IMG/VR virus record: IMGVR_UViG_3300008952_003220
Span: 32,001-96,000 of that record
Reading direction: 5' to 3' (one strand)
DNA from: a virus
DNA length: 64,000 bases
Shown: piece after piece, positions 1 through 64,000 of the stretch
How positions within the stretch are numbered: the stretch's first letter is position 1
Layout: each line of letters opens with the position of its first letter
Program-made: the position numbers and the translations under genes
Notes under the pieces: generated by a model
Databases searched by the model: none
Seen by the model: the letters and a program-made list of their open reading frames with translations, nothing else
Told to the model about the DNA's origin: nothing

Positions 1-66
1 TTTGGAATGTCAGGAAGCGACGGTTCTCCCACAGTCTCTGAGGTCCATGAGAGAAGAAGACTCTAA
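1..66 (+). CDS. 3' end of a CDS starting before the window
   Basis: Frame 1 reads FGMSGSDGSPTVSEVHERRRL then TAA, overlapping the next ATG (TAATG). Confidence 0.55.
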   Translation, partial: FGMSGSDGSPTVSEVHERRRL

Positions 67-422
67 TGACAATTATTTCAAGAGGCTTTGGGTCAACAAG
101 CTCTAACATTATTGGGCACGGCTTCGGGCCAGATCCCGTGACTGTGGCTGCTGTTGAAGAAGAGCTTAGAAGGACAGGAAGATCAAGCAGAAGATTTGAA
201 CCACTATTTCAGCCTCCAAAGTTTGATGTCTATAAGCTCACAGCAATTTTATCATCTGTAAATGATTTAAAAATAGATCCTCCAATTAAATCTACAATTA
301 GCACAATAGTTGATGATAGTGATGAGTTTACTGTAAGTCACAAGGGTCAGATTAGAATTACAAAGACAAAGCCAAAAGAGGGAATATTTATTAAAGTTAT
401 CAAACTCTTTAAGAGAGAATAA
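66..422 (+). CDS. hypothetical protein
   Basis: 118-aa ORF, translationally coupled to the upstream gene. Confidence 0.7.
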   Translation: MTIISRGFGSTSSNIIGHGFGPDPVTVAAVEEELRRTGRSSRRFEPLFQPPKFDVYKLTAILSSVNDLKIDPPIKSTISTIVDDSDEFTVSHKGQIRITKTKPKEGIFIKVIKLFKRE

Positions 423-425
423 AAA

Positions 426-1052
426 ATGCAAAAAATAGACTTAGATCTTGACAAAGAAAACGAACTTGTCTTTAGACTAGCAATAGAGGGAACAAAGCCT
501 GCATCACCAAAAAGTAGATTTATGCTTGAAACAGAAGATTTTTCTCTATCATTCCCGTCTCAGCGCCATAGTGGCGGAGAAGTAACTATATTAATACCAT
601 CTCTTCAAAATGTTATAAAAGAGGGAGTTTATTCAGGTTCGCTTGAAGTGATCATAGATGATAGAGTTTTTACTCCAATTAAAATTGACACAAATTTTAA
701 AAAATCTGTTAGCGTAGTTGCTGAAGCTGTTATACCTAAGAAAAGAGAGACTCAGGTATCTGTCTCTTCAGTAGTGGCTGTAAACAGACAAGAATCACAA
801 GTCTTGAATAGAAATTCAGGATCACAAAAGAAAGAAAATAAAAAGAATCAAATCAATGAGTCTTTACCTTCTAGGGCCGGACCTCCCCAGAGAACAAGGG
901 CTCGTCCACCGCAAAATCTAAGAAGAAAGACAAATGATGAAAATAGAATGCTAGAGTCAAAGATTAGAATGCTTGCTAAAAAGAAGAAAATTTCCCTATC
1001 ATCAGAACAGGTTATGGAAATAATTAAAAAATATAAAACTACTAACAGCTAG
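426..1052 (+). CDS. hypothetical protein (beta-rich N-domain, basic low-complexity tail), possibly virion-associated
   Basis: 208-aa ORF in operon context. Confidence 0.7.
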   Translation: MQKIDLDLDKENELVFRLAIEGTKPASPKSRFMLETEDFSLSFPSQRHSGGEVTILIPSLQNVIKEGVYSGSLEVIIDDRVFTPIKIDTNFKKSVSVVAEAVIPKKRETQVSVSSVVAVNRQESQVLNRNSGSQKKENKKNQINESLPSRAGPPQRTRARPPQNLRRKTNDENRMLESKIRMLAKKKKISLSSEQVMEIIKKYKTTNS

Positions 1053-1063
1053 AGGATTTTCTC

Positions 1064-1297
1064 ATGATATTATATTGTTATCTTGCAGTAGCTTTTATTC
1101 TTTTAGTCTCTTACCTTCTTAGAATTGAATCTTGTCAATTTGATCTAAGAATTTCGAGATCAAGAGAAACAAAGGCTCTTATGAAGAGAAAGATTGATAA
1201 AAGTATTCAAGATATTAAACTAGTTCTTATTTGGCCATTATTACTATACAGACTTGTTATTGAGTCTATCAACGCAATTAAAGATTCAAAGTTATAA
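1064..1297 (+). CDS. small membrane protein
   Basis: Hydrophobic N-terminus and a second hydrophobic stretch; GAGGA RBS. Confidence 0.65.
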   Translation: MILYCYLAVAFILLVSYLLRIESCQFDLRISRSRETKALMKRKIDKSIQDIKLVLIWPLLLYRLVIESINAIKDSKL

Positions 1298-2028
1298 TGA
1301 CTAATGTGAGAGTCTCAAATAGATCTCTCCTCTTAATAAAATATCTCGATGAAGAGCTTAGAGAGTGTCAAGCTTCTTGTGAAGTCGCTCGACAAGAAAT
1401 GGAATCTAGAATAAGACAGCTTCATTTTGATCTTAACGTTTTTGATTCCGACTTAGATAAGGGCTACCAAGAATTAGACTCTAATAGTCATAAACAGACA
1501 TTAGAAGATGGGTCAGGATGCTCTGATAATAGTCTAGGTGAAGATTGTGAAATTTCTAAAAAATCTAAATCTCACCCACCCTGGGCTAAAAAACTATTCA
1601 AGAAAATTGTCTTTTTAACACACCCAGATAAGATTCCATCCGCCCTAAATAGTGACATGAAGGATAGACTTGTTAGCCAATATCAGCTAGCAAAAGAATC
1701 AATAGACAGCTATGAATATGTTTCTGTGGCTATTATAGCATTTGATTTAGATATTTCTCCAATTGAGATTGACTTTAGCGATTCTGATATATTTAAGAAA
1801 AAAGAGAAAGAGATTTCAAATAAGATAGCTTCACTTAAGCGTACGATTTATTGGACTTGGTCAAACTCTAGTGATAGTCAAAGAGAACAAATAATGAACC
1901 AGTTTTTAAAGTCTAGAGGGTGGGACACTTCTGAAAGCATGAGAAAAAAATCTAGAAAGGGATCCGGAAACCATCCTGGAAAATCTATTTCATGGATAAG
2001 AAAGCTAGAAAAAACAACAGATTCTTAG
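1297..2028 (+). CDS. J-domain-containing protein
   Basis: KKLFKKIVFLTHPDK helix plus HPD motif. Confidence 0.65.
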   Translation: MTNVRVSNRSLLLIKYLDEELRECQASCEVARQEMESRIRQLHFDLNVFDSDLDKGYQELDSNSHKQTLEDGSGCSDNSLGEDCEISKKSKSHPPWAKKLFKKIVFLTHPDKIPSALNSDMKDRLVSQYQLAKESIDSYEYVSVAIIAFDLDISPIEIDFSDSDIFKKKEKEISNKIASLKRTIYWTWSNSSDSQREQIMNQFLKSRGWDTSESMRKKSRKGSGNHPGKSISWIRKLEKTTDS

Positions 2029-2047
2029 TAAGTAGATTTGGTATCCG

Positions 2048-2707
2048 CTAGCTATTAAACTTCCGCAGCCTAGCAACACCGTCAGTCACAGTCACATATG
2101 TCTGATGTGTGACCCAGTCACCTGCATTAATATAGGTCTTAATATTTTGATCTTCATCAACCCAGATTAAAGCCTCTGGTATGTGCGTATGACCCATAAT
2201 GAATACATCAATCTTCGGATGATGTCGAAGAATATTGATAATGCTTCTTAGCTTATGCTTTTTAATTTGAATCTCTGTCCACCACGTTGTGAAGTCAAAG
2301 TTGAAAGTGAATTCTAGCATGTTTTGAACTATAGAAAGAAATTTAACAAACACTCTATTTGCAAGAGCTCCTTTTTCATATATGTCACCATGCTCAACTC
2401 TAAACTTTCTGTTGCCTTCCTCGAAGTCATATCTTTTCACGAATGTGACATTAAAGAATGTCTTTCCGATAACATTGACTAAGCTTTCATCGTGATTTCC
2501 TACGACGTATATTATTCTTTTATTGTAGTCTATTGCCTCTATGATTTCCATACATCGTTCTGTAAATACTGGTATCTTAATAAAGTCAATAATGTCACCA
2601 GCTAAAATCAGCTGATCGTAGTCTTCGGATTTAAGAAAGCTGAGAAGAGAATTAGACTTATAGAACTTTGTTCCAATATGAGTGTCTGATATGATTACTC
2701 TCTTCAT
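2048..2707 (-). CDS. calcineurin-like metallophosphoesterase (LpxH-like family)
   Basis: SDTH, GDIID, GNHD, EHGD and GHTH motifs. Confidence 0.9.
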   Translation of the reverse strand: MKRVIISDTHIGTKFYKSNSLLSFLKSEDYDQLILAGDIIDFIKIPVFTERCMEIIEAIDYNKRIIYVVGNHDESLVNVIGKTFFNVTFVKRYDFEEGNRKFRVEHGDIYEKGALANRVFVKFLSIVQNMLEFTFNFDFTTWWTEIQIKKHKLRSIINILRHHPKIDVFIMGHTHIPEALIWVDEDQNIKTYINAGDWVTHQTYVTVTDGVARLRKFNS

Positions 2708-2894
2708 GTTTTAGATATGCCCTAAGAATATTTATATTATACACCAGGCGCATTGAATTAAAAACATTAATACAGTTTTAGATTTGATGTTTATAATCAA
2801 AAAGTCAATTCAATTGAATTGAAAAAGCTAGATAGAAATAAGAGATAGAAGAATTATATTTTTGTCTAGTGAGTTCAAAAAATAGGGAGAAACA

Positions 2895-3158
2895 ATGAAC
2901 GAATATAGACTTTCTGATGAAGTGATTGCACAGATCGCCAAGATTATCCAGGTTGCAATCTTGACAGGCACAGACGTCGTTGATAATCTTAGAATGATGA
3001 GAGTTACAAACTCAAGTGATGAAGAAAGCGTCCTTACACTTACAGACGGGTACAAAGACATGAGTGAAAGCCAGATAGCTGATTTGCTTGAAAAGGCTTC
3101 TCAAGCCTCTGAAATGACTATGGCAGACGCGCTTGAGATCGAGGGAGATCTAAATTGA
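2895..3158 (+). CDS. hypothetical protein
   Basis: 87-aa ORF with GGGAG RBS. Confidence 0.75.
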   Translation: MNEYRLSDEVIAQIAKIIQVAILTGTDVVDNLRMMRVTNSSDEESVLTLTDGYKDMSESQIADLLEKASQASEMTMADALEIEGDLN

Positions 3159-3532
3159 ATGACGACAGGCTTCGAGTCATGTTTGATCTAAGAGAGAGGT
3201 TTATGCTATCGCTTAAGGAGAAGTTCCCCGACGCTTACCCAGCTTGGCCGCTTGACCTAAGTAAGAAAAGTGATCAACAGCTTTGTAGAGATATGGCACT
3301 AAGAGGAGTTGAAGAGATGTTTGAAGCATTACAGCACCTTAAGAACTGGAAGCCTCATCGACAGACAGAAGTTAGTGAGTTTGATCATGATGCTTTTTTA
3401 GAAGAGGTAGTCGATGCATTTAATTACTTTTTTTCTTTGATCATTTTATCAGGAAGCTCAGCAGATGACCTATATAATTCTTATATAAAGAAGGACTTCA
3501 TTATACATGAGCGCCTCGATAAAGGATACTAG
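3155..3532 (+). CDS. all-alpha dNTP pyrophosphatase (dimeric dUTPase / T4 gp56 dCTPase-like, MazG superfamily)
   Basis: EEMFE...KNWK...EEVVD acidic and WK motifs. Confidence 0.8.
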   Translation: MNDDRLRVMFDLRERFMLSLKEKFPDAYPAWPLDLSKKSDQQLCRDMALRGVEEMFEALQHLKNWKPHRQTEVSEFDHDAFLEEVVDAFNYFFSLIILSGSSADDLYNSYIKKDFIIHERLDKGY

Positions 3533-3830
3533 CTTTGCAAAGATAAAGCTAGAAACATGCCATCAAGACCCTATCTGTTTTTCTTCCCCCAAAGAGCTTA
3601 AAAAAATATTAAGTGAAACTAATGAAAAAATACATACCGGTGTGATAGAATTTACATGTAATGAGGGGTCTAGGCCTCTTGTTGATGAACGTGGATATAC
3701 ACAAATGTCTTCTTTGGTCTTTGATCAGACGCATTCAGATGCTATTATATCCGCTTTTAAAGATGTTTTTCTGAGGGGGAAAAATGAAAACCAATCTATC
3801 GAGCCTGTTTCAGACACAAAAGCAGTTTAA
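3507..3830 (+). CDS. hypothetical protein
   Basis: 107-aa ORF filling the gap, overlapping both neighbours. Confidence 0.5.
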   Translation: MSASIKDTSFAKIKLETCHQDPICFSSPKELKKILSETNEKIHTGVIEFTCNEGSRPLVDERGYTQMSSLVFDQTHSDAIISAFKDVFLRGKNENQSIEPVSDTKAV

Positions 3831-4731
3831 TGATCTATTTTTCAATAGAGATAACTTAAGTCAAATTGAAAAAGAGGAGATTACTAAGTCGCTATCTTTG
3901 GCATTGCACTCTGAGATATCTTCAATGATATCTGGAATTAACTTTAAGGATCATAAGTGCAGCCGAATCGAGATAGACGTCAATAAGATTCTTTACGAGT
4001 CGGTCGATGCATTCAGATATATCATAGCAATTATGAACCTTTGGGGAATATCTCATGATCAATTTACTGATGCATTTGATGATAAGGATCTCTACCTCAA
4101 GACCTGTCACAAGATAGAAAGAAATACCTGGGACGGTCGACCTGTCTTGATAGTCGACATGGATGATGTCATCGTTGGATTTAGAGATGGATTTATTGGA
4201 TGGCTTCGAGATAGATACGCTGTTCATGTGGATCCAGAATGTCCAGAGTACTATACTACCACCGCAGTGAAGGAAAAGGGTCTTAATCCGGAGTCAGTTT
4301 TCTTTAGCTTTATTTCTGAAAGAAAACTTCGAGATCTAGAGCCGATCGGAAACATGATTCAAATTTTAAATAAGCTTCACGATTTAGGATACTGGATTCA
4401 GCTGCTTACAGCTCGACCTGAGGAGAATCTTCTCTGTTGTTATGATACATACAGATGGCTTGAGTCATCTGGCCTAAAGTATGATAGGCTTAACTTTAGC
4501 GGAGAAAAATATCGATGGCTTGCTCAGTCAGAATATTATGATACTGGGTCAATCGTTTGTGCCATTGATGATTCGCCTAAGCACTCTGCAGAGTATGCCA
4601 AGCATGGTATCAACGTTATCTCCCCTTTGACATCTTATAATAGAGAGCTTGAAACTGTTGATAGGGTCAGGTTTTATGCTGATGATTCAGATGTTTTAGA
4701 GATGATAAGGGAATTATCAAAAAACGTGTAG
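3784..4731 (+). CDS. fusion of a MazG/dUTPase-like N-domain and a HAD 5'(3')-deoxyribonucleotidase
   Basis: N-term SEISS...ESVD; C-term DMDDV, LLTAR and IDDSP HAD motifs. Confidence 0.8.
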   Translation: MKTNLSSLFQTQKQFNDLFFNRDNLSQIEKEEITKSLSLALHSEISSMISGINFKDHKCSRIEIDVNKILYESVDAFRYIIAIMNLWGISHDQFTDAFDDKDLYLKTCHKIERNTWDGRPVLIVDMDDVIVGFRDGFIGWLRDRYAVHVDPECPEYYTTTAVKEKGLNPESVFFSFISERKLRDLEPIGNMIQILNKLHDLGYWIQLLTARPEENLLCCYDTYRWLESSGLKYDRLNFSGEKYRWLAQSEYYDTGSIVCAIDDSPKHSAEYAKHGINVISPLTSYNRELETVDRVRFYADDSDVLEMIRELSKNV

Positions 4732-4754
4732 CTTTGGCTTATGTTTGGTATAAT
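4726..4754 (+). promoter_or_regulatory. GTGTAG-N17-TATAAT promoter (class A)
   Basis: Matches a motif seen at 13 intergenic sites. Confidence 0.7.
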
Positions 4755-4795
4755 GTAGTTGTGGAAATTATTTCACTTTTTAGGAGAATATAGTA

Positions 4796-5266
4796 ATGCG
4801 TAAATTGTTTTTTGGTAGTCTTGTTCTATCTTTTCTTGTTGCAGGGTCATCTTTTGCAGACAGCCCGACAGCACCTACAGAAAAAAAGACAGTAGTTTCT
4901 GAAAAGTCGACAGAGCTGCCTTCAACTCGACTAGATCGTTCAGAGTTTACAATGTGTCGATCTGAAATCGAAAATGAATCGACAAAGTTTTATAATATTG
5001 GCAGCATGTGTGCTGATGGCCTTTTCGCTCTGATGGAGGGGCGGGGCTGTGAGAATATCGTTCACGAAACTGCAGCCGGTGGATGGACATATCACTACTG
5101 CGCAGAGGCGGATACATGCGACCGTCTACACAACAGCGTGTTTGTAGTTGCTTCTGTTGATCTTAACATTCCAGAAATTTTCCCTGTAGAAGATTATGAA
5201 ATGTGGTGTATGGATAACAATTATGCAATTCTTCGTCAGCCCATTGAGAGTGATCTTGAAGAATAG
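4796..5266 (+). CDS. secreted Cys-rich protein
   Basis: Sec signal peptide (..SSFA|DS), six Cys, own promoter and terminator. Confidence 0.75.
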   Translation: MRKLFFGSLVLSFLVAGSSFADSPTAPTEKKTVVSEKSTELPSTRLDRSEFTMCRSEIENESTKFYNIGSMCADGLFALMEGRGCENIVHETAAGGWTYHYCAEADTCDRLHNSVFVVASVDLNIPEIFPVEDYEMWCMDNNYAILRQPIESDLEE

Positions 5267-5291
5267 ATACATTTTATAAAACCTAATAATT

Positions 5292-5317
5292 GAGCTGGCT
5301 TTGCCAGCTCTTTTTTT
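5292..5317 (+). terminator. intrinsic terminator
   Basis: GAGCTGGC-TTT-GCCAGCTC followed by T7. Confidence 0.85.
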
Positions 5318-5380
5318 ATTTATCTTTAATACAGATTCGATGTCTTTGTTATAATATTTTATTACCACATGAGGAGAAAA

Positions 5381-6355
5381 ATGCCCCAAAATAAAAATCT
5401 AGAACCCGTTAATCTTCCAATGACACTAAGATTTGATGAGGAGCCTACTACAGAGTTTCTTAATGATCTAGATGCCTTAACCATTGAGCTAGTAGATCAT
5501 CCTACAGCTGAGCAGATGAGAGACGTTGCTTGGAGGTACGTGAAGGCAACCTGGGCAGATGACCCAGACTTTACAAATCCATCAGGTGTATCACAGGAGG
5601 ACCTAAGTGAAAATCTTGAGGACGTTCTTTGTTTTCGAGCCTTACCGACCCCGATGGAGATTTTTAGCTTTACATTTAAGTTTGCAGGAATTGATCTCCA
5701 GACAGTGACTCATCTTATTCGTCACCGAGCAGGCTCGTGGGCAGCACAGTGCACAGGGGACAGGTTTCTTCATCACGAGCCCTGTCTCGTTCCAAGCGCT
5801 GTCGAGAACAGTCCAGACCTTTATCGTCGATGGAAGCGTCATGTAGAGGATGCTAAGCAGCTTTACGCAGACATGGTTGATACCCGTCAGATCTCAATGA
5901 TGGATGCAAGAACCATTCTTCCCAAGTGTCTCTCAACATTCTACTACGGTCGCTTCAATCTCAAGGACATCATCGGCTTTGTCAAGCAGCGCTCAGACAA
6001 GCAGATCCAACCTTCAGTTGATAATCTTATTGCTGCTAAGATGGCTGCAGAGATTATCAAGGTTCTTCCTGAGGCAAGTGCTGTAATTGGAACAAGGACA
6101 CTCACAAGCCCGGCATGGCACTATATCAAGAATGTTCGTGCTGGAACCGGAACTAATCTTTACTGGCCAGATGATGACAGTGATGAGCACATTGAATATC
6201 ATCCAAATGATACAATCTATCAGGCTCATCGATATGATCTAAATGGAACAAATCCATCTGATGATGAGGCTGATGGAAACACTAAGTTTAGACAGATGTG
6301 GAACAGTCTAATAGAAGAAATCTCTATACTTGAAGCGATGTACAGGGATTCTTAA
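5381..6355 (+). CDS. ThyX-fold flavin-dependent nucleotide-modifying enzyme (divergent)
   Basis: HLIRHR and DARTILP motifs; RHR-X7-C instead of RHR-X7-S; start moved to the ATG after GAGGAG. Confidence 0.8.
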   Translation: MPQNKNLEPVNLPMTLRFDEEPTTEFLNDLDALTIELVDHPTAEQMRDVAWRYVKATWADDPDFTNPSGVSQEDLSENLEDVLCFRALPTPMEIFSFTFKFAGIDLQTVTHLIRHRAGSWAAQCTGDRFLHHEPCLVPSAVENSPDLYRRWKRHVEDAKQLYADMVDTRQISMMDARTILPKCLSTFYYGRFNLKDIIGFVKQRSDKQIQPSVDNLIAAKMAAEIIKVLPEASAVIGTRTLTSPAWHYIKNVRAGTGTNLYWPDDDSDEHIEYHPNDTIYQAHRYDLNGTNPSDDEADGNTKFRQMWNSLIEEISILEAMYRDS

Positions 6356-7160
6356 ATTGAATCAAGACAACTTCCAGATCGGGAGCTGGCTCCGTGTTAA
6401 GGACGGAAGTGTTCTTACAAAGACGCTTCCCAGTGTCTTAGATTGCTTTTGTGAAAAACATCCCATGACGAGTGGTCCAGTAATAGATAGATTTGAAGAG
6501 GGAGAAGTTAGAAATATTGCCTTGTTTGGTCTTCCGGGATCTGGAACAACAGTCGTCTTACAAGTCGTTAATCACCTTGCTCCTAACAGAGCTGTAAGAT
6601 CTCATGAGTTCAAAGACACATGTCCTATGATTTTTAAGTTTAATAAAATATTTTATACAATTAGAAATCCATTTGATGTTTTTTCTTCTATGGCGAGAAG
6701 ATTTGTAGAAAACGATCCCTTAGTTGACTTTGATCGAGCAATGAAAGACTCACTTAGATTTATGAGATTTAATAAATATATTACCTCTATGAAAGGAATT
6801 ATAGATACACCTGATGTTGAAGTTTGCTTTTTAAGATACGAAGACTATTTTGACAATGAAGCAAAAAGGATAGAGGCCTTATCTAATTTTTTAAATCTTG
6901 ATTTAGACAATAATGAGATCTTAGAGATTGCCAGATTTTTTTCTGTAAACGAAAATATTAAAAGAGTGGAAAAAATATTTGGCAATCTAAATAGCACGGG
7001 TCCCAGACTTAAAGACAAAGAAAGTCAATTAAATTCAAATCACATAGGTCCATCAAGAGGCGCACCGGGTTCAGGGCAGAATCTAAGCAAAGAGATTCGA
7101 TCCATGATTTATGCAAAGCACCGGTGGTACTTTGATACCTTTAACTATGAAAATTTATAA
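6330..7160 (+). CDS. sulfotransferase family protein
   Basis: GLPGSGTT 5'-PSB loop, RNPFD..SS 3'-PB motif, LRYED. Confidence 0.75.
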   Translation: MKRCTGILKLNQDNFQIGSWLRVKDGSVLTKTLPSVLDCFCEKHPMTSGPVIDRFEEGEVRNIALFGLPGSGTTVVLQVVNHLAPNRAVRSHEFKDTCPMIFKFNKIFYTIRNPFDVFSSMARRFVENDPLVDFDRAMKDSLRFMRFNKYITSMKGIIDTPDVEVCFLRYEDYFDNEAKRIEALSNFLNLDLDNNEILEIARFFSVNENIKRVEKIFGNLNSTGPRLKDKESQLNSNHIGPSRGAPGSGQNLSKEIRSMIYAKHRWYFDTFNYENL

Positions 7161-7207
7161 TACACATATCTTAAAGATGATATGATTTTTTGAAAAGGAG
7201 AACTTAG

Positions 7208-7660
7208 ATGTTTAAGAAAAAAATATACCTTGCAGCGGGCTGGTTTAACCCAATTCAAGCTCTAGAGTTAACTCAGCTTGAAGAGGTTTGTGACAATAGA
7301 GACTGGATTGATCTTGCTAGTCCGAGGCGAATTTTTGTTTGTCCGCCAAATGCTCCAAAGCACGTTCAAGATGAAACGTTTGACGGAAACTTGCATCACA
7401 TTGAGACAGCAGATTTTCTTATTGTCAATACACGTGATAAAGATATTGGGACGATCTGGGAAGCAGGATATGCTTTTGCAAACAAGGTTCCGATCGTCTA
7501 TTTTTGCAATGGCCTTCCTGAAGGTGCTAAGTTTAATCTAATGCTTGCGAGAAGCGGTGTCAAGGTTTGCACTTCTTTTGAGCAGCTTGAAGATTATCTG
7601 GATCGATGTTTTGCTGATGGTGATCTTATCTGTGAGCCATACGACCAAGAAATTGAATAA
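7208..7660 (+). CDS. nucleoside 2-deoxyribosyltransferase / dNMP N-glycosidase family
   Basis: IYLAA-WF, D-GT-WE-GY and NLML motifs. Confidence 0.9.
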   Translation: MFKKKIYLAAGWFNPIQALELTQLEEVCDNRDWIDLASPRRIFVCPPNAPKHVQDETFDGNLHHIETADFLIVNTRDKDIGTIWEAGYAFANKVPIVYFCNGLPEGAKFNLMLARSGVKVCTSFEQLEDYLDRCFADGDLICEPYDQEIE

Positions 7661-7690
7661 ATTATAAAGATTTTATAATTAATTTTTAGA

Positions 7691-8749
7691 ATGTCTAATG
7701 ATTATTATCATGTTCTAGGGGTCTCAAAAGAGGCGACAGAAAAGGAGATAAAGGCGGCTTATAGAAAGCTAGCTATGAAATATCATCCTGATAAAAATCC
7801 AGACAATCCAAGTGCTGAGTCTAGATTTAAGGAAGTATCTGAAGCATATTCAGTTCTTTCAGATTCAGAAAAAAGATCTAACTATGACAGATTCGGGACA
7901 GCAAGTCCACATCACGGACACGGATTTTCTCATGAAGATATATTTAGCAGATTTTCTGACTTCTTTGGGGGTGATGGGTTTAGTGACTTCTTCGACGGAG
8001 GTCGGAGGCCAGCACATCGAAAGGGGTCAGATCTCCTTATCAGAGTTAGAGTTTCTCTTGATGAAGTCTTGGGTGGTTTAAAGAAAGAGATAAAACTCAA
8101 AAGAAGAGAAAATTGTGAACCCTGCAGCGCACAGGGCTTTAGGTCTGAAAGCGACGTTGCAAGGTGCTCAGATTGTGGTGGCTCCGGAGCTGTAACTCAG
8201 AATATGGGGTTTATGTCTTTTTCCTCAACCTGCGAGAGGTGCAACGGTCGCGGAGTGACAATCAAGAATAGATGCCAGACATGCGGTGGATCTGGAGAGG
8301 TTGTTGAGTCTAGAAGCATAAGCGTCAACATTCCACCCGGTGTGAGTTCAGGCACTAGAATGAAGCTATCTGGGCTAGGCCACCGTGATGCCGGAACAGA
8401 TATTCCAGGTGACGCCTATCTTGAGATTCTTGTTGATTCTCGTCCTGGATTAGAAAGAAAGGGATCAGATGTGCATAGCAAGATTACGATCTCATTTGGT
8501 GAGGCGGCTCTGGGCTGTGAGAAGAAGATAGCGACAGTTGAAGGTGACAGGGTTGTGATAATCAAGCCAGGGCTTCAGCCTGGATCAATGCTGTCTTTAA
8601 GTGGTCAGGGCTTACCTACTGAGATAGGCTCTCCTGTTAGGGGATCTCACATTCTTCACGTTAGTGTTTCTGTACCGTCTCAGCTTGATGCTGAGGAGCA
8701 AGCTCTAATTCAGCGCCTAGAAGAGATTAGAAAGTCTAAAGACGTGTAA
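7691..8749 (+). CDS. dnaJ: chaperone DnaJ
   Basis: J domain with HPD, G/F-rich linker, four CxxCxxxG-type zinc motifs, C-terminal domains. Confidence 0.95.
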
Positions 8750-8772
8750 ACCTCTCTAATCTGTGTTACAAT
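8744..8772 (+). promoter_or_regulatory. GTGTAA-N17-TACAAT promoter of the polymerase gene
   Basis: Class A consensus. Confidence 0.7.
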
Positions 8773-8797
8773 TATAGCAACATAAGAAAGGATAAGA

Positions 8798-11700
8798 ATG
8801 TCTAAATTTAGTCAATTTTCTGTGCCTAAGCACTTTGCAGGCCTTCACGCTCATGATGGTAGTTCTGTCTATGATGGATTGGGATATCCAGATGAGCACA
8901 TCGATTTTGTGTTGCAAAATGAGATGAATGCCTTTGCTCTGACAAACCACGGCCACATGAATTCAGCTGCTCACGCACACAACTACTCAAAAAAGCTTAA
9001 GAATAAAGGTGTCAATTACAGGCATATCTACGGCTGTGAGTGCTACTTTGTTGACTCACTTGATGAGTGGAGTCAGGACTATCACGAGCACAGAGAGGCA
9101 GTGCGCCTGGAGCGAGAGGCTAAGAAGAAGGTTGCGCTTGTTGACACAGGCGATGAGAATGAGGGCCTTGTCATCGAGAATGAGGCAGAGTCAAAGAATG
9201 AGAGGGGCTCTTATCCTGCATGGAAGCGTCGGTATCACCTTGTCGTGCTGGCAAAGAACTACAAGGGGCTGCAGAATCTCTTTAGATTGGTCAAGAGATC
9301 ATACAAGGAGGGGTTCTATAGGTTTCCTCGTATCGACTATAAGATGCTTAAGGAGCACTCTGAGGGGCTTATTGTCTCAACAGCGTGCGTCGGAGGTAGG
9401 CCCTCAGGTCATATCTACCAGAGCTTCGAGGGTAAGAAGTTTGATGAGTTGACACCTGACCTTGTTGATGACCCAGCAGTTCTCAATTCTATCATGAGAA
9501 AGCTTGAGAACATGACAGATAGATTTGTTGACGCTGTTGGTGAGGAGAATTTTTTCTTAGAGGTACAATTCAACGACCTTGTTGCACAAAATCTTACAAA
9601 TAGGTGTCTAATTGAGCTTTCAAAGAGAACTGGGATTCCACTTCTTGCAACAGCTGACTCTCACTACTGTAATCCAGACATGTGGGAGGCACGTGAGATG
9701 TATAAACTTCTTGGAAGAATGGGGTCTCGTGGAGCTGAGATGCCCAAGATTCCTAAAAAGGAAGATTTAAAGTGTGAGCTCTATCCTAAAAATGCTAAGC
9801 AGATGTGGGATGAATTTGGAAAGAGTTATGGCAAATATGACTTCTACAAGGGAAGTGAAGATGTCGTTCGTGAAGCAATTGAGAGATCTCACGGAATTGC
9901 TTGGGACATGTGCGAAGAGGTCTGGTTTGACGGATCAGCAAAGCTTCCAAACTTCGGAACACCTGAGAAGCCCGCGTTTACGCAGCTTGTTGAACAGGTA
10001 AAGCAAGGGATGATCAAGGAAGAGCTTCATGATAAGCCTGAATACATTGAGCGAATCAGAGAGGAGATGTCTGTTATCAAGCAGCTTGGGTTTGAAAATT
10101 ACTTTTTGACCCTTACCAAGGTCTTTGAGAAGTCGCAGCACAGAACACTTCTAGGCCCCGGTCGTGGCTCCGGTGGCGGTAGCTTGGTCAACTACGTCCT
10201 AGGGATTACACACATTGATCCAATTAAATACGGGCTTCTGTTTGAGAGGTTCCTTGGCATTCACAAGGCAAGCTGGCCTGATATTGATTCTGATGTAGGT
10301 GACAGAGATGTTCTTATTGATGTCTCTAGAGATCTGTTTGGTGACGATGCTGTTATACCTGTTTCTAACTTTAATACCCTTAAGCTTAAGTCTCTTATCA
10401 AGGACATCGGCAAGTTTTATGGTATTCCGTTTGATGAGATCAATGCCCTAACAGGCCCGCTTGAAAGAGAGGTGATGCACCGAGCGATGGGTGATCACGA
10501 GGAGCGGTCAACTTATGTCTTGACCCACGAGGATTGTCTTAAGTATAGTGATGCCTATCTTGAATTTATGTCAAAGTATCCCAAGATTGCTGAGCACGTT
10601 CAGACACTTTTTATGGAGCCTCGGTCTATCGGCAGACATGCTGGCGGAGTCCTAGTTTGCCCTGATATTGAAAGTCACATGCCTGTCATCAAAGTGAGAG
10701 GTGAGCTCCAGACGCCATGGTCAGAGGGCATGAACTGGCGACATCTTGAGGAGAATGGGTTTCTTAAGTTTGACTTTCTCGGTCTGGCAACGCTGAAGAT
10801 GGTCGAGGATTCAATCCGTCTAATTTTAAGAAACCAGGGTGTTGAGAATCCTACCTTCGATCAGATCAATGAGTTCTTTGACGCTCATCTAAATAGTAGA
10901 TTTAATGCTATGGACGACCAGAAGGTGTGGAAGTATGTCTATCACGGTGGCAGGTTTGTTCAAATCTTTCAGTTTACCAACACCGGTGCTAGAAAGTTCT
11001 GCGTGGCAGCCAAACCTACATCTATTGAGGACCTTGCTACAATCACAGCAATCTATCGACCTGGCCCGCTGGCTGCAAATGTCCATAGGAAATACGTCAA
11101 GGCAGGCCTAAATCTAGATGAGATCACATACGACCACCCAGTTCTTGAAGAGCTGCTTAGCGAAAGTCGTGGGTTCGTTGTCTTTCAGGAGCAGTTCATG
11201 CTCATCGCTCAGAAGCTCTGTGGTTTTGACAAGGGTGCATCTGACAAGATGAGAAAGACGCTAGTCAAGAAGTCACTTGACATGAATGCTAAGAAGGCGC
11301 AGGAAAGGACAGATCTTAGGAAGAAGTTTATTACCGGTGCAGTTGAGCTATCTGACATGGATGAGAACAAGGCAGTTAAGCTTTATGAGACCATTGAGGC
11401 TTTCTCTGCCTACGGCTTCAACAAGTCACACGCTGTCGCCTATGCTGTTGACTCATACTACTCTGCCTGGTTGCACACTTACTATGAGAAGGAGTGGCTG
11501 GCAACGTGCCTGCAAACTTGGAATGGATCCAATAAGTTCGGCAAACTGATAAGTGAGATTAAGACTCTAGGATATAAGATCCTAAAGCCTGACATCAATT
11601 ACTCCTCAGATGTCTGGGTCTACAGTGAGGAGCGTGAAGGATTTGTTCCACCCTTGACAGCTATCAAGGGTGTTGGAAGCTCCGCAGTTGAGGAGATTAT

Positions 11701-12385
11701 GAGAAATCGCCCTTTTGCTAATTTTGATCAGATGCTCTTCACAGAGGATGGCAAGTGGAAGCCCTCTAAGATGAATAAGACCTGTTTTGACTCTCTTTGC
11801 AAGGTCGAGGCTTTTGGCTCTTTAGATGAGGTCTCTGGTGGTGCTGTAAGGAATCATCATCAAATCTATGAGATCATCGTTGGAAATTATGACCTGCTTA
11901 AGAAAGGTCGCCACGGTATGACAAAAACAGCGGCAAAGAAGCTAATGAAGTCGCAGGGCTTTGTTCCTAACTTTATCGAGGAAAAAATCATAGAAAACTA
12001 CGACCTTGAGGATTGGCCGCGTGCTGTTAAGATTGGCAACAGTGTTGACCTAATGGCAGGGGCAGACGAGGAGCTGGTCTTTCCGCCGCGGATCATGAAG
12101 AAGATAGAAAAGGCTCAGGTGCCTGCAATCACAGCACTGAGCGGCAAAGACAAGGGAATAGTCTGGTTCTGCATTCAGGAGATCCAGGAGAAGAAGACAA
12201 AGAACGGTAAGGTCTTCTATCGGATGCGAGTCTGTGATAATAACTCAGAAAGTGTCTGGCTACGTGTCTGGACCAAGTTTAAAAAGACCCCTGAGCCATA
12301 CACCATGTGGCTGTCTGAGGTGGCCTCTACTGAAAACTGGGGTTGCTCTACATCTTCCTACAAGATGAAGCAGTTAAGTGTATAA
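8798..12385 (+). CDS. dnaE: DNA polymerase III alpha subunit (DnaE type)
   Basis: PHP domain (HAH, TNHG, ADSHY), GRGSGGGS, FERFL, PDIDSD, KFDFLGL, YGFNKSH, HhH and OB fold. Confidence 0.97.
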   Translation: MSKFSQFSVPKHFAGLHAHDGSSVYDGLGYPDEHIDFVLQNEMNAFALTNHGHMNSAAHAHNYSKKLKNKGVNYRHIYGCECYFVDSLDEWSQDYHEHREAVRLEREAKKKVALVDTGDENEGLVIENEAESKNERGSYPAWKRRYHLVVLAKNYKGLQNLFRLVKRSYKEGFYRFPRIDYKMLKEHSEGLIVSTACVGGRPSGHIYQSFEGKKFDELTPDLVDDPAVLNSIMRKLENMTDRFVDAVGEENFFLEVQFNDLVAQNLTNRCLIELSKRTGIPLLATADSHYCNPDMWEAREMYKLLGRMGSRGAEMPKIPKKEDLKCELYPKNAKQMWDEFGKSYGKYDFYKGSEDVVREAIERSHGIAWDMCEEVWFDGSAKLPNFGTPEKPAFTQLVEQVKQGMIKEELHDKPEYIERIREEMSVIKQLGFENYFLTLTKVFEKSQHRTLLGPGRGSGGGSLVNYVLGITHIDPIKYGLLFERFLGIHKASWPDIDSDVGDRDVLIDVSRDLFGDDAVIPVSNFNTLKLKSLIKDIGKFYGIPFDEINALTGPLEREVMHRAMGDHEERSTYVLTHEDCLKYSDAYLEFMSKYPKIAEHVQTLFMEPRSIGRHAGGVLVCPDIESHMPVIKVRGELQTPWSEGMNWRHLEENGFLKFDFLGLATLKMVEDSIRLILRNQGVENPTFDQINEFFDAHLNSRFNAMDDQKVWKYVYHGGRFVQIFQFTNTGARKFCVAAKPTSIEDLATITAIYRPGPLAANVHRKYVKAGLNLDEITYDHPVLEELLSESRGFVVFQEQFMLIAQKLCGFDKGASDKMRKTLVKKSLDMNAKKAQERTDLRKKFITGAVELSDMDENKAVKLYETIEAFSAYGFNKSHAVAYAVDSYYSAWLHTYYEKEWLATCLQTWNGSNKFGKLISEIKTLGYKILKPDINYSSDVWVYSEEREGFVPPLTAIKGVGSSAVEEIMRNRPFANFDQMLFTEDGKWKPSKMNKTCFDSLCKVEAFGSLDEVSGGAVRNHHQIYEIIVGNYDLLKKGRHGMTKTAAKKLMKSQGFVPNFIEEKIIENYDLEDWPRAVKIGNSVDLMAGADEELVFPPRIMKKIEKAQVPAITALSGKDKGIVWFCIQEIQEKKTKNGKVFYRMRVCDNNSESVWLRVWTKFKKTPEPYTMWLSEVASTENWGCSTSSYKMKQLSV

Positions 12386-12389
12386 GGAG

Positions 12390-12396
12390 ATACTTA
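12390..12396 (+). promoter_or_regulatory. ATACTTA putative late promoter (class B)
   Basis: ATANTTA recurs just upstream of about 15 virion-type genes. Confidence 0.55.
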
Positions 12397-12416
12397 TTAT
12401 CTGAGTGTGCTACAGC

Positions 12417-14513
12417 ATGAAGATAACAAGAAGACATTTAAGAAGAATCATAAGAGAAGAGCTTCTTAGTGAGCAGTTTGCACAAGGCCTTGGGCACGAA
12501 CCTGGTGCAGAGCAGTATGCTTCTGATCCTGATCCCGAGACAGAAGCAGGGTGGATAGATAAGTGTTGTCACACATGGACACAGATAGATCCCCCGCCGG
12601 GTAAGATGGCACCATACTATGTTGATGCTTGTGGTAACCCAAGAGGTGAGCCCTACGTTGTGGGAGGAGAGCGCAAGTATTCATGCACATGGTCACGGGG
12701 TCCTGATGTTGACCTGGTCGATCGAATTGTAGACTTTGCTGCAGAAGAGGTCTTTCCAGATTTTATGGAAATTGCCATCGCAACACCGAAGTGGTTGTTG
12801 GACACCACAGTAGACATGGTTGTTGAAACAAGCAAGGATCTGCTAATCGTAGGAACAGTCATGACTACAAAGGGTGCTGTTCTTAAGACTGGAGTCATTA
12901 CACCAGAACAGTATGTGCAATCTCTTCTTAATCTTGCAGTCTTTGTCTTGCTGTGGTATGGCGGTCCAGTTGCATTCAGGGCTGCTGGCAATGTCCTTTT
13001 TTCTGCTCCGTCGACTGCTACAAACAGAATGGCTGGCGAGGCGGTAGAGAATTTAGTGTGGGCGAGAGCAAATACTTATTCTGATGACGTAGTAAGAGGG
13101 TCGTCAGATGCAGTGAAGTATACTGCTAAGACTATGGACGATGCGATTACTGCCTCTAGAAGCCCAGCTGCAGCCAGCCCGTCACAAAGAACAACGGCAT
13201 CACCTGATAAACCTGCAGCTTCTGTAGAGAGCCAGGCAGTAGATGAAATAATCCAGTCTCAGAAAGCAGCAGCAAGACAGGAGGCGAAATCTGAGCTTGC
13301 GAGAAGGAGCCAGGAAGCTCGAGCTGAATTAGGGACGGACGTCCCGCAACCTGTCGGAGAACCGGTTCCCCTGATTCTTAGAAGGCCCAGCTCGACGCAG
13401 CGGTCTGGGTGGGAAGACACTGTTAGAGTTGCTATGGGCGCATCTAAAAATCTTCCTGATATTGCATATACAACCTTTGCAAAAAAGCTTCTAGTTCGCA
13501 TAGCCCAAGGCTTGGAACGATCGTCCGCCGATGACATCATGGTCATATATCCAGATAACATCCCGACCAGGCCTCCCTGGCTCAGCAGCGAGCCGCCCCC
13601 ACTCAACCAGGTGTCGATCAGGCAGTTCACACTTAGTGATGTGATATCTTCTTGGGAGAGAATTCCCGGAAACCCTGCTGGAAAAGGGTTTAAGGATTTT
13701 GAGCCTGAATTGATTGCATTTAACATTAGGAATGTGCTGGCAAGAGAAGAGGCAGAGCAGCTGGCAGCACAGATGTTTGATCAGTTTCCAGTTATGTCAA
13801 GTGTATACGGGAAGCCATCTCGTTTTATTGATGAATTTTATAATAATTTTGCTATCAGAGTGGGACGCACTTCAATCAACAGACTTGGAGCTCAGTACCC
13901 AAATCATATCGAAATAACACCCTTTAGAAGTGGAAATGCTCTTTTAGATAAGTGGGTAGGAGGTAGACCGGGATCTAGGCCCCCTCCGCTACTCGGTGGG
14001 ACAAGACAGTTTATAGCCAATACCCTAGACGATAATTCTCGTGTCTATACACATGAGCTTGATCACTGGTTTAGAACAAAAGTAATCGAAAAGACAGGCG
14101 CAGACCCGAGCCGACAATACAGGGATGTCTACGACGCAGAAGGGATGGTCATCCGCGAGAACTGGCTAAAAAAATGGTGGGAGTTTGAGGCTGAGTTCAC
14201 AACAGTTCAGTTCAGGCTTTTAGACCAGATTGGATCAAAAGGTGCCACACCTGATGTCGTTAGAATACTCGAGAACCCAGTTGAATTTGAGAAATATTTT
14301 CTTGCAAATCTCAAAGGCATCACTGTAGATTGGGAAGAGCCTATCTATAATCAATTGATGCAGCGGATAAGGGGAAGGCTGTTTGATACTGAGAGAGGTC
14401 TTTACTGGGCTCTTAGAAGGGCTCTTGAAATTCCAGACCCACCAAGGAAGCCTCTTCCAGAAAATATCCAGATAAATTTGAGAAGATGGTCGACGTTAGC
14501 AGGCATAATTTAG
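12417..14513 (+). CDS. tagged putative virion protein with TM segment and C-terminal HExxH metallopeptidase-like domain
   Basis: Starts MKITRRHLRRIIREELLSEQ; hydrophobic LAVFVLLWYGG; THELDH followed by EFEAE. Confidence 0.65.
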   Translation: MKITRRHLRRIIREELLSEQFAQGLGHEPGAEQYASDPDPETEAGWIDKCCHTWTQIDPPPGKMAPYYVDACGNPRGEPYVVGGERKYSCTWSRGPDVDLVDRIVDFAAEEVFPDFMEIAIATPKWLLDTTVDMVVETSKDLLIVGTVMTTKGAVLKTGVITPEQYVQSLLNLAVFVLLWYGGPVAFRAAGNVLFSAPSTATNRMAGEAVENLVWARANTYSDDVVRGSSDAVKYTAKTMDDAITASRSPAAASPSQRTTASPDKPAASVESQAVDEIIQSQKAAARQEAKSELARRSQEARAELGTDVPQPVGEPVPLILRRPSSTQRSGWEDTVRVAMGASKNLPDIAYTTFAKKLLVRIAQGLERSSADDIMVIYPDNIPTRPPWLSSEPPPLNQVSIRQFTLSDVISSWERIPGNPAGKGFKDFEPELIAFNIRNVLAREEAEQLAAQMFDQFPVMSSVYGKPSRFIDEFYNNFAIRVGRTSINRLGAQYPNHIEITPFRSGNALLDKWVGGRPGSRPPPLLGGTRQFIANTLDDNSRVYTHELDHWFRTKVIEKTGADPSRQYRDVYDAEGMVIRENWLKKWWEFEAEFTTVQFRLLDQIGSKGATPDVVRILENPVEFEKYFLANLKGITVDWEEPIYNQLMQRIRGRLFDTERGLYWALRRALEIPDPPRKPLPENIQINLRRWSTLAGII

Positions 14514-14549
14514 CTTGAAAATTTAGCTGTCTATATGTTATAATGTAGC

Positions 14550-15455
14550 ATGCTTAGATTTCCTACCGCTACGTTGTTCATTGAAGGCCCAGATTGTTCT
14601 GGTAAAACAAGTCTCATCAATCAGATTCACGCTGAGACAAAGTACTCGTGGCACATAATGGATCGGTCTCAGTTCTCTAGGAAGCTTTTCTGCGATCTTT
14701 ACAATAGAGTTGTACCTACAGCTAGCGATGATCTTTACTTTGAGATGGGAAATCTTAATAATCGATATGTCTTTTTGCTTCCACCGCTTGATGCGATCTT
14801 AAGTAGATTTGAAGACAGGGGTGATGAGTTACATGATAAAAAGTCTCTGATCCAGGTCTACAAGACATTTGGAAAGCATGTTGAGAGAATTAGGACTTTT
14901 CCAAACGTTACTGTGATATACGATGAGCCTTCGGTTAAAGATCTCTCGAAAAGGGTGTGTACATCGCTGCACTTCACTGAGAAGCCGCAGCTAAGAGAGG
15001 TATCAGATCAGGTCATTGATCTTGTAGCTGTTAGAGGCGATGAGTCATATCCTGTAAAGTTTACCCTATACGATGATGGCAAGTTTGAAGAAGCAGACCC
15101 AGAAATTTTAAATTATAAGCCTGAGTCAGAATATTATCAGAGAATATTTTCTGAGCTGCACAATAAGATCACTGATGAGCTAGCTGGAAAGAATGAGTAT
15201 GACAGAGTTGAGGATCACACCTCAAGAAGGTTTGTCTACTCTGATAGCACCTGTATCTCTTTTATTCAGGTGGGAATTAGAGATAGAATTATGGACTTTC
15301 ACGTTGTGATCCGTTCTACAGATGTTAAAGAGATTTTTCCCTATGATTTAAAGTTTTTGTACTATCTTGCTTCAACGTGTTTTAATAGGTTTAATGACGT
15401 GTGCAATGGTGTTAGATTGAGATTTGACTTAAACTCTGCGCACATTATAAGATAA
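14550..15455 (+). CDS. fusion of a P-loop dNMP kinase and a minimal thymidylate-synthase-fold domain
   Basis: EGPDCSGKT and MDRS (kinase); SRR, CISFIQ, RSTD...PYD and SAHI (ThyA fold). Confidence 0.8.
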   Translation: MLRFPTATLFIEGPDCSGKTSLINQIHAETKYSWHIMDRSQFSRKLFCDLYNRVVPTASDDLYFEMGNLNNRYVFLLPPLDAILSRFEDRGDELHDKKSLIQVYKTFGKHVERIRTFPNVTVIYDEPSVKDLSKRVCTSLHFTEKPQLREVSDQVIDLVAVRGDESYPVKFTLYDDGKFEEADPEILNYKPESEYYQRIFSELHNKITDELAGKNEYDRVEDHTSRRFVYSDSTCISFIQVGIRDRIMDFHVVIRSTDVKEIFPYDLKFLYYLASTCFNRFNDVCNGVRLRFDLNSAHIIR

Positions 15456-15477
15456 AATTACATAAAGGAGCGCTATT

Positions 15478-16494
15478 ATGAAAAAGAAAGCATTGGTGAC
15501 AGGCGGCTGCGGATTTATTGGATCAAATCTATCAAAGAGTCTTGTAGAAGATGGGTGGACTGTTGATATAGTCGATGACATGTCATCAGGAGATCTAAAC
15601 CTTCTCTCAGGGACCAGCATGCGCGTTGTTCCTATTGATCTATTGAGAAACTATTTTGAATCCCCGGCAGCAGAAAAGAGAGAGACTGACCAGCTTTTAG
15701 TCATCCAGGGTGATTTCTCTCACCAAAATACGCTGACGCTAATCAGGGAGGGCAGATATGACGTTGTCTTTCACCAAGCAGCTATTCCAAGAGTTTCATT
15801 TTCTGTTGAGAATCCATCAGCTACGACAGATGTCAACGTAGCTTCTACAGTTAGATTGTTTGAAGCCTGCATAGACAATGTCAAGAGGATTGTTTGGGCA
15901 TCTTCCTCTTCTGTTTACGGTGGAGCTGATGTCATGCCAACGCCGACTACTGCACCAAGAAATCCCAAGTCACCATATGCTTGGCAAAAATCTACCATAG
16001 AAGATCTATCTAAGATGTTTTGTAATCTTTATGATATCGATATCGTCTGTCTGCGCTATTTTAATGTCTTTGGTCCGGGACAGCTAGCTGGAAGCCCCTA
16101 TTCCACAGCAGTTTCTGCTTGGTGTCACGCAATTAAGAATGATCTTCCCCTAAGAAGCGATGGAGACGGAACACAAAGCCGTGATCTGTGCTACGTTGAT
16201 AATGTTGTCAGTGCTAACATTCTTGCTGCTATTTCTGATACTGTTTTTTCCGGAAAGGCATACAATGTTTGTTGTGGAGATAGAACAAGCAATCGTGAGA
16301 TTCTGAACTTTTTAACTGAGAGATTTCCTGGTATAGATATAGAGGATGCCCCTTGGCGAACAGGAGATGTCATGCACACACAAGGTGATTGGTCTGCAGC
16401 AAACATTGATTTTGGATATGAACCTTTGGTAAAGTTTTGGCAAGGGATAGAGAGAACATTAGAGTGGTGGGAATTAAAAGAAGATGAGTTATGA
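15478..16494 (+). CDS. NAD-dependent nucleotide-sugar epimerase/dehydratase
   Basis: TGGCGFIG, SSSSVYG, YAWQK (YxxxK), LRYFNVFGP. Confidence 0.93.
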   Translation: MKKKALVTGGCGFIGSNLSKSLVEDGWTVDIVDDMSSGDLNLLSGTSMRVVPIDLLRNYFESPAAEKRETDQLLVIQGDFSHQNTLTLIREGRYDVVFHQAAIPRVSFSVENPSATTDVNVASTVRLFEACIDNVKRIVWASSSSVYGGADVMPTPTTAPRNPKSPYAWQKSTIEDLSKMFCNLYDIDIVCLRYFNVFGPGQLAGSPYSTAVSAWCHAIKNDLPLRSDGDGTQSRDLCYVDNVVSANILAAISDTVFSGKAYNVCCGDRTSNREILNFLTERFPGIDIEDAPWRTGDVMHTQGDWSAANIDFGYEPLVKFWQGIERTLEWWELKEDEL

Positions 16495-16912
16495 TACTAA
16501 AAAACATGTTAAGTCTTCATGGGTTTCAAGTGGAAACAATGGTCGGATTACTGAGAAACCCTGGGGATATGAGACATCTTGGGCTGGATTCGATGGAATT
16601 CATGGAAAGACTCTTTTTATATGTGAGGGAAAGAGAACCAGCCTAAAGTATCACACATTAAAATCAGAGGTGCTTTTTGTTAGATCTGGTCGTGCTGAGG
16701 TTGAATTCGGAGATGAGCTTTCTTTAACAGACCCAGTGGGACATCCTTTTAAAAAGGAAACTGTAACGCCAGGAAGCTGCTTACTAGCTCAAAGCGGATC
16801 ACCCTATAGAATAAAAGCTTTAACAGATTGTGAGATAATAGAAATAGGAAATCACCTTAGTGACAAACCTATTAGAATAGAGGATGACTATGGCAGAGCT
16901 AACTCAGAATAA
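16484..16912 (+). CDS. cupin (mannose-6-phosphate isomerase type II C-terminal-like)
   Basis: KPWG, TSLKYH..KSE and RIEDDYGR. Confidence 0.8.
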   Translation: MSYDTKKHVKSSWVSSGNNGRITEKPWGYETSWAGFDGIHGKTLFICEGKRTSLKYHTLKSEVLFVRSGRAEVEFGDELSLTDPVGHPFKKETVTPGSCLLAQSGSPYRIKALTDCEIIEIGNHLSDKPIRIEDDYGRANSE

Positions 16913-17471
16913 AAGGCAACCTGAATTTATTATATTTACGGGTCCGATGTTCGGGTCTAAGACAACTAAACTGCTGGCAGTTGTAGATAGATTTAGATAT
17001 CAGAAAAGAAAGGTCTTTGCATTTAAGCCCAAGATGGACGACAGGTATTCAAATACTGAGATAGTTACCCACTCTGGGGGAAAGATCGAAGCTGTCGGCA
17101 TCAGCACGGGAAATGAGGTTATATCGTTTTTACAGGATCTAGATGAGATGCCAGATGTGATTGCTGTGGACGAAGCTTTTATGATAGATGACATTTCTGA
17201 AGTTTTAGTCTATCTATTCAGGGGCGGAATTACTATCGTTGTTTCTTCATTGCAGCTGTCAGCAACAGGAAAGCCTTTTGAGGAGGTTAGGGATATGATG
17301 CCGTATGCTACAAAGATTGAAATCTGCCCAGCAGTTTGTACAATTTCAGGAGATGATGCATACTATACACATCGAAAGCTTGAAACTATTGATGAAATTA
17401 TTGTTGGGGGCGAAGAGCTATATGAGCCTAGATGTTGGAAGTATCACAGTTTCTTTAATATAGAGGGATAA
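16884..17471 (+). CDS. tdk: thymidine kinase
   Basis: GPMFGSKTT, VDEA, VGGEELYEPRC. Confidence 0.93.
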   Translation: MTMAELTQNKRQPEFIIFTGPMFGSKTTKLLAVVDRFRYQKRKVFAFKPKMDDRYSNTEIVTHSGGKIEAVGISTGNEVISFLQDLDEMPDVIAVDEAFMIDDISEVLVYLFRGGITIVVSSLQLSATGKPFEEVRDMMPYATKIEICPAVCTISGDDAYYTHRKLETIDEIIVGGEELYEPRCWKYHSFFNIEG

Positions 17472-17472
17472 T

Positions 17473-18510
17473 ATGACTCATGTTAAGCCAGGTAATGTTG
17501 ACTGTGTAATATACCACGCTGATTGTACAGACGGTTTTGGTGCTGCATATTCTGCTTGGAAGCTATTGGGAAATCGTTCTGAATATTACCCCTGTAAGCA
17601 TGGAACAGCTCCGCCAGATATTAAAGGAAAGACAGTTGCTATTCTTGATTTTTCTTTTGATAATGCAACTATTAAAAAGATGATTAAAGATGCTGAAGGG
17701 CTTATAGTGATTGATCATCATAAATCTGCAATGGTCGAGCTTCATGATATATCTAACACTCACTTTGATATGACCAAGAGCGGTGCAATGCTAGCATGGG
17801 AATTCTTCCACCCCGGAAAAGAATCACCAAAGTTTATTCAATATATTCAAGATAGAGATCTCTGGAAATGGGAGCTTCCATATTCTAAAGAATTTGCTGC
17901 AGCTTTTGATATGGTTCCTTTTGAGTTTGAAGAATTTGAGAAGTTCGAGGATGACTCTGTGTTTGATGATGCCATTAAGAGAGGATCGTATATACTGGCC
18001 TATAGTAAGACAGTTGTGAAGAAGGTTTGTGAAAAGGCAGTTTCTAGAAAGTACAAAGGAATGGATGTTTTAATTGTTAATTCATCACACTGGATGTCTG
18101 AGATTGGTGCACGACTATCACCTGATTGTGACTTTGCTGTAATTTGGTACTATGATCATAATGATAGAATCAATAAGATAAGTCTTAGATCTTTTCATGA
18201 TCATGTTGATGTTTCTGAGATTGCTAAGGATTTTGGAGGCGGCGGCCATAGAAAAGCTGGAGGCTTTCAAATAAGTGGAGAGCTTTGTGTCGATGATATA
18301 TTTGACATTGAAGAAGAGCAAGAAGAAGACGTAGTTGACACTTCTCAGGTTAAGGAAGAGATTAAAAAGCTAAAAGAGGAGTTACAGGAGAAAGGCGGTG
18401 ACGTCAAGGAAGAAGAATTTGAAAAGCTCGAAGAGCAGATAGAAAAGATTGCTAGTGGTAAATCTCTAGAAAGTGAAAATCACGATAGCCAGCAAGCAGA
18501 AGATAGATGA
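17473..18510 (+). CDS. DHH/DHHA1 phosphoesterase
   Basis: YHADCTDG, DHH and GGGGH; acidic tail. Confidence 0.9.
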   Translation: MTHVKPGNVDCVIYHADCTDGFGAAYSAWKLLGNRSEYYPCKHGTAPPDIKGKTVAILDFSFDNATIKKMIKDAEGLIVIDHHKSAMVELHDISNTHFDMTKSGAMLAWEFFHPGKESPKFIQYIQDRDLWKWELPYSKEFAAAFDMVPFEFEEFEKFEDDSVFDDAIKRGSYILAYSKTVVKKVCEKAVSRKYKGMDVLIVNSSHWMSEIGARLSPDCDFAVIWYYDHNDRINKISLRSFHDHVDVSEIAKDFGGGGHRKAGGFQISGELCVDDIFDIEEEQEEDVVDTSQVKEEIKKLKEELQEKGGDVKEEEFEKLEEQIEKIASGKSLESENHDSQQAEDR

Positions 18511-18538
18511 GACCAGAATGGGATGATCACATAATAAA

Positions 18539-19630
18539 ATGAATGATGATAAATTAAAAGATATTTTAAGAATAGCAAGAGACTATGGGTTTTGTATTGT
18601 TCCTGATGACAATGAAGTTCTTGCTATTAATCATCACACTGTTGGAGGCAGTTTTAGCCAGAAACTAGGCTATCTTGAAATAGATCCAGTTTCATTTTTT
18701 TCATCATTACAAGTATTGGGCACTGTATCATCTTGTCTCGAAAAAAAGAAAGAAGTATTTATTCATTCTCTACCTAGATCAGGAGGAAACCACCTACATG
18801 CCACACTTCATTATCATCCTGAAGTTTTTTGTCTTTCTGAAAGAGAAGATCCCAGAAACAATAGTGCACAAGATGTCTTTGGAAAATTTAGTCCTATAAC
18901 ATTCTATAAGATGATTAGCTCAAAATGTCTTGTCTGGAAAGTTACTGGTGTCAGAGATCCATCTTTGATTATTTACTTTGACAAAGTGTGTAAAGATCAT
19001 GTTTCTATTTTTAATTTTAGGCACCCTTACTTGGTATTTTTATCAGCTAAGCGGGAAGAACTAAAGGGAAATAGCTCATATCACTGGCTCAAAGAAAGCT
19101 GGCCTAATCGTCCCAATTTGCTAAGCATAGTTTGTGATTATTTTAAAAATATAAAACAGTCACATTTAATCAATCCTGATCGAAAAATAACCTATCAAGA
19201 GATATGTGCTGCGCAGGCACTACAGCTAAGTCACATATCTTATGCAATAAATAGAGGAATTACTTCTACTATAGCATTTCATGAAGAATTGCTAGCTAAT
19301 AAAGATAAAATGGAATCAATTTATAATACTCTAGGGCTAGCTTGTGACTCTCAGGTTTATTCTTTTAAAGCATTTATTAGTGATATGCAGGAGAAGAATA
19401 GTGATGACTATGATATCTCTGATGGACTTATAGGATTTGGAGGCTACAATCCCGAACGTAAGATTTTGCTTAAAGATGAGATTAACATTTTAAATGAGAA
19501 TCGGCATGATGCGGAAATGATGATTGATCTTGTTTGTGAATTTTCAAAAAAAAATAATGTTGATGAAGAGGTTATTTTTAAATTTAGAGAATTTTATCTG
19601 GAAAAGATTAATAACTTGGAACAAAGATGA
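18539..19630 (+). CDS. sulfotransferase-like protein
   Basis: SLPRSGGN loop and FRHPY...S motif. Confidence 0.6.
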   Translation: MNDDKLKDILRIARDYGFCIVPDDNEVLAINHHTVGGSFSQKLGYLEIDPVSFFSSLQVLGTVSSCLEKKKEVFIHSLPRSGGNHLHATLHYHPEVFCLSEREDPRNNSAQDVFGKFSPITFYKMISSKCLVWKVTGVRDPSLIIYFDKVCKDHVSIFNFRHPYLVFLSAKREELKGNSSYHWLKESWPNRPNLLSIVCDYFKNIKQSHLINPDRKITYQEICAAQALQLSHISYAINRGITSTIAFHEELLANKDKMESIYNTLGLACDSQVYSFKAFISDMQEKNSDDYDISDGLIGFGGYNPERKILLKDEINILNENRHDAEMMIDLVCEFSKKNNVDEEVIFKFREFYLEKINNLEQR

Positions 19631-20037
19631 GACTACATCGACCTAGCTGGGATAAAATTTGGATGCAATTTGCTCAGTCAATATCAACAAGATCCTGTGA
19701 TCCGCGTCATCAGGTTGGGGCAATCATAGTGACAGATGATAATACTCAAGTCCTGGCTATCGGATACAATGGAGATCAAAAAGGAGGATCTAATGCAATA
19801 GAGTCATTGGAGCCCGGTCAGTCAGGCTTTATTCATGCTGAAATTAACGCTCTAATAAAGTGTGACTACAACAACCCTAAGAGAAAGATTATGTATGTAA
19901 CACTTTCACCCTGTAAGATGTGTGCAAAGTCAATTGTAAATTCTGGTATTAGTGAGGTTATCTACTTTGAAGATTACAGATCTGATGAGGGAGTTCGACT
20001 TTTATCTGAATTGGGGATTCTTGTTAGAAAATTCTAA
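19627..20037 (+). CDS. dCMP deaminase
   Basis: RPSWD, GYNG, HAEINA and SPCKMC. Confidence 0.92.
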   Translation: MRLHRPSWDKIWMQFAQSISTRSCDPRHQVGAIIVTDDNTQVLAIGYNGDQKGGSNAIESLEPGQSGFIHAEINALIKCDYNNPKRKIMYVTLSPCKMCAKSIVNSGISEVIYFEDYRSDEGVRLLSELGILVRKF

Positions 20038-20076
20038 AACTTGTTAGATAATTAATATTGTCTTTAACTGACAGTT

Positions 20077-20364
20077 GTGATAATGAGAGTTAAAAAGAAA
20101 AAGCTTTTAGATTTGATTTCACTTCTTATTGAAGGAAATCAAGATGCTATTGAAGAGAAGCTTAGTGTATTTGCAGGTCCAAAGGATTCTAGAAGTATTA
20201 TAATAAGTAACGGCTTAAAGATAAGACATACAGATTCTGGCCTTGTTTACACAGTTGATAGGGTTTTATTTACACCCGGTGGAAATCCAGAAATAAGATG
20301 CACTCGTCCTGGGTGGTCCATAGTTATTACAGCAGATGAATTCAAGGATTATGAGAGGCACTAA
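20077..20364 (+). CDS. hypothetical tagged protein
   Basis: Follows ATAATTA at 20048; MRVKKKKLLDLISLLIE. Confidence 0.7.
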   Translation: MIMRVKKKKLLDLISLLIEGNQDAIEEKLSVFAGPKDSRSIIISNGLKIRHTDSGLVYTVDRVLFTPGGNPEIRCTRPGWSIVITADEFKDYERH

Positions 20365-21056
20365 TGTCATTTACCAATAAAGATCTTAAAGAAAACATAA
20401 GAAAGTCTTTAAGCTTTGATCAAGATAAAGAGCAGCTTGCTGAAGCCTACGTTGCCCAACAGAAACAGTTTAATCTTTCAACTGAGCTTTTAAGCCAGGC
20501 TAACAAAGATAATCATATTGAGCTTTATCAGAAGTACATTGAGAATTTTAATAGAATAAGTGCTGAGCTAGACACAGCAGATAGATCTGATGTTAATTCA
20601 AATAATTCTCAATATAGATCTCTTAAGATAGATGAGACATATAACATGAATGCTGCTTATCTTCATGAGCTCTATTTTGCTAACATTAGTGATCTTCACA
20701 GTGAGATAGCAATGGACTCTTTATCATATATGAGACTCTCTAGAGATTTTGGAACTTTTGATGCTTGGCAGAAGGACTTTATAGCGTGCTGCTCAGCATC
20801 CCGATGTGGCTGGGCTATGACATATCTAAATACATACACACAGAGCTATATGAATGTTCCAGTTGATCTTCATAGTCTTGAGGTTCCAGTCGGATGCTAT
20901 CCGATCATTGTTATGGATGTATGGCAGCATGCATATTATAAAGACTATTTAAAGGATGTTAAGACATATACTTATGCAATGATGAAACAGCTAAATTGGC
21001 ATGTCATAGAGTCAAGATTTAGAAAGGCTGAGAACGTCTTGTTGGCATTGAGGTAA
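20364..21056 (+). CDS. Fe/Mn superoxide dismutase family protein
   Basis: NHIELY, LHELYF, GWA and DVWQHAYY ligand motifs; N-terminal extension. Confidence 0.9.
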   Translation: MSFTNKDLKENIRKSLSFDQDKEQLAEAYVAQQKQFNLSTELLSQANKDNHIELYQKYIENFNRISAELDTADRSDVNSNNSQYRSLKIDETYNMNAAYLHELYFANISDLHSEIAMDSLSYMRLSRDFGTFDAWQKDFIACCSASRCGWAMTYLNTYTQSYMNVPVDLHSLEVPVGCYPIIVMDVWQHAYYKDYLKDVKTYTYAMMKQLNWHVIESRFRKAENVLLALR

Positions 21057-21685
21057 TGATGAAAGTCAATAGTCGTAAATTTAAAGGTCTTATCCTATCT
21101 GAGCTAAAGAGAATAATTTCTGAGCAAGATGTTGATATTGATACAGATGTTAGTGAAGATCAACCAGAGCCTACATTTTCATCAGCGGATGACCAGATAG
21201 ATAGCTTTATTATTAAATTTGAAAATGAATCAATTAAAAGAGAGGGAGATGTCATTTCTGTCTCTCTAGATGAGTCTTTAGGATCACTCACACTTAGAGC
21301 TCTCCTAGAGCAGGAAGAAGCAGAGGAAGGGGCACCAGTAGAAGATGATGCAGATGTTGCTGTCGACGACGAATCAGAAGAGATGGGTTCATCTCCGTCG
21401 ATAGAAGCAGAAGAGCTCCCTAAACCTGAAATTGATATTGATTCATTTAGTAAGAGAGTAGCGAGACTTGCTTTGAATTACGAGACACTTCTTAATATAC
21501 CAGCAGTTATAATCAATAGAACAGTTGACTTTCTTAGAGAAAACTATGAAGAGTCAGACGTTGAAAGGCTTAAGCAAATTCTTGAAACTGAATATGACTT
21601 TGAGATAGACGGTAAAGAAAAGGAAACTCAAATTCCGTATGCTGTGGGGGCATGGGCTGGAGGCACAGGAGCAGGCGGTGCTTAA
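21056..21685 (+). CDS. acidic tagged putative virion protein
   Basis: LSELKRIISEQ motif. Confidence 0.7.
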   Translation: MMKVNSRKFKGLILSELKRIISEQDVDIDTDVSEDQPEPTFSSADDQIDSFIIKFENESIKREGDVISVSLDESLGSLTLRALLEQEEAEEGAPVEDDADVAVDDESEEMGSSPSIEAEELPKPEIDIDSFSKRVARLALNYETLLNIPAVIINRTVDFLRENYEESDVERLKQILETEYDFEIDGKEKETQIPYAVGAWAGGTGAGGA

Positions 21686-21984
21686 TGAAAAAGCCCGAAG
21701 AAAAATATATCGACTTTGAAACAAAGAAGACACTTCATTTCAATATAACAAGAGAGTCTCATAGCAGCCTAAGAATAGCATGCTTTCAGCGAAGACTTTC
21801 TATGCAGGAGGTCTTTGAAGAGCTTGCAATTTTAGTATCTGAGGAGTCACCAGTTCTGATAAAGATTCTTGATGATCTTTCTGAAAAGAAACGTCAAAAA
21901 ATTATTAAAAAATTATCGGAAACAGATGCAGAATCTTTGTTTAATATTATAGAAAAAGAAAACCCATTAGTGAGTTCTGAATGA
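21685..21984 (+). CDS. ribbon-helix-helix DNA-binding protein
   Basis: KTLHFNITRESHSSLRIAC...LSMQEVF pattern; ATG coupled to the upstream stop. Confidence 0.6.
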   Translation: MKKPEEKYIDFETKKTLHFNITRESHSSLRIACFQRRLSMQEVFEELAILVSEESPVLIKILDDLSEKKRQKIIKKLSETDAESLFNIIEKENPLVSSE

Positions 21985-22256
21985 TAAATTGGCTTAAGAA
22001 TATATTTAAAAGAGATTCTGTTACTAGAGTTAAAAATCTAGAGATACAGTGTCTTTACTTGCATACTAGACTTCACGATGTTGAAAAATTAATATCCAAG
22101 CAGTCTGAGATACTTGCTAACATTGCTCATGTGCAATCTGAGATATCTAATATTATCTGGTCGGAGGGAACTAGGTCAGGAGATGGGTCTTCTGAAAGTA
22201 AGTCAATGTTTTCACAAAAATTTACTATATCGAAAGATGATGATTTTTTAAACTAG
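21981..22256 (+). CDS. hypothetical coiled-coil protein
   Basis: 91-aa coupled ORF. Confidence 0.65.
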   Translation: MINWLKNIFKRDSVTRVKNLEIQCLYLHTRLHDVEKLISKQSEILANIAHVQSEISNIIWSEGTRSGDGSSESKSMFSQKFTISKDDDFLN

Positions 22257-22265
22257 GAATGAAAG

Positions 22266-22460
22266 ATGAAGGTAGGAATTTTAGATAGAATATTAGAGAA
22301 GGCAATCTCTAGAAAGCTTCTTGTTTTTTGTACAGCAACCGGATTGATGGCATGGGACGGACTAGATTCTGAGACATGGGGAATGGTAGCAATAGTCTAT
22401 ATCGGAGGCCAGGCAGTTGTTGATACTATGAAAGCCTACCGGTTTGGTGATAGGGAATGA
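22266..22460 (+). CDS. holin-like two-TM protein
   Basis: 64 aa, SRKLLV start, two hydrophobic helices. Confidence 0.5.
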   Translation: MKVGILDRILEKAISRKLLVFCTATGLMAWDGLDSETWGMVAIVYIGGQAVVDTMKAYRFGDRE

Positions 22461-22861
22461 CCCTATCAGCTTTTAAGCTGGCATTGAAAAAAGCAATAGC
22501 CTGGTGCAAGCACCATTGGAAGATTTTGCTTTTGATGGCTTGGTCTGTTGTTATATGGGTCGTAGCTAGAAGATCACTGAATAGTCATAAAAAAGCCCTA
22601 GATTTAACAATTAAAAGCTATAAAGCTGAGATCGACGCCATCCAGAGCACTCATGAGAAAGAAATAGAGAAAAGAAACAGGGCAATTGAAACTTATCGGG
22701 TTGTGATACAGGAAGCAGAAAAGGCATACTCTGAATCTCAAGAGGAGCTTGGAGTTCTAAAGAGAGAGAGGCTAAAGGATCTTGTTAATCAATATGCTGA
22801 TGACCCCGAAAGCTTAAATAACATTATTGAATCTGAATTTGGATTTACCTATGTTAAGTAA
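22457..22861 (+). CDS. i-spanin-like protein (N-terminal TM plus coiled coil)
   Basis: TM ILLLMAWSVVIWVVA followed by a long helix. Confidence 0.45.
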   Translation: MTLSAFKLALKKAIAWCKHHWKILLLMAWSVVIWVVARRSLNSHKKALDLTIKSYKAEIDAIQSTHEKEIEKRNRAIETYRVVIQEAEKAYSESQEELGVLKRERLKDLVNQYADDPESLNNIIESEFGFTYVK

Positions 22862-23315
22862 GGCTTTTATTATATTGCTTCCGATTCTTTTTTCTCAGAA
22901 CGTTCTTGCAGATGACGAGGTGGAGCAGCCCAAGTATGCTCACCTTGAAGTGGGAGAGACAGCTCCTTTTAATGGAACACTCTTTAATGGGCCTGCACTT
23001 TCTCAGATCTTGGTTGAAAGCCAGTACTCATTTGATGAGTGTGATTTAAGAGTTGAATTTGAGAAGAACTTGATTGCTGCTGATTATCAATTAAGACTAG
23101 ACACATTGCAAGCCGGATATGATTCTCTAAGTGAGAGGCACGATCTTTTAATGTCCATTAAAAATGATGAGATTGAGACATACAGAAGTCTGGCTCTTGA
23201 AATGCCGAACAAAAATAATCAATGGTGGCTTGCCGGCGGTGTTGTCGTGGGTGTTGCCATAACAGTTTCAGCTGCGTGGGCTATGGGACAAGTTTCTGCT
23301 ATATCAGCAAATTAA
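22851..23315 (+). CDS. exported coiled-coil protein with C-terminal TM (spanin-like partner)
   Basis: Signal peptide ..NVLA|DD; C-terminal WWLAGGVVVGVAITVSAAWA. Confidence 0.5.
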   Translation: MLSKAFIILLPILFSQNVLADDEVEQPKYAHLEVGETAPFNGTLFNGPALSQILVESQYSFDECDLRVEFEKNLIAADYQLRLDTLQAGYDSLSERHDLLMSIKNDEIETYRSLALEMPNKNNQWWLAGGVVVGVAITVSAAWAMGQVSAISAN

Positions 23316-23351
23316 GAATTTGTCTTCATAATTAATCTTGAGGTCGAAGTT

Positions 23352-25469
23352 ATGAAAGTAAAAGTAAAGAAATCTGCTTTAGTTGACTTTTTAAAAAGTA
23401 AGATTAATGAAGATATCAGCTCAGCTGAGCACAACACAGTTTTAGGAATTGATATAGAGGACGAGGGTCCTATTGAACCAGTTGAGATGATGGCAACACA
23501 GCTTGCAGTTGAAAGACCCCCAGTTGATGACCCTGAGTTTATTCCCGCTTCTATCTCTGAGCTAGCAAACTCTGCGTCTGCAATAGCCCAGGAGTGCCCA
23601 GGGCCTCAGCTTGAGTGGTTTTACAGAAAGCTTCATGAGCTACTTGATGTTGCTCTTGATAGGCAGGATGCAGCAGAAAGAGATGACTCTGTGCTTCATA
23701 GTGAAGAAGAGGAGCTTAAGGATCTTAAGAACGGCGACCTGGCCGAGACTATTGTAAGAAAGTTTCTTAGGGGAAAAATTTTACCAGAGGGTCTAAATAC
23801 AGATCAGCAGGATCTTGTTAATCGGGCTTCAGCCAGGATGCAAAGCATAGAAGATGCAGGCATCATGGCACAGCGGCTAGCAGATTTTTCTGAATTTGAA
23901 GGCATGGATGAGTGGGAGATAAGTACAGAGCTCGAGGATGCCTTTACCTTTGGTGACACACCTCTTAGCCAGCCCAAAGCTGAGCCGAAAATTCAGCCAG
24001 AGCCAGAGCCACAGCCTGAAGAAGCAGAAGATGAAGATATTGATGACGACGGCTATGAAGACCCGCGTGGGCTTGAAGAGCCAATAACGAAGAGCACGAA
24101 AAAATCTAGGGCTATCGAGGATGCTACAGAATTCTTTTTAAAAAATAAGGACAAGTATGTTTTAGATCTATTTCAAATTAGGCTAGGGTCTGGAAGAGAT
24201 GTTGTACCATTTGACGTCAGATTTGCTAAAAACTCGGATGAATCCGAGTCTGTAGTAGATGGTGTTATGCATGATCTTAAAAATACTGGAGCATTTGGAG
24301 ACGATATTGATGATATAAGAGATCACTTAGAGAATTACGTCTTGTCATTCCTCAAGGATCCAGAGAAGGTATTACCACAAGATATACAAATTGGAGATGC
24401 TAACGCAATTGTCGATGCTCTTATTAAAAAGCATGGGGATGCTGATGATCTTGATAAGTTTCTCCAAGACGCAGAGGACGCTGCAGCTCAAGCAGAAGAT
24501 TTTGGGTATACTCCATTTTACATCCGTCTCATAGCTTCAGACTATTATCTTACACGTGACGAACCTGTTGAAGACACAGATGAATATTTTGGTGAAGAGG
24601 GTGAGGAGCTTAGTGATGAAGAGGTGGCTGAGATTAGAAAGAAATTTAGAGAGGAATCTCGACAACAGGCGCTTGATCTTGAATTTAGTCCGGGATCTCT
24701 AGTATTGAGTAACAAAGCTCTGCGGGCTTTAATGGAAGAAATTGCTTCTGATATGGGAACCGGTCTCGGAAACGTCAGAAATGTCGTATATGACGATCTT
24801 AAGATGATGGGAATGGACATGGATATTCTTAAGAAGCGCATGCGCGCCGCGAAGCTTCCGGGAGGTAGAGAGGCAATTCCATCTGTATACGACCCACTTC
24901 TTGTTACAGCAGCAGAGGACATTATAGACAAATCATACGAATTGTTTAGATATAGTCTTGATAGGTATGTTGAAGCTCTTGATCCTGATGAGGCAGCTGA
25001 GTTTGCAAGTGTTTTCAGCAGGGCATATGAACCAGGAATTGAGGGATACATGAGATTGCAAGATATATCCGGCGGTGAAAAGATAGATGATCCTGAGAAC
25101 TTTAGAAGGACGCGAAAGGCTTTTGAGGCAATTCAGATATTTTTAGATGAACTAGCTAAAGAGATGGTTCCAGACTCTCAAAAAGAAGCGAAAGAAGGCG
25201 GAATCAGAGCATTTATGCTTGATATTAAGGACTCTGGCGCACTGGAAGAGGATAGAAGAGATGACTTTGATGAATTCTTGGCAAGGAAAATTAAAAGATT
25301 TGACAGCTTTAAGAGGGATGAAGACTTCTTAATGTCAGCAATTGATACAGCACTTGCCAAGTCAGAAAAGCGTGCAGCAAGATACATTAAACAGCTAGAG
25401 AAAGAAAGGGTCGGCAGAGAGAAAAAACAGATGTCAGAACTTTCTCGATTAATTGATAGTGTTATTTAA
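23352..25469 (+). CDS. large acidic tagged putative virion protein
   Basis: 705 aa; ATAATTA at 23328; MKVKVKKSALVDFLKSKINE. Confidence 0.7.
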   Translation: MKVKVKKSALVDFLKSKINEDISSAEHNTVLGIDIEDEGPIEPVEMMATQLAVERPPVDDPEFIPASISELANSASAIAQECPGPQLEWFYRKLHELLDVALDRQDAAERDDSVLHSEEEELKDLKNGDLAETIVRKFLRGKILPEGLNTDQQDLVNRASARMQSIEDAGIMAQRLADFSEFEGMDEWEISTELEDAFTFGDTPLSQPKAEPKIQPEPEPQPEEAEDEDIDDDGYEDPRGLEEPITKSTKKSRAIEDATEFFLKNKDKYVLDLFQIRLGSGRDVVPFDVRFAKNSDESESVVDGVMHDLKNTGAFGDDIDDIRDHLENYVLSFLKDPEKVLPQDIQIGDANAIVDALIKKHGDADDLDKFLQDAEDAAAQAEDFGYTPFYIRLIASDYYLTRDEPVEDTDEYFGEEGEELSDEEVAEIRKKFREESRQQALDLEFSPGSLVLSNKALRALMEEIASDMGTGLGNVRNVVYDDLKMMGMDMDILKKRMRAAKLPGGREAIPSVYDPLLVTAAEDIIDKSYELFRYSLDRYVEALDPDEAAEFASVFSRAYEPGIEGYMRLQDISGGEKIDDPENFRRTRKAFEAIQIFLDELAKEMVPDSQKEAKEGGIRAFMLDIKDSGALEEDRRDDFDEFLARKIKRFDSFKRDEDFLMSAIDTALAKSEKRAARYIKQLEKERVGREKKQMSELSRLIDSVI

Positions 25470-25920
25470 TAATATGAAAAGCTTACTAAATTTCATTGAT
25501 GACAGATTTATTGAAGAGGGTGTAAATAGAGACCCAGGCACATCATCTGTCAGAGGTGTTCTTGGAAGTCTTGTTGAAAGTACAATGCCCCGAGGCTTGC
25601 CGATAGAAGTGGAGACATCTAAGTGGGTGACAAAGTCTAATCCAGAAAGGCTTGTTAGAAGATTTTCATTTGAAAGCTTCGACTCTCTAATGTTTTTTCT
25701 CAATGAGCTATTGGGATATCAAGAAGAAAAGATGCATCACGCTGATATAACTGTTTCTAATAGAGAGATTACAGTGTCTTCATACACACATGATATTGAT
25801 AAGGTAACAGATCTAGATTTATCACTTTCTGGATTTTGCGATGAAATATATGAAGATTTACAGTTTATGAAACTATCAAGAAGACAGGCGCATGAAAGAG
25901 AAATCAACAGTCTTAGTTAG
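25453..25920 (+). CDS. pterin-4-alpha-carbinolamine dehydratase family protein
   Basis: RRFSFESF...MHHADI...YTHD...TDLD. Confidence 0.85.
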   Translation: MIVLFNNMKSLLNFIDDRFIEEGVNRDPGTSSVRGVLGSLVESTMPRGLPIEVETSKWVTKSNPERLVRRFSFESFDSLMFFLNELLGYQEEKMHHADITVSNREITVSSYTHDIDKVTDLDLSLSGFCDEIYEDLQFMKLSRRQAHEREINSLS

Positions 25921-26269
25921 TGATTCTATATCTGAAAAAGTTGACTTTAATCAATTTTACGATGAAGATCACGAGACGCCTACAGCTATGTGCAGCATAG
26001 AAACTAAGCACTTCGCTATGTCATTTCCAGTTCTTGAGATTATTAAAACACCGGATACTTTAGAAATTTCATTTACACTAAATGTATCTCAGATTAATAG
26101 TATTATTCTTTTAAAAGATGCTGAAAAGATATGCTTAGATGTGGGAAATTCAAAGATAGTCTTTGAAAATTGCAAGATTAATTTATTTTCTTCTTCTGTT
26201 TATCAGGCTAGTGAGCATCTATGTAGGCTAATTGTTGAATCTGATAATATTTATAGCAAAGGAGCTTGA
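25892..26269 (+). CDS. hypothetical protein
   Basis: 125-aa ORF in operon. Confidence 0.6.
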   Translation: MKEKSTVLVSDSISEKVDFNQFYDEDHETPTAMCSIETKHFAMSFPVLEIIKTPDTLEISFTLNVSQINSIILLKDAEKICLDVGNSKIVFENCKINLFSSSVYQASEHLCRLIVESDNIYSKGA

Positions 26270-26454
26270 GTCAAATGAATTTTAAAAAGTTTATGAACGA
26301 TATTTTAAAAAGAGAGACAGAGCATAAGACAGTTATGAAGGAAAGAATTCTGGAAGAAGAAGAGCTTCCTCAAAGAAGGTATAACAAGTTATATCGAGAA
26401 CACTGGCAAAACTCTGTCTATTTTAGGAGAAAAAATGAGCGACATAAGAATTAA
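26266..26454 (+). CDS. hypothetical protein
   Basis: 62-aa coupled ORF. Confidence 0.6.
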   Translation: MSQMNFKKFMNDILKRETEHKTVMKERILEEEELPQRRYNKLYREHWQNSVYFRRKNERHKN

Positions 26455-27181
26455 TACATCAAGAGATCTTGAGAGCTTTCTTAGAATACTAGCTGAAGAG
26501 AGTGTTTCTAACGCTCACAGCGTTATAAAAGAAGATAGATCTCGTGACCCAGCACAAGATCGATATTCAAGAAAGTTGCAAAATAAAGAGATAAAGCATC
26601 TGTCCATGGTAGAACAGGAGGAAGAAGAACTAGAAGACCTTCCAGATCCACAGCGTCAAGAAGGTGAAGAACTACTGCAGCCAGGCTCTGAAGAGAGGGG
26701 AGCTGCTTCCGATGATTCTGATGATCCTGAAGAGGAAAAGACTGCTTCTAGGGCTGCAATACCAGATGATATCAATGATCTCAGACAGGGATATTCAGTT
26801 AAAGATCCAGATGTTAGACCAGAGCTTCAGGCCTATCTTGAAGCACTTGATGATATTGAGATTAAAATTCTTGATAAGTTTTTAGGTGCACTTTCTGGAA
26901 TATTAAACAAGAGAATTAAGGCATCAGCAGCTTCAGATCCGAGTGAGGATTTAGATCTTGACTATGTTGAAAAATCTAAAGAAGGGGAAGGTCCTTCTGA
27001 TGAGCCTGTTGGTGTTTCTGGCCCGGGTGATGCTCCTTCACCCTCACCGCCCGGAATGCCAATGATGGGACCTGGGGATGAAGAAGAAGAGTTTGAAGAC
27101 GTATCTCCACCAGTTAGAGTTGGTTCACCTCAGCAGCTTGCAGAGATTAGAAGAAAAGTTAGAAAGCTTATGAAAATGTAA
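26435..27181 (+). CDS. acidic putative virion protein
   Basis: LRILAEE and C-terminal LAEIRRKVRKLM. Confidence 0.7.
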   Translation: MSDIRINTSRDLESFLRILAEESVSNAHSVIKEDRSRDPAQDRYSRKLQNKEIKHLSMVEQEEEELEDLPDPQRQEGEELLQPGSEERGAASDDSDDPEEEKTASRAAIPDDINDLRQGYSVKDPDVRPELQAYLEALDDIEIKILDKFLGALSGILNKRIKASAASDPSEDLDLDYVEKSKEGEGPSDEPVGVSGPGDAPSPSPPGMPMMGPGDEEEEFEDVSPPVRVGSPQQLAEIRRKVRKLMKM

Positions 27182-27236
27182 ATTTACCTTTGTCATAATA
27201 TGATTATCCTAAATATAATTTAATATAGGATTCAAT

Positions 27237-27455
27237 ATGACATCGGAAAATAAATTTAAAGATAAGTCTACAACATACAATATTTTGCTTCCTAACGGTG
27301 AATCCATGGAGCTCAAAGCTACTCCTGAATTTTTTGAAGTCGTAAGAAAGACAATGAATTTATCAATTTTTGAACCTGTAACTGACTCTCATATTAGAAG
27401 ATTTATTTGGGAAAGTTGCAATGAAGCCTTTGACAAACATGAAGGAGCATCCTAA
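27237..27455 (+). CDS. hypothetical protein
   Basis: 72-aa ORF with AGGA RBS. Confidence 0.65.
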   Translation: MTSENKFKDKSTTYNILLPNGESMELKATPEFFEVVRKTMNLSIFEPVTDSHIRRFIWESCNEAFDKHEGAS

Positions 27456-27477
27456 TTAGTTAAAAGGTAATCTTGAT

Positions 27478-27759
27478 ATGAATCCTGGCAAATTAATTAG
27501 ACAGCTCATTAGAGAGTCAATTGCTTCCATGACTGTTTCTCTGTCAGACGGCACAGAAGTTGAGTATGGATCTGAGTCCCACATACAAGAATACGATAGA
27601 ATGATAGGAGATCTTCAGAATATCAAGAAGTCTCTAAGGTCTAGGAAGAATAAAGAGAGTAGAAAAGAAGCAGCTGGCCTACAGAATGCTATTGGGTCAC
27701 TTCGTCATCTTAGAGCTAAGGCTCTTAGAGCTTATACAAAAAGAAATCTTTTAGATTGA
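27478..27759 (+). CDS. tagged small protein
   Basis: MNPGKLIRQLIRES. Confidence 0.7.
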   Translation: MNPGKLIRQLIRESIASMTVSLSDGTEVEYGSESHIQEYDRMIGDLQNIKKSLRSRKNKESRKEAAGLQNAIGSLRHLRAKALRAYTKRNLLD

Positions 27760-27824
27760 TCTATTTTTCATTTACATTCATGTAATTAGCCTTCTTTTAT
27801 GGTATAATATACCAGGAGGTAACA

Positions 27825-29549
27825 TTGAATGTAGGAATTTTTGCAGGTGGCTTTAAGCCGTTTCATGTCGGTCACTTTTCAAGGCTGTGTCAGTCTGTTA
27901 GAGAGTGTGATAAGACATACATTTTCTATGGTGTTTCGCCTAGAAAGAAGGGATCTGAAGTAACATTCTCTGAGAAGAATGCTCTTCAGGTATTTAATAT
28001 TACAAAACGAGCAATCAATAAAAAATATGGTGACCGGGTCGAGGTCATCAAGTCTACAAATCCAGTCACATCTGTCTATGAGACAATTATTGAAAATCAC
28101 GGTAGTAAAAATACTGTCAGACTATTTGGTAGAGAATCTGACCTTAAGAAATACTATAAGTCTTACATCGGAACTCAAAAAGAAAAAAAGTATTTTGGAA
28201 ACATGCTTTCTGAGAACAGGCTGATCTTTATTGATGATGCTAGCCCGACAATTATTTCAGAATACTTTCCAGATAAAAGTAGCACGCAGCTGAGCCAGTT
28301 AATAGAACTTAGCGGAAGTCAGTTTAGAAAGAATATTGAAGATGCTAAGATTAATGATCTTTTTGACTCTTTGCCTCCAATTCTGTCGCTTAGGGACAAG
28401 ATTGACATCTTGCTAGGTCTTAATCTTTCACTTTCAAATTCTAATACAGTTAGTCACATAGACCACCTTTATGAAATGATTGATCTAACAGTCAACGAAT
28501 TTCATGATCTTATTAACGATGTTGCTAACGGCAGTGTCCAGGACATGCAAGAGAAAATGGATGGTCAAAATCTTACATTTACTTTCTACAATGACCAGAT
28601 CCGATTCCTTACCAAGGGACCAAATATTACGCGTATTTTAAATTCTGCCAAGGGAAGGTCTGAGATCATTGAAGACTATGGTCACATGCCTGAAATAAGA
28701 GATGCTTTTCTTTGGGCAATGGACCTTATTGAGCCTGTGGCTTTAAGTTATTCTCATCTATTTAAAGGGGGTCTTGTCGTCGTTGAAGCAGCTCTTCTTC
28801 ACCATAAGTCTTCTAATACAATTGCTTATGATAAAGATCAGATAAGGATTATTGGACCGAGCACGCCAATTGGAGGTGTTCTATACAACGAAGTCGGGTT
28901 TAAAGAGCTTTTTAAAGATTTAGAAATTAAGACCCAGGGTACAGTCTCAATGGTTCCTGTTATTGATAAGCTTGGAGAGTGTGATTCTCAGTTTTTACAA
29001 TGTATACATGATGAGTTTAGAGATGCTGTCTTTAAAGATGACAAAACAATTCAGGATGTTCTTGTTTCACATGCTGTACAGCACATAAAAAGAGAAACAG
29101 CCTTAAATGACTGTCTGTTGTATCCAGGGGCACTTCGTCTTGTAACAGGTAGTAAATGTCATCTAACTAGGAAAATGTGTAACCAGATAGGCCCAGAGCA
29201 ATGGAAAGTATATAAAGAGATTGAAGCAGATAGAAAGATTCACATGATGATAATTCGAGAGCCGATTGAGTCTTTATTGGTTAAGTTGCATAATAACATT
29301 CAATCCAGAATTACTAGAAATCTAAATTGCACTAATATTAATGAAATTAATTCCTTTATAGATAGAGACATTCATGATCTATCTTGTGAAGAAGAGAAGC
29401 AATGTATTCTCTTTATTAAGAATAGAATTGAAATGCTAGACCATACTGAAGGTATTGTGTTTAAATGGAGAGGAAGGTTGACTAAGCTGACTGGTCATTT
29501 TACCAGGCTAAACAGGGCACGCTGGATTGCCAGGAGAAATCAAAATTGA
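27825..29549 (+). CDS. fusion of a HIGH-class cytidylyltransferase-like domain and an ATP-dependent ligase-fold domain
   Basis: GGFKPFHVGH and LSGSQFR; QEKMDGQN (KxDG), EGIVF and KLTG. Confidence 0.75.
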   Translation: MNVGIFAGGFKPFHVGHFSRLCQSVRECDKTYIFYGVSPRKKGSEVTFSEKNALQVFNITKRAINKKYGDRVEVIKSTNPVTSVYETIIENHGSKNTVRLFGRESDLKKYYKSYIGTQKEKKYFGNMLSENRLIFIDDASPTIISEYFPDKSSTQLSQLIELSGSQFRKNIEDAKINDLFDSLPPILSLRDKIDILLGLNLSLSNSNTVSHIDHLYEMIDLTVNEFHDLINDVANGSVQDMQEKMDGQNLTFTFYNDQIRFLTKGPNITRILNSAKGRSEIIEDYGHMPEIRDAFLWAMDLIEPVALSYSHLFKGGLVVVEAALLHHKSSNTIAYDKDQIRIIGPSTPIGGVLYNEVGFKELFKDLEIKTQGTVSMVPVIDKLGECDSQFLQCIHDEFRDAVFKDDKTIQDVLVSHAVQHIKRETALNDCLLYPGALRLVTGSKCHLTRKMCNQIGPEQWKVYKEIEADRKIHMMIIREPIESLLVKLHNNIQSRITRNLNCTNINEINSFIDRDIHDLSCEEEKQCILFIKNRIEMLDHTEGIVFKWRGRLTKLTGHFTRLNRARWIARRNQN

Positions 29550-30223
29550 GTAACAATGTATTTAAGCATCTAGAAGTTGATTTAGTTACGAGGACATCTA
29601 AAAAAGACTGTAACCTAATTGTTAATAATCTAAAAGAGATTCTTGGAGCAAGGGTAATTCCATTTGGGTCTACATGTGAGTGGGAATGGTCTGGAGATGT
29701 CGATGCTGTCGTTGAGTGTAAAAATAAGATGATGCTATGGAATAAGCTTCGTAATAGCTTTAAAGAGGTTAAGAAGTGCGGCAGCCTTTTTTCAATCTTA
29801 TACCATCACAAGCCCACAGGATTTGTTCAGGTTGATCTATTGCCTTCTTCAAATCCAGAGCATGATGCCTGGAGTCTCTCAGGCGGGCTGCCCGGTGGTG
29901 TCAAGGGAAAGTACAGGAACATGGCTCTTTGTTACCTTGCCAAGAAGATGAGCGCTGAGGCTGGGTTTAAGATTACGTTTGCATCTCCCGGGGGTCTTGG
30001 GCAACCAGGAAATAGAATTACAGATCCTCAGTCTATTTTGAACTATCTAAAAGTTCCCTGCGACCCAGAGACAGCAATGTCGCTAGAGGGAATTGTTGAA
30101 TCTCTTGCTAGGGACAATCAGTCTGATCGTCTTGTAGGATTTGATAGCTATATTAGAGGGCCAAAGAATCAAACATCAGAGCAGATAGAGCGTGCAATTA
30201 AATATATAAATGCAATGATCTGA
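29546..30223 (+). CDS. Pol-beta-superfamily nucleotidyltransferase
   Basis: FGS...SGDVD...VQVD. Confidence 0.75.
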   Translation: MSNNVFKHLEVDLVTRTSKKDCNLIVNNLKEILGARVIPFGSTCEWEWSGDVDAVVECKNKMMLWNKLRNSFKEVKKCGSLFSILYHHKPTGFVQVDLLPSSNPEHDAWSLSGGLPGGVKGKYRNMALCYLAKKMSAEAGFKITFASPGGLGQPGNRITDPQSILNYLKVPCDPETAMSLEGIVESLARDNQSDRLVGFDSYIRGPKNQTSEQIERAIKYINAMI

Positions 30224-30245
30224 GATAATTAATCTAGAGGCCTGC

Positions 30246-31736
30246 ATGAAAGTAAGTGAACTTTATCTACGCCAGCTTGTAAGAGATAGTCTTTTCAAAA
30301 GACTCGTCACTGAAGCTGATGCCGAAGAAGAAGATTTTGAGAGGGAGATGCCTGAAATACTCCCCCCGGAAATATATGAGCCTAGTGAGTCTGTTCAAGG
30401 CGAACCCGACGAGCCAGAGCCTGAAGAAGATTCTAGTGAGGCTGATAAGGTAGTTGTTAATCTATCTACAGCAGCAGGCATGGAGGTTGCAACAGCATTA
30501 ATATCTGCAAATCCAGATAGAGTAAAATATGGTAGAAGGCTAGACAGAGTAGATAGGCTTTATCCTGTAAAGGATCCAGAAAATCCTGTGACGCAGGCTG
30601 AGTTTATTGAGATGATAAAGCGTGCTTTCAAGCCTGAAGCGGGTCACATCTGGACCATTTCAAAAAGAAGCGAGATGTTTGGGTTGCAAAATAAAAGCGG
30701 AAAATTTCCTATCACAGTATTTATTCCACACCCTGACCAAATTGCAAGTGCTAATCCTGGCGAAGCCATTCCGACCATGCTAACTCAGGGAAGGAACGAG
30801 GGTGATGAGTATGAGGAGGCTGCATACACTGAGTTTTCTGAAGCGTCTAAGGGAAGCAAAGTGTCTCCATTGGTTAAGTCTGTAATTGATGGAATATCAA
30901 AAGACAGAGTCAAGAGAGACCTTGACCCTATCGACATCGTGAAATGGAATGTTCGGAGTACAGGAACTGAGAGTACAAAGCTCCCTTTTACAGACGAGGT
31001 CAGGGATGTTGGAGAAACAATATCAGACATAACACTTGAGCGAGGAGATGATAAAGTCTATATCTCGCTTAAGAACAAGAAAGGGTCTACAATAGCTAAC
31101 AGGGGCTATTCAGGAAAGTTTTCATTTAGTGATGATGATTCTGTTGTTTTTAATGTGGATGGCGGTGCAAAGAGGTCGCAGCCTGCTCTTAAGAAAATTG
31201 ATGAATTTTTAAAAGCTCTCGGTGTCAACACAGGTATTGCTGCTAAAGGGTTCCAGGATTACGCTAAGTATAGCACATTAGATGATGAGCAAAAGCTTGA
31301 TCTTGGTAGCGTTGACTATAAATTTAATACACAGCCCGAACTTTTAAAGCTCTTTAAAGACAAGCTGCAAGTAGATGAAGAGAAGGTTAATAATTTTCTT
31401 AGAGCCTCAGTTGGAATGGGATACTACTACGTTAGAGAAGTTTCACCAGGTAAAGCAAAAGTTATTCCGCTATTGACTAGAGAAGAGCTTGATGACTTTG
31501 TCGGTAAGATAGATGTTAACAGCCTTGAGATCTTATACCCAGAGGCAAACAATGATAGACAGTCGAAAGGTATAGAGCTTAAGGTTAAAACGAAGGGCAA
31601 GGAAGATAGACCGTATAAAGCTTTTAAAGTCAGAGTGAGAAATACAGATGGTGAGATTCTTCCCAATAAGATGCAAGTCGATGTTGTCAAAGAGGAGTTC
31701 ATGAGAAAATGGGTCAAGAAATTCCTAAAAAAATAG
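30246..31736 (+). CDS. tagged protein with PD-(D/E)xK-like nuclease core
   Basis: ISDITL...YISLK; N-terminal MKVSELYLRQLVRD. Confidence 0.6.
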   Translation: MKVSELYLRQLVRDSLFKRLVTEADAEEEDFEREMPEILPPEIYEPSESVQGEPDEPEPEEDSSEADKVVVNLSTAAGMEVATALISANPDRVKYGRRLDRVDRLYPVKDPENPVTQAEFIEMIKRAFKPEAGHIWTISKRSEMFGLQNKSGKFPITVFIPHPDQIASANPGEAIPTMLTQGRNEGDEYEEAAYTEFSEASKGSKVSPLVKSVIDGISKDRVKRDLDPIDIVKWNVRSTGTESTKLPFTDEVRDVGETISDITLERGDDKVYISLKNKKGSTIANRGYSGKFSFSDDDSVVFNVDGGAKRSQPALKKIDEFLKALGVNTGIAAKGFQDYAKYSTLDDEQKLDLGSVDYKFNTQPELLKLFKDKLQVDEEKVNNFLRASVGMGYYYVREVSPGKAKVIPLLTREELDDFVGKIDVNSLEILYPEANNDRQSKGIELKVKTKGKEDRPYKAFKVRVRNTDGEILPNKMQVDVVKEEFMRKWVKKFLKK

Positions 31737-31984
31737 AGGAGCAGCTTGAGATTGTTGCTTCCTACGCTGGTGATTGTGATGACTGGGTAACCATTAAGAA
31801 AGAAGTGATGCGTGCTCTCCCGCCCACCCTAAGAAAATTTTTTTCCACCAGGGATCCCAGGACAAAGGAGCAGTGGTTAAACCCATTTGAAATGAAGCTC
31901 ATTGAAGCCTATCGAGATATAACTGATACAGTTCTTATTCTTAGAACGCTAGAAGAAAGAAGAGAATTATTTGGTCCACTTTGA
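31709..31984 (+). CDS. hypothetical protein
   Basis: 91-aa ORF. Confidence 0.65.
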   Translation: MGQEIPKKIEEQLEIVASYAGDCDDWVTIKKEVMRALPPTLRKFFSTRDPRTKEQWLNPFEMKLIEAYRDITDTVLILRTLEERRELFGPL

Positions 31985-32015
31985 TTTAACTTTCTTAAGA
32001 ATGTTATAATATTGA

Positions 32016-32393
32016 TTGTTCACACACTTAGATGGAGTAATGACCATGAGTTCAAAGACAAGCTGGATCCCCGAGATCATGTATGAAGATGTAGACGAGG
32101 GCTCTTCCTCAATTCCCTTTGTCATGGTTCCTGAGGAAGAGGAGATGCCCACCCTACTTTACATATTTGAGAGTCGTCACACTGGAGAGTTTGAACCGGG
32201 ACTTGATGGAGAGGAGGTTCCTGTTGTGCAGTGGGATCTTCACCAATATGCTGACATGATGATTTTAAAGGAAAGGGTAGATGAAGAGACGTATGATACA
32301 ATTCGCGTCGCCCTGGGACTAGACCCTCTAGAAGATGCAGTCAGGAAGGGACAGGGAATCACTCAGGATGTTAGAAATAATCTAAATATCTGA
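32016..32393 (+). CDS. hypothetical acidic protein
   Basis: 125-aa ORF; real start probably the ATG after GGAG. Confidence 0.7.
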   Translation: MFTHLDGVMTMSSKTSWIPEIMYEDVDEGSSSIPFVMVPEEEEMPTLLYIFESRHTGEFEPGLDGEEVPVVQWDLHQYADMMILKERVDEETYDTIRVALGLDPLEDAVRKGQGITQDVRNNLNI

Positions 32394-32454
32394 CGGTAAT
32401 CTTAGGTAATTTTCTCACGGGTCGAATACTTAAAAATGATGGAGGAATATCCTT

Positions 32455-32943
32455 ATGCGCTTTAATGCAAACAGGCTTGCTAGACTTGCAGGTCTTTCTA
32501 ATGATTCAGGCTCAGGCGTTCTAAGAGAGGGACGCCAGCTACAAGAGCTTCAAAATAGCCGTGAAAGAGATGAGTACGGTGAAGACGGAGACTACGGCGA
32601 TGAGATGCTTGCTGAGGACAGAGACGACGACGACGAGGTCCTTGAGATAAGTGAGACTATGCTTAGGGACGAGATTCGTCGCATGAGAGTGGCTCGACTT
32701 AATGAGAGCAGGACTAGGCAATCTGTGGCAAGAAAGACTTCTCGTCACAGAAGAAGACGTCAGGATAGCTCAGCGCTTCAAGAGGCAAAGCTTCGAAAGG
32801 AGATTAGAAGTCAGATCAGTGAGATCTTTGAAGATCTTCAGCTGACAAGCAAGTGGATCTACGGTAAGAATCTTCCCAGAAGAAGCTCACCTGGCAGGGT
32901 CACGATGGGTGCACCCGGAATTGGATTCAAAAACTTTAAGTAA
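32455..32943 (+). CDS. putative head-internal or scaffold-like protein
   Basis: ATACTTA at 32426; repeated LxE sites and LRxEIR motifs. Confidence 0.6.
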   Translation: MRFNANRLARLAGLSNDSGSGVLREGRQLQELQNSRERDEYGEDGDYGDEMLAEDRDDDDEVLEISETMLRDEIRRMRVARLNESRTRQSVARKTSRHRRRRQDSSALQEAKLRKEIRSQISEIFEDLQLTSKWIYGKNLPRRSSPGRVTMGAPGIGFKNFK

Positions 32944-32964
32944 TAATCACATCACAATATCCAT

Positions 32965-32997
32965 ATAAAAGGGCCGGTAATTTACCGGCCCTTTTAT
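32965..32997. terminator. bidirectional intrinsic terminator
   Basis: ATAAAAGGGCCGGTAA-T-TTACCGGCCCTTTTAT inverted repeat. Confidence 0.85.
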
Positions 32998-33041
32998 TGT
33001 GTACACACAGATAATTTTGTTTATAATCTCTATAGGAGATT

Positions 33042-33470
33042 ATGATTATGAGATATGACGTTGGGCAGGTTGTGTTCCTCCTCTCTAAAAAAGACATGAA
33101 AGTCTTCCCGGCTCAGGTCGTGGAAGAGATTATATCAAAGAAGATCGACGGTGAGAACGTTACCTACGTTGCACGTTTGCCAAACAAGGATCGATCTGAG
33201 GTTAGTCTTAGTGAGGTTAATGCGACTGTTTTTAAAGATGCAAAATCGCTCAAGGGACATATGATTAGGTCTGCGACAGAATCGATTACATCCCTTGTGT
33301 CTGCTGCTGAGCAGCTAGCTGAAAGATCTTTTGATGCTGTTGCCAAAGAAACTGATCAACCATTTGAGATAAAGGGAGAAGTTTCTGGTGACTTAGCAGA
33401 GGTTGACCTAGGGAATGGAATTAAGGCAAAGATCAATCTTAATGAGGTCCCGCCAGATATAGCGATCTAG
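33042..33470 (+). CDS. hypothetical protein with SH3-like N-terminus
   Basis: YDVGQVVF; class A promoter at 32999. Confidence 0.7.
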   Translation: MIMRYDVGQVVFLLSKKDMKVFPAQVVEEIISKKIDGENVTYVARLPNKDRSEVSLSEVNATVFKDAKSLKGHMIRSATESITSLVSAAEQLAERSFDAVAKETDQPFEIKGEVSGDLAEVDLGNGIKAKINLNEVPPDIAI

Positions 33471-33539
33471 TCGATCGTTTTATACGAACTGCTATTAACT
33501 GTTTGTCTTTTATTGATAGCTTTATGACAGGAGTGAATT

Positions 33540-35331
<1,792 letters not shown>

Positions 35332-35384
35332 TTTGTTTTTATATTGAAAGTTTAACACAGCCTACTTAATTATAGAAGGGTGGC

Positions 35385-35732
35385 TTGCTAATGCTCACAG
35401 AGAATGAAAATCTTAGACTTAGACGTGATATTGAGAAGACAACATTGCGACTTATCATGGACCAGAATGCCCATGTTCCAGATACGCTGACTAGAATTAG
35501 AGTTCTTCCGACAGTGGCTGTCGTTGGTCAAAAAGAAAAGGTTCAGAGAACTGAGGCGCAAAATGCTGTTCTTGATGTTTACGTTAAGTTTTTACCAACA
35601 TCTGGTAGTCTAATTAAGACGCTTATGTCTCTTGGAAAGATGATAAAGGGACTACCTGGTGTCAAGATTGTCCGAGTTCTTGCTGTTAACAATAGAAAGG
35701 TTCAGCGCAAAGGAAAGCCGATAGTAATATGA
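35385..35732 (+). CDS. hypothetical protein (ferredoxin/ACT-like pattern)
   Basis: IRVLPTV...IKGLPGV repeat; CTACTTA upstream. Confidence 0.6.
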   Translation: MLMLTENENLRLRRDIEKTTLRLIMDQNAHVPDTLTRIRVLPTVAVVGQKEKVQRTEAQNAVLDVYVKFLPTSGSLIKTLMSLGKMIKGLPGVKIVRVLAVNNRKVQRKGKPIVI

Positions 35733-35944
35733 GCAAGTCAAAATACACAAAGCTTGTCGCTTCATATAGAACTGATCTTTCACTAGGCTTGCAGTGGGCA
35801 CGTGCAAATAAGTCGATTACTGGACCGGCAGAGATTCAGAAGTCAGGTGACGTCTACTACGCGAGGGTGAAGCTAAAGAAAGGAAAGGCATTTCTAAAGA
35901 ATCTCATAAGTGATAAGTTTGGTAGTTTTATAAAAGTTAAGTAG
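35729..35944 (+). CDS. small basic protein
   Basis: 71-aa coupled ORF. Confidence 0.6.
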   Translation: MSKSKYTKLVASYRTDLSLGLQWARANKSITGPAEIQKSGDVYYARVKLKKGKAFLKNLISDKFGSFIKVK

Positions 35945-36036
35945 TTTCGTGTAAACTTAGGCTGTTTATGATACAATTAAAGGGTGCTAATTAAGGTACA
36001 CAAAAAATAGATCAATAATTTTTGGGGTAATTACTC

Positions 36037-36264
36037 ATGAATAATATCGATGAACTAGCCGTTATGGCTGAAGATAAGCTGACAGGCCTTTTTCTTAGAA
36101 CACGCAGTGACATTAAGAGGGCTCGACGAAGAAATGACAAGAAGGCTGTTGCAGATTATGAGATCGATCTTTGCTATATTCAGCGTGAGATTGAGATTAG
36201 GCATGAAAGAAAGAAGGCCCATGCCCAATACACTTCTGTAAATCCAAGAAAGTTTAGTGCTTAA
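36037..36264 (+). CDS. hypothetical protein
   Basis: 75 aa; class A promoter at 35949. Confidence 0.7.
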   Translation: MNNIDELAVMAEDKLTGLFLRTRSDIKRARRRNDKKAVADYEIDLCYIQREIEIRHERKKAHAQYTSVNPRKFSA

Positions 36265-36434
36265 TTAAAGCCTTTTCTTTTGTAACTGGGTGTCTATATT
36301 AATAGTACACTTGGTATATCATTTTTTGATTATTTCTATATGATCAAATACTTAAATCCAATCTTTTAAAGATAAATTATATTTTTTATTTTATGAAGAT
36401 TTTCTTTTTCTATATCTTTAAAAAGGAAAAATAA

Positions 36435-37193
36435 ATGCAATCAATAAGCACTTATTTCAAAGACGTCTCTAGAACTACACTATTAACAAGAGAGGAAGAG
36501 GTTTCCCTTTCTCAGAGAATTGAGCAAGGAGACGAAGAAGCCCGAAGGGTTATGATTGAGTCAAACCTTAGACTTGCAATTAGCATTGCTAAGAGGTACT
36601 ATAAGAGTGGCTGCTCTTTGGAAGATCTAATTCAAGAGTCGAATATTGGACTTATGAAGGCTGTTGAAAAATTTGACTGGCGTCGTGGATTTAAATTCTC
36701 GACATACGCAAGCTGGTGGATCAGACAGTCTATCTGTCGTCACATTAGCACACACAGAAACACTGTCAGAGTTCCTTCGCACGCATCATCTCTAGCATCT
36801 AAGATTAGAAAATTGACTGCTGAATATGAGGATGAGTTTAACCAGAAACCGAGTAACTCGGAGATTGCAGAGATCCTTGGGATTACTGAAAAGATGGTCA
36901 AGGCAAGTATTGAATCAATGAAGCTTCAGTATATGACCTCTATTCACGCTACTGTTGGAAATGATGAAAATAGCAGACAGGTAATTGAGATGATCTCTGA
37001 CGACACATACAAGACACCCGATGAGATAATGGATCACGAGAAGATGATGAATGTGATCAAGTCCTGTCTTAGCAAGCTTTCCTCTAGAGAGGAGCAGATT
37101 CTAAGGCTTAGATTTGGTATCACAGATGAGTTTAGCGATACTGAAGAGTTTGATGTTGATGAAGAAGAAATTTACACTGAGATAGGAGAATAG
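36435..37193 (+). CDS. sigma70-family factor (regions 1.2 to 4.1; lacks the region 4.2 HTH)
   Basis: LLTREEE, NLRL, DLIQESNIGLMKAVEKFD, FSTYASWWIRQ and REEQILRLRFGI, then an acidic tail. Confidence 0.93.
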   Translation: MQSISTYFKDVSRTTLLTREEEVSLSQRIEQGDEEARRVMIESNLRLAISIAKRYYKSGCSLEDLIQESNIGLMKAVEKFDWRRGFKFSTYASWWIRQSICRHISTHRNTVRVPSHASSLASKIRKLTAEYEDEFNQKPSNSEIAEILGITEKMVKASIESMKLQYMTSIHATVGNDENSRQVIEMISDDTYKTPDEIMDHEKMMNVIKSCLSKLSSREEQILRLRFGITDEFSDTEEFDVDEEEIYTEIGE

Positions 37194-37196
37194 ATC

Positions 37197-37475
37197 ATGT
37201 CAATGCCATTAGGATTTAAATCAGAGCACGGTTATGCAACTGTTAGGTCAAACGAGGGTGGGCTGGGATATCGAGAGATTGCAGAGGCTATGACAGAAAG
37301 AGGGTTTAAGATGAATCACTCTACTGCTAGAAATGTATTCCTCGCAGCTATGGAAAAGATTGCATTTAATGTATGTAACTTTTATGATTGTGATACGGGC
37401 AATGATAATCTAAAGCGGGTTTCATCTGATCCTAGATTTCAATCAGGCGTCTTAGATGTCCTAAAGACAATTTAA
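37197..37475 (+). CDS. stand-alone sigma region-4.2-like HTH protein
   Basis: GYREIAEAM...NHSTARNVFLAAMEKI; own AGGAG RBS; in frame with the sigma gene. Confidence 0.65.
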   Translation: MSMPLGFKSEHGYATVRSNEGGLGYREIAEAMTERGFKMNHSTARNVFLAAMEKIAFNVCNFYDCDTGNDNLKRVSSDPRFQSGVLDVLKTI

Positions 37476-37485
37476 TAAGAATAAA

Positions 37486-37782
37486 ATGAAATCTCTGGCC
37501 TTTATATTTGACTCACTCGAAAACTTGACACAGCAGACAATGCTTCTCGAGGCATGCGGCTGGGATGAAGATAGGGCTAATTCTCTATTTGAAAAAGCCT
37601 CTGAAGTAATGATTGAGATCTTCAACTCTGCTAGTTGTAAAAGCTGGGAAGATTTCAAGTATAGAATCGGTGAATCTCTTTCAGAAGATTTCAATACTGA
37701 TGAGGTAATCACTATGTTAAAGATTGTGGATGGTATAGCAGAGAAAAGTCAGTTTATTCCTGATAGCTCATATGAAAACTAA
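37486..37782 (+). CDS. hypothetical acidic protein
   Basis: 98-aa ORF. Confidence 0.65.
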   Translation: MKSLAFIFDSLENLTQQTMLLEACGWDEDRANSLFEKASEVMIEIFNSASCKSWEDFKYRIGESLSEDFNTDEVITMLKIVDGIAEKSQFIPDSSYEN

Positions 37783-37972
37783 AGCAATCTCACAAAACTC
37801 TAAGCACGGTAAGGGCAGGTCGGATCTTCCGGGATTTCTTGTTAAGCATGTTGATGACAACAGCTTCGGAATCCTAATCAGTCAAGACGATAATCACTCA
37901 GAGTTTTGGAAGGTTTTTTCATCAAATGGAATTGTTACCTGGTACAAGCCTAAGTGCGAAATACTTACTTAA
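37772..37972 (+). CDS. small SH3-like protein
   Basis: PGFLV...GILI...VTW pattern. Confidence 0.5.
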   Translation: MKTKAISQNSKHGKGRSDLPGFLVKHVDDNSFGILISQDDNHSEFWKVFSSNGIVTWYKPKCEILT

Positions 37973-37975
37973 GTA

Positions 37976-38221
37976 ATGAAGCACCCATTATCTCAAAACG
38001 GTACGTTGCTAGATTTTGAAAGTGGTCGAATAATTTTATCATTCGAAAGAATTTCTATAGAATTTGCCATCGAGGAGTTTCTGGAGTTTTGTGAGCTTGT
38101 TGACGAAACGCGTCTTTCTGTTTTAAATGATCCTGACTTTGTAGTCGGAACTTACGATGATGAGAATGGCGAGAAAAAAGAAATTTTACTTATGAAGCCA
38201 GAAGATGAAGATTACAACTAG
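37976..38221 (+). CDS. hypothetical acidic protein
   Basis: 81 aa; ATACTTA at 37961. Confidence 0.65.
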   Translation: MKHPLSQNGTLLDFESGRIILSFERISIEFAIEEFLEFCELVDETRLSVLNDPDFVVGTYDDENGEKKEILLMKPEDEDYN

Positions 38222-38260
38222 TCATAATACTTATAACTATGACTAGTATTAGGAGATCAA

Positions 38261-38695
38261 ATGGGTACCGAGTATAAAAATCCTGGACCAAATTTTACAC
38301 CAGCCTATCAGCTATCTGGTGTTCCCTTTGTTACATCGTCTGCCAGTGAGCATATTAATGCTACACCGGTGGAAATTACTTTTCCATATGTGACACGATT
38401 TTTTGACGTAACTAACTTGTCAACAAATCCGATGAGAATTGGATTTAGTGAAAATGGTATTAATGGAAGAGCAGAAGCTGAAGATAAGACAAATTTAAGA
38501 AATCACTATTTTATACTTTCTGGAACAACATCAACTGGGAGACTTGAGCTAAGATGTAAGAGCGTCTTCTTTAGGGCAGATATAAATGCAAATAAAGTTG
38601 GGTTTAGCCTGGTTGCTGGTCTTACGGGAATAGAGCAATTCCCGCCACTTACCGGTACGTTTCAGACTACAGCTAGCTTTAAGGGAATCGGTTAG
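38261..38695 (+). CDS. putative virion structural protein
   Basis: Beta-rich, YQLSGVPFVTSS and LSG motifs; ATACTTA at 38227. Confidence 0.55.
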   Translation: MGTEYKNPGPNFTPAYQLSGVPFVTSSASEHINATPVEITFPYVTRFFDVTNLSTNPMRIGFSENGINGRAEAEDKTNLRNHYFILSGTTSTGRLELRCKSVFFRADINANKVGFSLVAGLTGIEQFPPLTGTFQTTASFKGIG

Positions 38696-38740
38696 ATTCT
38701 TTTTTAAAAGAAGATAGGCCTAGGGTTTATAATTAATTCT

Positions 38741-39499
38741 ATGGAACACTCTAAAAGCGACATTCAGAAGCAGCTAAGTTATCTTCTTCCTAAAGACAGC
38801 CTTGATCCGCTTGTCTGGTCAGAAGATGACAGTCTTCTTCCAGATGTTCGAGAATCTCTATTAAAAATAGCAGATGAGTTTATGGAATTTTTAGAGATCG
38901 ATGTTCCATCTGAAGGGTTTATTCTTATTGGAAGCTTAGCAAATTATAACTACACTTCATTTAGTGATATAGACTTGCATGTGCTAATAGACTTCGAGGC
39001 TGTTGATGAAAATCAAGATCTTGTCAGAGAATACATGATGGCCAAGAAGTCTCTCTGGAATAATAGACACGATATAATGGTCAAGGGTCATGAAGTTGAA
39101 CTATATCCTCAGAGTATTAGCTTAGAATATCATTCTACAGGTGCCTATGATATTCTCAAAGATGAGTGGATTAGTAAGCCGACTAAGATAGAAGCTGATG
39201 TAGATGTTCTTGCTGTAAAGAAAAAAGTAAAATCTTTAATGAATAAGATTGAGAAAGCTCTTGAATCTGATGATAGACTCGAAGATCTGGCAGTGCTTAA
39301 GTCAAAGATAAATAAGATGAGACAGTCTGGCCTTGAGAGATCTGGAGAGTTCTCTGTAGAAAATCTTGCATTTAAGATCTTAAGAAGAAACGGCTATATT
39401 GATAAGATATATAAAACTAGTCGAAGAGATTATGATAAATCTCTAAGTCTTCAGCAAGAGTCATTAATTAGAAATTATATTAAATTTCTTATTTTTTAA
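38741..39499 (+). CDS. Pol-beta-superfamily nucleotidyltransferase
   Basis: GSLANYNY..SDIDLH...VELY. Confidence 0.8.
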   Translation: MEHSKSDIQKQLSYLLPKDSLDPLVWSEDDSLLPDVRESLLKIADEFMEFLEIDVPSEGFILIGSLANYNYTSFSDIDLHVLIDFEAVDENQDLVREYMMAKKSLWNNRHDIMVKGHEVELYPQSISLEYHSTGAYDILKDEWISKPTKIEADVDVLAVKKKVKSLMNKIEKALESDDRLEDLAVLKSKINKMRQSGLERSGEFSVENLAFKILRRNGYIDKIYKTSRRDYDKSLSLQQESLIRNYIKFLIF

Positions 39500-39566
39500 T
39501 ATAGATTTTATAAAAAATCATATTTTTTTATATAATCTTTTGAATCCAAAATATAGCTTAATTTAA

Positions 39567-40061
39567 ATGAGCGAGGAAAGAATGTCAAAAAATCTATTAA
39601 CACAAGAAGGCTACAATAGCCTATTCGAGAAGCTTAGAGTTCTTAAGTCCGTAGATAGAAAGAACGTTTCTAAGGAGATTGAGGTCGCCAGGGAGCATGG
39701 TGATATAAGCGAAAATGCCGAATACTCCTATGCAAAAGAAAAGCAAGCCCTTATTGAATCTAAGATCGCTAAAATAGAATCACACCTAGCAAACTCTGAA
39801 ATTATAACAAAAAATATGATAAATACAGACGGTAGCATTGTTTTTGGCTGCTGGGCTCATTTGCTAAATCAAGACACTGATGAAAAGAGAGTTTATAGAA
39901 TAGTTGGTGAAACTGAATCTGATATCAAAGGCGGAAAGATAAGCTATAAGACACCTTTTGCTAGAGAGATAATTGGCAGAAAAGCAGGTGATGAAGTTGA
40001 GTTTGTCACACCAAAGGGTGAGGAGCAATATTGGGAAGTTGTCAATGTCACTTATGAATAA
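39567..40061 (+). CDS. greA: transcription elongation factor GreA
   Basis: AREHGDISENAEY and ISYKTP. Confidence 0.95.
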   Translation: MSEERMSKNLLTQEGYNSLFEKLRVLKSVDRKNVSKEIEVAREHGDISENAEYSYAKEKQALIESKIAKIESHLANSEIITKNMINTDGSIVFGCWAHLLNQDTDEKRVYRIVGETESDIKGGKISYKTPFAREIIGRKAGDEVEFVTPKGEEQYWEVVNVTYE

Positions 40062-40073
40062 AGGAATAATAAG

Positions 40074-40259
40074 ATGAAAAAAGAAGAAATCAACCAGGTA
40101 ATTAACTTAAGAGAATATGTCATTAAAAGCTATAACAGCCTTGATGGCGGAACCGCACCAGGAACTTCTATCATAAAGCAGGCTAAGGTTGCTATCACAT
40201 ATGAGACTTTAATTAAAATGATTGATGACATTTTGAAAGAGCACGTTAGCTTTTCATAA
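40074..40259 (+). CDS. hypothetical protein
   Basis: 61-aa ORF. Confidence 0.6.
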   Translation: MKKEEINQVINLREYVIKSYNSLDGGTAPGTSIIKQAKVAITYETLIKMIDDILKEHVSFS

Positions 40260-40363
40260 ATTGAAATAAAAAAATCTTAAAAATTTCAACTCAAACCCTC
40301 CAAAGGTGCATATGTATTTTTGTGGGGGTTTACGATTAAGGGCCCCCAGGGGGCTTTTAAATT

Positions 40364-41359
40364 GTGATAAGATTACTTCTTCTCTTTCTGCTTTGCTCAT
40401 GTGTTAATACCGATTATATGGTGGTCGGAGGTGGAACTGGAGAAACAGAGGTTATCACTATCTATGAAGAGGTTGAGGTTCCCATATACATTTATGAGGA
40501 AGTCCCAACAGATCCAGGCGAAATCTGGATAGATTCTTTTATACAGCCCATGTCTGTTGACGGCGTTGATATCCTTTGGGTCATTGATACCTCTGGGTCA
40601 ATGAATAGATACGATGCAGAGCTGATGTCTGGAATTGAAGCTATGATGCTTGCTCTTCCCGATTCAGGCTGGCGACTTGCGATGATGTCAAATGACCCAG
40701 GAGCAGCCTCAATTGAATCACAGTTCCCTCTTGTTCCGGGAGATGATGTTGCAGATGCAGAGGCGATGTATCAAAACATGGGTCGAGGACATAGAGAAGA
40801 GGGATTTGATGCTTCTTACGAGTATATTGTAAATAATACCTATGCTCAAACCTGGCTGAGATATGACTCTGCCTTGCTGGTCGTGTTTGTATCAGATGAA
40901 GAAGAGCAAAGCGATGATCACTTTCCGGTAGTTGGTGACTATATAGACTGGTATTCTCAACAGAGAAATGGATCTTCCTTTTTATCAAGTATCATCAATG
41001 TAGACCCATCAGTCTCTCTTTGCAATACAAATGCATACAACAATGGTGACAGATACGAGGAGGCTACAAGCTATTTCGGAGGTCAGATTGTTGATATATG
41101 CTCTGAAGACTGGAGCGCTGGTGTTATAGATGCAGCCTCTAGGCTGGAGCCGTATGAATATCTTGAACTAACGTATGAGCCCATTGAAGAATCGATTAGG
41201 GTTTTCATAGATGGTTCTCTAGATTACGACTGGTACTATTCCTCGACAGATAACACAGTCTACTTTACTATTATGCCTGGTGGGAATGAGCTAGTTGAAA
41301 TTGGATACAGATATTTTCCACCTTCAGAAAGCGGAGACACCGGTGATACGGGCATCTGA
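40364..41359 (+). CDS. VWA-domain lipoprotein
   Basis: Lipobox-like LLCSC, DTSGS MIDAS, VSDEE, C-terminal GDTGDTG. Confidence 0.8.
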   Translation: MIRLLLLFLLCSCVNTDYMVVGGGTGETEVITIYEEVEVPIYIYEEVPTDPGEIWIDSFIQPMSVDGVDILWVIDTSGSMNRYDAELMSGIEAMMLALPDSGWRLAMMSNDPGAASIESQFPLVPGDDVADAEAMYQNMGRGHREEGFDASYEYIVNNTYAQTWLRYDSALLVVFVSDEEEQSDDHFPVVGDYIDWYSQQRNGSSFLSSIINVDPSVSLCNTNAYNNGDRYEEATSYFGGQIVDICSEDWSAGVIDAASRLEPYEYLELTYEPIEESIRVFIDGSLDYDWYYSSTDNTVYFTIMPGGNELVEIGYRYFPPSESGDTGDTGI

Positions 41360-41508
41360 AATATTTTGGTCAGTAATTTTTACAACAAATCTTGTTGTTA
41401 TGATTAATTGCATTATTCAAGATAAAGAGATGGGAATATTCCTCTCCGGGTTTGGGTTACTGATGTCGCTTTATATGACGACTAGAGAAAAGCAAGAATA
41501 GCATAATA

Positions 41509-41537
41509 GTGTAAAGCCTATCACGCATCTATATAAT
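41509..41537 (+). promoter_or_regulatory. GTGTAA-N17-TATAAT promoter upstream of the tRNA fragment
   Basis: Exact class A consensus. Confidence 0.7.
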
Positions 41538-41547
41538 TAAAACACTT

Positions 41548-41581
41548 GGCCCATTGGTGTAGCTGGTAGACGCATGGGATT
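41548..41581 (+). pseudogene. 5' half of a Leu-type tRNA (positions 1-33)
   Basis: GGCCCAT-TG-GTG-TAGCTGGTAGA-CGC-A-TGGGA-TT, then no 3' anticodon strand or T arm. Confidence 0.7.
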
Positions 41582-41634
41582 ACTATAATAATGTGTTATA
41601 CAAGTTTAGCTTTACTAGTATAATTATTTTAAAT

Positions 41635-41721
41635 GCGGGCATGGTGTAATTGGTAGCCACAACGGGCTTAAAACCCGTTGATCGTATGATCGTCTCGGTT
41701 CGAATCCGGGTGCCCGTACCA
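41635..41721 (+). tRNA. tRNA-Leu(TAA)
   Basis: Cloverleaf with ACGGG-CT-TAA-AA-CCCGT, long variable arm, TTCGAAT and CCA. Confidence 0.95.
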
Positions 41722-41738
41722 TTTAATAAGGTTCAATT

Positions 41739-42209
41739 ATGGCTTACAGTAAATCAAAATGTAGTGACGAAGAGATCATTGAAGCCTGCCGTGCTGAACT
41801 CACGATGGCAAAAGCTGCAGTTAAATGTGATCTTCATTTTTCGACTTTTAAAAGAAGGGCTATTGGGCTTGGTGTCTATAGACCAAATCAGGGTGGTCAA
41901 AACACAAAAAAAGGGCCCTATAGCACACGAATTCCAACTGAAGAAATATTAAAAGGAAAACACCCATCATATCAAACTTATAAATTAAGATGTCGAATGA
42001 TAGAAGAAAATATATTAGAGTATCTGTGTAACGAATGTGGCATTGATGAATATAACAGAAAGCCAATTTCACTTGAGCTAGATCACATTAATGGTATAAG
42101 ACATGATCATAGATTAGAAAATTTACGATTATTATGTCCTAATTGTCATTCACAGACACCAACATATCGTTTTAAGATAGGTACTGCAAGGAATATAGAT
42201 GATAATTAA
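41739..42209 (+). CDS. free-standing HNH (homing) endonuclease
   Basis: CNEC...ELDHING...NLRLLCPNCH; N-terminal HTH-like region. Confidence 0.9.
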   Translation: MAYSKSKCSDEEIIEACRAELTMAKAAVKCDLHFSTFKRRAIGLGVYRPNQGGQNTKKGPYSTRIPTEEILKGKHPSYQTYKLRCRMIEENILEYLCNECGIDEYNRKPISLELDHINGIRHDHRLENLRLLCPNCHSQTPTYRFKIGTARNIDDN

Positions 42210-42283
42210 TAATAATTTTTATGTCATAGCGAGAAAAAGAAAACATCTCTCAAACTTGTCGATTATTCTAAATATTTATTCAC

Positions 42284-42784
42284 ATGCACCATCTTAGCTC
42301 TCTAGTCTCAGATTCTCATGAAATCTGGCACACGGGCTCGGGAAATCAGATACGGTTTGAACAGATAATGACTCACATAACATCTCATGCGCTGCTTGGT
42401 GGAAGAGTATTTATTGGAACAGATAGCATGTTAAGATCTGATTCTTGTGTGTTTGCTACAGCTATCTGTCTTCACGGAAGCACGGGACAGTCTGGCGGAA
42501 GATATTTTTTTAAAAGAGAGACACAAAAAGATAGAGACTATACTAATCTCAATTCTAGAATGCTAAAAGAAGTTCAAGAATCTATTGAGATGGCAGGAAA
42601 AATCGTCGATTGCTCACCAAGCGCAGACATTGAGATACACATTGATGTTGGAATTAGTGAAAGGTCTAAGACAAGAAATCTTGTTGAGTCTCTAAGGGGC
42701 TGGGCTGCAGCAGCAGGTTTTTCATGTAGAGTAAAGCCTTATGCCTGGGCATCTGCATCTGTTGCAGATAGACATACTAAGTGA
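42284..42784 (+). CDS. RNase H-like YkuK/DUF458 family protein
   Basis: IGTDS, EIHIDVG and KPYAWASASVADRH. Confidence 0.85.
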   Translation: MHHLSSLVSDSHEIWHTGSGNQIRFEQIMTHITSHALLGGRVFIGTDSMLRSDSCVFATAICLHGSTGQSGGRYFFKRETQKDRDYTNLNSRMLKEVQESIEMAGKIVDCSPSADIEIHIDVGISERSKTRNLVESLRGWAAAAGFSCRVKPYAWASASVADRHTK

Positions 42785-42823
42785 GATATATATAAAGTAG
42801 CTGCTTCGTTAAAAGGAGAAAGA

Positions 42824-43243
42824 ATGAGAAGGTCAGAGATAAAAAAGTTTATTAGAGAAATGTGCGGAGAGTCTGATCATTATACAGGAGAAGATTTGCA
42901 TACACATATTAGAGATTCTCTTTCTAGCGGCGCTGCTCCTTTCGTTGATGTAAGTTGCTCAGATAGAAACGGATATGCTGTCGTCTGCGATGTTTTAGAT
43001 GACCTTAGCAGGAGAGATTCTCGGTATAGTGTTGATATGGGATTTGAAGGATTTTTTGAAAATGAACTAGGAGAAGATGTTTTTTTTCTTTTTTCAATAG
43101 ACGAAGTAGATCCATCATCTCTTGAGATTCATGACGTAGATGATGAAAGATACGAAGAGCAAATAGATGACTGCAGCTTAAATGAAAAGTTAAGTTTGAG
43201 AAGCATAACAAGAGACTTCCTTTTAGAAAAAATTGTTGACTAG
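42824..43243 (+). CDS. tagged acidic protein
   Basis: MRRSEIKKFIRE; C-terminal LNE..LRSITRDFLLE. Confidence 0.65.
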   Translation: MRRSEIKKFIREMCGESDHYTGEDLHTHIRDSLSSGAAPFVDVSCSDRNGYAVVCDVLDDLSRRDSRYSVDMGFEGFFENELGEDVFFLFSIDEVDPSSLEIHDVDDERYEEQIDDCSLNEKLSLRSITRDFLLEKIVD

Positions 43244-43306
43244 TGTGAAATCACTCAATGTTATTGAGTAAATATTAAATTGATATAGATTCGTAGAGAG
43301 GTTTTT

Positions 43307-43636
43307 ATGATTAGCACAGATGACTTTCTTAAGACAGTTATAGACAGAGCAGTCAAGAAGGTAATTTGCATGTCACTAGAGATTCCTGAAGATGATTTCA
43401 ATCCAGGAAAAGCAGAATACTATGCTGTTTGGAAAAGAAAGATAGTAGGTGACAAATCGCTTTCTAGATTAAAGATACGGCGGGACAGGTACCAAGATTT
43501 TTATGATGTGCCTATGAATCTAATTGAAGACGAGGGTCTTCTTTGGGACGACGTCATAGAATATCTTATTGAACATAGATCTAAAAAGATCTCACCTAAA
43601 GATTTTATGCTAGAGAATAGATTGATCTATTCATAA
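43307..43636 (+). CDS. hypothetical protein
   Basis: 109 aa with GAGG RBS. Confidence 0.7.
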   Translation: MISTDDFLKTVIDRAVKKVICMSLEIPEDDFNPGKAEYYAVWKRKIVGDKSLSRLKIRRDRYQDFYDVPMNLIEDEGLLWDDVIEYLIEHRSKKISPKDFMLENRLIYS

Positions 43637-43657
43637 TTTTAAATATATTATTGACTT

Positions 43658-43771
43658 TCCTGATAGAGCAGCTTGAGAATCCCGCTATAGTCTCGCTGCA
43701 TAGTCTAAGAGCGCGGGACTCTTTGTACTGTATCAGGACCCGCAGGGAGGCACGGGGTCACAGGTGTCTCA
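43658..43771 (+). ncRNA. candidate structured RNA: multi-helix domain plus 35-nt pseudoknot
   Basis: TCCTGATA/TATCAGGA, TCCCGC/GCGGGA and GCAGC..GAGA/TCTC-GCTGC helices in a GC-rich intergenic island; pseudoknot at 43737-43771. Confidence 0.6.
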
Positions 43772-43787
43772 CACTTAAGGGTATGTT

Positions 43788-44120
43788 TTGAGTAAAAAAA
43801 GAAATATAAAGGAAGGGCAGATCTATCTTGTTAGAACAGCAGCAAGCGTCAATGTTCTAAAGAAGATTATTAAAATAGATGATTTGGAAAAAGGATGGTA
43901 CACAGGGTGTCTTGTTTCTGAAGAAGATAAGCAGGCCCTTATCAAGCAGCAAGTCGCTTATTTAAAACATGAGAAGCCGAGTGAATGTATATCCTGGATA
44001 TCCGAATCAGATATAATAAAACGCGTGTATAATAAAAAAAATAGTGGTACAATAAAGGGTACAAAGCGAAAAACAAGAAGGCGTGTATATGATCCGAATT
44101 CTAGGAAAGATTCCAAATAG
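43788..44120 (+). CDS. SH3-like basic protein
   Basis: IKEGQIYLV. Confidence 0.55.
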   Translation: MSKKRNIKEGQIYLVRTAASVNVLKKIIKIDDLEKGWYTGCLVSEEDKQALIKQQVAYLKHEKPSECISWISESDIIKRVYNKKNSGTIKGTKRKTRRRVYDPNSRKDSK

Positions 44121-44709
44121 GATTACAGTCGCATGCAGCGGCGGTCCTGATTCAATGGCTATTGTTGATTTTTTGATTAAAGGTAGAAAGAATGTAACTG
44201 TCGCATACTTTAATCACGGAACAGATCACGGCTCTGAGGCTGCTGGGTTTGTTTTTGATTTCTGCAAAAAAAGAGATATCCCAATCATTTCAGGAAGTAT
44301 GACAGCCCCAAAGACAAGTGATAAATCCTGGGAAGAGCACTGGCGAGATGAAAGATATAGATGGCTAAGCTGTATTGCAGGAGACGTCATAACAGGTCAT
44401 CATCTCGATGATTCTGCTGAATGGTATCTGTTTACTTCTTTGCATGGAAACGCGAGATTGATTCCGTATAGAAGAGACAATGTAGTCAGGCCATTTTTGA
44501 CAACTCCGAAGTTAGAGTTTATAAGCTGGTGCGATAGAAATAGTATTGAATATCTTAGGGATCCTTCTAATGAGAATGAGAAATTCATGAGATCTATTAT
44601 TAGAAATAAAATAATGCCCCAATGCCTAAGAGTGAATCCTGGATTGAGAAAGGTCATTAAGAAAAAAATTACTACTGAATATAAAGAAAAATGGGAGAAT
44701 AAAAATTGA
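44083..44709 (+). CDS. tilS: tRNA(Ile2) lysidine synthetase, catalytic domain only
   Basis: SGGPDS PP-loop, NHG, RDERY, GHHLDD, RPFL, DPSN and RSIIR. Confidence 0.88.
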   Translation: MYMIRILGKIPNRITVACSGGPDSMAIVDFLIKGRKNVTVAYFNHGTDHGSEAAGFVFDFCKKRDIPIISGSMTAPKTSDKSWEEHWRDERYRWLSCIAGDVITGHHLDDSAEWYLFTSLHGNARLIPYRRDNVVRPFLTTPKLEFISWCDRNSIEYLRDPSNENEKFMRSIIRNKIMPQCLRVNPGLRKVIKKKITTEYKEKWENKN

Positions 44710-45737
44710 AAATCAATAAGCTTATAGAGGGATTGTGCTTTGATGATGTTTTGCTGCTACCGCAGTATAGTGAGATCTTTTCTAGAAAAGAAACTGACAC
44801 GTCAGTTCAAGTTAAGAATTTAGGTGATCTTGGGATCCCTGTTGTTTCGAGTCCAATGGATACAGTCACTGAGTCTTCAATGGCAACTGCAATGAGTCAG
44901 CTAGGCGGTCTAGGAATTATACACAGGTACAATACTATTAAGGACCAGTCGCTGATTGTTAAAAAGTCAATTGACAAAGGGGCAGATTTGGTTGGTGTGG
45001 CAGTTGGCGTTTCTGGTGACTATGTTGATCGGGCGCTGTCTGCTTGCAAGGCAGGAGCAAAGGTTATATGTGTTGACATTGCACATGGCCATCACGCTCT
45101 CATGCGATATGCTTTGAAAACCCTTCGGAACACGTTTGGCGATGATATTCATATCATGGCTGGAAATGTTGCTACTGCTGCTGCATTTAATGATCTTTCT
45201 GACTGGGGTGCTGATAGCATTCGTGTTGGTGTTGGTGGTGGGTCTATCTGCTCTACCAGAATTCAGACAGGTCACGGTGTTCCTACGTTGCAGTCTATTA
45301 TTGATTGCTCCTATTCTGATAGGGACTCGCTGCTCATCGCTGATGGTGGTATTAAGAATTCTGGAGATATTGTTAAGTCGCTTGCTGCAGGCGCAGATCT
45401 TGTCATGCTCGGCTCTATGCTTGCTGGAACAACTGAAGCCCCTGGAGAGATTATCTATTTAGATGGGGGTAGGTGCAAGGCATATAGGGGAATGGCTAGT
45501 AAAGATGCTCAAATTGACTGGAGAGGGCATACAGCTTCAATTGAGGGAGTTTCCTCAACTGTCCCACTAAAAGGGCCAGTTAAAGATATCATTGGTGAGA
45601 TTATAACTGGTGTTAGAAGCGGAATGTCCTATAGCGGGGCTAAGACACTTAGAGAGCTGACATTTAAATCTAGGTTCATCAGACAGACTTCAGCGGGGTC
45701 TGTTGAGAGCTCCACACATATTTTAAAAAATGGATGA
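44706..45737 (+). CDS. IMPDH/GMP reductase family enzyme without CBS domains (probably GMP reductase)
   Basis: [26 protein letters not shown] and YRGMAS; no Arg-Tyr dyad in the flap. Confidence 0.88.
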
Positions 45738-45945
45738 TGAAAAAGATGTTTCCCCTGGAGATCTTGTTGAGATAACTTGGTCAAACTTTGGAAAGGGGCT
45801 TGCTCTTGTCTTAGATGTTTTCTCTGCTAAGAATGTTAGCTCCGGTGAGATAAATTTTATAGGAAGGGCAATTTGCAGCGGGTCTATCATTAATTTTATG
45901 CCTGGCTGTCACGTCCATTTATTAGCAACATCTAGTGTAAACTAA
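45730..45945 (+). CDS. small SH3-like protein
   Basis: VSPGDLVEI. Confidence 0.55.
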   Translation: MDDEKDVSPGDLVEITWSNFGKGLALVLDVFSAKNVSSGEINFIGRAICSGSIINFMPGCHVHLLATSSVN

Positions 45946-45972
45946 GCTAATAAGAGATATACTAATGATCAT

Positions 45973-46049
45973 GGGGAGTTAGCTCAATCGGTCAGAGCAA
46001 CGGTCTCATAAACCGTAGGTTCTGGGTTCAAGCCCCAGGCTCCCTACCA
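45973..46049 (+). tRNA. tRNA with CAT anticodon (Ile2 or elongator Met)
   Basis: ACGGT-CT-CAT-AA-ACCGT and CCA end; class A promoter at 45935; no initiator features. Confidence 0.92.
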
Positions 46050-46063
46050 ATTATGTCATTAAG

Positions 46064-46861
46064 ATGAAAAAAAAAGAAAAGATAGACCCTAGCTGGAAAG
46101 AAGTGCATTATCCAATCTGCGATGTGCCCTTGGCAGCTGATGAGCAGAAGCTAGTCTTAGAAGAGATGAGATATCTTTATAGTCTTGTAGAGCACTTTAA
46201 TAATGAAATAGCCTCTCAAAGATACCGAAGTATGTCGATGACTGAAATCATAGAAGATCTCAATCTAGATCACAATAGCATCGTTATTGATCTTGGGACT
46301 TTTGTTGGCCAGCAGATAGAAGACCTTGCAGAGGCTAATGTTGAAGTTCACGCATTTGAGCCCCATCCAATATTTTCAAAATCTCTTGAAGAGAGGTTCT
46401 CTTCATATAAAAATGTCATCATAAATCCAATTGCAGCCGGTGCAGTTGATGGTGAGTTTGATCTCTTTTATCAGAGAGCTAGTGACGATTTTAATGGGGG
46501 AGCCTCACTTGTAATTCACAAGATGGATACACACATAGACTTTTTTAAAAAGGTTGAGAGGGGTCCCGAAGTCAGTCACAAGGTCAGGTGTGTTGATATT
46601 TCAGACTATATTTCTTCTCTTGATAGGCAGATTGACATTTTAAAGATAGATGTTGAAGGTTTTGAATACATTATACTTTCTCGACTAATCGAGACGGGAA
46701 TGATTGATAAGGTAGACCGTATCTTTTTTGCCGATCACCGCGATGATTTTTTCGCAATAGAGTGGTTTAGAATTGCAATTAAGACTATTAGAGAGGCATC
46801 AAATACACCTAAAAATATTGAGAAAATATTTTCTAGGCATACAGCTCATATTGAAAAATAG
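46064..46861 (+). CDS. FkbM family methyltransferase
   Basis: IDLGTFVG, AFEP and LKIDVEGFE. Confidence 0.9.
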   Translation: MKKKEKIDPSWKEVHYPICDVPLAADEQKLVLEEMRYLYSLVEHFNNEIASQRYRSMSMTEIIEDLNLDHNSIVIDLGTFVGQQIEDLAEANVEVHAFEPHPIFSKSLEERFSSYKNVIINPIAAGAVDGEFDLFYQRASDDFNGGASLVIHKMDTHIDFFKKVERGPEVSHKVRCVDISDYISSLDRQIDILKIDVEGFEYIILSRLIETGMIDKVDRIFFADHRDDFFAIEWFRIAIKTIREASNTPKNIEKIFSRHTAHIEK

Positions 46862-46921
46862 CATTTTCTTTTTTATCATTTGGCTGTATAATATAATAAT
46901 CGTTATGGAGAAATTTAATTA

Positions 46922-47605
46922 ATGATCAACTTACATGGAAAAGATGGGGTTATGAACTTTCTCATCCGTCGTTACGGATATGAGTCATATCTAGAAATTG
47001 GTGGGCAACCTGCTTCTGAGAGAGCAACATACCATAAGGTTAAATGCAGAACAAAGGACTCTATTGATCCAGACCCAAATGCTGCAGCAACTGATCTTCC
47101 CAGTGGGATGACACACCATTTTATGATGTCTGATGAGTTCTTTGAAAAAAATGCTGGTAAGAAAAAGTTTGATCTTGTTTTTATTGATGGGTACCATGAG
47201 CATCAACAAGTTCTTAGAGATATCACTAATTCTTTAGAATGCTTGACAGAGAATGGAACAATTGTTCTCCACGACATGCTTCCTCCGACGAGAGATCTCG
47301 AGGCAATAAATAGAACTGGGACAGGCTGGCGCGCATTTGCAGACCTAAGAGCATCTCGAGAAGATCTCACCATGTTCACATGTCCGCCGCCGTGGGGAAC
47401 AGAGGACGGACTAGGTGTTATTAGAAGAGGAAAGCAGGATATTTTTACCAAGGATGTTGAATATGACTATGATTTTTTTCTAGAGAATAGAAATCAATTA
47501 ATGAATATTATTACGCCTACAGAATTTTTAGCGAATGTAGGTGTTATCGTTATTCAGTGTCCAGAGTGCAGCTCAAATATCATCCTTCAGTCAAATGAAC
47601 AATAA
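46922..47605 (+). CDS. class I SAM-dependent methyltransferase
   Basis: YLEIG, FDLVFIDGYH and IVLHD. Confidence 0.88.
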   Translation: MINLHGKDGVMNFLIRRYGYESYLEIGGQPASERATYHKVKCRTKDSIDPDPNAAATDLPSGMTHHFMMSDEFFEKNAGKKKFDLVFIDGYHEHQQVLRDITNSLECLTENGTIVLHDMLPPTRDLEAINRTGTGWRAFADLRASREDLTMFTCPPPWGTEDGLGVIRRGKQDIFTKDVEYDYDFFLENRNQLMNIITPTEFLANVGVIVIQCPECSSNIILQSNEQ

Positions 47606-47696
47606 GAATCGTAATATTTTAGATTAAGATTAAACAAATTTTAAAATAATGATAATTTACCAAGATGCTCTATAAAGAGCTAAGGAGAGAAAAAAC

Positions 47697-48071
47697 ATGC
47701 TACAAAAAGCTAAAGATCTTTGGGCAAGCTGGAAGGTTCAGCTTAGTTTTGTTGGAGGCGCACTTGTTGTTTCCGCTGTTTGGGGAACGTGCACATACGA
47801 GCCCCCAGAAGCTGATCTAGAGGTTTCTGCAACGACCACTGATAATCAGGACGGTACTGCCAATACAACATCAACAGAAGCTGATGGTGAGACCACTACG
47901 ACCACTACGACATCTGACGGGACTGGGACCACAACCGGTAACAATACAACGACAGATGCCAATACCACCACAACTACTGGAGATAATACATCTGCTAATA
48001 CCGGTGATACCACTACCACTACCACTACTACTACAACTGGTAATGGGACAACTGAGAGCACAGATAATTAG
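47697..48071 (+). CDS. membrane-anchored Thr-rich low-complexity protein
   Basis: N-terminal hydrophobic segment followed by poly-Thr/Asn/Gly. Confidence 0.75.
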   Translation: MLQKAKDLWASWKVQLSFVGGALVVSAVWGTCTYEPPEADLEVSATTTDNQDGTANTTSTEADGETTTTTTTSDGTGTTTGNNTTTDANTTTTTGDNTSANTGDTTTTTTTTTTGNGTTESTDN

Positions 48072-48081
48072 ATAAAAAATG

Positions 48082-48111
48082 ATCTCACCTCTTTTTAAAA
48101 AGAGGTGAGAT
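48082..48111. repeat. perfect 30-bp palindrome
   Basis: ATCTCACCTCTTTTT|AAAAAGAGGTGAGAT. Confidence 0.9.
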
Positions 48112-48123
48112 TAAAAATCCCCC

Positions 48124-48158
48124 AAACCGCAGGGAGGCACGGGTTAACAGGTGCCTCA
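48124..48158 (+). ncRNA. second copy of the 35-nt pseudoknot motif
   Basis: AAACCGCAGGGAGGCACGGGTTAACAGGTGCCTCA, 30/35 identical to 43737-43771. Confidence 0.65.
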
Positions 48159-48199
48159 TTTTTTATTTATCTTTTTCTTCTTTCTGTAAATAATTATGA

Positions 48200-49894
48200 A
48201 TGGAAACAGCTAGTGAGAAAAAAGTGAGCAATATATCAGACCTTAGCCTCTTAATTAGAATGATGTTGCAAGAGCAGACAGAGAGAATACCCACTTCTAG
48301 AAGACAGGAGCGCACTGGGATCCCTGCTAAGCCCATTAGAACATACATACAATTTGTCAACCAGATAGTTAGAGGTAGTACTAAAAGACCGGTCGTGGTT
48401 TACGCATATAATGATAGAACTATGGCAGCCTTTTCAGATGACATTCAAAGAATTGCACAGTGGTCTGAAAGATTTGAACAACGAGGTATTGAGTTCTTTA
48501 AGATTAACACAGATTCAAGAAATCCAAGTGTAAGAAGGGCGTATGAAGACTATATCAATGAAACAGAGGTCAGGTATCAGCTACCAAAGATTCAAGTCTG
48601 GAGAGCCGGTCAGCCAGTTTTTATTGACTCTGGAAACATTTCAACATCTGCTACCCTAGAAGCCCTGCGCAGTCTAGTATACAATCAAGGAGATCCTCAT
48701 CCTGATATCGACAATGTTGTATTTTCAAGATACGGTGATGACGGTGAACAGAGATGGAAGGCTGCTGAGGGATATATGTTTGATCCCAATGCCGACGACC
48801 TTAGTGTTATTCAGAAACCAGACCCTCAGAGACAAGTGAATGTTGAGGCTGATTTAGACTCTGATCTATCTACGAGCCCTGCCTCTGATCTATCTACGAG
48901 CCCTGGGACCCCTGAGGCCCCAGCCGTTACAAATATCTCATTCTCATATGATGATGGTAAAGCTGTTGTCAGTGTGATCACGAATGCTGCGGTCACTGAA
49001 GACAAGATCAGTTTTTACAGGCTAGAAAGACAATTAATTATTGATCTGGAAGGCACCACCCTCCCCGCAGACATAGCTCAGCTGGCAGGTGACGGTGAGC
49101 TGATCGATCGGATTGAGGCCGTGGATTTTGCAGATGGTGGGATATTTACTCGCGTGAGAATTTATTCTGGACGTGCAGAACCTATTCTACCTCCCCCAGA
49201 GGTCGCGGACGGGATAATCAGAGTCTCTGTTGATCCCATACTTTCTGATCGATGCATGACCGATCCACCTGAAGAGCAGTATTTTCAAACCGAGTATGAG
49301 GGTACCGAGGTAGTGCTTAGCTGGTCTCCCTCTGCTGGGTCTGCAAGCGGATGTGAAACAGCTGTGCGCTCCGATGGGTCAATAGCACACGCTAGGTATT
49401 TTTATTTTACAGAAACCAATCGTTTTGGCTACCGCGCACCAGGAGACACGGATATGATTATGCTTAGCTCGCGTGCTAGCCTGGAGTCCATAATGGACAA
49501 TACAGTTCCCCGGGGCTATGCAGTACCCTGGGCAGATGACAGGGAAGAGATCTTGGGCTCAGCAAGGGCTTCTGCTAGCAGCGGTAGCGAGTCAGATCAC
49601 TCACCAGATGTCATACGAATTGTAGCTGGCTATGATTATGAAACACTTAGCTCACCATCCCTTAGCTACGGAAGAGATAGCGGAGGCAAGTATATCAGAC
49701 TTCCTAATGTTTCTGCTGGGAGTGACAGACAGGATGCACGGATGAGTACCGCCCTAGATGCGAACGGAGTGACCGACGCTCTCCACGATGCTGGTCACAC
49801 AGACTACGCAGGAGAGCCTCATCCCCGGCTGGAACAAGGAGCCGCCGCGTATCCGAGAGCAAACCACATAAGAGTCTACAAGATAGAAGAATAA
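48200..49894 (+). CDS. tagged multidomain protein (thioredoxin-like region plus AMIN-like domain)
   Basis: LSLLIRMMLQE; FFKINTD..LPKIQVW; VTNISF...QLIIDLEG...IDRIEA...TRVRI. Confidence 0.6.
   Translation: METASEKKVSNISDLSLLIRMMLQEQTERIPTSRRQERTGIPAKPIRTYIQFVNQIVRGSTKRPVVVYAYNDRTMAAFSDDIQRIAQWSERFEQRGIEFFKINTDSRNPSVRRAYEDYINETEVRYQLPKIQVWRAGQPVFIDSGNISTSATLEALRSLVYNQGDPHPDIDNVVFSRYGDDGEQRWKAAEGYMFDPNADDLSVIQKPDPQRQVNVEADLDSDLSTSPASDLSTSPGTPEAPAVTNISFSYDDGKAVVSVITNAAVTEDKISFYRLERQLIIDLEGTTLPADIAQLAGDGELIDRIEAVDFADGGIFTRVRIYSGRAEPILPPPEVADGIIRVSVDPILSDRCMTDPPEEQYFQTEYEGTEVVLSWSPSAGSASGCETAVRSDGSIAHARYFYFTETNRFGYRAPGDTDMIMLSSRASLESIMDNTVPRGYAVPWADDREEILGSARASASSGSESDHSPDVIRIVAGYDYETLSSPSLSYGRDSGGKYIRLPNVSAGSDRQDARMSTALDANGVTDALHDAGHTDYAGEPHPRLEQGAAAYPRANHIRVYKIEE
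48859..48905 (+). repeat. 24-bp in-frame tandem duplication (SDLSTSP x2)
   Basis: CTCTGATCTATCTACGAGCCCTG occurs twice. Confidence 0.9.
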
Positions 49895-49945
49895 ATCGTG
49901 TAAACCTAAGACTGGCTGTGGTATAATAACCAGGTAATTAAGAGG

Positions 49946-50290
49946 ATGCACATGTCAAACAGCACAACTGTTAGATTCGGTGATCAAACTGCTTCTTTGC
50001 AAGATGTCACCTTTTACGTCTTTGATGAGAGCTCTAATCGAGCGCTAGAGTATTTTAGAACTCTTGAGTATCCTGAGGAGCTTGACGTTGCAGTTGACTG
50101 CGGTCATGCCTCTCGTGTCGCAGCTGAGGATGCCATTGAGGCATACACAGTCTTGCGTCGATCGCTGTTTATGATCGACTCAATGCTTCAGGCAGGTTAC
50201 ATCGAAGATGTTAGACTTCTAATCTCTGACACCTTGTCAGATGTTAAGATGAGAGAGCAGGAAAAAAGAGATACGCTAATCATTGATTAG
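49946..50290 (+). CDS. hypothetical protein
   Basis: 114 aa; class A promoter at 49898. Confidence 0.7.
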   Translation: MHMSNSTTVRFGDQTASLQDVTFYVFDESSNRALEYFRTLEYPEELDVAVDCGHASRVAAEDAIEAYTVLRRSLFMIDSMLQAGYIEDVRLLISDTLSDVKMREQEKRDTLIID

Positions 50291-50301
50291 GATATAGTTA
50301 T

Positions 50302-50378
50302 GCGCCCTTAGCTCAGCTGGATAGAGCATCGGTCTTCTAAACCGAGGGTCGCAGGTTCGAGTCCTGCAGGGCGTACCA
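50302..50378 (+). tRNA. tRNA-Arg(TCT)
   Basis: TCGGT-CT-TCT-AA-ACCGA and CCA. Confidence 0.95.
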
Positions 50379-50383
50379 TATAT

Positions 50384-50460
50384 TCCCCCTTAGCTCAGCT
50401 GGTTAGAGCACCGGACTGTTAATCCGGGTGTCGTTGGTTCAAGTCCAACAGGGGGAGCCA
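50384..50460 (+). tRNA. tRNA-Asn(GTT)
   Basis: CCGGA-CT-GTT-AA-TCCGG, G73 and CCA. Confidence 0.95.
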
Positions 50461-50478
50461 AAAATTAAGGAAACAATT

Positions 50479-50703
50479 ATGAGACTTTTTACTATGCTTG
50501 TCACAACACTTTTTTGTCTAGGTGTTGTTGACCTCATTGAAAATGGAATGGCAAGTGTGGAATTCAGAACAGATGGGGATGAGACCTATCACGCTGATAT
50601 TCCTGTTGAACTTTTTCCATGTGAGATCAAAGAGGGAACTCCTTTCTATGCAGAGATCATCAATGGAGTGACTGAGATTCGTTGCGGAGAACCGCCGGAG
50701 TAG
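50479..50703 (+). CDS. small protein (DUF3006-like) inside the tRNA cluster
   Basis: GVVDLIE...IPVELFPCEIKEG; start moved out of the tRNA. Confidence 0.6.
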   Translation: MRLFTMLVTTLFCLGVVDLIENGMASVEFRTDGDETYHADIPVELFPCEIKEGTPFYAEIINGVTEIRCGEPPE

Positions 50704-50715
50704 TATGATTAATGT

Positions 50716-50791
50716 GCCACCGTAGCTCAGTTGGTAGAGCAGCTGATTTGTAATCAGCCGGTCGGAGGTTCGAGTCCTCTCGGTGGCTCCA
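50716..50791 (+). tRNA. tRNA-Thr(TGT)
   Basis: GCTGA-TT-TGT-AA-TCAGC and CCA. Confidence 0.95.
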
Positions 50792-50802
50792 TTGAGACTT
50801 AA

Positions 50803-51537
50803 ATGCTAATTTGCCCACAAAGAAAGTTTATCTTTTTTAAGCCCCTAAAGTGTGCAGGGACATCAGTCGAGCATGCCCTGTATGCTGCCACAGGTCCAGA
50901 TGCATTGTGCACAGGTAGCTCCTCTGGTAGCGGTGAGATTGAGTATGGCTCAAGAAATAATGAGCTCTTAGTTAACGGTCAACAGGCTATGCGATTTGTA
51001 CAGCACACACCGCCGGGCCTTTTTTATTCTAGAGTCGCCGACCCTGACTGGTATTATGACTATGCTAACATTACAATTGTAAGAAATCCATGGGATGCCC
51101 TGGTTTCTTTTTACTGGTGGTGTGTGAGAAGAGCGGGCACAGCAGAGGAGTGGATAATAAAACCAGATGATTCGCCAGGTGATATGGTAAAAAAGTTTGA
51201 GACTGTAATGACAATGCCTGCGATATATTCGAATGATCTAATTGCTCATGAAATCGGGCTGGGTGCTTCTGTCTCTTCAGCTTTTATCTTTTTTCATACA
51301 CTGAATAATCTATTTATTGATGACAGGATTGACTGTTACTTACATTTTGAAAGCTTAGAAAGAGACTTTAGTGATCTGTGCGCAGAGCTTCAAATTAATG
51401 ATGCGAAATTGCACAAGCACAAGACCAGTCAGAGAAAGATGAAGTCTGATTATAGAAAGTATTACAATTCCTGGATGAGAAATATAGTTGCAGAAAAATT
51501 TTCCAGCTATATCAAAAAGTTCAACTATAGCTTTTAA
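50803..51537 (+). CDS. sulfotransferase family 2 protein
   Basis: FIFFKPLKCAGTS, VRNPWDALVSFY and FESLERD. Confidence 0.85.
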   Translation: MLICPQRKFIFFKPLKCAGTSVEHALYAATGPDALCTGSSSGSGEIEYGSRNNELLVNGQQAMRFVQHTPPGLFYSRVADPDWYYDYANITIVRNPWDALVSFYWWCVRRAGTAEEWIIKPDDSPGDMVKKFETVMTMPAIYSNDLIAHEIGLGASVSSAFIFFHTLNNLFIDDRIDCYLHFESLERDFSDLCAELQINDAKLHKHKTSQRKMKSDYRKYYNSWMRNIVAEKFSSYIKKFNYSF

Positions 51538-51581
51538 ATGTTCAAATGTCTTGAGATTCTATACTTATCATTGTACGAGGT

Positions 51582-52004
51582 TTGATGATGGCAGCAAAGA
51601 CTGGAATAAGAGGAGAGCAGATAAAGGATGACTCTGTCACAGGTAGTGATATTGACGAAAGCACTCTTCGATATCCCGTAACATCCCTGTGGTCAGGAAA
51701 TGATCCAGGAACAACATATACTGTAGCAGATGGAGATTATGTTATTTTGGTTAGCACGCGCCCCACAGCACAGGGTGGGATAGATAGCGCCATTACAATA
51801 ACGATGCCAAGTGCGTCAACTGCAGGAAGAGTTGTTATAATAAAAGATGCAGGTGGGTATTCACAAACAAACGCGATTACAATTCAAAGAGACGGCTCTG
51901 ATAACTTTGAAGGGAATCCGTCAACAACTTCAATACAGCACTCTAGTGATGCTGAATCAATAACATTGATATCAAATGGTAATAGTAGCTGGTATAAGAT
52001 TTAA
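51582..52004 (+). CDS. putative tail fibre or structural protein
   Basis: QIKDDSVTGSDI, ITITMP and VVIIKD...W motifs; ATACTTA at 51561. Confidence 0.6.
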   Translation: MMMAAKTGIRGEQIKDDSVTGSDIDESTLRYPVTSLWSGNDPGTTYTVADGDYVILVSTRPTAQGGIDSAITITMPSASTAGRVVIIKDAGGYSQTNAITIQRDGSDNFEGNPSTTSIQHSSDAESITLISNGNSSWYKI

Positions 52005-52037
52005 GAATTACCGCACTGGTGTACATTTTCAATTAGT

Positions 52038-52433
52038 GTGATATCATTGTTTAATGCTGGAGGGGCCCTATGCCAGGTGTACTATAAAGCCGAAATACTT
52101 GCACTTCAAAACGGTCGCGACTATCATGTTGCTGCAATTCTGCGTCGTGGAAAGAGAGTTGTCAAGATCGGTGAGAACACTGACAAGACACATCCTCGGT
52201 TTAAGCGACAGTACTCTGATGGGTCATGGGCATCTCACATGCATGCAGAAATGAATGTTCTTAGATTTGCACTACCTGGAGATGAGATCGAAGTTCTTCG
52301 ATTTAGAAAGTGTGATCATGTTAGAACAATGGCAAGACCTTGCAGTCTTTGTATTGACCAAATGAGAAAAGCAGGAATTAAACGTGTCAGGTTTACTAAC
52401 TGGAAAGGTGAGTGGGAAATAATTGACCTCTAG
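52038..52433 (+). CDS. zinc-dependent cytidine/dCMP-type deaminase
   Basis: HVAA, HAEM and RPCSLC. Confidence 0.8.
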   Translation: MISLFNAGGALCQVYYKAEILALQNGRDYHVAAILRRGKRVVKIGENTDKTHPRFKRQYSDGSWASHMHAEMNVLRFALPGDEIEVLRFRKCDHVRTMARPCSLCIDQMRKAGIKRVRFTNWKGEWEIIDL

Positions 52434-52722
52434 TGATAAAGATGATTTTAAATTTAAAGCAGGAGATCTTGTCTGGATTACAGAGCCAGATGACAATCTA
52501 GAGGCAGGTGTTGTTATCAATGGCTACGTGATCTCTGAATATCCCTTTGACGGATACGGTAGAAGTCATGATATGATAAAGTACAGGGTCATGTCTGCAA
52601 AGGGTGTTCTTTCTGTTTACGAGGATAGCTTATGTAGCCTATCAGATATAAGAGATGGTAAAAGAAAAGGAAATAGTTGTAGAAATGGACGAAGCTCGTA
52701 TCTCTATTTTGAAATCACTTAG
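52423..52722 (+). CDS. SH3-like protein
   Basis: FKAGDLVWI...GVVI. Confidence 0.6.
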   Translation: MTSSDKDDFKFKAGDLVWITEPDDNLEAGVVINGYVISEYPFDGYGRSHDMIKYRVMSAKGVLSVYEDSLCSLSDIRDGKRKGNSCRNGRSSYLYFEIT

Positions 52723-52948
52723 CGCATCTGTTGAGATTATCAAGAGAGAGTGCGATGAGATTTTATCTAAAATAGAGAAAGAGGGAATCAGTGCAAATTA
52801 CTCTGTAAACTCTTCGCTTAAGTCAAATTGTGCAAAGGCAACTAGGCATTGTATGGAGCTGTATTATTTAAAAAGGTGGAGAAACAAAATTGAAAAAAAC
52901 AAGAAAAAGCAAAAAAGGAAAGAGAAAAAAGATGCAGTGGGAAGTTAG
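52655..52948 (+). CDS. hypothetical protein
   Basis: 97-aa ORF. Confidence 0.55.
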   Translation: MVKEKEIVVEMDEARISILKSLSASVEIIKRECDEILSKIEKEGISANYSVNSSLKSNCAKATRHCMELYYLKRWRNKIEKNKKKQKRKEKKDAVGS

Positions 52949-53111
52949 AGAATTTAAGGGGGAAAGGATGCCGTGGCGAGTCTGTCTTGTTGGGACAAAG
53001 GAAGATGTGATCTACGGAGCTTCTTTTAACAAGAATATTGCACAAATTACAGCTAAAAGATTAAATAATTCTGAGAATGCTGTAGATTTAGATGAAGATA
53101 GTGGAGATTAG
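52932..53111 (+). CDS. hypothetical protein
   Basis: MQWEV... start overlapping the upstream ORF. Confidence 0.55.
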   Translation: MQWEVREFKGERMPWRVCLVGTKEDVIYGASFNKNIAQITAKRLNNSENAVDLDEDSGD

Positions 53112-53309
53112 ATGTTTAAGGTTGGTGATCGTGTTGCACCTTTTGACAACATGACAATGAAAGGGACAGTCGTAGACATGAAAAAGCAAGGAAGTGATCA
53201 GTGGATGGTCGGAGGTGCGATGCAGCACATATTTATAATCAAGGTAGTCCTAGATGATGATCAAGGAGAGGTTGAGTTTAGGGCTGATAGATTAAGGCGG
53301 CTTGAATAA
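53112..53309 (+). CDS. SH3-like protein
   Basis: MFKVGDRV...GTVV. Confidence 0.7.
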   Translation: MFKVGDRVAPFDNMTMKGTVVDMKKQGSDQWMVGGAMQHIFIIKVVLDDDQGEVEFRADRLRRLE

Positions 53310-53312
53310 GAG

Positions 53313-53576
53313 ATGGCGAAGCAGATTGGAACTACAATACCTGATATAAAAAATGAGACAATTAAATCTTTTGACAGGCAAGAAGACGGAACATATAGAA
53401 TGACAACTAAGCTAGTCACAAGGAACAGGGGAACTGGAAAGATTCAAACTGTATCTGAAGAAACTCTGGATGACGTCTATAAAATTACAAGGGAATCAGA
53501 TTTTGACGAGGAGCTTGAATTTTTAGATCCTGATGGGAAAGCTTCTAGCATTAGATTTAAAAAAATTCTTTCATAA
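53313..53576 (+). CDS. hypothetical protein
   Basis: 87-aa ORF. Confidence 0.65.
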   Translation: MAKQIGTTIPDIKNETIKSFDRQEDGTYRMTTKLVTRNRGTGKIQTVSEETLDDVYKITRESDFDEELEFLDPDGKASSIRFKKILS

Positions 53577-53601
53577 AAATAATAAATCATAGTTCAGATT
53601 G

Positions 53602-53632
53602 AAAAAAGAGACCTTAGGTCTCTTTTTTTTTT
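53602..53632. terminator. intrinsic terminator
   Basis: AAAAAAGAGACC-TTA-GGTCTCTTTTTTTT. Confidence 0.8.
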
Positions 53633-53818
53633 ATGTTTTCATAATTATATCCGACATGGATATCATAAAAAAGATCTTTCCAGTCGTTTGGCTGGTTTTT
53701 ATTTTTATTAATATTGGGTTGTGCTGTTTCTGGTTTCTATGGGGAGATACAGGAATGATTCTATGGCATTTGCTTATGGGATTTCTATGTCACATTGGAT
53801 ATATTAGATCAAATTCAA

Positions 53819-54472
53819 ATGAAAATTAGTAAATCTATTCTTATACTGTTTATCTTTCTATTTCATCTTCCAGCAGGGGTGACATCAAAAGAAGCCCTGT
53901 CTGATACTTCTGTGTCTGAGCTTAGTGGTGAAGAAGACCTAGAGTCAGTCTCAAGAAGGGGACAGGTCATCGGCTATTGGTCACGACCGCCAAGTGTAAG
54001 AATCTGCGATGGTGCTCCTGTTACTATGACACGAGTTAATCAGGCAGTTGAATTTTGGCGACGGCTAGGGTATGAATTTGGTTCAATCGTAAGAGATAGC
54101 TCTGCTGACTGTTCTTTTACAAGAATTGAAGGAAGCATAATGATAGGCCTTCCAGATCAAAACTTTGTTGAACCTAACCTTGCTATGACAAGGACTCTAA
54201 CATCTGATGTAACTAAAGAGATTGTAATGGCTAAAATATCAATAAAGTCTGAATCTGCCACGACTGAGAGAGTTCTCGAGCATGAATTCGGTCATGCTCT
54301 AGGCTGGCGACATTTTAATAGAAGATATCATATAATGAACGGAGAGCTTCAGCGAGGAGGCTGGACAGTAACAGGCTTAAGAAGGTCGGAGCTTATTGAA
54401 AAGCTACAGGAATCGTTTCCAGATGAAACGTCTGGTTTGATAAATTTAACAGTTGAAGTTTGTGAAGAATGA
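53819..54472 (+). CDS. exported matrixin-type zinc metalloprotease
   Basis: Signal-like N-terminus; HEFGHALGWRH plus Met-turn (IM). Confidence 0.85.
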   Translation: MKISKSILILFIFLFHLPAGVTSKEALSDTSVSELSGEEDLESVSRRGQVIGYWSRPPSVRICDGAPVTMTRVNQAVEFWRRLGYEFGSIVRDSSADCSFTRIEGSIMIGLPDQNFVEPNLAMTRTLTSDVTKEIVMAKISIKSESATTERVLEHEFGHALGWRHFNRRYHIMNGELQRGGWTVTGLRRSELIEKLQESFPDETSGLINLTVEVCEE

Positions 54473-54494
54473 CTGCAGGGATGATAGTTAATAG

Positions 54495-54749
54495 ATGCAG
54501 GTGGGAAAAATGACAATAACAAAAACTCAAGCATTAAAAAAAATTATCAAAGAAGAGCTTAAAGACATTCTGTCAAATGACTCAGCGGCTGATGTTAAGG
54601 CAGTTGAAGATGCATTTGCTGGGGGAGACAATCTATCAAGTCCAGTTGATCATCTCAAGGCTCAAGGGATCAAAGAGACTAGAGTTAAAAGTGCTCGTGC
54701 CTTGAGAAAAATAATAGCCCAAGAGCTTAATAGACTAAATCGAATTTAG
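54495..54749 (+). CDS. small tagged protein
   Basis: MTITKTQALKKIIKEEL and LRKIIAQEL. Confidence 0.7.
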   Translation: MQVGKMTITKTQALKKIIKEELKDILSNDSAADVKAVEDAFAGGDNLSSPVDHLKAQGIKETRVKSARALRKIIAQELNRLNRI

Positions 54750-55081
54750 ATTTGATCTAAGTTTTGAGCGAATATTTGCCTAACTTTTCCTCTAAAGAAT
54801 ATTTCATAAACATCGTAGGCAAACCATTCTGGATCTCTGATTATCTTGTTTGGCCTCCCAACATATCTTAGAATAAGAACTATATCGTCATGCATTATGA
54901 TTGAACTTTTTCCTGTAAAGTCATCTAAAGACGGATAGGAATCTAGGTTAATTTTAGAAAATACTGAAAATCCGTCTGCATCGCTGGGATAGATCAGTGC
55001 AAATCCGTCTTTTGTACAGGTGAGATTTTCAACTTTAACAATGGCTAGATCAGATGATTTAAAGAATTTTTTCTTTTTCAT
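54746..55081 (-). CDS. hypothetical protein (SH3-like)
   Basis: Only ORF covering the gap; FKSSDLAIV...YEIFF. Confidence 0.6.
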   Translation of the reverse strand: MKKKKFFKSSDLAIVKVENLTCTKDGFALIYPSDADGFSVFSKINLDSYPSLDDFTGKSSIIMHDDIVLILRYVGRPNKIIRDPEWFAYDVYEIFFRGKVRQIFAQNLDQI

Positions 55082-55136
55082 ATCGATATGTCTATAAGAT
55101 TGCCAAACTGACTTTAGCGATAATAATTAGTATTGT

Positions 55137-55418
55137 GTGAGAAAATCAATGCTTATTTCTGAAATACAACTTAGACATCTGATCCGAGAATCTTTAACAA
55201 AAACAGATAAGGATGAGATAGCGAGAATTGCTAGAAGAGAAATGAGAGATCTTTTCAAGGATGAGTATATGAAAAAGATGGAGAAAGAGATTGAGTCTGT
55301 CTTGAAGTCAAAGAACTATGAAAAGGACATCGTTGATCTTGTTAAAAAGGTAATGATCAAGGTTTACAAGGAGCTATCTTTTAACCAGCCGCACATAATT
55401 AGACAAGTCCGGGTCTAA
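55137..55418 (+). CDS. small tagged protein
   Basis: MLISEIQLRHLIRESL. Confidence 0.7.
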   Translation: MRKSMLISEIQLRHLIRESLTKTDKDEIARIARREMRDLFKDEYMKKMEKEIESVLKSKNYEKDIVDLVKKVMIKVYKELSFNQPHIIRQVRV

Positions 55419-55423
55419 GAAAT

Positions 55424-55720
55424 GTGAGTCCAGTTGATAAATACGGAATAAGCGTAGGTGACCTGGTAAGGTTTTGCATTGACTCAAAGACCCTACCACC
55501 CAAGATCATACCAAAAGAAAACCCTATAGGCATTGTTCTTGACATCTTTCGTATAAAAATTGGATCTGATCCAAAGACTCAAAGCTTCTTGGATCTAGCA
55601 AGGGTAAGATGGAACTGCCCAAAATGGAATTCTAAAAAAGGATCATCTGAGGAGCACCCCGGAGACCTAGTTCTAGTTCAGTCCTTAGAGAGTATATCTA
55701 AAGACTGTGATACATATTAA
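55424..55720 (+). CDS. SH3-like protein
   Basis: ISVGDLVRF...GIVL...VRW. Confidence 0.65.
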   Translation: MSPVDKYGISVGDLVRFCIDSKTLPPKIIPKENPIGIVLDIFRIKIGSDPKTQSFLDLARVRWNCPKWNSKKGSSEEHPGDLVLVQSLESISKDCDTY

Positions 55721-55734
55721 CATGGGGGTTCGAT

Positions 55735-55908
55735 ATGCGTGATTCAAAGAGAAGAAGAAGGGTATATCATGAAAAGAAAAAAATCCGAGACGCTATAAAG
55801 ATTTCGAATGATGTTTCACGTAAAGCTAGAGAAATTTCAATCTATAGTCTGATTCTTGGATTTATAAATATTTGTTTCATCATGTACTTGATGGTCAACA
55901 GCTTGTAA
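55735..55908 (+). CDS. 57-aa basic protein with C-terminal TM (not in ORF track)
   Basis: MRDSKRRRR...IYSLILGFINICFIMYLMV; GGGGG RBS. Confidence 0.55.
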   Translation: MRDSKRRRRVYHEKKKIRDAIKISNDVSRKAREISIYSLILGFINICFIMYLMVNSL

Positions 55909-55951
55909 ACTGGATTTCTTTTGAGTTATAAATTAAAGGGGTAAAGATAAA

Positions 55952-56281
55952 ATGAGTAAAAGAAGTGAAGATGAAAAATCTAAGAGCAATAGTGCACCAG
56001 CTAAAAGAGTTACACTAAAACAGCTTCAGTCTAAGTTAGTCGAATTACAAATTCAGTCAGAGACTCAGAGCAGGACACTTAAGCATAAAGTAGATGTTCT
56101 CATTGATAAGATTAATCTTATCAATATTAGCCTTTCTGCAATTAGACCAAAAAAGAAAGTCTCTTTGGTTGATAGATTCTCTATATTTTCTTCAAGATAT
56201 AATCTTAGACTTCTGGTATCTGCATCATTGTGTCTTAGCATGGCTGCTTTCGGTATTTTTTGGCTGTTTAACAGCATGTAA
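55952..56281 (+). CDS. coiled-coil protein with C-terminal TM
   Basis: 109 aa with hydrophobic C-terminus. Confidence 0.65.
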   Translation: MSKRSEDEKSKSNSAPAKRVTLKQLQSKLVELQIQSETQSRTLKHKVDVLIDKINLINISLSAIRPKKKVSLVDRFSIFSSRYNLRLLVSASLCLSMAAFGIFWLFNSM

Positions 56282-56329
56282 GCGTGTAACTTTGATGCCC
56301 TTGTTATACAATTAAAGGGTGGAGAAGAA

Positions 56330-56581
56330 ATGAAAATTCCCAAGAGGTATAAGAAACAAGCAAAGCAGCAGATTAAAAGCTCTGCTCGATCATCTGAGAT
56401 TAAAAAACCTAAAATGGTCTGGTCTGTGAAGAAGGGTGATCTTGTTTCTGTTAATGATTCTAGTTACGGCATTGTTGTCGAGATTAATAGGAATCACTTC
56501 TTGGTTCTTTCTTCATCTGGGACAAGCTGGCACCACGGTAAAAGGGTTCTAAAGGTCCAAACTTTTTCCACTTTCCCATAA
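56330..56581 (+). CDS. SH3-like protein
   Basis: VKKGDLV...GIVV; class A promoter at 56284. Confidence 0.65.
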   Translation: MKIPKRYKKQAKQQIKSSARSSEIKKPKMVWSVKKGDLVSVNDSSYGIVVEINRNHFLVLSSSGTSWHHGKRVLKVQTFSTFP

Positions 56582-56639
56582 TACGTGCAAGTATGATACT
56601 GTTTTGGTATAATGATAATGTTCCACATTAAAGGAGAAT

Positions 56640-57716
56640 ATGATGGACATCAAAACCTTTGTTAGCGTTGTTTCTAAGCTACCGCCAGACGTCGCTGTTC
56701 TAGTTCGAGGACCAACTGGTGTTGGAAAGTCACAGATCTTTAGGCAGGTCGCTGATCAAGTTCTTCTTGCTGACGGTAGCGAAGGTCTTGAGGTCATTGA
56801 TAGGCGCTTGGCCCAGATGACTGAGGGAGATATTATCGGTCTTCCAGAGCTTGTTGACGGTGTTACACGTTTCGCTCCAGTTGATTGGCTTCTCAGAGCG
56901 TGTCGTGAGCCCGTTGTCCTTTTCCTTGATGAGCTTAATCGGGCAACGATGGAGGTTCAGCAATGTGCATTCCAGCTTGTTCTTGACAGAGAGCTCAACG
57001 GTCATCATCTTCATCCAGAGACGAGGATTTATGCTGCTGTTAATGCTGGATCTGAGTATCAGGTTAATGAGATGGGTCCTGCACTTCAGCGTAGATTTTG
57101 GACAGTTGATCTAGAGCCTACAAAAGAAGACTGGATCCAGTGGGCTACAGGAGATAGAAATATGGACTCTGTAGTTGTTGATTTTATTAGAAATCATGGT
57201 GCTCATCTTCGTCATACTGGTCAGATTGATCCAGGAAAGGTTTATCCGAATCCAGCTAGCTGGGATCGACTTGAGAGAAGCATGGTTCATGCTGGAATGT
57301 CACCCACGTCTATCGCAGGAAAGACAACTCCGAGCGGATTCTATGCTCTCTGTCTTGGGTTTGTTGGAGTCGAAGCAGCAATTTCATTCCAGTCGTTCGT
57401 ACGAGATTACGAGATGCAGGTCAGTGCTGAGGATATCTTGAATACCTATGATGATTTTGCAGACGATATCAAGAAGCTTACTACAGATAAGCACAACTCT
57501 CTAATTGAGAAGCTTATTGATCATTGCAAGGATAATGACTGGAATCCGATTCAAGCTAAGAATGCATCTGACTTCGTTAAGACGTTGCCTGGTGAGATGG
57601 TGGTGTCTTTCTTTAATTCAGTAATGGAGACCAATCACGTACCCAACATCAAGTCAGTCCATAAGTTCATTGGGAAGCTCGTAGTTGACATTGTCACTCT
57701 GTCACAAAAGGTCTAG
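56640..57716 (+). CDS. MoxR-like AAA+ ATPase
   Basis: GPTGVGKS, LFLDELNRA, AAVN and ALQRRF. Confidence 0.9.
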   Translation: MMDIKTFVSVVSKLPPDVAVLVRGPTGVGKSQIFRQVADQVLLADGSEGLEVIDRRLAQMTEGDIIGLPELVDGVTRFAPVDWLLRACREPVVLFLDELNRATMEVQQCAFQLVLDRELNGHHLHPETRIYAAVNAGSEYQVNEMGPALQRRFWTVDLEPTKEDWIQWATGDRNMDSVVVDFIRNHGAHLRHTGQIDPGKVYPNPASWDRLERSMVHAGMSPTSIAGKTTPSGFYALCLGFVGVEAAISFQSFVRDYEMQVSAEDILNTYDDFADDIKKLTTDKHNSLIEKLIDHCKDNDWNPIQAKNASDFVKTLPGEMVVSFFNSVMETNHVPNIKSVHKFIGKLVVDIVTLSQKV

Positions 57717-57726
57717 ATGGGCATCA

Positions 57727-57769
57727 AAAACCCGCTATGCGTGTAGCATAGCGGGTTTTGTATTATAAT
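57727..57769 (+). promoter_or_regulatory. 14-bp inverted repeat overlapping a GTGTAG-N17-TATAAT promoter
   Basis: AAAACCCGCTATGC-GTGTA-GCATAGCGGGTTTT. Confidence 0.7.
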
Positions 57770-57786
57770 ATAACCAGGAGGTATCA

Positions 57787-59061
57787 ATGAAAGATTCAAC
57801 TTCAAGTGACATTCCGGCATTCCACGCCTCTGATGAGGAAGCAGAGAAATTTAATCTAGATCCTCATCTAGTTAATCTTCTACTTCACGAACCCTTCTTT
57901 AGCCATCTTCTTCGACGAATGTCCAAGGAGAAGACTGATGCTATTAGTACAGCAGGGGTCATTGTAAAGGATGAGTCTCTTTTCATGCTTTGGAATCCAA
58001 AGTTTCTGGCTTCTCTTGAATCTATTGAAGTCAGGGGCTTGCTTAAGCATGAGTGCTATCATCTAGTATTCAATCATTGCACGGGTAGAAGGCAAGAGCC
58101 TCCCCTGCTTTGGAACTGGGCTACAGATCTTGCAATCAATTCTTTAATTCCCTCTAGAGAGCTTCCAAAGATGGGACTTGTTCCAGGTCGTCCAATCGAT
58201 CTGACACATATTACAGATCCAGACCAGATTGAAAAGTGGAAGAAGCTATCTTCTTTTATTGAAGGTCTGCCTCTCAAGAAAGCATCTGAGTGGTATATGG
58301 AAATGATCAAGAGCAACAAAGAAGTCTCTAAGATGATTGAAGAGTCTGCTGCTGGTGGGATGATTCCCTTTGACGATCATGAAGGGTGGGGACAGCTTAG
58401 TGACGAAGAGAGGCAGATCCTCGAGGGAAAGATTAAGAGTGCTCTCTCTGAAGCAGTTAAGAAATGTGATAGGACTGGTCAGTGGGGATCTGTCTCTGCT
58501 TCAACCCAGTCTGAGCTAAGACAAATGGTTTCAGACTCTATCGACTGGAAGCGCGTTCTTCATAGCTTCTGTGGCAGATCTCAGCGTATGAATAAGGCAA
58601 GGACACACAAGAAGATTAATAGAAAGTATCCTTATATTCACCCTGGAACCAAAAAGGGCCACAGTGCAAACCTCGCAGTCTTCATTGATCAGTCAGGTTC
58701 TGTTAGCAATAGCGACCTTGAACTTTTCTTTGGTGCTCTAAACTCATTTGGTAGAATCACATCTTTCACCATCTTTCCCTTTGATACATCAGTAGATGAA
58801 AAAGGGTCAGTGAGGTGGAAGAGGGGAAAGAAGTTTCCGCCGAAGCGGACAAGATACGGAGGTACAAGCTTTCACGCTGTTGAAAGCTACATTAAGAAGA
58901 AAGGTGCTGAGTTTGATGGTCACATCATTCTAACAGACGGAGAGGCGTCAGATCCAGGTATCTCTGTTCAAAGAAGGTGCTGGGTTTTGCTTCCTGGGCA
59001 AAAGCTTCTCTTCAATCCACATCCCAGTGATTCGATTGTAGAAATGAAACAGGATACTTAG
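57787..59061 (+). CDS. metallopeptidase-like plus VWA domain protein (DUF2201-type MoxR partner)
   Basis: HECYH, WNWATDLAIN, DQSGS, GGT and LTDG. Confidence 0.88.
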   Translation: MKDSTSSDIPAFHASDEEAEKFNLDPHLVNLLLHEPFFSHLLRRMSKEKTDAISTAGVIVKDESLFMLWNPKFLASLESIEVRGLLKHECYHLVFNHCTGRRQEPPLLWNWATDLAINSLIPSRELPKMGLVPGRPIDLTHITDPDQIEKWKKLSSFIEGLPLKKASEWYMEMIKSNKEVSKMIEESAAGGMIPFDDHEGWGQLSDEERQILEGKIKSALSEAVKKCDRTGQWGSVSASTQSELRQMVSDSIDWKRVLHSFCGRSQRMNKARTHKKINRKYPYIHPGTKKGHSANLAVFIDQSGSVSNSDLELFFGALNSFGRITSFTIFPFDTSVDEKGSVRWKRGKKFPPKRTRYGGTSFHAVESYIKKKGAEFDGHIILTDGEASDPGISVQRRCWVLLPGQKLLFNPHPSDSIVEMKQDT

Positions 59062-59146
59062 CATCCCGTGTAAACTAAATAATATTGTTTTATAATGATA
59101 ATGTCAATCACGACAATTAATCCAATTAAATTGGGGGAAATATAAC

Positions 59147-59896
59147 ATGCGTCTTAATACCCGTGTTGATGAAATCGCTGTTGGAACTAATATCCTTGAT
59201 GTTGAGGTGCCTCAAAAGCTCCGGCGCAGGGTTCGTTCTGGCCTTACATACTTTGATGATGCACTTGGAGGTCTTGGATTTACTCCCTCTGCTGTTACTC
59301 TTTTTACTGGGACTCCTGGAGCCGGTAAGACAACTATGATGCTTGAGCTAGCAAATTCGTTGACGGGACACGGTAGCACAGTTCTGTTTAACACGGCTGA
59401 AGAGTCTCTCTACCAGCTTAAGATGACTGTTGAGCGTCTCAAGCTCCGGCACGGCTTCATTGCTGGTCAAGAGGCAATGGTTCCCAAGCTTCTTGAGAAT
59501 TGTGACAAGCTTCGAGCTCAAAATCCAGACAGCCCATTCTTCTTGATCATTGATAGCCTGCAATGCCTCAATGATGGCAAGTACGGAGAGCACAACACGA
59601 ACTCTCGAACCACGCAGCGGGCGTTGTGCATGATTACTGACTACTGCAAGGAGAACTTTTGCAATGCCATCGTCATTGGGCAGGTCACAAAAAGTGGACA
59701 GATGGCAGGTGCCAATGTCCTTAAGCACATGGTTGACTCTATGATGTCTCTAGACGTCGAGAGGAAGGATGAAGACCTGATGGGGTGTCGCGTTCTTACT
59801 ACTGAGAAAAATCGGTTTGGAGGAGCTGGGCACATCTTCTTCCTTGCTCTACGAGAAAAGGGCTTCACTGAGATGAGTCGAGTTTCTATCGGATAG
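59147..59896 (+). CDS. RadA/Sms-like ATPase core (no Zn finger, no Lon-like domain)
   Basis: GTPGAGKTT, IIDSLQ, GQVTKSG, LKHMVD and KNRFG. Confidence 0.85.
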   Translation: MRLNTRVDEIAVGTNILDVEVPQKLRRRVRSGLTYFDDALGGLGFTPSAVTLFTGTPGAGKTTMMLELANSLTGHGSTVLFNTAEESLYQLKMTVERLKLRHGFIAGQEAMVPKLLENCDKLRAQNPDSPFFLIIDSLQCLNDGKYGEHNTNSRTTQRALCMITDYCKENFCNAIVIGQVTKSGQMAGANVLKHMVDSMMSLDVERKDEDLMGCRVLTTEKNRFGGAGHIFFLALREKGFTEMSRVSIG

Positions 59897-59905
59897 AAAT
59901 ATGCT

Positions 59906-59934
59906 AAACAGCCCGGACTTCCCGGGCTGTTTTT
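59906..59934 (+). terminator. intrinsic terminator
   Basis: AAACAGCCCGG-ACTTC-CCGGGCTGTTTTT. Confidence 0.85.
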
Positions 59935-59980
59935 GTATTTGTCATATGAAAATCTCGACAATCTTTGGTATAATCATATA

Positions 59981-60193
59981 ATGAAGGATGAAATAGAACC
60001 ATGCCAGGGTGATCTAGTCTTGAGAAATGGAGAAACAGGGATTGTAATTAGACTCGGGGTTAGGAAAGTCTTCGATGTTGAGCTGGGTGAGTATTCAATT
60101 AATGAAGCTCAAGTTACAAGCTCGGTAGGGACAGCCTGGTGGCCAATAGAAGAATGCAAAGTTATCACTTACAATAAAGATGGAGAGAAATAA
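59981..60193 (+). CDS. SH3-like protein
   Basis: QGDLVL...GIVI. Confidence 0.6.
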   Translation: MKDEIEPCQGDLVLRNGETGIVIRLGVRKVFDVELGEYSINEAQVTSSVGTAWWPIEECKVITYNKDGEK

Positions 60194-60965
60194 AATGACT
60201 TATCTAGATAAAGAAATGACCAGAAAAGCTCTGAAGAACATGATGGGATTTCATCAAAATCTATGTGCTCAATTTTCTGACTGGGGAATGGACTTTAGAT
60301 CTAATCTTGGAAGAAGGAATGTTGTCATGTCACAAGCACAAGAGCATTTCTTTGCGAGGGAGCTATCTAAGTCGTTTAGGGATGTTGAATCAGATGGTAG
60401 AACAGGAAAGGCAGATATAGTCATCGGTGAGATATCGAAAGAGCTGGAGTGCAAGATGACATCCGGATCAGGGCAGTACAGGGCTTTCGCCCTTCAGACA
60501 GACTACGCCACACTAGAAAATAAAGAGTCGCTAGACTATCTATACGTTCTTGCTGATGAGAAGTTTAAGCAGTTTGCTGTTCTTCATTTTGAGAACCTTA
60601 CACCTGACGATTTTCATCTTCCCGCAAGTGGGTCACGCGGGAAAGCAAGAATGAAAAAAGAAAAAGCGATGAAGAGATGTAGGGTGCTTTGGGGATCTGC
60701 ACTATGTCGAAATCATTCAATGATAGACTCTATTGAGAAAAAAATAAGGAAATCTGTATCTGACTTAGACATCAGGGTCTTAGAGATTAGTGGAAGAATA
60801 TCCGCATGCTCGGACAGGGCTGTGAAGAAAAAACAAAATCTTATAAGAATGCTAGACAGAGAGACATCTAGGTATGAGAAAAAGATTAAAAAACTTTCTA
60901 AAAAAAGAGATTATTGGAAGACAATCACCCCTCAGTTTACATTTAATCTGGAGCCTCTGTCTTGA
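60180..60965 (+). CDS. PD-(D/E)xK restriction-endonuclease-like protein
   Basis: QE...ADIV...LECK core. Confidence 0.65.
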   Translation: MERNKMTYLDKEMTRKALKNMMGFHQNLCAQFSDWGMDFRSNLGRRNVVMSQAQEHFFARELSKSFRDVESDGRTGKADIVIGEISKELECKMTSGSGQYRAFALQTDYATLENKESLDYLYVLADEKFKQFAVLHFENLTPDDFHLPASGSRGKARMKKEKAMKRCRVLWGSALCRNHSMIDSIEKKIRKSVSDLDIRVLEISGRISACSDRAVKKKQNLIRMLDRETSRYEKKIKKLSKKRDYWKTITPQFTFNLEPLS

Positions 60966-61097
60966 AAGATGAACATCCGAGAAGGCAAATCAACCTAGAC
61001 ATTATAGCGTCTAGCTTGTCGCTTTCTTTTGTCGCCACTAGCATGATCGGTGTTCATTTAATAAAAGAAAATATAAAATTAGCTAGGAAAAAAACAA

Positions 61098-61244
61098 GTG
61101 ACAGAAGAAAAGAAATCAAACATAAATTTCGAAAAGCCTATCGAGCAAAGGGAGGAGTTGTTACATTTCTTCGAAGAGGAGCAGCAGCAATTAGATGTTC
61201 CTGATTTTGATGAGGAGATTGTCTGTGAGAATCCGTTTGTCTGA
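61098..61244 (+). CDS. 48-aa acidic protein (not in ORF track)
   Basis: GTG start after AGGA; VTEEKK...DFDEEIVCENPFV; ends before a terminator hairpin. Confidence 0.45.
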   Translation: MTEEKKSNINFEKPIEQREELLHFFEEEQQQLDVPDFDEEIVCENPFV

Positions 61245-61317
61245 TTTATCATAAAAAAGGCCCTAAGGGCCTTTTCATTATCTATTTTATGTCTATTTAT
61301 TATATAGGAGATGCTAA

Positions 61318-61596
61318 ATGGTAACACAGGAAGGTTCTCAGCTAAGTGATCAGGTTCTCGAAGAGATCGTCAGCGAGATGTTGATGGAGGAAGCCGAGCC
61401 CGGTTACATTCTTAGCGGTAGCGGCTGTGGGTGGTTTCTTGATCCTATGGCAAAGGAGATGGTCAGGCTGGAACGAGGAATTGAGCTGGTGCCTGTTACA
61501 GCAGATCCTGATGAGAGAGATCGAATACTTGTTAGAACACACACACGGTTTCTTCTAATTCCAGCTTCTGAGCTACAAGAGATTGGGTGGAATTAA
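61318..61596 (+). CDS. hypothetical protein
   Basis: 92 aa with AGGAG RBS; CTATTTA upstream. Confidence 0.7.
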   Translation: MVTQEGSQLSDQVLEEIVSEMLMEEAEPGYILSGSGCGWFLDPMAKEMVRLERGIELVPVTADPDERDRILVRTHTRFLLIPASELQEIGWN

Positions 61597-61666
61597 AAAG
61601 GTAATGTTCTTAGACGCAGAGTGATATTGCCTTCGTCGCTAGATATTTATTTCAGATGGCGTTTGG

Positions 61667-64000
61667 ATGAAGATTTCTAATAAAACATTACGTGAAATGA
61701 TACTGGCTGAGATAAGTAGCCAGATCCTTTTAGAGCAAGGTATGACAGGCATTCATAGCATGCCGAATTACGCAATTCCTCAAGGGCTCTCCGCCCAGCT
61801 TCAAGGGGGTACATCTGGTGCTCTATCCAGGCTTGCTAGCTCTAATCCGCTCAGAGCAGCAGGAAAAGCGCTTGGCGCTCAGATAGTCTACGCTGTTGGT
61901 GAGACACTCATTGAGCTTAGTGTTCAGAACTGGCTCGCCGAATATCGATTTCGTGTGATGATGGAGTCGTATCAAGCAGCTCTTAAGAGAATAATTACAA
62001 GAGCCTATGCTGCAACCGGGGAGACAGAACGCTACTGCGCATTGAGGTTTCCACGTACTCAGGGTGTCTATACAAACGAAGTGCTGGTAGATGCTCATGG
62101 GAGAGAGCATGAAATTGAGGGTGCTGCCCAGACAAGAGAATTTACTGATGTGATTGTGGCGGCTCCTGAGCAATATTCTGATCCTAGCTTGATTGATTCA
62201 TTTAAAGTTATTGATACAAGCACAGCCGAGACTCTTCCTCTCGAAAGTGCCCTTGGTCGCACAATTGCAACTAACATGTATGCTAGCTCTGGTGAACCTG
62301 TTGTTATTATTACACAAGATCTTGCAGGGCAGATTCGTTACGATCCAGATACTGGAAGGCCAGTGGAGTCGACTACAGCAGTTAGCTGCCCAGATTCAGA
62401 TCTATTTGATAGGGTGGATGATTCTGGGAGGCTAGTTGCTGCTGACCTGTGCTGGCCTGGTTTTAAGGCGATTATAGGTGATATATCTGCACAGGGAAGC
62501 GATGTCTATAACGGTGCGCTTAGAGATATATGGAATGAGGAGACAGATGTTGGACCCATTGCAAGCTCATATGCACCCTTTGAAAGAGAGACATTTACAT
62601 CTGTTTTTAACTTGCCCTGGGGCGGTCCGGATGTATATCAGATCTGGAATCAGGAAATGATTGATCAGTGGGATTACTTCTTTGAGAGGGTTAAGCAGCA
62701 GATGAGCCAGGATGTGGGCTATGGGGCTGACTTAGAGCATGAGCTTTTCTTAGGCTTTGACCTTGGAGAGCCTCCAGGCGGATGGGCACCGGGCTGCAGA
62801 GAAGTGCCTGGGTATCAAGAAGGTATCCAGGTTCCATATAAGGTAGACATCCAGGACATTGAAAACTATCCAGGGGATCCAGCTGAAGGCGGTGTTAGCC
62901 CAGCTGAGGCAGCTGCCCAAGGTCTTGAAACAAGCTGTCCCACACTAATTCGATGGGATGGAAACAGGATTTACTATAATTTTGAAGAGTGGAGAAGCGC
63001 ACCCGATTGCTCTTGGGCCCTGAGGGACACAGTTGTGCTTAGCCCGCATGACGGAAGAACGGGCATCAGTCAAATTGAATCAGCGCTAAATAGTGCCCTC
63101 GGTGATGGAGTATTCCAAGGTGTCCAGGTTGTCAAGTCACCAGAAGACAGACTGCAGGCTTCGGAAGCTGAGCTCCTAAGAAATGAGCAGGCAAGTTCAT
63201 TCTTGCGTTCTTATAGTAATTTTGCGCTAGTCACATTTAGAAATGATTTAGCAGGTGATTTTTCAGTCCGGGGCTTAGGGACTGGGTCACAGGCATCAGC
63301 TAGTGAGAAGATGCTGGCAAGAATCCAGATGGGAATTAATCGGTGGCTCATATCAATCTTTATAAACCCGCAGCTTCCAGTTCAGTCTGCATCTGAAGAG
63401 ACAGAACTCTCCACTAGAGCGTGGGTCGCCCAGATGGAAGAGATTTCGCTTGGGCCAAATGAGGTGGGGCAGTGGGGATCCCACACAGACTCGGTCGGCT
63501 CTGCAATCACCATGGCAATCAGAGGCGCAAACAGTCTTCTTGCTGACGGTGACTATGAAGATCAAGGTCTTTTACCTGTATTTAGGGACGAGATCCTGCA
63601 GAGAAATACTGTTATAGCTGGGATGGAAGCACAAGAAGATGAGCCTGGATCAGCTGAGTCCTTTATCTTGCCTCCTGACATAGAGTATAGACTGCTGGGT
63701 GTAAACAGAGACCCACAACATTCCGAAGCGGGATACTTTGCCTATGTTGCCCTAAAGGCTAGAAGAGAGTGGGGTGACTTTGATGGTGATGGTAGAATCA
63801 CAGCAATTGATAGGTTTTATGACCCAGACTCTGGTGAGACTATAGGTACAGAACAGCAAGAGATAGAGCGGGTCGGTGATGATGACACAATTGATGAGTG
63901 GAACAAGTTACAAGAACATAAGCTAAACAGGCTAATTGAGCAGAATGAATCTACTACAGCAAGACTTGCATTTGAAGAGATGAAGGAGGCTGTTCTCTCT
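61667..64000 (+). CDS. large tagged putative virion protein, at least 778 aa, runs off the window (not in ORF track)
   Basis: MKISNKTLREMILAEISSQILLEQ...; frame open to 64000; ATATTTA at 61643. Confidence 0.85.
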   Translation, partial: MKISNKTLREMILAEISSQILLEQGMTGIHSMPNYAIPQGLSAQLQGGTSGALSRLASSNPLRAAGKALGAQIVYAVGETLIELSVQNWLAEYRFRVMMESYQAALKRIITRAYAATGETERYCALRFPRTQGVYTNEVLVDAHGREHEIEGAAQTREFTDVIVAAPEQYSDPSLIDSFKVIDTSTAETLPLESALGRTIATNMYASSGEPVVIITQDLAGQIRYDPDTGRPVESTTAVSCPDSDLFDRVDDSGRLVAADLCWPGFKAIIGDISAQGSDVYNGALRDIWNEETDVGPIASSYAPFERETFTSVFNLPWGGPDVYQIWNQEMIDQWDYFFERVKQQMSQDVGYGADLEHELFLGFDLGEPPGGWAPGCREVPGYQEGIQVPYKVDIQDIENYPGDPAEGGVSPAEAAAQGLETSCPTLIRWDGNRIYYNFEEWRSAPDCSWALRDTVVLSPHDGRTGISQIESALNSALGDGVFQGVQVVKSPEDRLQASEAELLRNEQASSFLRSYSNFALVTFRNDLAGDFSVRGLGTGSQASASEKMLARIQMGINRWLISIFINPQLPVQSASEETELSTRAWVAQMEEISLGPNEVGQWGSHTDSVGSAITMAIRGANSLLADGDYEDQGLLPVFRDEILQRNTVIAGMEAQEDEPGSAESFILPPDIEYRLLGVNRDPQHSEAGYFAYVALKARREWGDFDGDGRITAIDRFYDPDSGETIGTEQQEIERVGDDDTIDEWNKLQEHKLNRLIEQNESTTARLAFEEMKEAVLS

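Follow-up and report, generated by a model that had tools for sequence, protein, structure and literature searches.

The hydroxymethylcytosine pathway of phage T4 comprises the dCTPase/dUTPase gp56, the dCMP hydroxymethylase gp42, the dNMP kinase gp1 and alpha- and beta-glucosyltransferases. In the mildiomycin system, the folate-dependent CMP hydroxymethylase MilA (318 residues), which also carries the cytosine-type Asp, uses a ribonucleotide for an antibiotic and is accompanied by MilB, which we take to have the nucleoside deoxyribosyltransferase (NDT) fold. A third group is that of the flavin/O2-dependent 5-hydroxy-dCMP synthases, i.e. HY126 AfhB (PDB 9iqu and 9iqc), RB69 gp48, DLP3 gp80 and RL38J1 gp216 (PMC13326640). 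RB69 gp48 is a proven 5-hydroxy-dCMP synthase, and in DLP3, RB69 and RL38J1 the synthase is adjoined by a YorR/Tmk-like kinase (PMC13326640, Table 1).

The locus compared here with these systems is a nucleotide metabolism and replication module of an uncultured marine jumbo phage, contained in a window of 64,000 nucleotides (positions 32,001 to 96,000 of the 134.7-kb IMG/VR record IMGVR_UViG_3300008952_003220, ~45% complete). The initial annotation had proposed a pyrimidine modification pathway wrapped around dnaE; all the genes it named are present on the + strand, and every assignment is backed by at least one tool. Absent from that list were the gene for DnaJ, two genes of sulfotransferase type and an orphan of 702 aa. 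The genes are the following.

3155..3532, + strand: all-alpha (MazG / dimeric-dUTPase-like) NTP pyrophosphatase, 125 aa
3784..4731, + strand: fusion of an NTP-pyrophosphatase-like N-domain and an NT5C/HAD 5'(3')-deoxyribonucleotidase, 315 aa
5369..6355, + strand: divergent ThyX-family flavoprotein, 328 aa
6330..7160, + strand: PAPS-type sulfotransferase, 276 aa (Sulfotransfer_1, 7.2e-11)
7208..7660, + strand: NDT-fold (nucleoside 2-deoxyribosyltransferase) enzyme, 150 aa
7691..8749, + strand: DnaJ co-chaperone, 352 aa (DnaJ, DnaJ_CXXCXGXG and DnaJ_C domains)
8798..12385, + strand: DnaE-type replicative DNA polymerase, 1195 aa (PHP, DNA_pol3_alpha, finger and HHH_6 domains)
12405-14513: 702-aa orphan, no family assigned
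14550..15455, + strand: kinase and thymidylate synthase (TS)-fold fusion, the key gene, 301 aa (AlphaFold2 model and fold matches)
15478..16494, + strand: NAD-dependent NDP-hexose 4-epimerase of WbgU/WbpP/TviC type, 338 aa
16484..16912, + strand: small cupin of phosphomannose-isomerase type (weak match), 142 aa
16884..17471, + strand: thymidine kinase, 195 aa (PF00265, 2.3e-33)
17473..18510, + strand: DHH/DHHA1 phosphoesterase, NrnA/RecJ-like, 345 aa
18539..19630, + strand: sulfotransferase-like protein (weak), 363 aa (Sulfotransfer_3, 5.7e-4, under cut-off)
19627..20037, + strand: dCMP deaminase, 136 aa (PF00383, 4e-23)

The first gene product matches the phrog_12184 nucleotide pyrophosphohydrolases (2.7e-17) and phrog_173 (2.4e-8), reaches 22.1 bits against PF08761 dUTPase_2, slightly below the 22.9 cut-off, and is a candidate dCTPase/dUTPase, a source of dCMP or dUMP. 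The second combines a PF06941 NT5C match (6.9e-9), and a weak one to mitochondrial deoxyribonucleotidase structures, with a dUTPase_2-like N-domain (PF08761, 6.5e-5). The NDT-fold enzyme is found by PF05014 (1.8e-11), phrog_7995 (5e-27) and PDB 6evs (1.9e-5), with its WEAG aligned to WELG and the Glu falling where NDTs carry their catalytic one. Concerning the genes downstream of the fusion, the epimerase matches PF01370 (5.9e-45), NF011728 (5.7e-43, under its cut-off), PDB 6dnt (1.4e-43) and WbgU (3.7e-41), the cupin gives weak matches to Cupin_2 (E 0.0031) and TIGR01479 (E 0.0014), and the DHH enzyme, likely engaged in oligonucleotide breakdown for salvage, matches DHHA1 (4.7e-6), DHH (4.9e-5) and NF053633 (1.5e-4). 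Upstream of the module, the record also encodes an HhH-GPD glycosylase. Most of the module is an ordinary deoxynucleotide supply kit, where dTTP would be provided by the dCMP deaminase, the ThyX-family enzyme and thymidine kinase, while the NT5C/HAD, deoxyribosyltransferase-fold and DHH enzymes would serve salvage and pool control.

The clustering around dnaE is real and not due to chance, since the same gene order is found in 79 related viral contigs, picked by the fusion, in which the module is syntenic. DnaE is present in all 79 loci and, reciprocally, the fusion lies within 6 kb downstream in 63 of the 69 DnaE-picked loci having at least 1500 nt downstream. Thymidine kinase and dCMP deaminase occur in 66/79 loci each, followed by the epimerase (54/79), the DHH (47/79), NDT-fold (46/79) and ThyX-like (38/79) genes, the NTP pyrophosphatase (28/79), the pyrophosphatase-NT5C/HAD fusion (25/79), the cupin (23/79) and DnaJ (12/79).

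The protein encoded at 14550-15455 consists of two fused domains, as shown by fold matches and by an AlphaFold2 model with pLDDT 94.6 and pTM 0.90: residues 1-147 are a P-loop kinase of YorR type, for nucleotides or nucleosides, and residues 148-301 a minimal TS core of cytosine type (hereafter mini-TS). The P-loop kinase fold of YorR / Tmk-like nucleotide kinases is present: VIA-align superimposes residues 7-148 on YorR 3kb2 with Z 14.2 (rmsd 2.7, 139 aligned), followed by deoxyadenosine kinase (Z 13.7) and dTMP kinase (Z 13.1), profile matches are obtained with YorR 2axp (2.2e-7) and phrog_761 thymidylate kinase (5.2e-8), and the sequence displays the motifs GPDCSGKT (Walker A), DRS and RGDE (lid Arg motif). 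Among solved structures, the second domain of the model comes closest to MilA and to AfhB, a flavin-dependent dCMP hydroxylase; residues 147-301 align with MilA 5b6e at Z 11.8 (rmsd 2.7, 137 aligned) and with AfhB 9iqu at Z 11.1 (rmsd 3.0, 145 aligned), and in Foldseek the AfhB entries 9iqu (2.6e-6) and 9iqc are the top two of 128 matches at E <= 0.001, which include ThyA, DHFR-TS and the T4 dCMP hydroxymethylase (1b5d, 6a9a). The Pfam library does not recognise the fusion; PF00303 Thymidylat_synt finds no match to it at E <= 0.01, nor across the whole record at E <= 0.1, and no TS of canonical length appears in the best 150 of 416 matches to a profile of the mini-TS domain. The literature searched yielded no published description of such a fusion; an ESM Atlas cluster of 437-aa viral Thymidylate_kin + Thymidylat_synt proteins is taken only as a lead because of its score of 0.78.

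The TS-superfamily signature, made of the catalytic Cys (E. coli C146), the Arg166/Ser167 pair 20 residues on and SRR, is present in the fusion, with landmarks at SRR225-227, Cys235, R255-S256, Asp266 and His298. An hhalign comparison of the fusion family with RB69 gp48 (E 1e-4, probability 57.6) brings SRR, Cys, RS, Asp and SAH into register, which places Asp266, 11 residues after Arg255, at ThyA position 177 (Asn177 in ThyA) and Asp232, three residues before Cys235, at position 143. Substitutions at these two positions have been linked to dCMP use and non-methyl products (PMC13326640). Cys235, Arg226, Arg255, Ser256 and Asp266 are invariant among 32 sequences of 25-69% identity. In this set and in one of 33 sequences, Cys235, Arg255-Ser256 and Ser225-Arg226-Arg227 are invariant or nearly so, and Asp266 is invariant. 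The Asp three residues before Cys235 is found in 117 of 213 motif-matched sequences. An Asn at ThyA position 169 (D169N) is the diagnostic hydroxylase signature (PMC13326640, section 28); the fusion has Asp258 there, and in the 213 motif-matched of 267 family sequences the position varies (D 127, N 73, E 9, H 3, L 1).

The core is much reduced. Only 77 residues precede SRR, versus 136 in RB69 gp48 (~59 fewer), the loop from SRR to Cys takes 7 residues versus 23 (16 shorter), and the protein ends 3 residues past His298. Hence the folate-side wall (helix B to SRR segment) and the C-terminal tail of TS are missing, and so are the same segments in respect of the methylene-tetrahydrofolate site of T4 gp42-type dCMP hydroxymethylases. 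With the known cofactor site lost through these shortenings, the mini-TS may be a binding or exchange domain and not a transferase. It is predicted to form a homodimer, with an ipSAE of 0.57 against 0.08 for the best of 3 controls (the mark used is reached by 20/30 solved pairs and 1/23 single chains), contacts agreeing 100% between runs and a partner pLDDT of at least 89. In the predicted dimer Arg226/227 contact the partner's Arg255/Ser256, as in the obligate homodimers of TS; this pass may reflect likeness only, since TS dimers are already solved.

Compared with the 5-hydroxy-dCMP synthases, the mini-TS shares the TS-fold core with its catalytic Cys, has the motifs SRR and RS, and carries Asp at 177 and an acidic residue at 143; both are linked to a YorR/Tmk-like kinase, adjacent in those phages and fused here. 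It differs in size (154 residues, against 217-238), in the absent pre-SRR stretch and C-terminal tail, in the Asp at the family-variable position 169 in place of the diagnostic Asn, and in having no discernible flavin site; moreover, no arabinose or other glycosylation genes adjoin the fusion. As regards MilA, the best VIA-align match with its shared cytosine-type Asp, a deoxyribosyltransferase-fold gene belongs to the phage module too, but MilA is neither fused to a kinase nor linked to a DNA polymerase. The parallel with T4 lies in the series of pyrophosphatase, cytosine-type TS-fold enzyme and kinase, with dCMP deaminase alongside, whereas the phage enzyme lacks the parts that bind folate, its kinase is of YorR type and fused to it, the polymerase is DnaE and not family B, and no T4-type glucosyltransferase was found (in a control search that matched nowhere).

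A stand-alone mini-TS gene exists in three other lineages (L189, L190 and L192), and the equivalents of Cys235, Arg226, Arg255, Ser256 and Asp266 are kept there also. A separate Thymidylate_kin-type kinase gene lies near it in L189 and L192, no kinase family being found beside it in L190, and an NT5C/HAD gene and a polymerase accompany it in all three (PolB in L189, DnaE in L190 and L192). L189 further carries a ThyX-like gene and L192 a short dUMP-type ThyA next to the mini-TS, and L190 has dUTPase_2 and a dCMP deaminase, the latter upstream of the mini-TS with one gene between. The T4-like logic suggested by the initial annotation is borne out: the conserved module by the replicative polymerase combines an NTP pyrophosphatase with a kinase and a TS-fold enzyme that carries the cytosine-type Asp, and the same logic recurs elsewhere with separate genes.

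That both enzymes of thymidylate synthase type deviate, as had also been remarked, holds for the mini-TS, which lacks the cofactor-side segments and C-terminal tail, and for the ThyX-like protein, whose motifs are variant. The latter gene is present as annotated, but its start had been placed at 5381, which is 12 nt inside the ORF beginning at 5369. The protein matches Pfam Thy1 at 3.8e-17 (63.1 bits, cut-off 24.8) and T. maritima ThyX (TM0449) at 7.5e-6 in a profile comparison, and scores 37.6 bits with NCBIfam thyX TIGR02170, below the equivalog cut-off of 87.9. Canonical ThyX carries RHR(x7)S.RY plus an R.D.HAQ.E box, neither of which is found here in full. With respect to TM0449, the protein retains RHR, the Arg of the R.D box and the first motif Ser, whereas the second Ser is replaced by Cys with one extra residue inserted behind it (CTGDR), QIQP..DN replaces HAQ.E, the FEH-box His is not kept, and extensions of 40 residues N-terminal and about 90 C-terminal are added. 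The resulting RHRAGS.AAQCTGDR and QR.D.QIQP motifs are invariant in all 38 ThyX-like sequences. We presume that the protein is a dUMP methylase, though it may carry out other chemistry.

Taken together, the best reading of the module, for which we see an even chance, is a route resembling that of T4 and yielding a cytosine nucleotide altered at C5, which suggests that the phage DNA may carry an altered cytosine. In such a route the all-alpha NTP pyrophosphatases would convert dCTP to dCMP, which the C-terminal mini-TS domain would bind, with Asp266 reading the cytosine face and the partner subunit's Arg226/Arg227, together with Arg255/Ser256, holding the phosphate. Attack of Cys235 on C6 would activate C5 for some substituent, whose donor, given that the folate/flavin-holding wall is missing, would need another mode of binding or delivery in trans. 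The fused YorR-type kinase would then phosphorylate the product, or else make dCMP from deoxycytidine, and the NDP kinase of the host, followed by the phage DnaE, would bring it into DNA.

Every module gene besides the fusion can also be read as serving ordinary dTTP supply or salvage, and the phage could simply feed canonical DNA synthesis, with the fusion acting as a dNMP/deoxynucleoside kinase whose TS-derived domain would have given up transferase chemistry and only bind dCMP, regulate or oligomerise. Such a role would agree with the lack of a known cofactor wall and C-terminal tail, of a Pfam TS match and of any family constraint at ThyA position 169, as well as with the fact that dCMP deaminase, ThyX family, thymidine kinase, NT5C, DHH and NTP pyrophosphatase genes are standard in AT-rich phages that recycle host nucleotides. 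Also in its favour, GGCC is mildly avoided (180 observed vs 234 expected, z -4.4), a deficit unexpected if every C were shielded, which argues weakly against altered cytosine. We nonetheless consider ordinary supply rather unlikely: mere binding would need no nucleophilic Cys235, nor Arg226, Arg255, Ser256 and Asp266, kept invariant down to 25% identity and conserved in the stand-alone forms as well, and the very existence of these forms, accompanied in L189 and L192 by a kinase gene of its own, marks the mini-TS as an independent unit.

The altered base could instead be a thymine analogue, if the dCMP deaminase turned the 5-substituted dCMP made by the fusion into 5-substituted dUMP. The frequency of the deaminase (66/79 loci), its position near the stand-alone mini-TS in L190 and the HhH-GPD glycosylase encoded upstream are compatible with this, but the clade retains a ThyX-family enzyme and thymidine kinase, which point to a normal dTMP supply, and we regard the conversion as improbable. 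Least probable of all, with only a slight chance, is that the TS-fold and NDT-fold enzymes act like MilA and MilB on a free modified base or nucleoside, as a small molecule or for pool sanitising, and not on a DNA precursor. The Z of 11.8 for MilA and the NDT-fold gene in 46 of 79 loci speak for it; the fused kinase and the constant adjacency to a replicative polymerase, in DnaE and PolB lineages alike, better fit a DNA precursor, and the scanned subset of neighbours of the stand-alone mini-TS genes holds no NDT-fold match.

Sugar decoration, which had been put forward as a possible further step, gains no support. As stated in the initial annotation, no DNA glycosyltransferase is visible in the window, and a search of the rest of the record (~45% complete) gave none either: Glycos_transf_1, Glycos_transf_2 and Glyco_trans_1_4 have no match in it, nor does T4 beta-glucosyltransferase, for which the same control search matched nowhere. 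In the relatives, glycosyltransferase clusters lie far from the module, and in one that is 87% complete none was found.

A final point is related to the genes that interrupt the module. The 6330-7160 product also matches the SULT structure 5x2b (1.5e-4), and the 702-aa orphan matched no family in three family searches including Pfam and PHROG profiles. Neither sulfotransferase gene (6330-7160, 18539-19630) is found in any of the 79 related loci, and both are accessory insertions outside the conserved module; together with the orphan and a signal-peptide protein they are strain-specific and have no part in the proposed pathway. For 18539-19630, a single distant homologue of 27% identity occurs in 1 of 80 DnaE-picked loci.

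Our best reading of the nucleotide-metabolism genes around dnaE (window 3155-20037), held with about even confidence, is that, within a dNTP supply module that is ordinary in other respects, a kinase-thymidylate synthase (TS) fusion forms the core of a T4-like pathway by which a C5-altered cytosine nucleotide is made ahead of replication. The initial annotation had proposed T4-like pyrimidine modification there; its observation is confirmed, since for each of the ten enzymes it named there is a + strand ORF, with tool support, no more than 12 nt from the position it assigned, while its interpretation is supported in part. Two sulfotransferase-type genes, DnaJ and a 702-aa orphan were absent from its list.

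Genes of the module and its immediate surroundings (window coordinates)
14550-15455, + strand, 301-aa fusion of a YorR-type P-loop kinase and a 154-residue cytosine-type TS core (mini-TS)
+ strand, two all-alpha NTP pyrophosphatase domains, one fused to an NT5C/HAD nucleotidase
+ strand, ThyX-family protein with Pfam Thy1 support
+ strand, deoxyribosyltransferase-fold protein, with a Glu aligned at the presumed catalytic site, which we take to be the position of the catalytic Glu in such enzymes
+ strand, thymidine kinase (TK), DHH/DHHA1 phosphoesterase and dCMP deaminase
+ strand, NAD-dependent 4-epimerase of WbgU/WbpP type
+ strand, cupin (weak match)
DnaE
6330-7160, PAPS-type sulfotransferase (clear match)
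7691-8749, full DnaJ
12405-14513, 702-aa orphan between dnaE and the fusion, no family match, HELDH (HExxH-type) motif
18539-19630, weaker sulfotransferase-like gene
20364-21056, 230-aa protein with only the C-terminal domain of Fe/Mn superoxide dismutase (SOD)

Pfam detects only a faint P-loop in the fusion, and phmmer and profile searches of the PDB returned kinases only, so that fold comparison was needed to reveal the TS link. The AlphaFold2 model, built with 33 homologues, shows two domains (pLDDT 94.6, pTM 0.90). Residues 7-148 resemble the SPbeta YorR kinase (Z 14.2), followed by deoxyadenosine kinase (Z 13.7) and dTMP kinases (about Z 13), scores too close together to distinguish a nucleoside from an NMP substrate. 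Residues 147-301 resemble the CMP hydroxymethylase MilA (Z 11.8, 137 aligned) and the dCMP hydroxylase AfhB of phage HY126 (Z 11.1, 145 aligned); Foldseek places two AfhB entries on top, then thymidylate synthases and the T4 dCMP hydroxymethylase. The predictions also give a TS-like homodimer that brings Arg226/227 to Arg255/Ser256 of the partner (ipSAE 0.57 vs 0.08 for the best control; runs fully agree, partner pLDDT at least 89; 20 of 30 solved pairs attain that mark, as does 1 of 23 single chains), a result that may only reflect likeness, because TS dimers are among the solved structures.

Profile alignment to RB69 gp48 sets the register and puts SRR225-227, Cys235, Arg255-Ser256, Asp266 and His298 on TS landmarks. 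Homologues with as little as 25% identity have Cys235, Arg226, Arg255, Ser256 and Asp266 without exception, and stand-alone forms of the mini-TS retain these residues. In this register Asp266 corresponds to ThyA position 177 and Asp232 to 143; a paper on TS-family 5-hydroxy-dCMP synthases (PMC13326640) associates N177D with dCMP as the substrate and an acidic side chain at 143 with non-methyl products. The same paper takes D169N as the mark of the 5-hydroxy-dCMP synthases; position 169 is Asp in the window's fusion and mixed in its family (D 127, N 73, E 9, H 3 and L 1 in the 213 motif-matched of 267 sequences), and therefore the mark does not transfer. The domain is strongly shortened: 77 residues precede SRR, compared with 136 in RB69 gp48, the SRR-to-Cys loop has 7 residues instead of 23, and the chain ends three residues past His298. 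The part that known enzymes use to bind folate or flavin is thus absent. To our knowledge no characterised TS-family enzyme is nearly as small as the mini-TS, and the TS-family enzymes known to modify pyrimidines all keep a full folate or flavin site.

The family is widespread. A word-index search yielded 267 fusion homologues among 578 candidates, nearly all of about 301 aa and devoid of any Pfam domain, and a profile of the C-terminal domain matched 416 clusters (50% identity) at E <= 0.001 in 1.84 billion representatives. The 150 of these matches that were listed are for the most part fusions near 300 aa in length; stand-alone proteins, complete at 160-220 aa, also occur, and canonical TS length and layout is seen in none of the 150. 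Relatives occur in 125 IMG/VR contigs; the 50,697 deposited phage records gave two weak matches, both Pelagibacter phages and to the kinase part only. No description of the fusion was found in the literature searched, namely that outside subscription journals; tested metaviromic TS homologues of this type might be listed in the supplements of PMC13326640.

Co-occurrence of the cluster across relatives, which the initial annotation had proposed as a check, is borne out: one gene order runs throughout 79 related viral loci picked by the fusion. Within 10 kb these carry DnaE (79), TK and dCMP deaminase (66 each), the SOD-like protein downstream of the module (56), the epimerase, which follows the fusion (54), DHH (47), the deoxyribosyltransferase-fold protein (46), the ThyX-like protein (38), the two pyrophosphatase genes (28 and 25), cupin (23) and DnaJ (12), many of the misses being flank truncations. 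Of four records with no ThyX-like gene in the flank, for instance, three carry it slightly further off and the fourth is 14% complete. Both sulfotransferases, a signal-peptide protein and the 702-aa orphan, whose GC content is above that of its surroundings, have counterparts in none of the 79. Conversely, among loci picked by DnaE alone in a profile scan (a single-protein scan gave 12 loci, nearly all known already), 63 of the 69 with at least 1500 nt downstream have the fusion within 6 kb; it was not found within that distance in L148, L151, L152, L153, L162 and L184. In L041, L047 and L063 the DnaE match lies in shorter ORFs and begins only at residue 485 or 590 of the query, so that some relatives may have a split or interrupted DnaE.

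Synteny within one clade could be mere inheritance, and therefore three lineages with a stand-alone mini-TS were compared.

Gene orders in the loci with a stand-alone mini-TS (locus coordinates in brackets)
L189: ThyX-like, 332-aa protein (3752-4750), NT5C, 155-aa Thymidylate_kin-type kinase, mini-TS, then family B polymerase
L190: dCMP deaminase, 317-aa protein (4920-5873), mini-TS, NT5C/HAD, dUTPase_2, DnaE
L192: 214-aa dUMP-type ThyA with Asn at 177 (4324-4968), 298-aa protein (4965-5861), mini-TS, HAD, 157-aa kinase, DnaE

Here the functional set is rebuilt in other gene orders and beside another polymerase family, which is our strongest argument that the module is a working unit feeding replication. 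In L189 the kinase and mini-TS genes overlap at the start of the latter. L190 belongs to a complete genome (81 kb, with terminal repeats), and no match to a kinase family was seen beside its mini-TS gene. In L192 the short dUMP-type ThyA lies two genes upstream of the cytosine-type mini-TS gene, and therefore the two TS-fold genes are not redundant. As a separate thymidylate synthase adjoins in L189 (ThyX-like) and L192 (short ThyA), the mini-TS should do something other than dTMP synthesis.

All three loci also have, upstream of the mini-TS, a 298-332-aa protein with an N-terminal GxGxxG dinucleotide-binding motif, immediately so in L190 and L192 and two genes off in L189. These proteins are mutually homologous (E 1e-10 to 1e-31) and have no Pfam or PDB sequence match; the predicted fold (pLDDT 81.7) is closest to UDP-galactopyranose mutases (Z 19.6, about 300 aligned), then to protoporphyrinogen and amine oxidases (Z 17). 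The complete genome G007 (100%), of a split-gene lineage, has no match to Glycos_transf_1 (PF00534) or Glycos_transf_2 (PF00535), which mildly favours a flavin role in base chemistry over a sugar mutase role. On the modelled fold, this neighbour may be the missing cofactor partner of the mini-TS, a lead rather than an assignment. A reverse scan recovered two contigs only, both already in the set, and a profile search, run without a positive control, found no homologue in the records of the fusion clade; there the sole flavoprotein candidate within the module is the rebuilt ThyX.

That ThyX-like protein scores 63.1 bits against Thy1 and 37.6 against the NCBIfam equivalog, vs a cut-off of 87.9, and is, judged by sequence, a true but divergent family member. 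All 38 clade sequences share RHRAGS.AAQCTGDR and QR.D.QIQP where T. maritima ThyX carries RHRIASYNELSGRY and R.D.HAQ.E; the best single PDB match is a T. maritima chain with Cys at that Ser position. No ThyA was found in the record, and with dUMP supplied by dCMP deaminase the simplest reading of its role would be that of dTMP synthase.

The main rival, somewhat unlikely in our estimate, is that the module is the same but the TS-derived domain no longer transfers anything. The signals on its side are weak: position 169 varies, the cofactor wall is missing and GGCC is mildly avoided (180 sites seen in the whole record vs 234 expected, z -4.4). The palindrome effects are mild and weigh little as evidence, CATG and GATC being mildly under-represented too (z -3.5 to -4.4 for the three) and TCGA and TTAA over-represented. 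A broader scheme, which we consider quite improbable, extends the route to a C5-altered nucleotide: in hundreds of marine and freshwater phages a C5-substituted cytosine not described so far would replace C by a two-part system. The mini-TS would be limited to Cys-C6 activation of dCMP, and the substituent would come from a separate flavoprotein (the rebuilt ThyX in the fusion clade, the UDP-galactopyranose-mutase-like FAD protein in the split lineages); the kinase, fused or adjacent, would then channel the product into DNA precursors.

T-even and many other phages evade restriction and CRISPR by TS-family pre-replicative pyrimidine modification. Should the fusion be active, DNA with a non-canonical base that standard metagenomics reads as C would be a trait of many ecologically important jumbo phages of the ocean, a large group, with a bearing on viral abundance estimates, host-defence biology and enzyme discovery, and the mechanistic question would be how a TS core works without its cofactor wall.

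The sugar decoration also envisaged by the initial annotation finds no backing in the record, which is about 45% complete (CheckV) and has no match to PF00534, PF00535 or PF13692. The same three families are unmatched in the 87%-complete relative G003, and PF09198 is unmatched in both, a negative that carries no weight, since its control matched in no genome either. Multi-gene glycosyltransferase clusters do occur in the relatives G002, G004 and G005, far from the module (about 100 kb away). The epimerase is of the ordinary UDP-hexose or UDP-HexNAc 4-epimerase type. A sulfated or glycosylated base was considered and rejected: the module sulfotransferases, missing from the fusion-picked loci, have one distant counterpart in 80 DnaE-picked loci. 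Since further genes of this kind lie elsewhere, a third sulfotransferase (50803-51537, Sulfotransfer_2, 4e-5) and two sugar-type methyltransferases (FkbM type, 46064-46861; Methyltransf_24, 46922-47605), we read the sulfotransferases as accessory glycan genes; by their family matches the five genes suggest a phage-encoded glycan-tailoring set.

The window is bases 32001-96000 of one 134,713-bp viral contig, linear per IMG/VR, and given its completeness the full genome is probably near 300 kb. Megablast against GenBank found no close deposited phage, the best DnaE match among deposited phages being 31% identical. Near-identical sequence is present in marine metagenome assemblies: 2 of 20 sequencing rows hold at least half of the words, one of them possibly the record's source; all 20 are assembled marine/seawater contigs with no library description, which cannot reveal base modification. 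Outside the module the record encodes gp32, RecA, DnaB, a 5'-3' exonuclease, class II ribonucleotide reductase, ClpP and a T4-type baseplate protein. A stand-alone 150-aa HhH-GPD base-excision glycosylase (1.3e-7) lies upstream of the window (G000:C1:24793-25245 in the whole record, L082:9793-10245 in its locus) and could repair deaminated cytosine derivatives. Besides the full DnaJ, the phage has a GroEL-type chaperonin gene (33730-35331, Cpn60_TCP1 5.8e-67). A PP-loop ATPase followed by a GMP reductase/IMPDH-family enzyme (44083-45737; 2.1e-30 and 3.1e-104) are purine-pool genes, separate from the pyrimidine module.

Follow-up and report, generated by a model that had tools for sequence, protein, structure and literature searches.

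A covarying 35-nt RNA pseudoknot at gene ends of uncultured marine phages, possibly embedded in an intrinsic terminator or attenuator

A 35-nt element found twice in the 64,000-nt stretch of viral DNA analysed here (the window) belongs to a large RNA family that is absent from Rfam 15 and whose members have, in the sense-strand RNA, the two covarying stems of an H-type pseudoknot. The family is phage-only, and its carriers are uncultured marine phages. Across them, the element occupies the ends of genes, is commonly followed by a U tract, and interchanges with ordinary terminators. The explanation we favor, with slightly less than even confidence, is an intrinsic terminator or attenuator embedded in a pseudoknot. 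A cis-acting RNA within the coding-strand mRNA would fold into the compact knot, and its second stem (P2) together with the U tract would act on the RNA polymerase of the host, where the upstream gene ends, as a Rho-independent terminator or as an attenuator. The first stem (P1) and the conserved loops would pack back onto the P2 hairpin, and would have one of two effects: to tune the amount of polymerase that continues into the following gene, or to give the transcript a knotted 3' end open to recognition or protection.

Both copies lie on the + strand where a preliminary description of this DNA had placed them, GACCCGCAGGGAGGCACGGGGTCACAGGTGTCTCA at 43737-43771 and AAACCGCAGGGAGGCACGGGTTAACAGGTGCCTCA at 48124-48158, and both are indeed intergenic. 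They share a 17-mer, CCGCAGGGAGGCACGGG, that occurs exactly twice in the window and, allowing up to two mismatches, at two sites in the virus record as a whole (134.7 kb); a match was absent from all 100 shuffled sequences, so its presence in both 35-mers is not due to chance. The five differences between the copies are as originally read: G-C versus A.A at positions 1/23, C-G versus A-U at 3/21, and G-U versus G-C at 31. A covariance model built from the copies of other phages scores copy 1 at 54.8 bits and copy 2 at 59.9 bits. In copy 1, whose fold follows the family covariation, P1 pairs 43737-43741 with 43755-43759 (5 bp here), L1 (GCAGG) spans 43742-43746, and the 5' strand of P2 (43747-43753) is separated from P1 by G18 (43754); L3 (ACAG, 43760-43763) then leads to the 3' strand of P2 (43764-43770), which includes one G-U pair. 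The predicted energies of the stems are -8.5 (P1) and -10.1 kcal/mol (P2), and no U tract follows. In copy 2, P1 pairs 48125-48128 with 48142-48145, L1 spans 48129-48133, and P2 pairs 48134-48140 with 48151-48157 at -12.8 kcal/mol. Directly 3' of this stem come an A and then TTTTTT, within the U tract TTTTTTATTT (48159-48168), so that, as far as its sequence goes, the end of copy 2 has the anatomy of an intrinsic terminator.

The family offers much stronger evidence for the fold than two copies could. We collected 184 unique instances, and the exact core is present in at least 122 viral contigs. The proposed stems turned out to be those that covary family-wide, N3-C4-C5 with G19-G20-N21 for P1 and the seven pairs of G11-C17 with G28-C34 for P2, two crossing stems that each show compensatory changes, as befits the H-type pseudoknot initially suggested. 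The change noted in P1 between the window copies recurs throughout: in 96 distinct short copies, pair 3:21 is AU in 45, CG in 31, UA in nine, UG in six, GC in one and unpaired in four, and the C4-G20 pair is flipped to G4-C20 twice. In P2, pairs 11:34, 12:33, 16:29 and 17:28 have changed on both sides, giving variants such as GAGGCAC/GTGCCTC, GAGGCAT/ATGCCTC, GGGGCAC/GTGCCCC, GAGGCCT/AGGCCTC, AAGGCAC/GTGTCTT and CAGGCAC/GTGCCTG. In a sample anchored on genes for gp32-like single-strand binding proteins (SSB; 59 distinct rows), 99.5% of stem cells pair, and eight of the ten pairs vary on both sides, two of them only because of a single spurious row (L331). The observed pairing values were not reached in any of 500 shuffles, and sliding the partner strands out of register lowers pairing to 30-55%. 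In the stems there are 72 G-U pairs against one A-C mismatch, which identifies the RNA of the sense strand as the folding molecule; all 69 real hits near gp32-like genes are on the strand of the gene.

These data bear directly on whether the element could act as DNA instead, as a promoter, a protein-binding site or a recombination site. Exact identity over 17-35 nt across diverged phages, and between copies that flank accessory genes, would favor recombination, and promoter-like matches are found at 21 of 124 copies compared to 14 of 248 coding controls. However, the compensation in both stems and the excess of G-U pairs speak for a folded RNA, the 3' strand of P2 is kept even where its distance varies, 103 of the 124 copies have no promoter-like match, and only 16-33 nt separate the knot from the next start codon. 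We therefore consider a pure DNA signal very improbable.

The loops are conserved as the two copies had led one to expect: C7-A8-G9-G10 and the A-Y-A-G of L3 are almost invariant, CAGG being present in 180 of 184 copies. Hairpins of up to ~50 nt are inserted in L3 only, with AYAG and the 3' strand of P2 retained. The nucleotides at the junction covary too. Positions 6/18 are G/G in 158 copies, A/A in 25, A/G in two and G/A in none, and the A/A form goes with an L3 of AUCAG in 22 of 25 cases. There are three covarying junction forms (G6/G18 with ACAG, A6/A18 with AUCAG and A6/G18 with AUGG), and positions 6 and 18 may form a purine-purine contact at the junction. This joint variation of positions 6 and 18 with L3 favors a knot in which P1 and P2 coexist over a pair of alternative hairpins, although it may stem from one clade.

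The element was first described as matching no family that could be named, and this holds. A scan of the whole window against Rfam 15 at the gathering threshold returned five tRNAs only, a scan around both copies with E up to 10 gave no match on the motif, and a scan of 16 related loci with E up to 1 gave three unrelated weak matches. Neither searches of full-text literature for the core 14-mers nor word searches found a description of the element; the catalogue of 10,006 viral candidate RNAs in PMC10690425 may already list it. Blastn of a 37-nt copy against 50,697 GenBank phage records gave no match. In cellular genomes, the exact 17-mer has 120 loci of which two are real, the others being chance matches in GC-rich genomes. 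In ~596 Gb of sequence, only five motif loci were found, all of them in phage-like MAG sequence, and no cellular genome carries the motif. The phages that do have pieces of a family A polymerase, a RecA whose nearest cultured relative is 32.5% identical, and genomes of ~180 kb; they are not T4-type.

In these phages, the motif is tied to gene ends. The stop codon of the upstream gene lies 6-13 nt before it in 102 of 125 copies. Read-through of this stop was considered but is uninformative: of 117 cases, 89 have a frame that continues across the whole motif, as expected for a GC-rich 35-mer, and the stop is TAA in 59, TAG in 53 and TGA in five. The most frequent upstream gene encodes a gp32-like SSB (55 of 127), and 54 of 80 gp32-like loci have the motif. 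Downstream of 127 copies there are genes for RecA-like proteins (40), FKBP (19), lipoproteins (10), a 67-aa family (seven) and others (35), with none called in 15; the motif separates the accessory genes located between the gp32-like gene and recA. Immediately after P2, T makes up 51-74% of positions +3 to +7 in 127 copies, against a background of ~25-29%; even where the leader is long (54 copies), this enrichment keeps its register with P2. A U tract follows P2 in 78 of 127 copies and in 110 of 184 (~55-60%); by the rule used, it is absent from 45-47 of 127 and 74 of 184 (about 40%), copy 1 included.

The slot itself argues for a role at the 3' end. Among gp32 loci that lack the motif, at least 16 of 26 have a GC-rich hairpin and a T run in the same place, and on the gp32 tree pseudoknot and terminator states are intermixed, forcing at least eight changes; for instance, in one clade L293 and L295 carry the terminator, and L296 and L307 the pseudoknot. 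The gp32-like gene is preceded by sigma-70-like promoters. A T7-type RNA polymerase of the phage itself was also considered as the enzyme that reads the signal, and was discarded because none turned up in G000, G002 or G003. Three functions had been proposed initially: a ligand- or protein-binding RNA, a nuclease-blocking 3' cap, and a decoy of the type III antitoxin kind. They can be separated only in part. A 3'-end role fits best because of the anchored U tract, the position after the stop codon and the ordinary terminators of sister phages in the same slot; binding keeps some plausibility because the loops are nearly invariant; the decoy is discussed below and finds no support.

The motif shares with Rho-independent terminators a GC-containing 7-bp P2 with a U tract, a few nt past the stop codon, but differs from them in the copies without a U tract, and in a sequence-conserved loop that pairs with the 5' flank. 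This P2 loop, of at least 10 nt, exceeds that of usual terminators, and a simple terminator scan gave no call. Several observations count against the terminator reading: the copies without a U tract, the long loop, the separate ordinary terminator that follows the motif in two copies (L040 and L072), the 13 copies in which a hairpin hiding the Shine-Dalgarno sequence (SD) overlaps the 3' end of P2, and the equal length of P1 in copies with and without a U tract. Also, if each of the four copies in one operon of G003 were efficient, recA would be silenced, so that termination must be partial. Finally, the ordinary terminators of sister phages vary freely and the motif is near-fixed across diverged phages, which makes termination alone an insufficient explanation.

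Copies without a U tract would be accommodated if the element governed RNA stability or processing, with a knot that stops 3'-to-5' exonucleases or designates a site for RNase E-type cleavage within the A/U-rich stretch behind it, so that an abundant upstream mRNA and the genes downstream would have separate fates. The position just past stop codons suits this idea, as do an A at +1 in 99 of 127 copies followed by a U-rich single strand, and a compact fold in which P2 contributes about -10 to -13 kcal/mol in addition to P1. However, the ordinary hairpins of sister phages would serve equally well without any conservation of sequence. Also, the idea mostly overlaps with the terminator reading, a terminated 3' end being a capped end. 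As a separate explanation we find it quite unlikely.

The link to gp32, the strongest of all gene associations, raises the possibility of an operator. By analogy with T4 gene 32, the gp32-like SSB, or else a host protein, could bind the knot and then either block termination or spread over the unstructured leader 3' of it (72% A+T, G being scarce) and so repress the translation of the gene that follows. The translational-operator pseudoknot of T4/T2 gene 32 resembles our motif in being a small H-type fold linked to an SSB gene, with unstructured A/U-rich RNA on its 3' side; to our knowledge its sequence is unrelated. That autoregulatory pseudoknot is described, and has no Rfam model, according to PMC10690425. 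However, our motif is always 3' of gp32 instead of in its 5' leader (for 80 gp32-like genes, the 700 nt before the gene contain none of the 69 hits), it is also found at unrelated genes, and many gp32 relatives lack it. In the window phage, it is an ordinary terminator that follows the gp32 gene, both pseudoknots being located elsewhere. Moreover, the T enrichment is fixed at +3 to +7 from P2 and not leader-wide. A cold-shock protein, tried as a universal partner, fails, being present in none of three genomes, and CsrA-type GGA sites were ruled out because A12 is G in 16 of 184 copies. An operator appears to us a more doubtful proposition than a stability element.

The near-invariance of the loops suggests that something specific recognises the element, and points to an extra recognition step on top of termination. 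A riboswitch-like aptamer that binds a small molecule or an ion would provide it, with P2 and the U tract as a transcriptional platform, or the SD-hiding hairpin as a translational one, the terminator being embedded in the aptamer. The loops and the three junction classes are what one would look for in such an RNA, as are the two 3' contexts (67 copies with a U tract only versus the 13 with the SD hairpin) and the variable hairpins inserted in a peripheral loop. Small H-type pseudoknot aptamers resemble the motif in size and architecture. Indeed, the preQ1-I, SAM-II and guanidine-III aptamers are 30-50 nt long, with two stems and conserved junction loop nucleotides, although their stem and loop proportions and their sequences are unlike those of the motif, and none of the three matched at either site in Rfam with E up to 10. 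A terminator-embedded precedent exists in the HMP-PP (thiS) riboswitch, which, according to PMC6478431, is likewise conserved and very small, its functional core overlapping with the stem of an intrinsic terminator; our motif differs in being phage-only, without a coherent gene association and without a riboswitch match in Rfam. Indeed, the downstream genes share no common pathway, those in the window being a PP-loop/GMP-reductase operon and a gene of 564 aa without family match, and the motif keeps a closer association with the stop codon before it than with the start codon after it. The absence from cellular genomes, with just the five phage-like MAG loci in ~596 Gb, would be unusual for a metabolite sensor, and the SD-hairpin class comes mostly from one gp32 clade with little variation. 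We thus regard an aptamer as unlikely, if well worth considering. The same low but appreciable likelihood is given to a bolder version, in which the motif would be a sensor RNA peculiar to phages. Its aptamer, embedded in the terminator, would bind a small molecule, an ion or a conserved host factor, and would let the state of the infected cell decide on read-through from SSB into recA and into recently gained accessory genes; the junction forms would be specificity variants, and the identical copies would serve in addition as recombination sites through which genes move from phage to phage.

Recombination is suggested by the way in which copies bracket genes. The order in G003 is gp32-PK-413aa-PK-Hc1-PK-172aa-PK-FKBP-RecA (PK, pseudoknot), L154 has four copies within ~1 kb, and two copies lie 275-540 nt apart in six viral loci and 4.4 kb apart in the window, with genes between them. 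Type III antitoxin RNAs (ToxI-like) also contain a pseudoknot of ~35 nt, but the copies of our motif are never in tandem and are parted by genes, and Pfam scans found no endoribonuclease toxin gene beside the motif in the contexts examined. Since an identical 35 nt flanks each accessory gene, the copies probably double as crossover points for gene swapping. A similar proposal exists for the PeSLs (promoter-early stem-loops) of T4-type phages, which, according to PMC2839356, are short conserved terminator stem-loop cassettes that flank small non-essential genes and are thought to mediate modular shuffling. Our motif likewise brackets accessory genes in the variable region between the gp32-like gene and recA. 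Compared to PeSLs as described there, it is a pseudoknot and not a plain stem-loop, its carriers are not T4-type, and it has no regular sigma-70 promoter, for which the 16-33 nt before the start codon are too short.

If the terminator reading is true, marine phages have, as their standard module for gene ends, a terminator that is knotted and conserved in sequence. It would constitute a new family of RNAs, hundreds strong and covarying with unusual clarity, of a size (35 nt) that suits structural and biochemical work. It would also give a handle on expression ratios near replication and recombination genes in large uncultured phages, and on the insertion and exchange of accessory genes. The recognition partner, once found, could reveal a new regulatory principle.

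Within the window, copy 2 is best read as the terminator form. Copy 1, without a U tract and with promoter-like matches upstream, may be a leader or structure-only form. No RNA run is listed among the sequencing runs that contain this DNA. Sigma-70-like matches (9/12, to the consensus only) lie at 43622-43680 on the + strand, and the region of copy 1 has 22 such matches versus 14.8 expected; if this promoter is real, copy 1 is within a 5' leader. Downstream of it, on the same strand, are genes for a 110-aa protein with no function assigned (43788-44120), a PP-loop ATPase (44083-44709) and a protein of the IMPDH/GMP-reductase family (44706-45737). The strong hairpins that had been reported 5' of both copies are present in the window but are not a feature of the family; most relatives have a stop codon 6-13 nt upstream instead. 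The one before copy 1 (AGTCTCGC...GCGGGACT, 43689-43720, + strand, predicted fold) is specific to the window phage and outside the family consensus, most relatives having no counterpart. The one before copy 2 (48082-48111, + strand) is a predicted perfect 13-bp hairpin. On the + strand it is preceded by an A run and lacks a U run on its 3' side; only on the - strand does it receive a terminator score. Copy 2 is followed by the gene for the 564-aa protein (48200-49894, + strand) and preceded by one for a 124-aa protein without family match and with a Thr/Asn-rich tail (47697-48071, + strand); similar Thr/Asn-rich protein tails also precede the motif in L102 and L040.

The two 35-nt H-type pseudoknots that the preliminary description had placed in this virus are indeed found on the + strand of the window. 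Copy 1 (43737-43771) has a P1 stem of 5 bp and is not followed by a U tract; promoter-like matches and a hairpin lie on its 5' side, and a 110-aa gene, a PP-loop ATPase and an IMPDH/GMP-reductase gene on its 3' side. Copy 2 (48124-48158) has a P1 of 3-4 bp and a P2 of -12.8 kcal/mol, followed by TTTTTT, and is located between a Thr/Asn-rich 124-aa gene with a 13-bp hairpin (5') and a 564-aa gene (3'). Their common 17-mer core, CCGCAGGGAGGCACGGG, is present two times in the window, and the whole 134.7-kb virus record, estimated to be 45% complete, contains no further occurrence; a control for this repeat gave a match in 0 of 100 shuffles.

The preliminary description could not assign the motif to a known family. 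Rfam 15 recovered five tRNAs and nothing else in the window, and the motif was without a match at E values up to 10. An exact search of viral contigs with the 17-mer yielded at least 122 loci and, among the viral matches listed, the P2 3' strand AGGTG[CT]CT[CT] lies within 70 nt 3' of the 17-mer in 133 of 136 occurrences. In cellular genomes (~596 Gb) the 17-mer was present at 120 loci and the full motif at only two; we rejected the remaining cellular loci as family members, considering them chance matches in GC-rich genomes. A degenerate search gave 32 loci, five of them real, and the two of these that we inspected show a phage gp32-to-RecA context inside MAGs. One collected locus, L368, is a 2.85-Mb bacterial MAG 'chromosome' that contains a gp32-knot-RecA phage segment, whether as a prophage-like insertion or through chimeric assembly. 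The motif had no match in the GenBank phage records searched, and no close cultured relative of the carrier phages was found. Among the gene products of these phages are family A polymerase pieces, a gp32-like single-strand binding protein (SSB), RecA and a 5'-3' exonuclease; their complete genomes are of ~180 kb. Good copies are few per record: one to five in five large records, and two in the window's own. Our search of Rfam and the literature returned no description of the element; the large catalogue of viral RNAs in PMC10690425 may list it in its supplements.

Among 96 distinct short copies, the N3:N21 pair just outside CC/GG is AU in 45, CG in 31, UA in nine, UG in six and GC in one, and is unpaired in four. 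Because this set was collected with the exact 17-mer, its core is invariant by construction, and we therefore chose a second sample by neighbouring protein, consisting of 80 loci that encode gp32-like relatives 54-100% identical to one another. A covariance model derived from the first set gave 69 real hits in 54 of the 80, every one on the gp32 strand and 3' of the gene. The covariation, first proposed from the two window copies, holds in the gp32-anchored alignment, where 99.5% of cells pair and none of 500 shuffles reaches the observed values; pairing falls to 30-55% when partners are slid along the alignment. In the case of P1 it is independent of the alignment method, since P1 is absent from the model. 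Of the eight pairs scored as two-sided changes, two derive from a weak reverse-strand row (L331) that is spurious. Across 184 unique instances, filtered for at least six P2 pairs and at least three P1 pairs, P2 types include GAGGCAC/GTGCCTC, GAGGCAT/ATGCCTC, GGGGCAC/GTGCCCC, GAGGCCT/AGGCCTC, AAGGCAC/GTGTCTT and CAGGCAC/GTGCCTG. The excess of G-U over A-C among pairs (72 versus one) indicates that it is the sense-strand RNA that folds. Positions 6 and 18 also covary (G/G 158, A/A 25, A/G 2, G/A 0), and L3, the loop between the 3' strands, is AUCAG in 22 of the 25 A/A copies, a pattern consistent with a contact at the junction of a true knot, though it may represent a single clade. Extra hairpins are inserted in L3 only. 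A minority of copies show a C run (5-10 nt) 1-4 nt 5' of P1, as in window copy 2 (48115-48123), the loci L016, L020, L022, L024, L057, L066 and L072, and listed copies with large L3 inserts; we looked for a pairing partner for this run and found none.

The distance from the preceding stop codon to the first base of the element is 6-13 nt in 102 of 125 cases; from its end to the next start it is 16-33 nt in most. The upstream gene is gp32-like in 55 of 127 copies, and the downstream gene RecA-like in 40, FKBP in 19, lipoprotein-like in 10 and of a 67-aa family in seven, with none called in 15. The complete record G003 reads gp32, knot, 413-aa gene, knot, Hc1, knot, 172-aa gene, degenerate knot, FKBP, RecA. 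Several downstream genes (L154, L046, L120, L241, L028 and others) have CA-repeat leaders (CACACACACA) between U tract and Shine-Dalgarno.

What follows P2 resembles a terminator. The first base is A in 99 of 127 copies, and the frequency of T at +3 to +7 is 51-74%, compared with a background of ~25-29%, and drops back after +8; in 54 copies with long leaders the U tract is still anchored to P2. A simple rule assigns a U tract to 78 of 127 copies, of which 11 also have a Shine-Dalgarno-hiding hairpin, and to 110 of 184 in the wider set. When the model finds no knot after gp32 (26 loci), a GC-rich hairpin and a T run directly follow the stop in at least 16; the others include one divergent knot, one cut locus and two without a spacer. 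A quick gp32 tree shows the knot and terminator states mixed together: supported branches force at least eight changes, and close relatives differ in state. In the window phage itself, gp32 (L279, outside the window) is followed not by a knot but by a conventional terminator, a hairpin with a T9 run (2185-2225). Sigma-70-like promoters lie 5' of gp32 and a T7-type polymerase was not found in the large records G000, G002 and G003, so that the user of the signal would be the host RNA polymerase. Just after the gp32 stop, L290, L311, L314 and L347 have a long hairpin whose big loop holds a C run (TTCCCCC...), which may be another conserved element in sister phages.

In its likely mode of action the knot element comes closest to the intrinsic terminator and to the promoter-early stem-loop (PeSL) cassettes of T4-type phages (PMC2839356); PeSLs have a promoter that our element lacks, while the latter adds the knot. 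Plain termination nonetheless leaves several points over: ~40% of copies are without a U tract, a Shine-Dalgarno-hiding hairpin overlaps the P2 end in 13, and two have a separate terminator 3' of the knot. Moreover, loops and stems of the knot are preserved in diverged phages, whereas the ordinary terminators found in this slot show free variation. Together, these observations argue for selection beyond hairpin-plus-U. Judging from sequence, the extra function could be to adjust how much read-through occurs, to provide a 3' end that is recognised or protected, or to bind a ligand or protein. No RNA sequencing run was found that contains the stretch. A riboswitch would have a coherent regulon, which this element does not, and the type III antitoxin-like decoy proposed earlier was not borne out, the element not being a tandem antitoxin. 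The T4 gene 32 operator was ruled out because the element lies 3' of the gene.

Other features surround the window copies. The perfect 13-bp hairpin at 48082-48111 is terminator-like on the - strand only, the side of its T run, even though the genes to either side are + strand genes. Long Thr/Asn/Gly-rich low-complexity protein tails end just 5' of the knot in three unrelated contigs (window 47697-48071, L102 and L040). Directly 3' of copy 1, the PP-loop ATPase (PF01171) and the IMPDH/GMP-reductase family gene (PF00478, E 3e-104) at 44083-45737 look like a nucleotide-metabolism module. An RNase H-like protein (PF04308), two methyltransferases (FkbM-type and Methyltransf_24) and a sulfotransferase-like gene are encoded at 42284-42784, 46064-47605 and 50803-51537. 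Five phage tRNA genes, all on the + strand, are scattered among the genes around both knots: Leu-taa (41635-41721), Met-cat (45973-46049), Arg-tct (50302-50378), Asn-gtt (50384-50460) and Thr-tgt (50716-50791).
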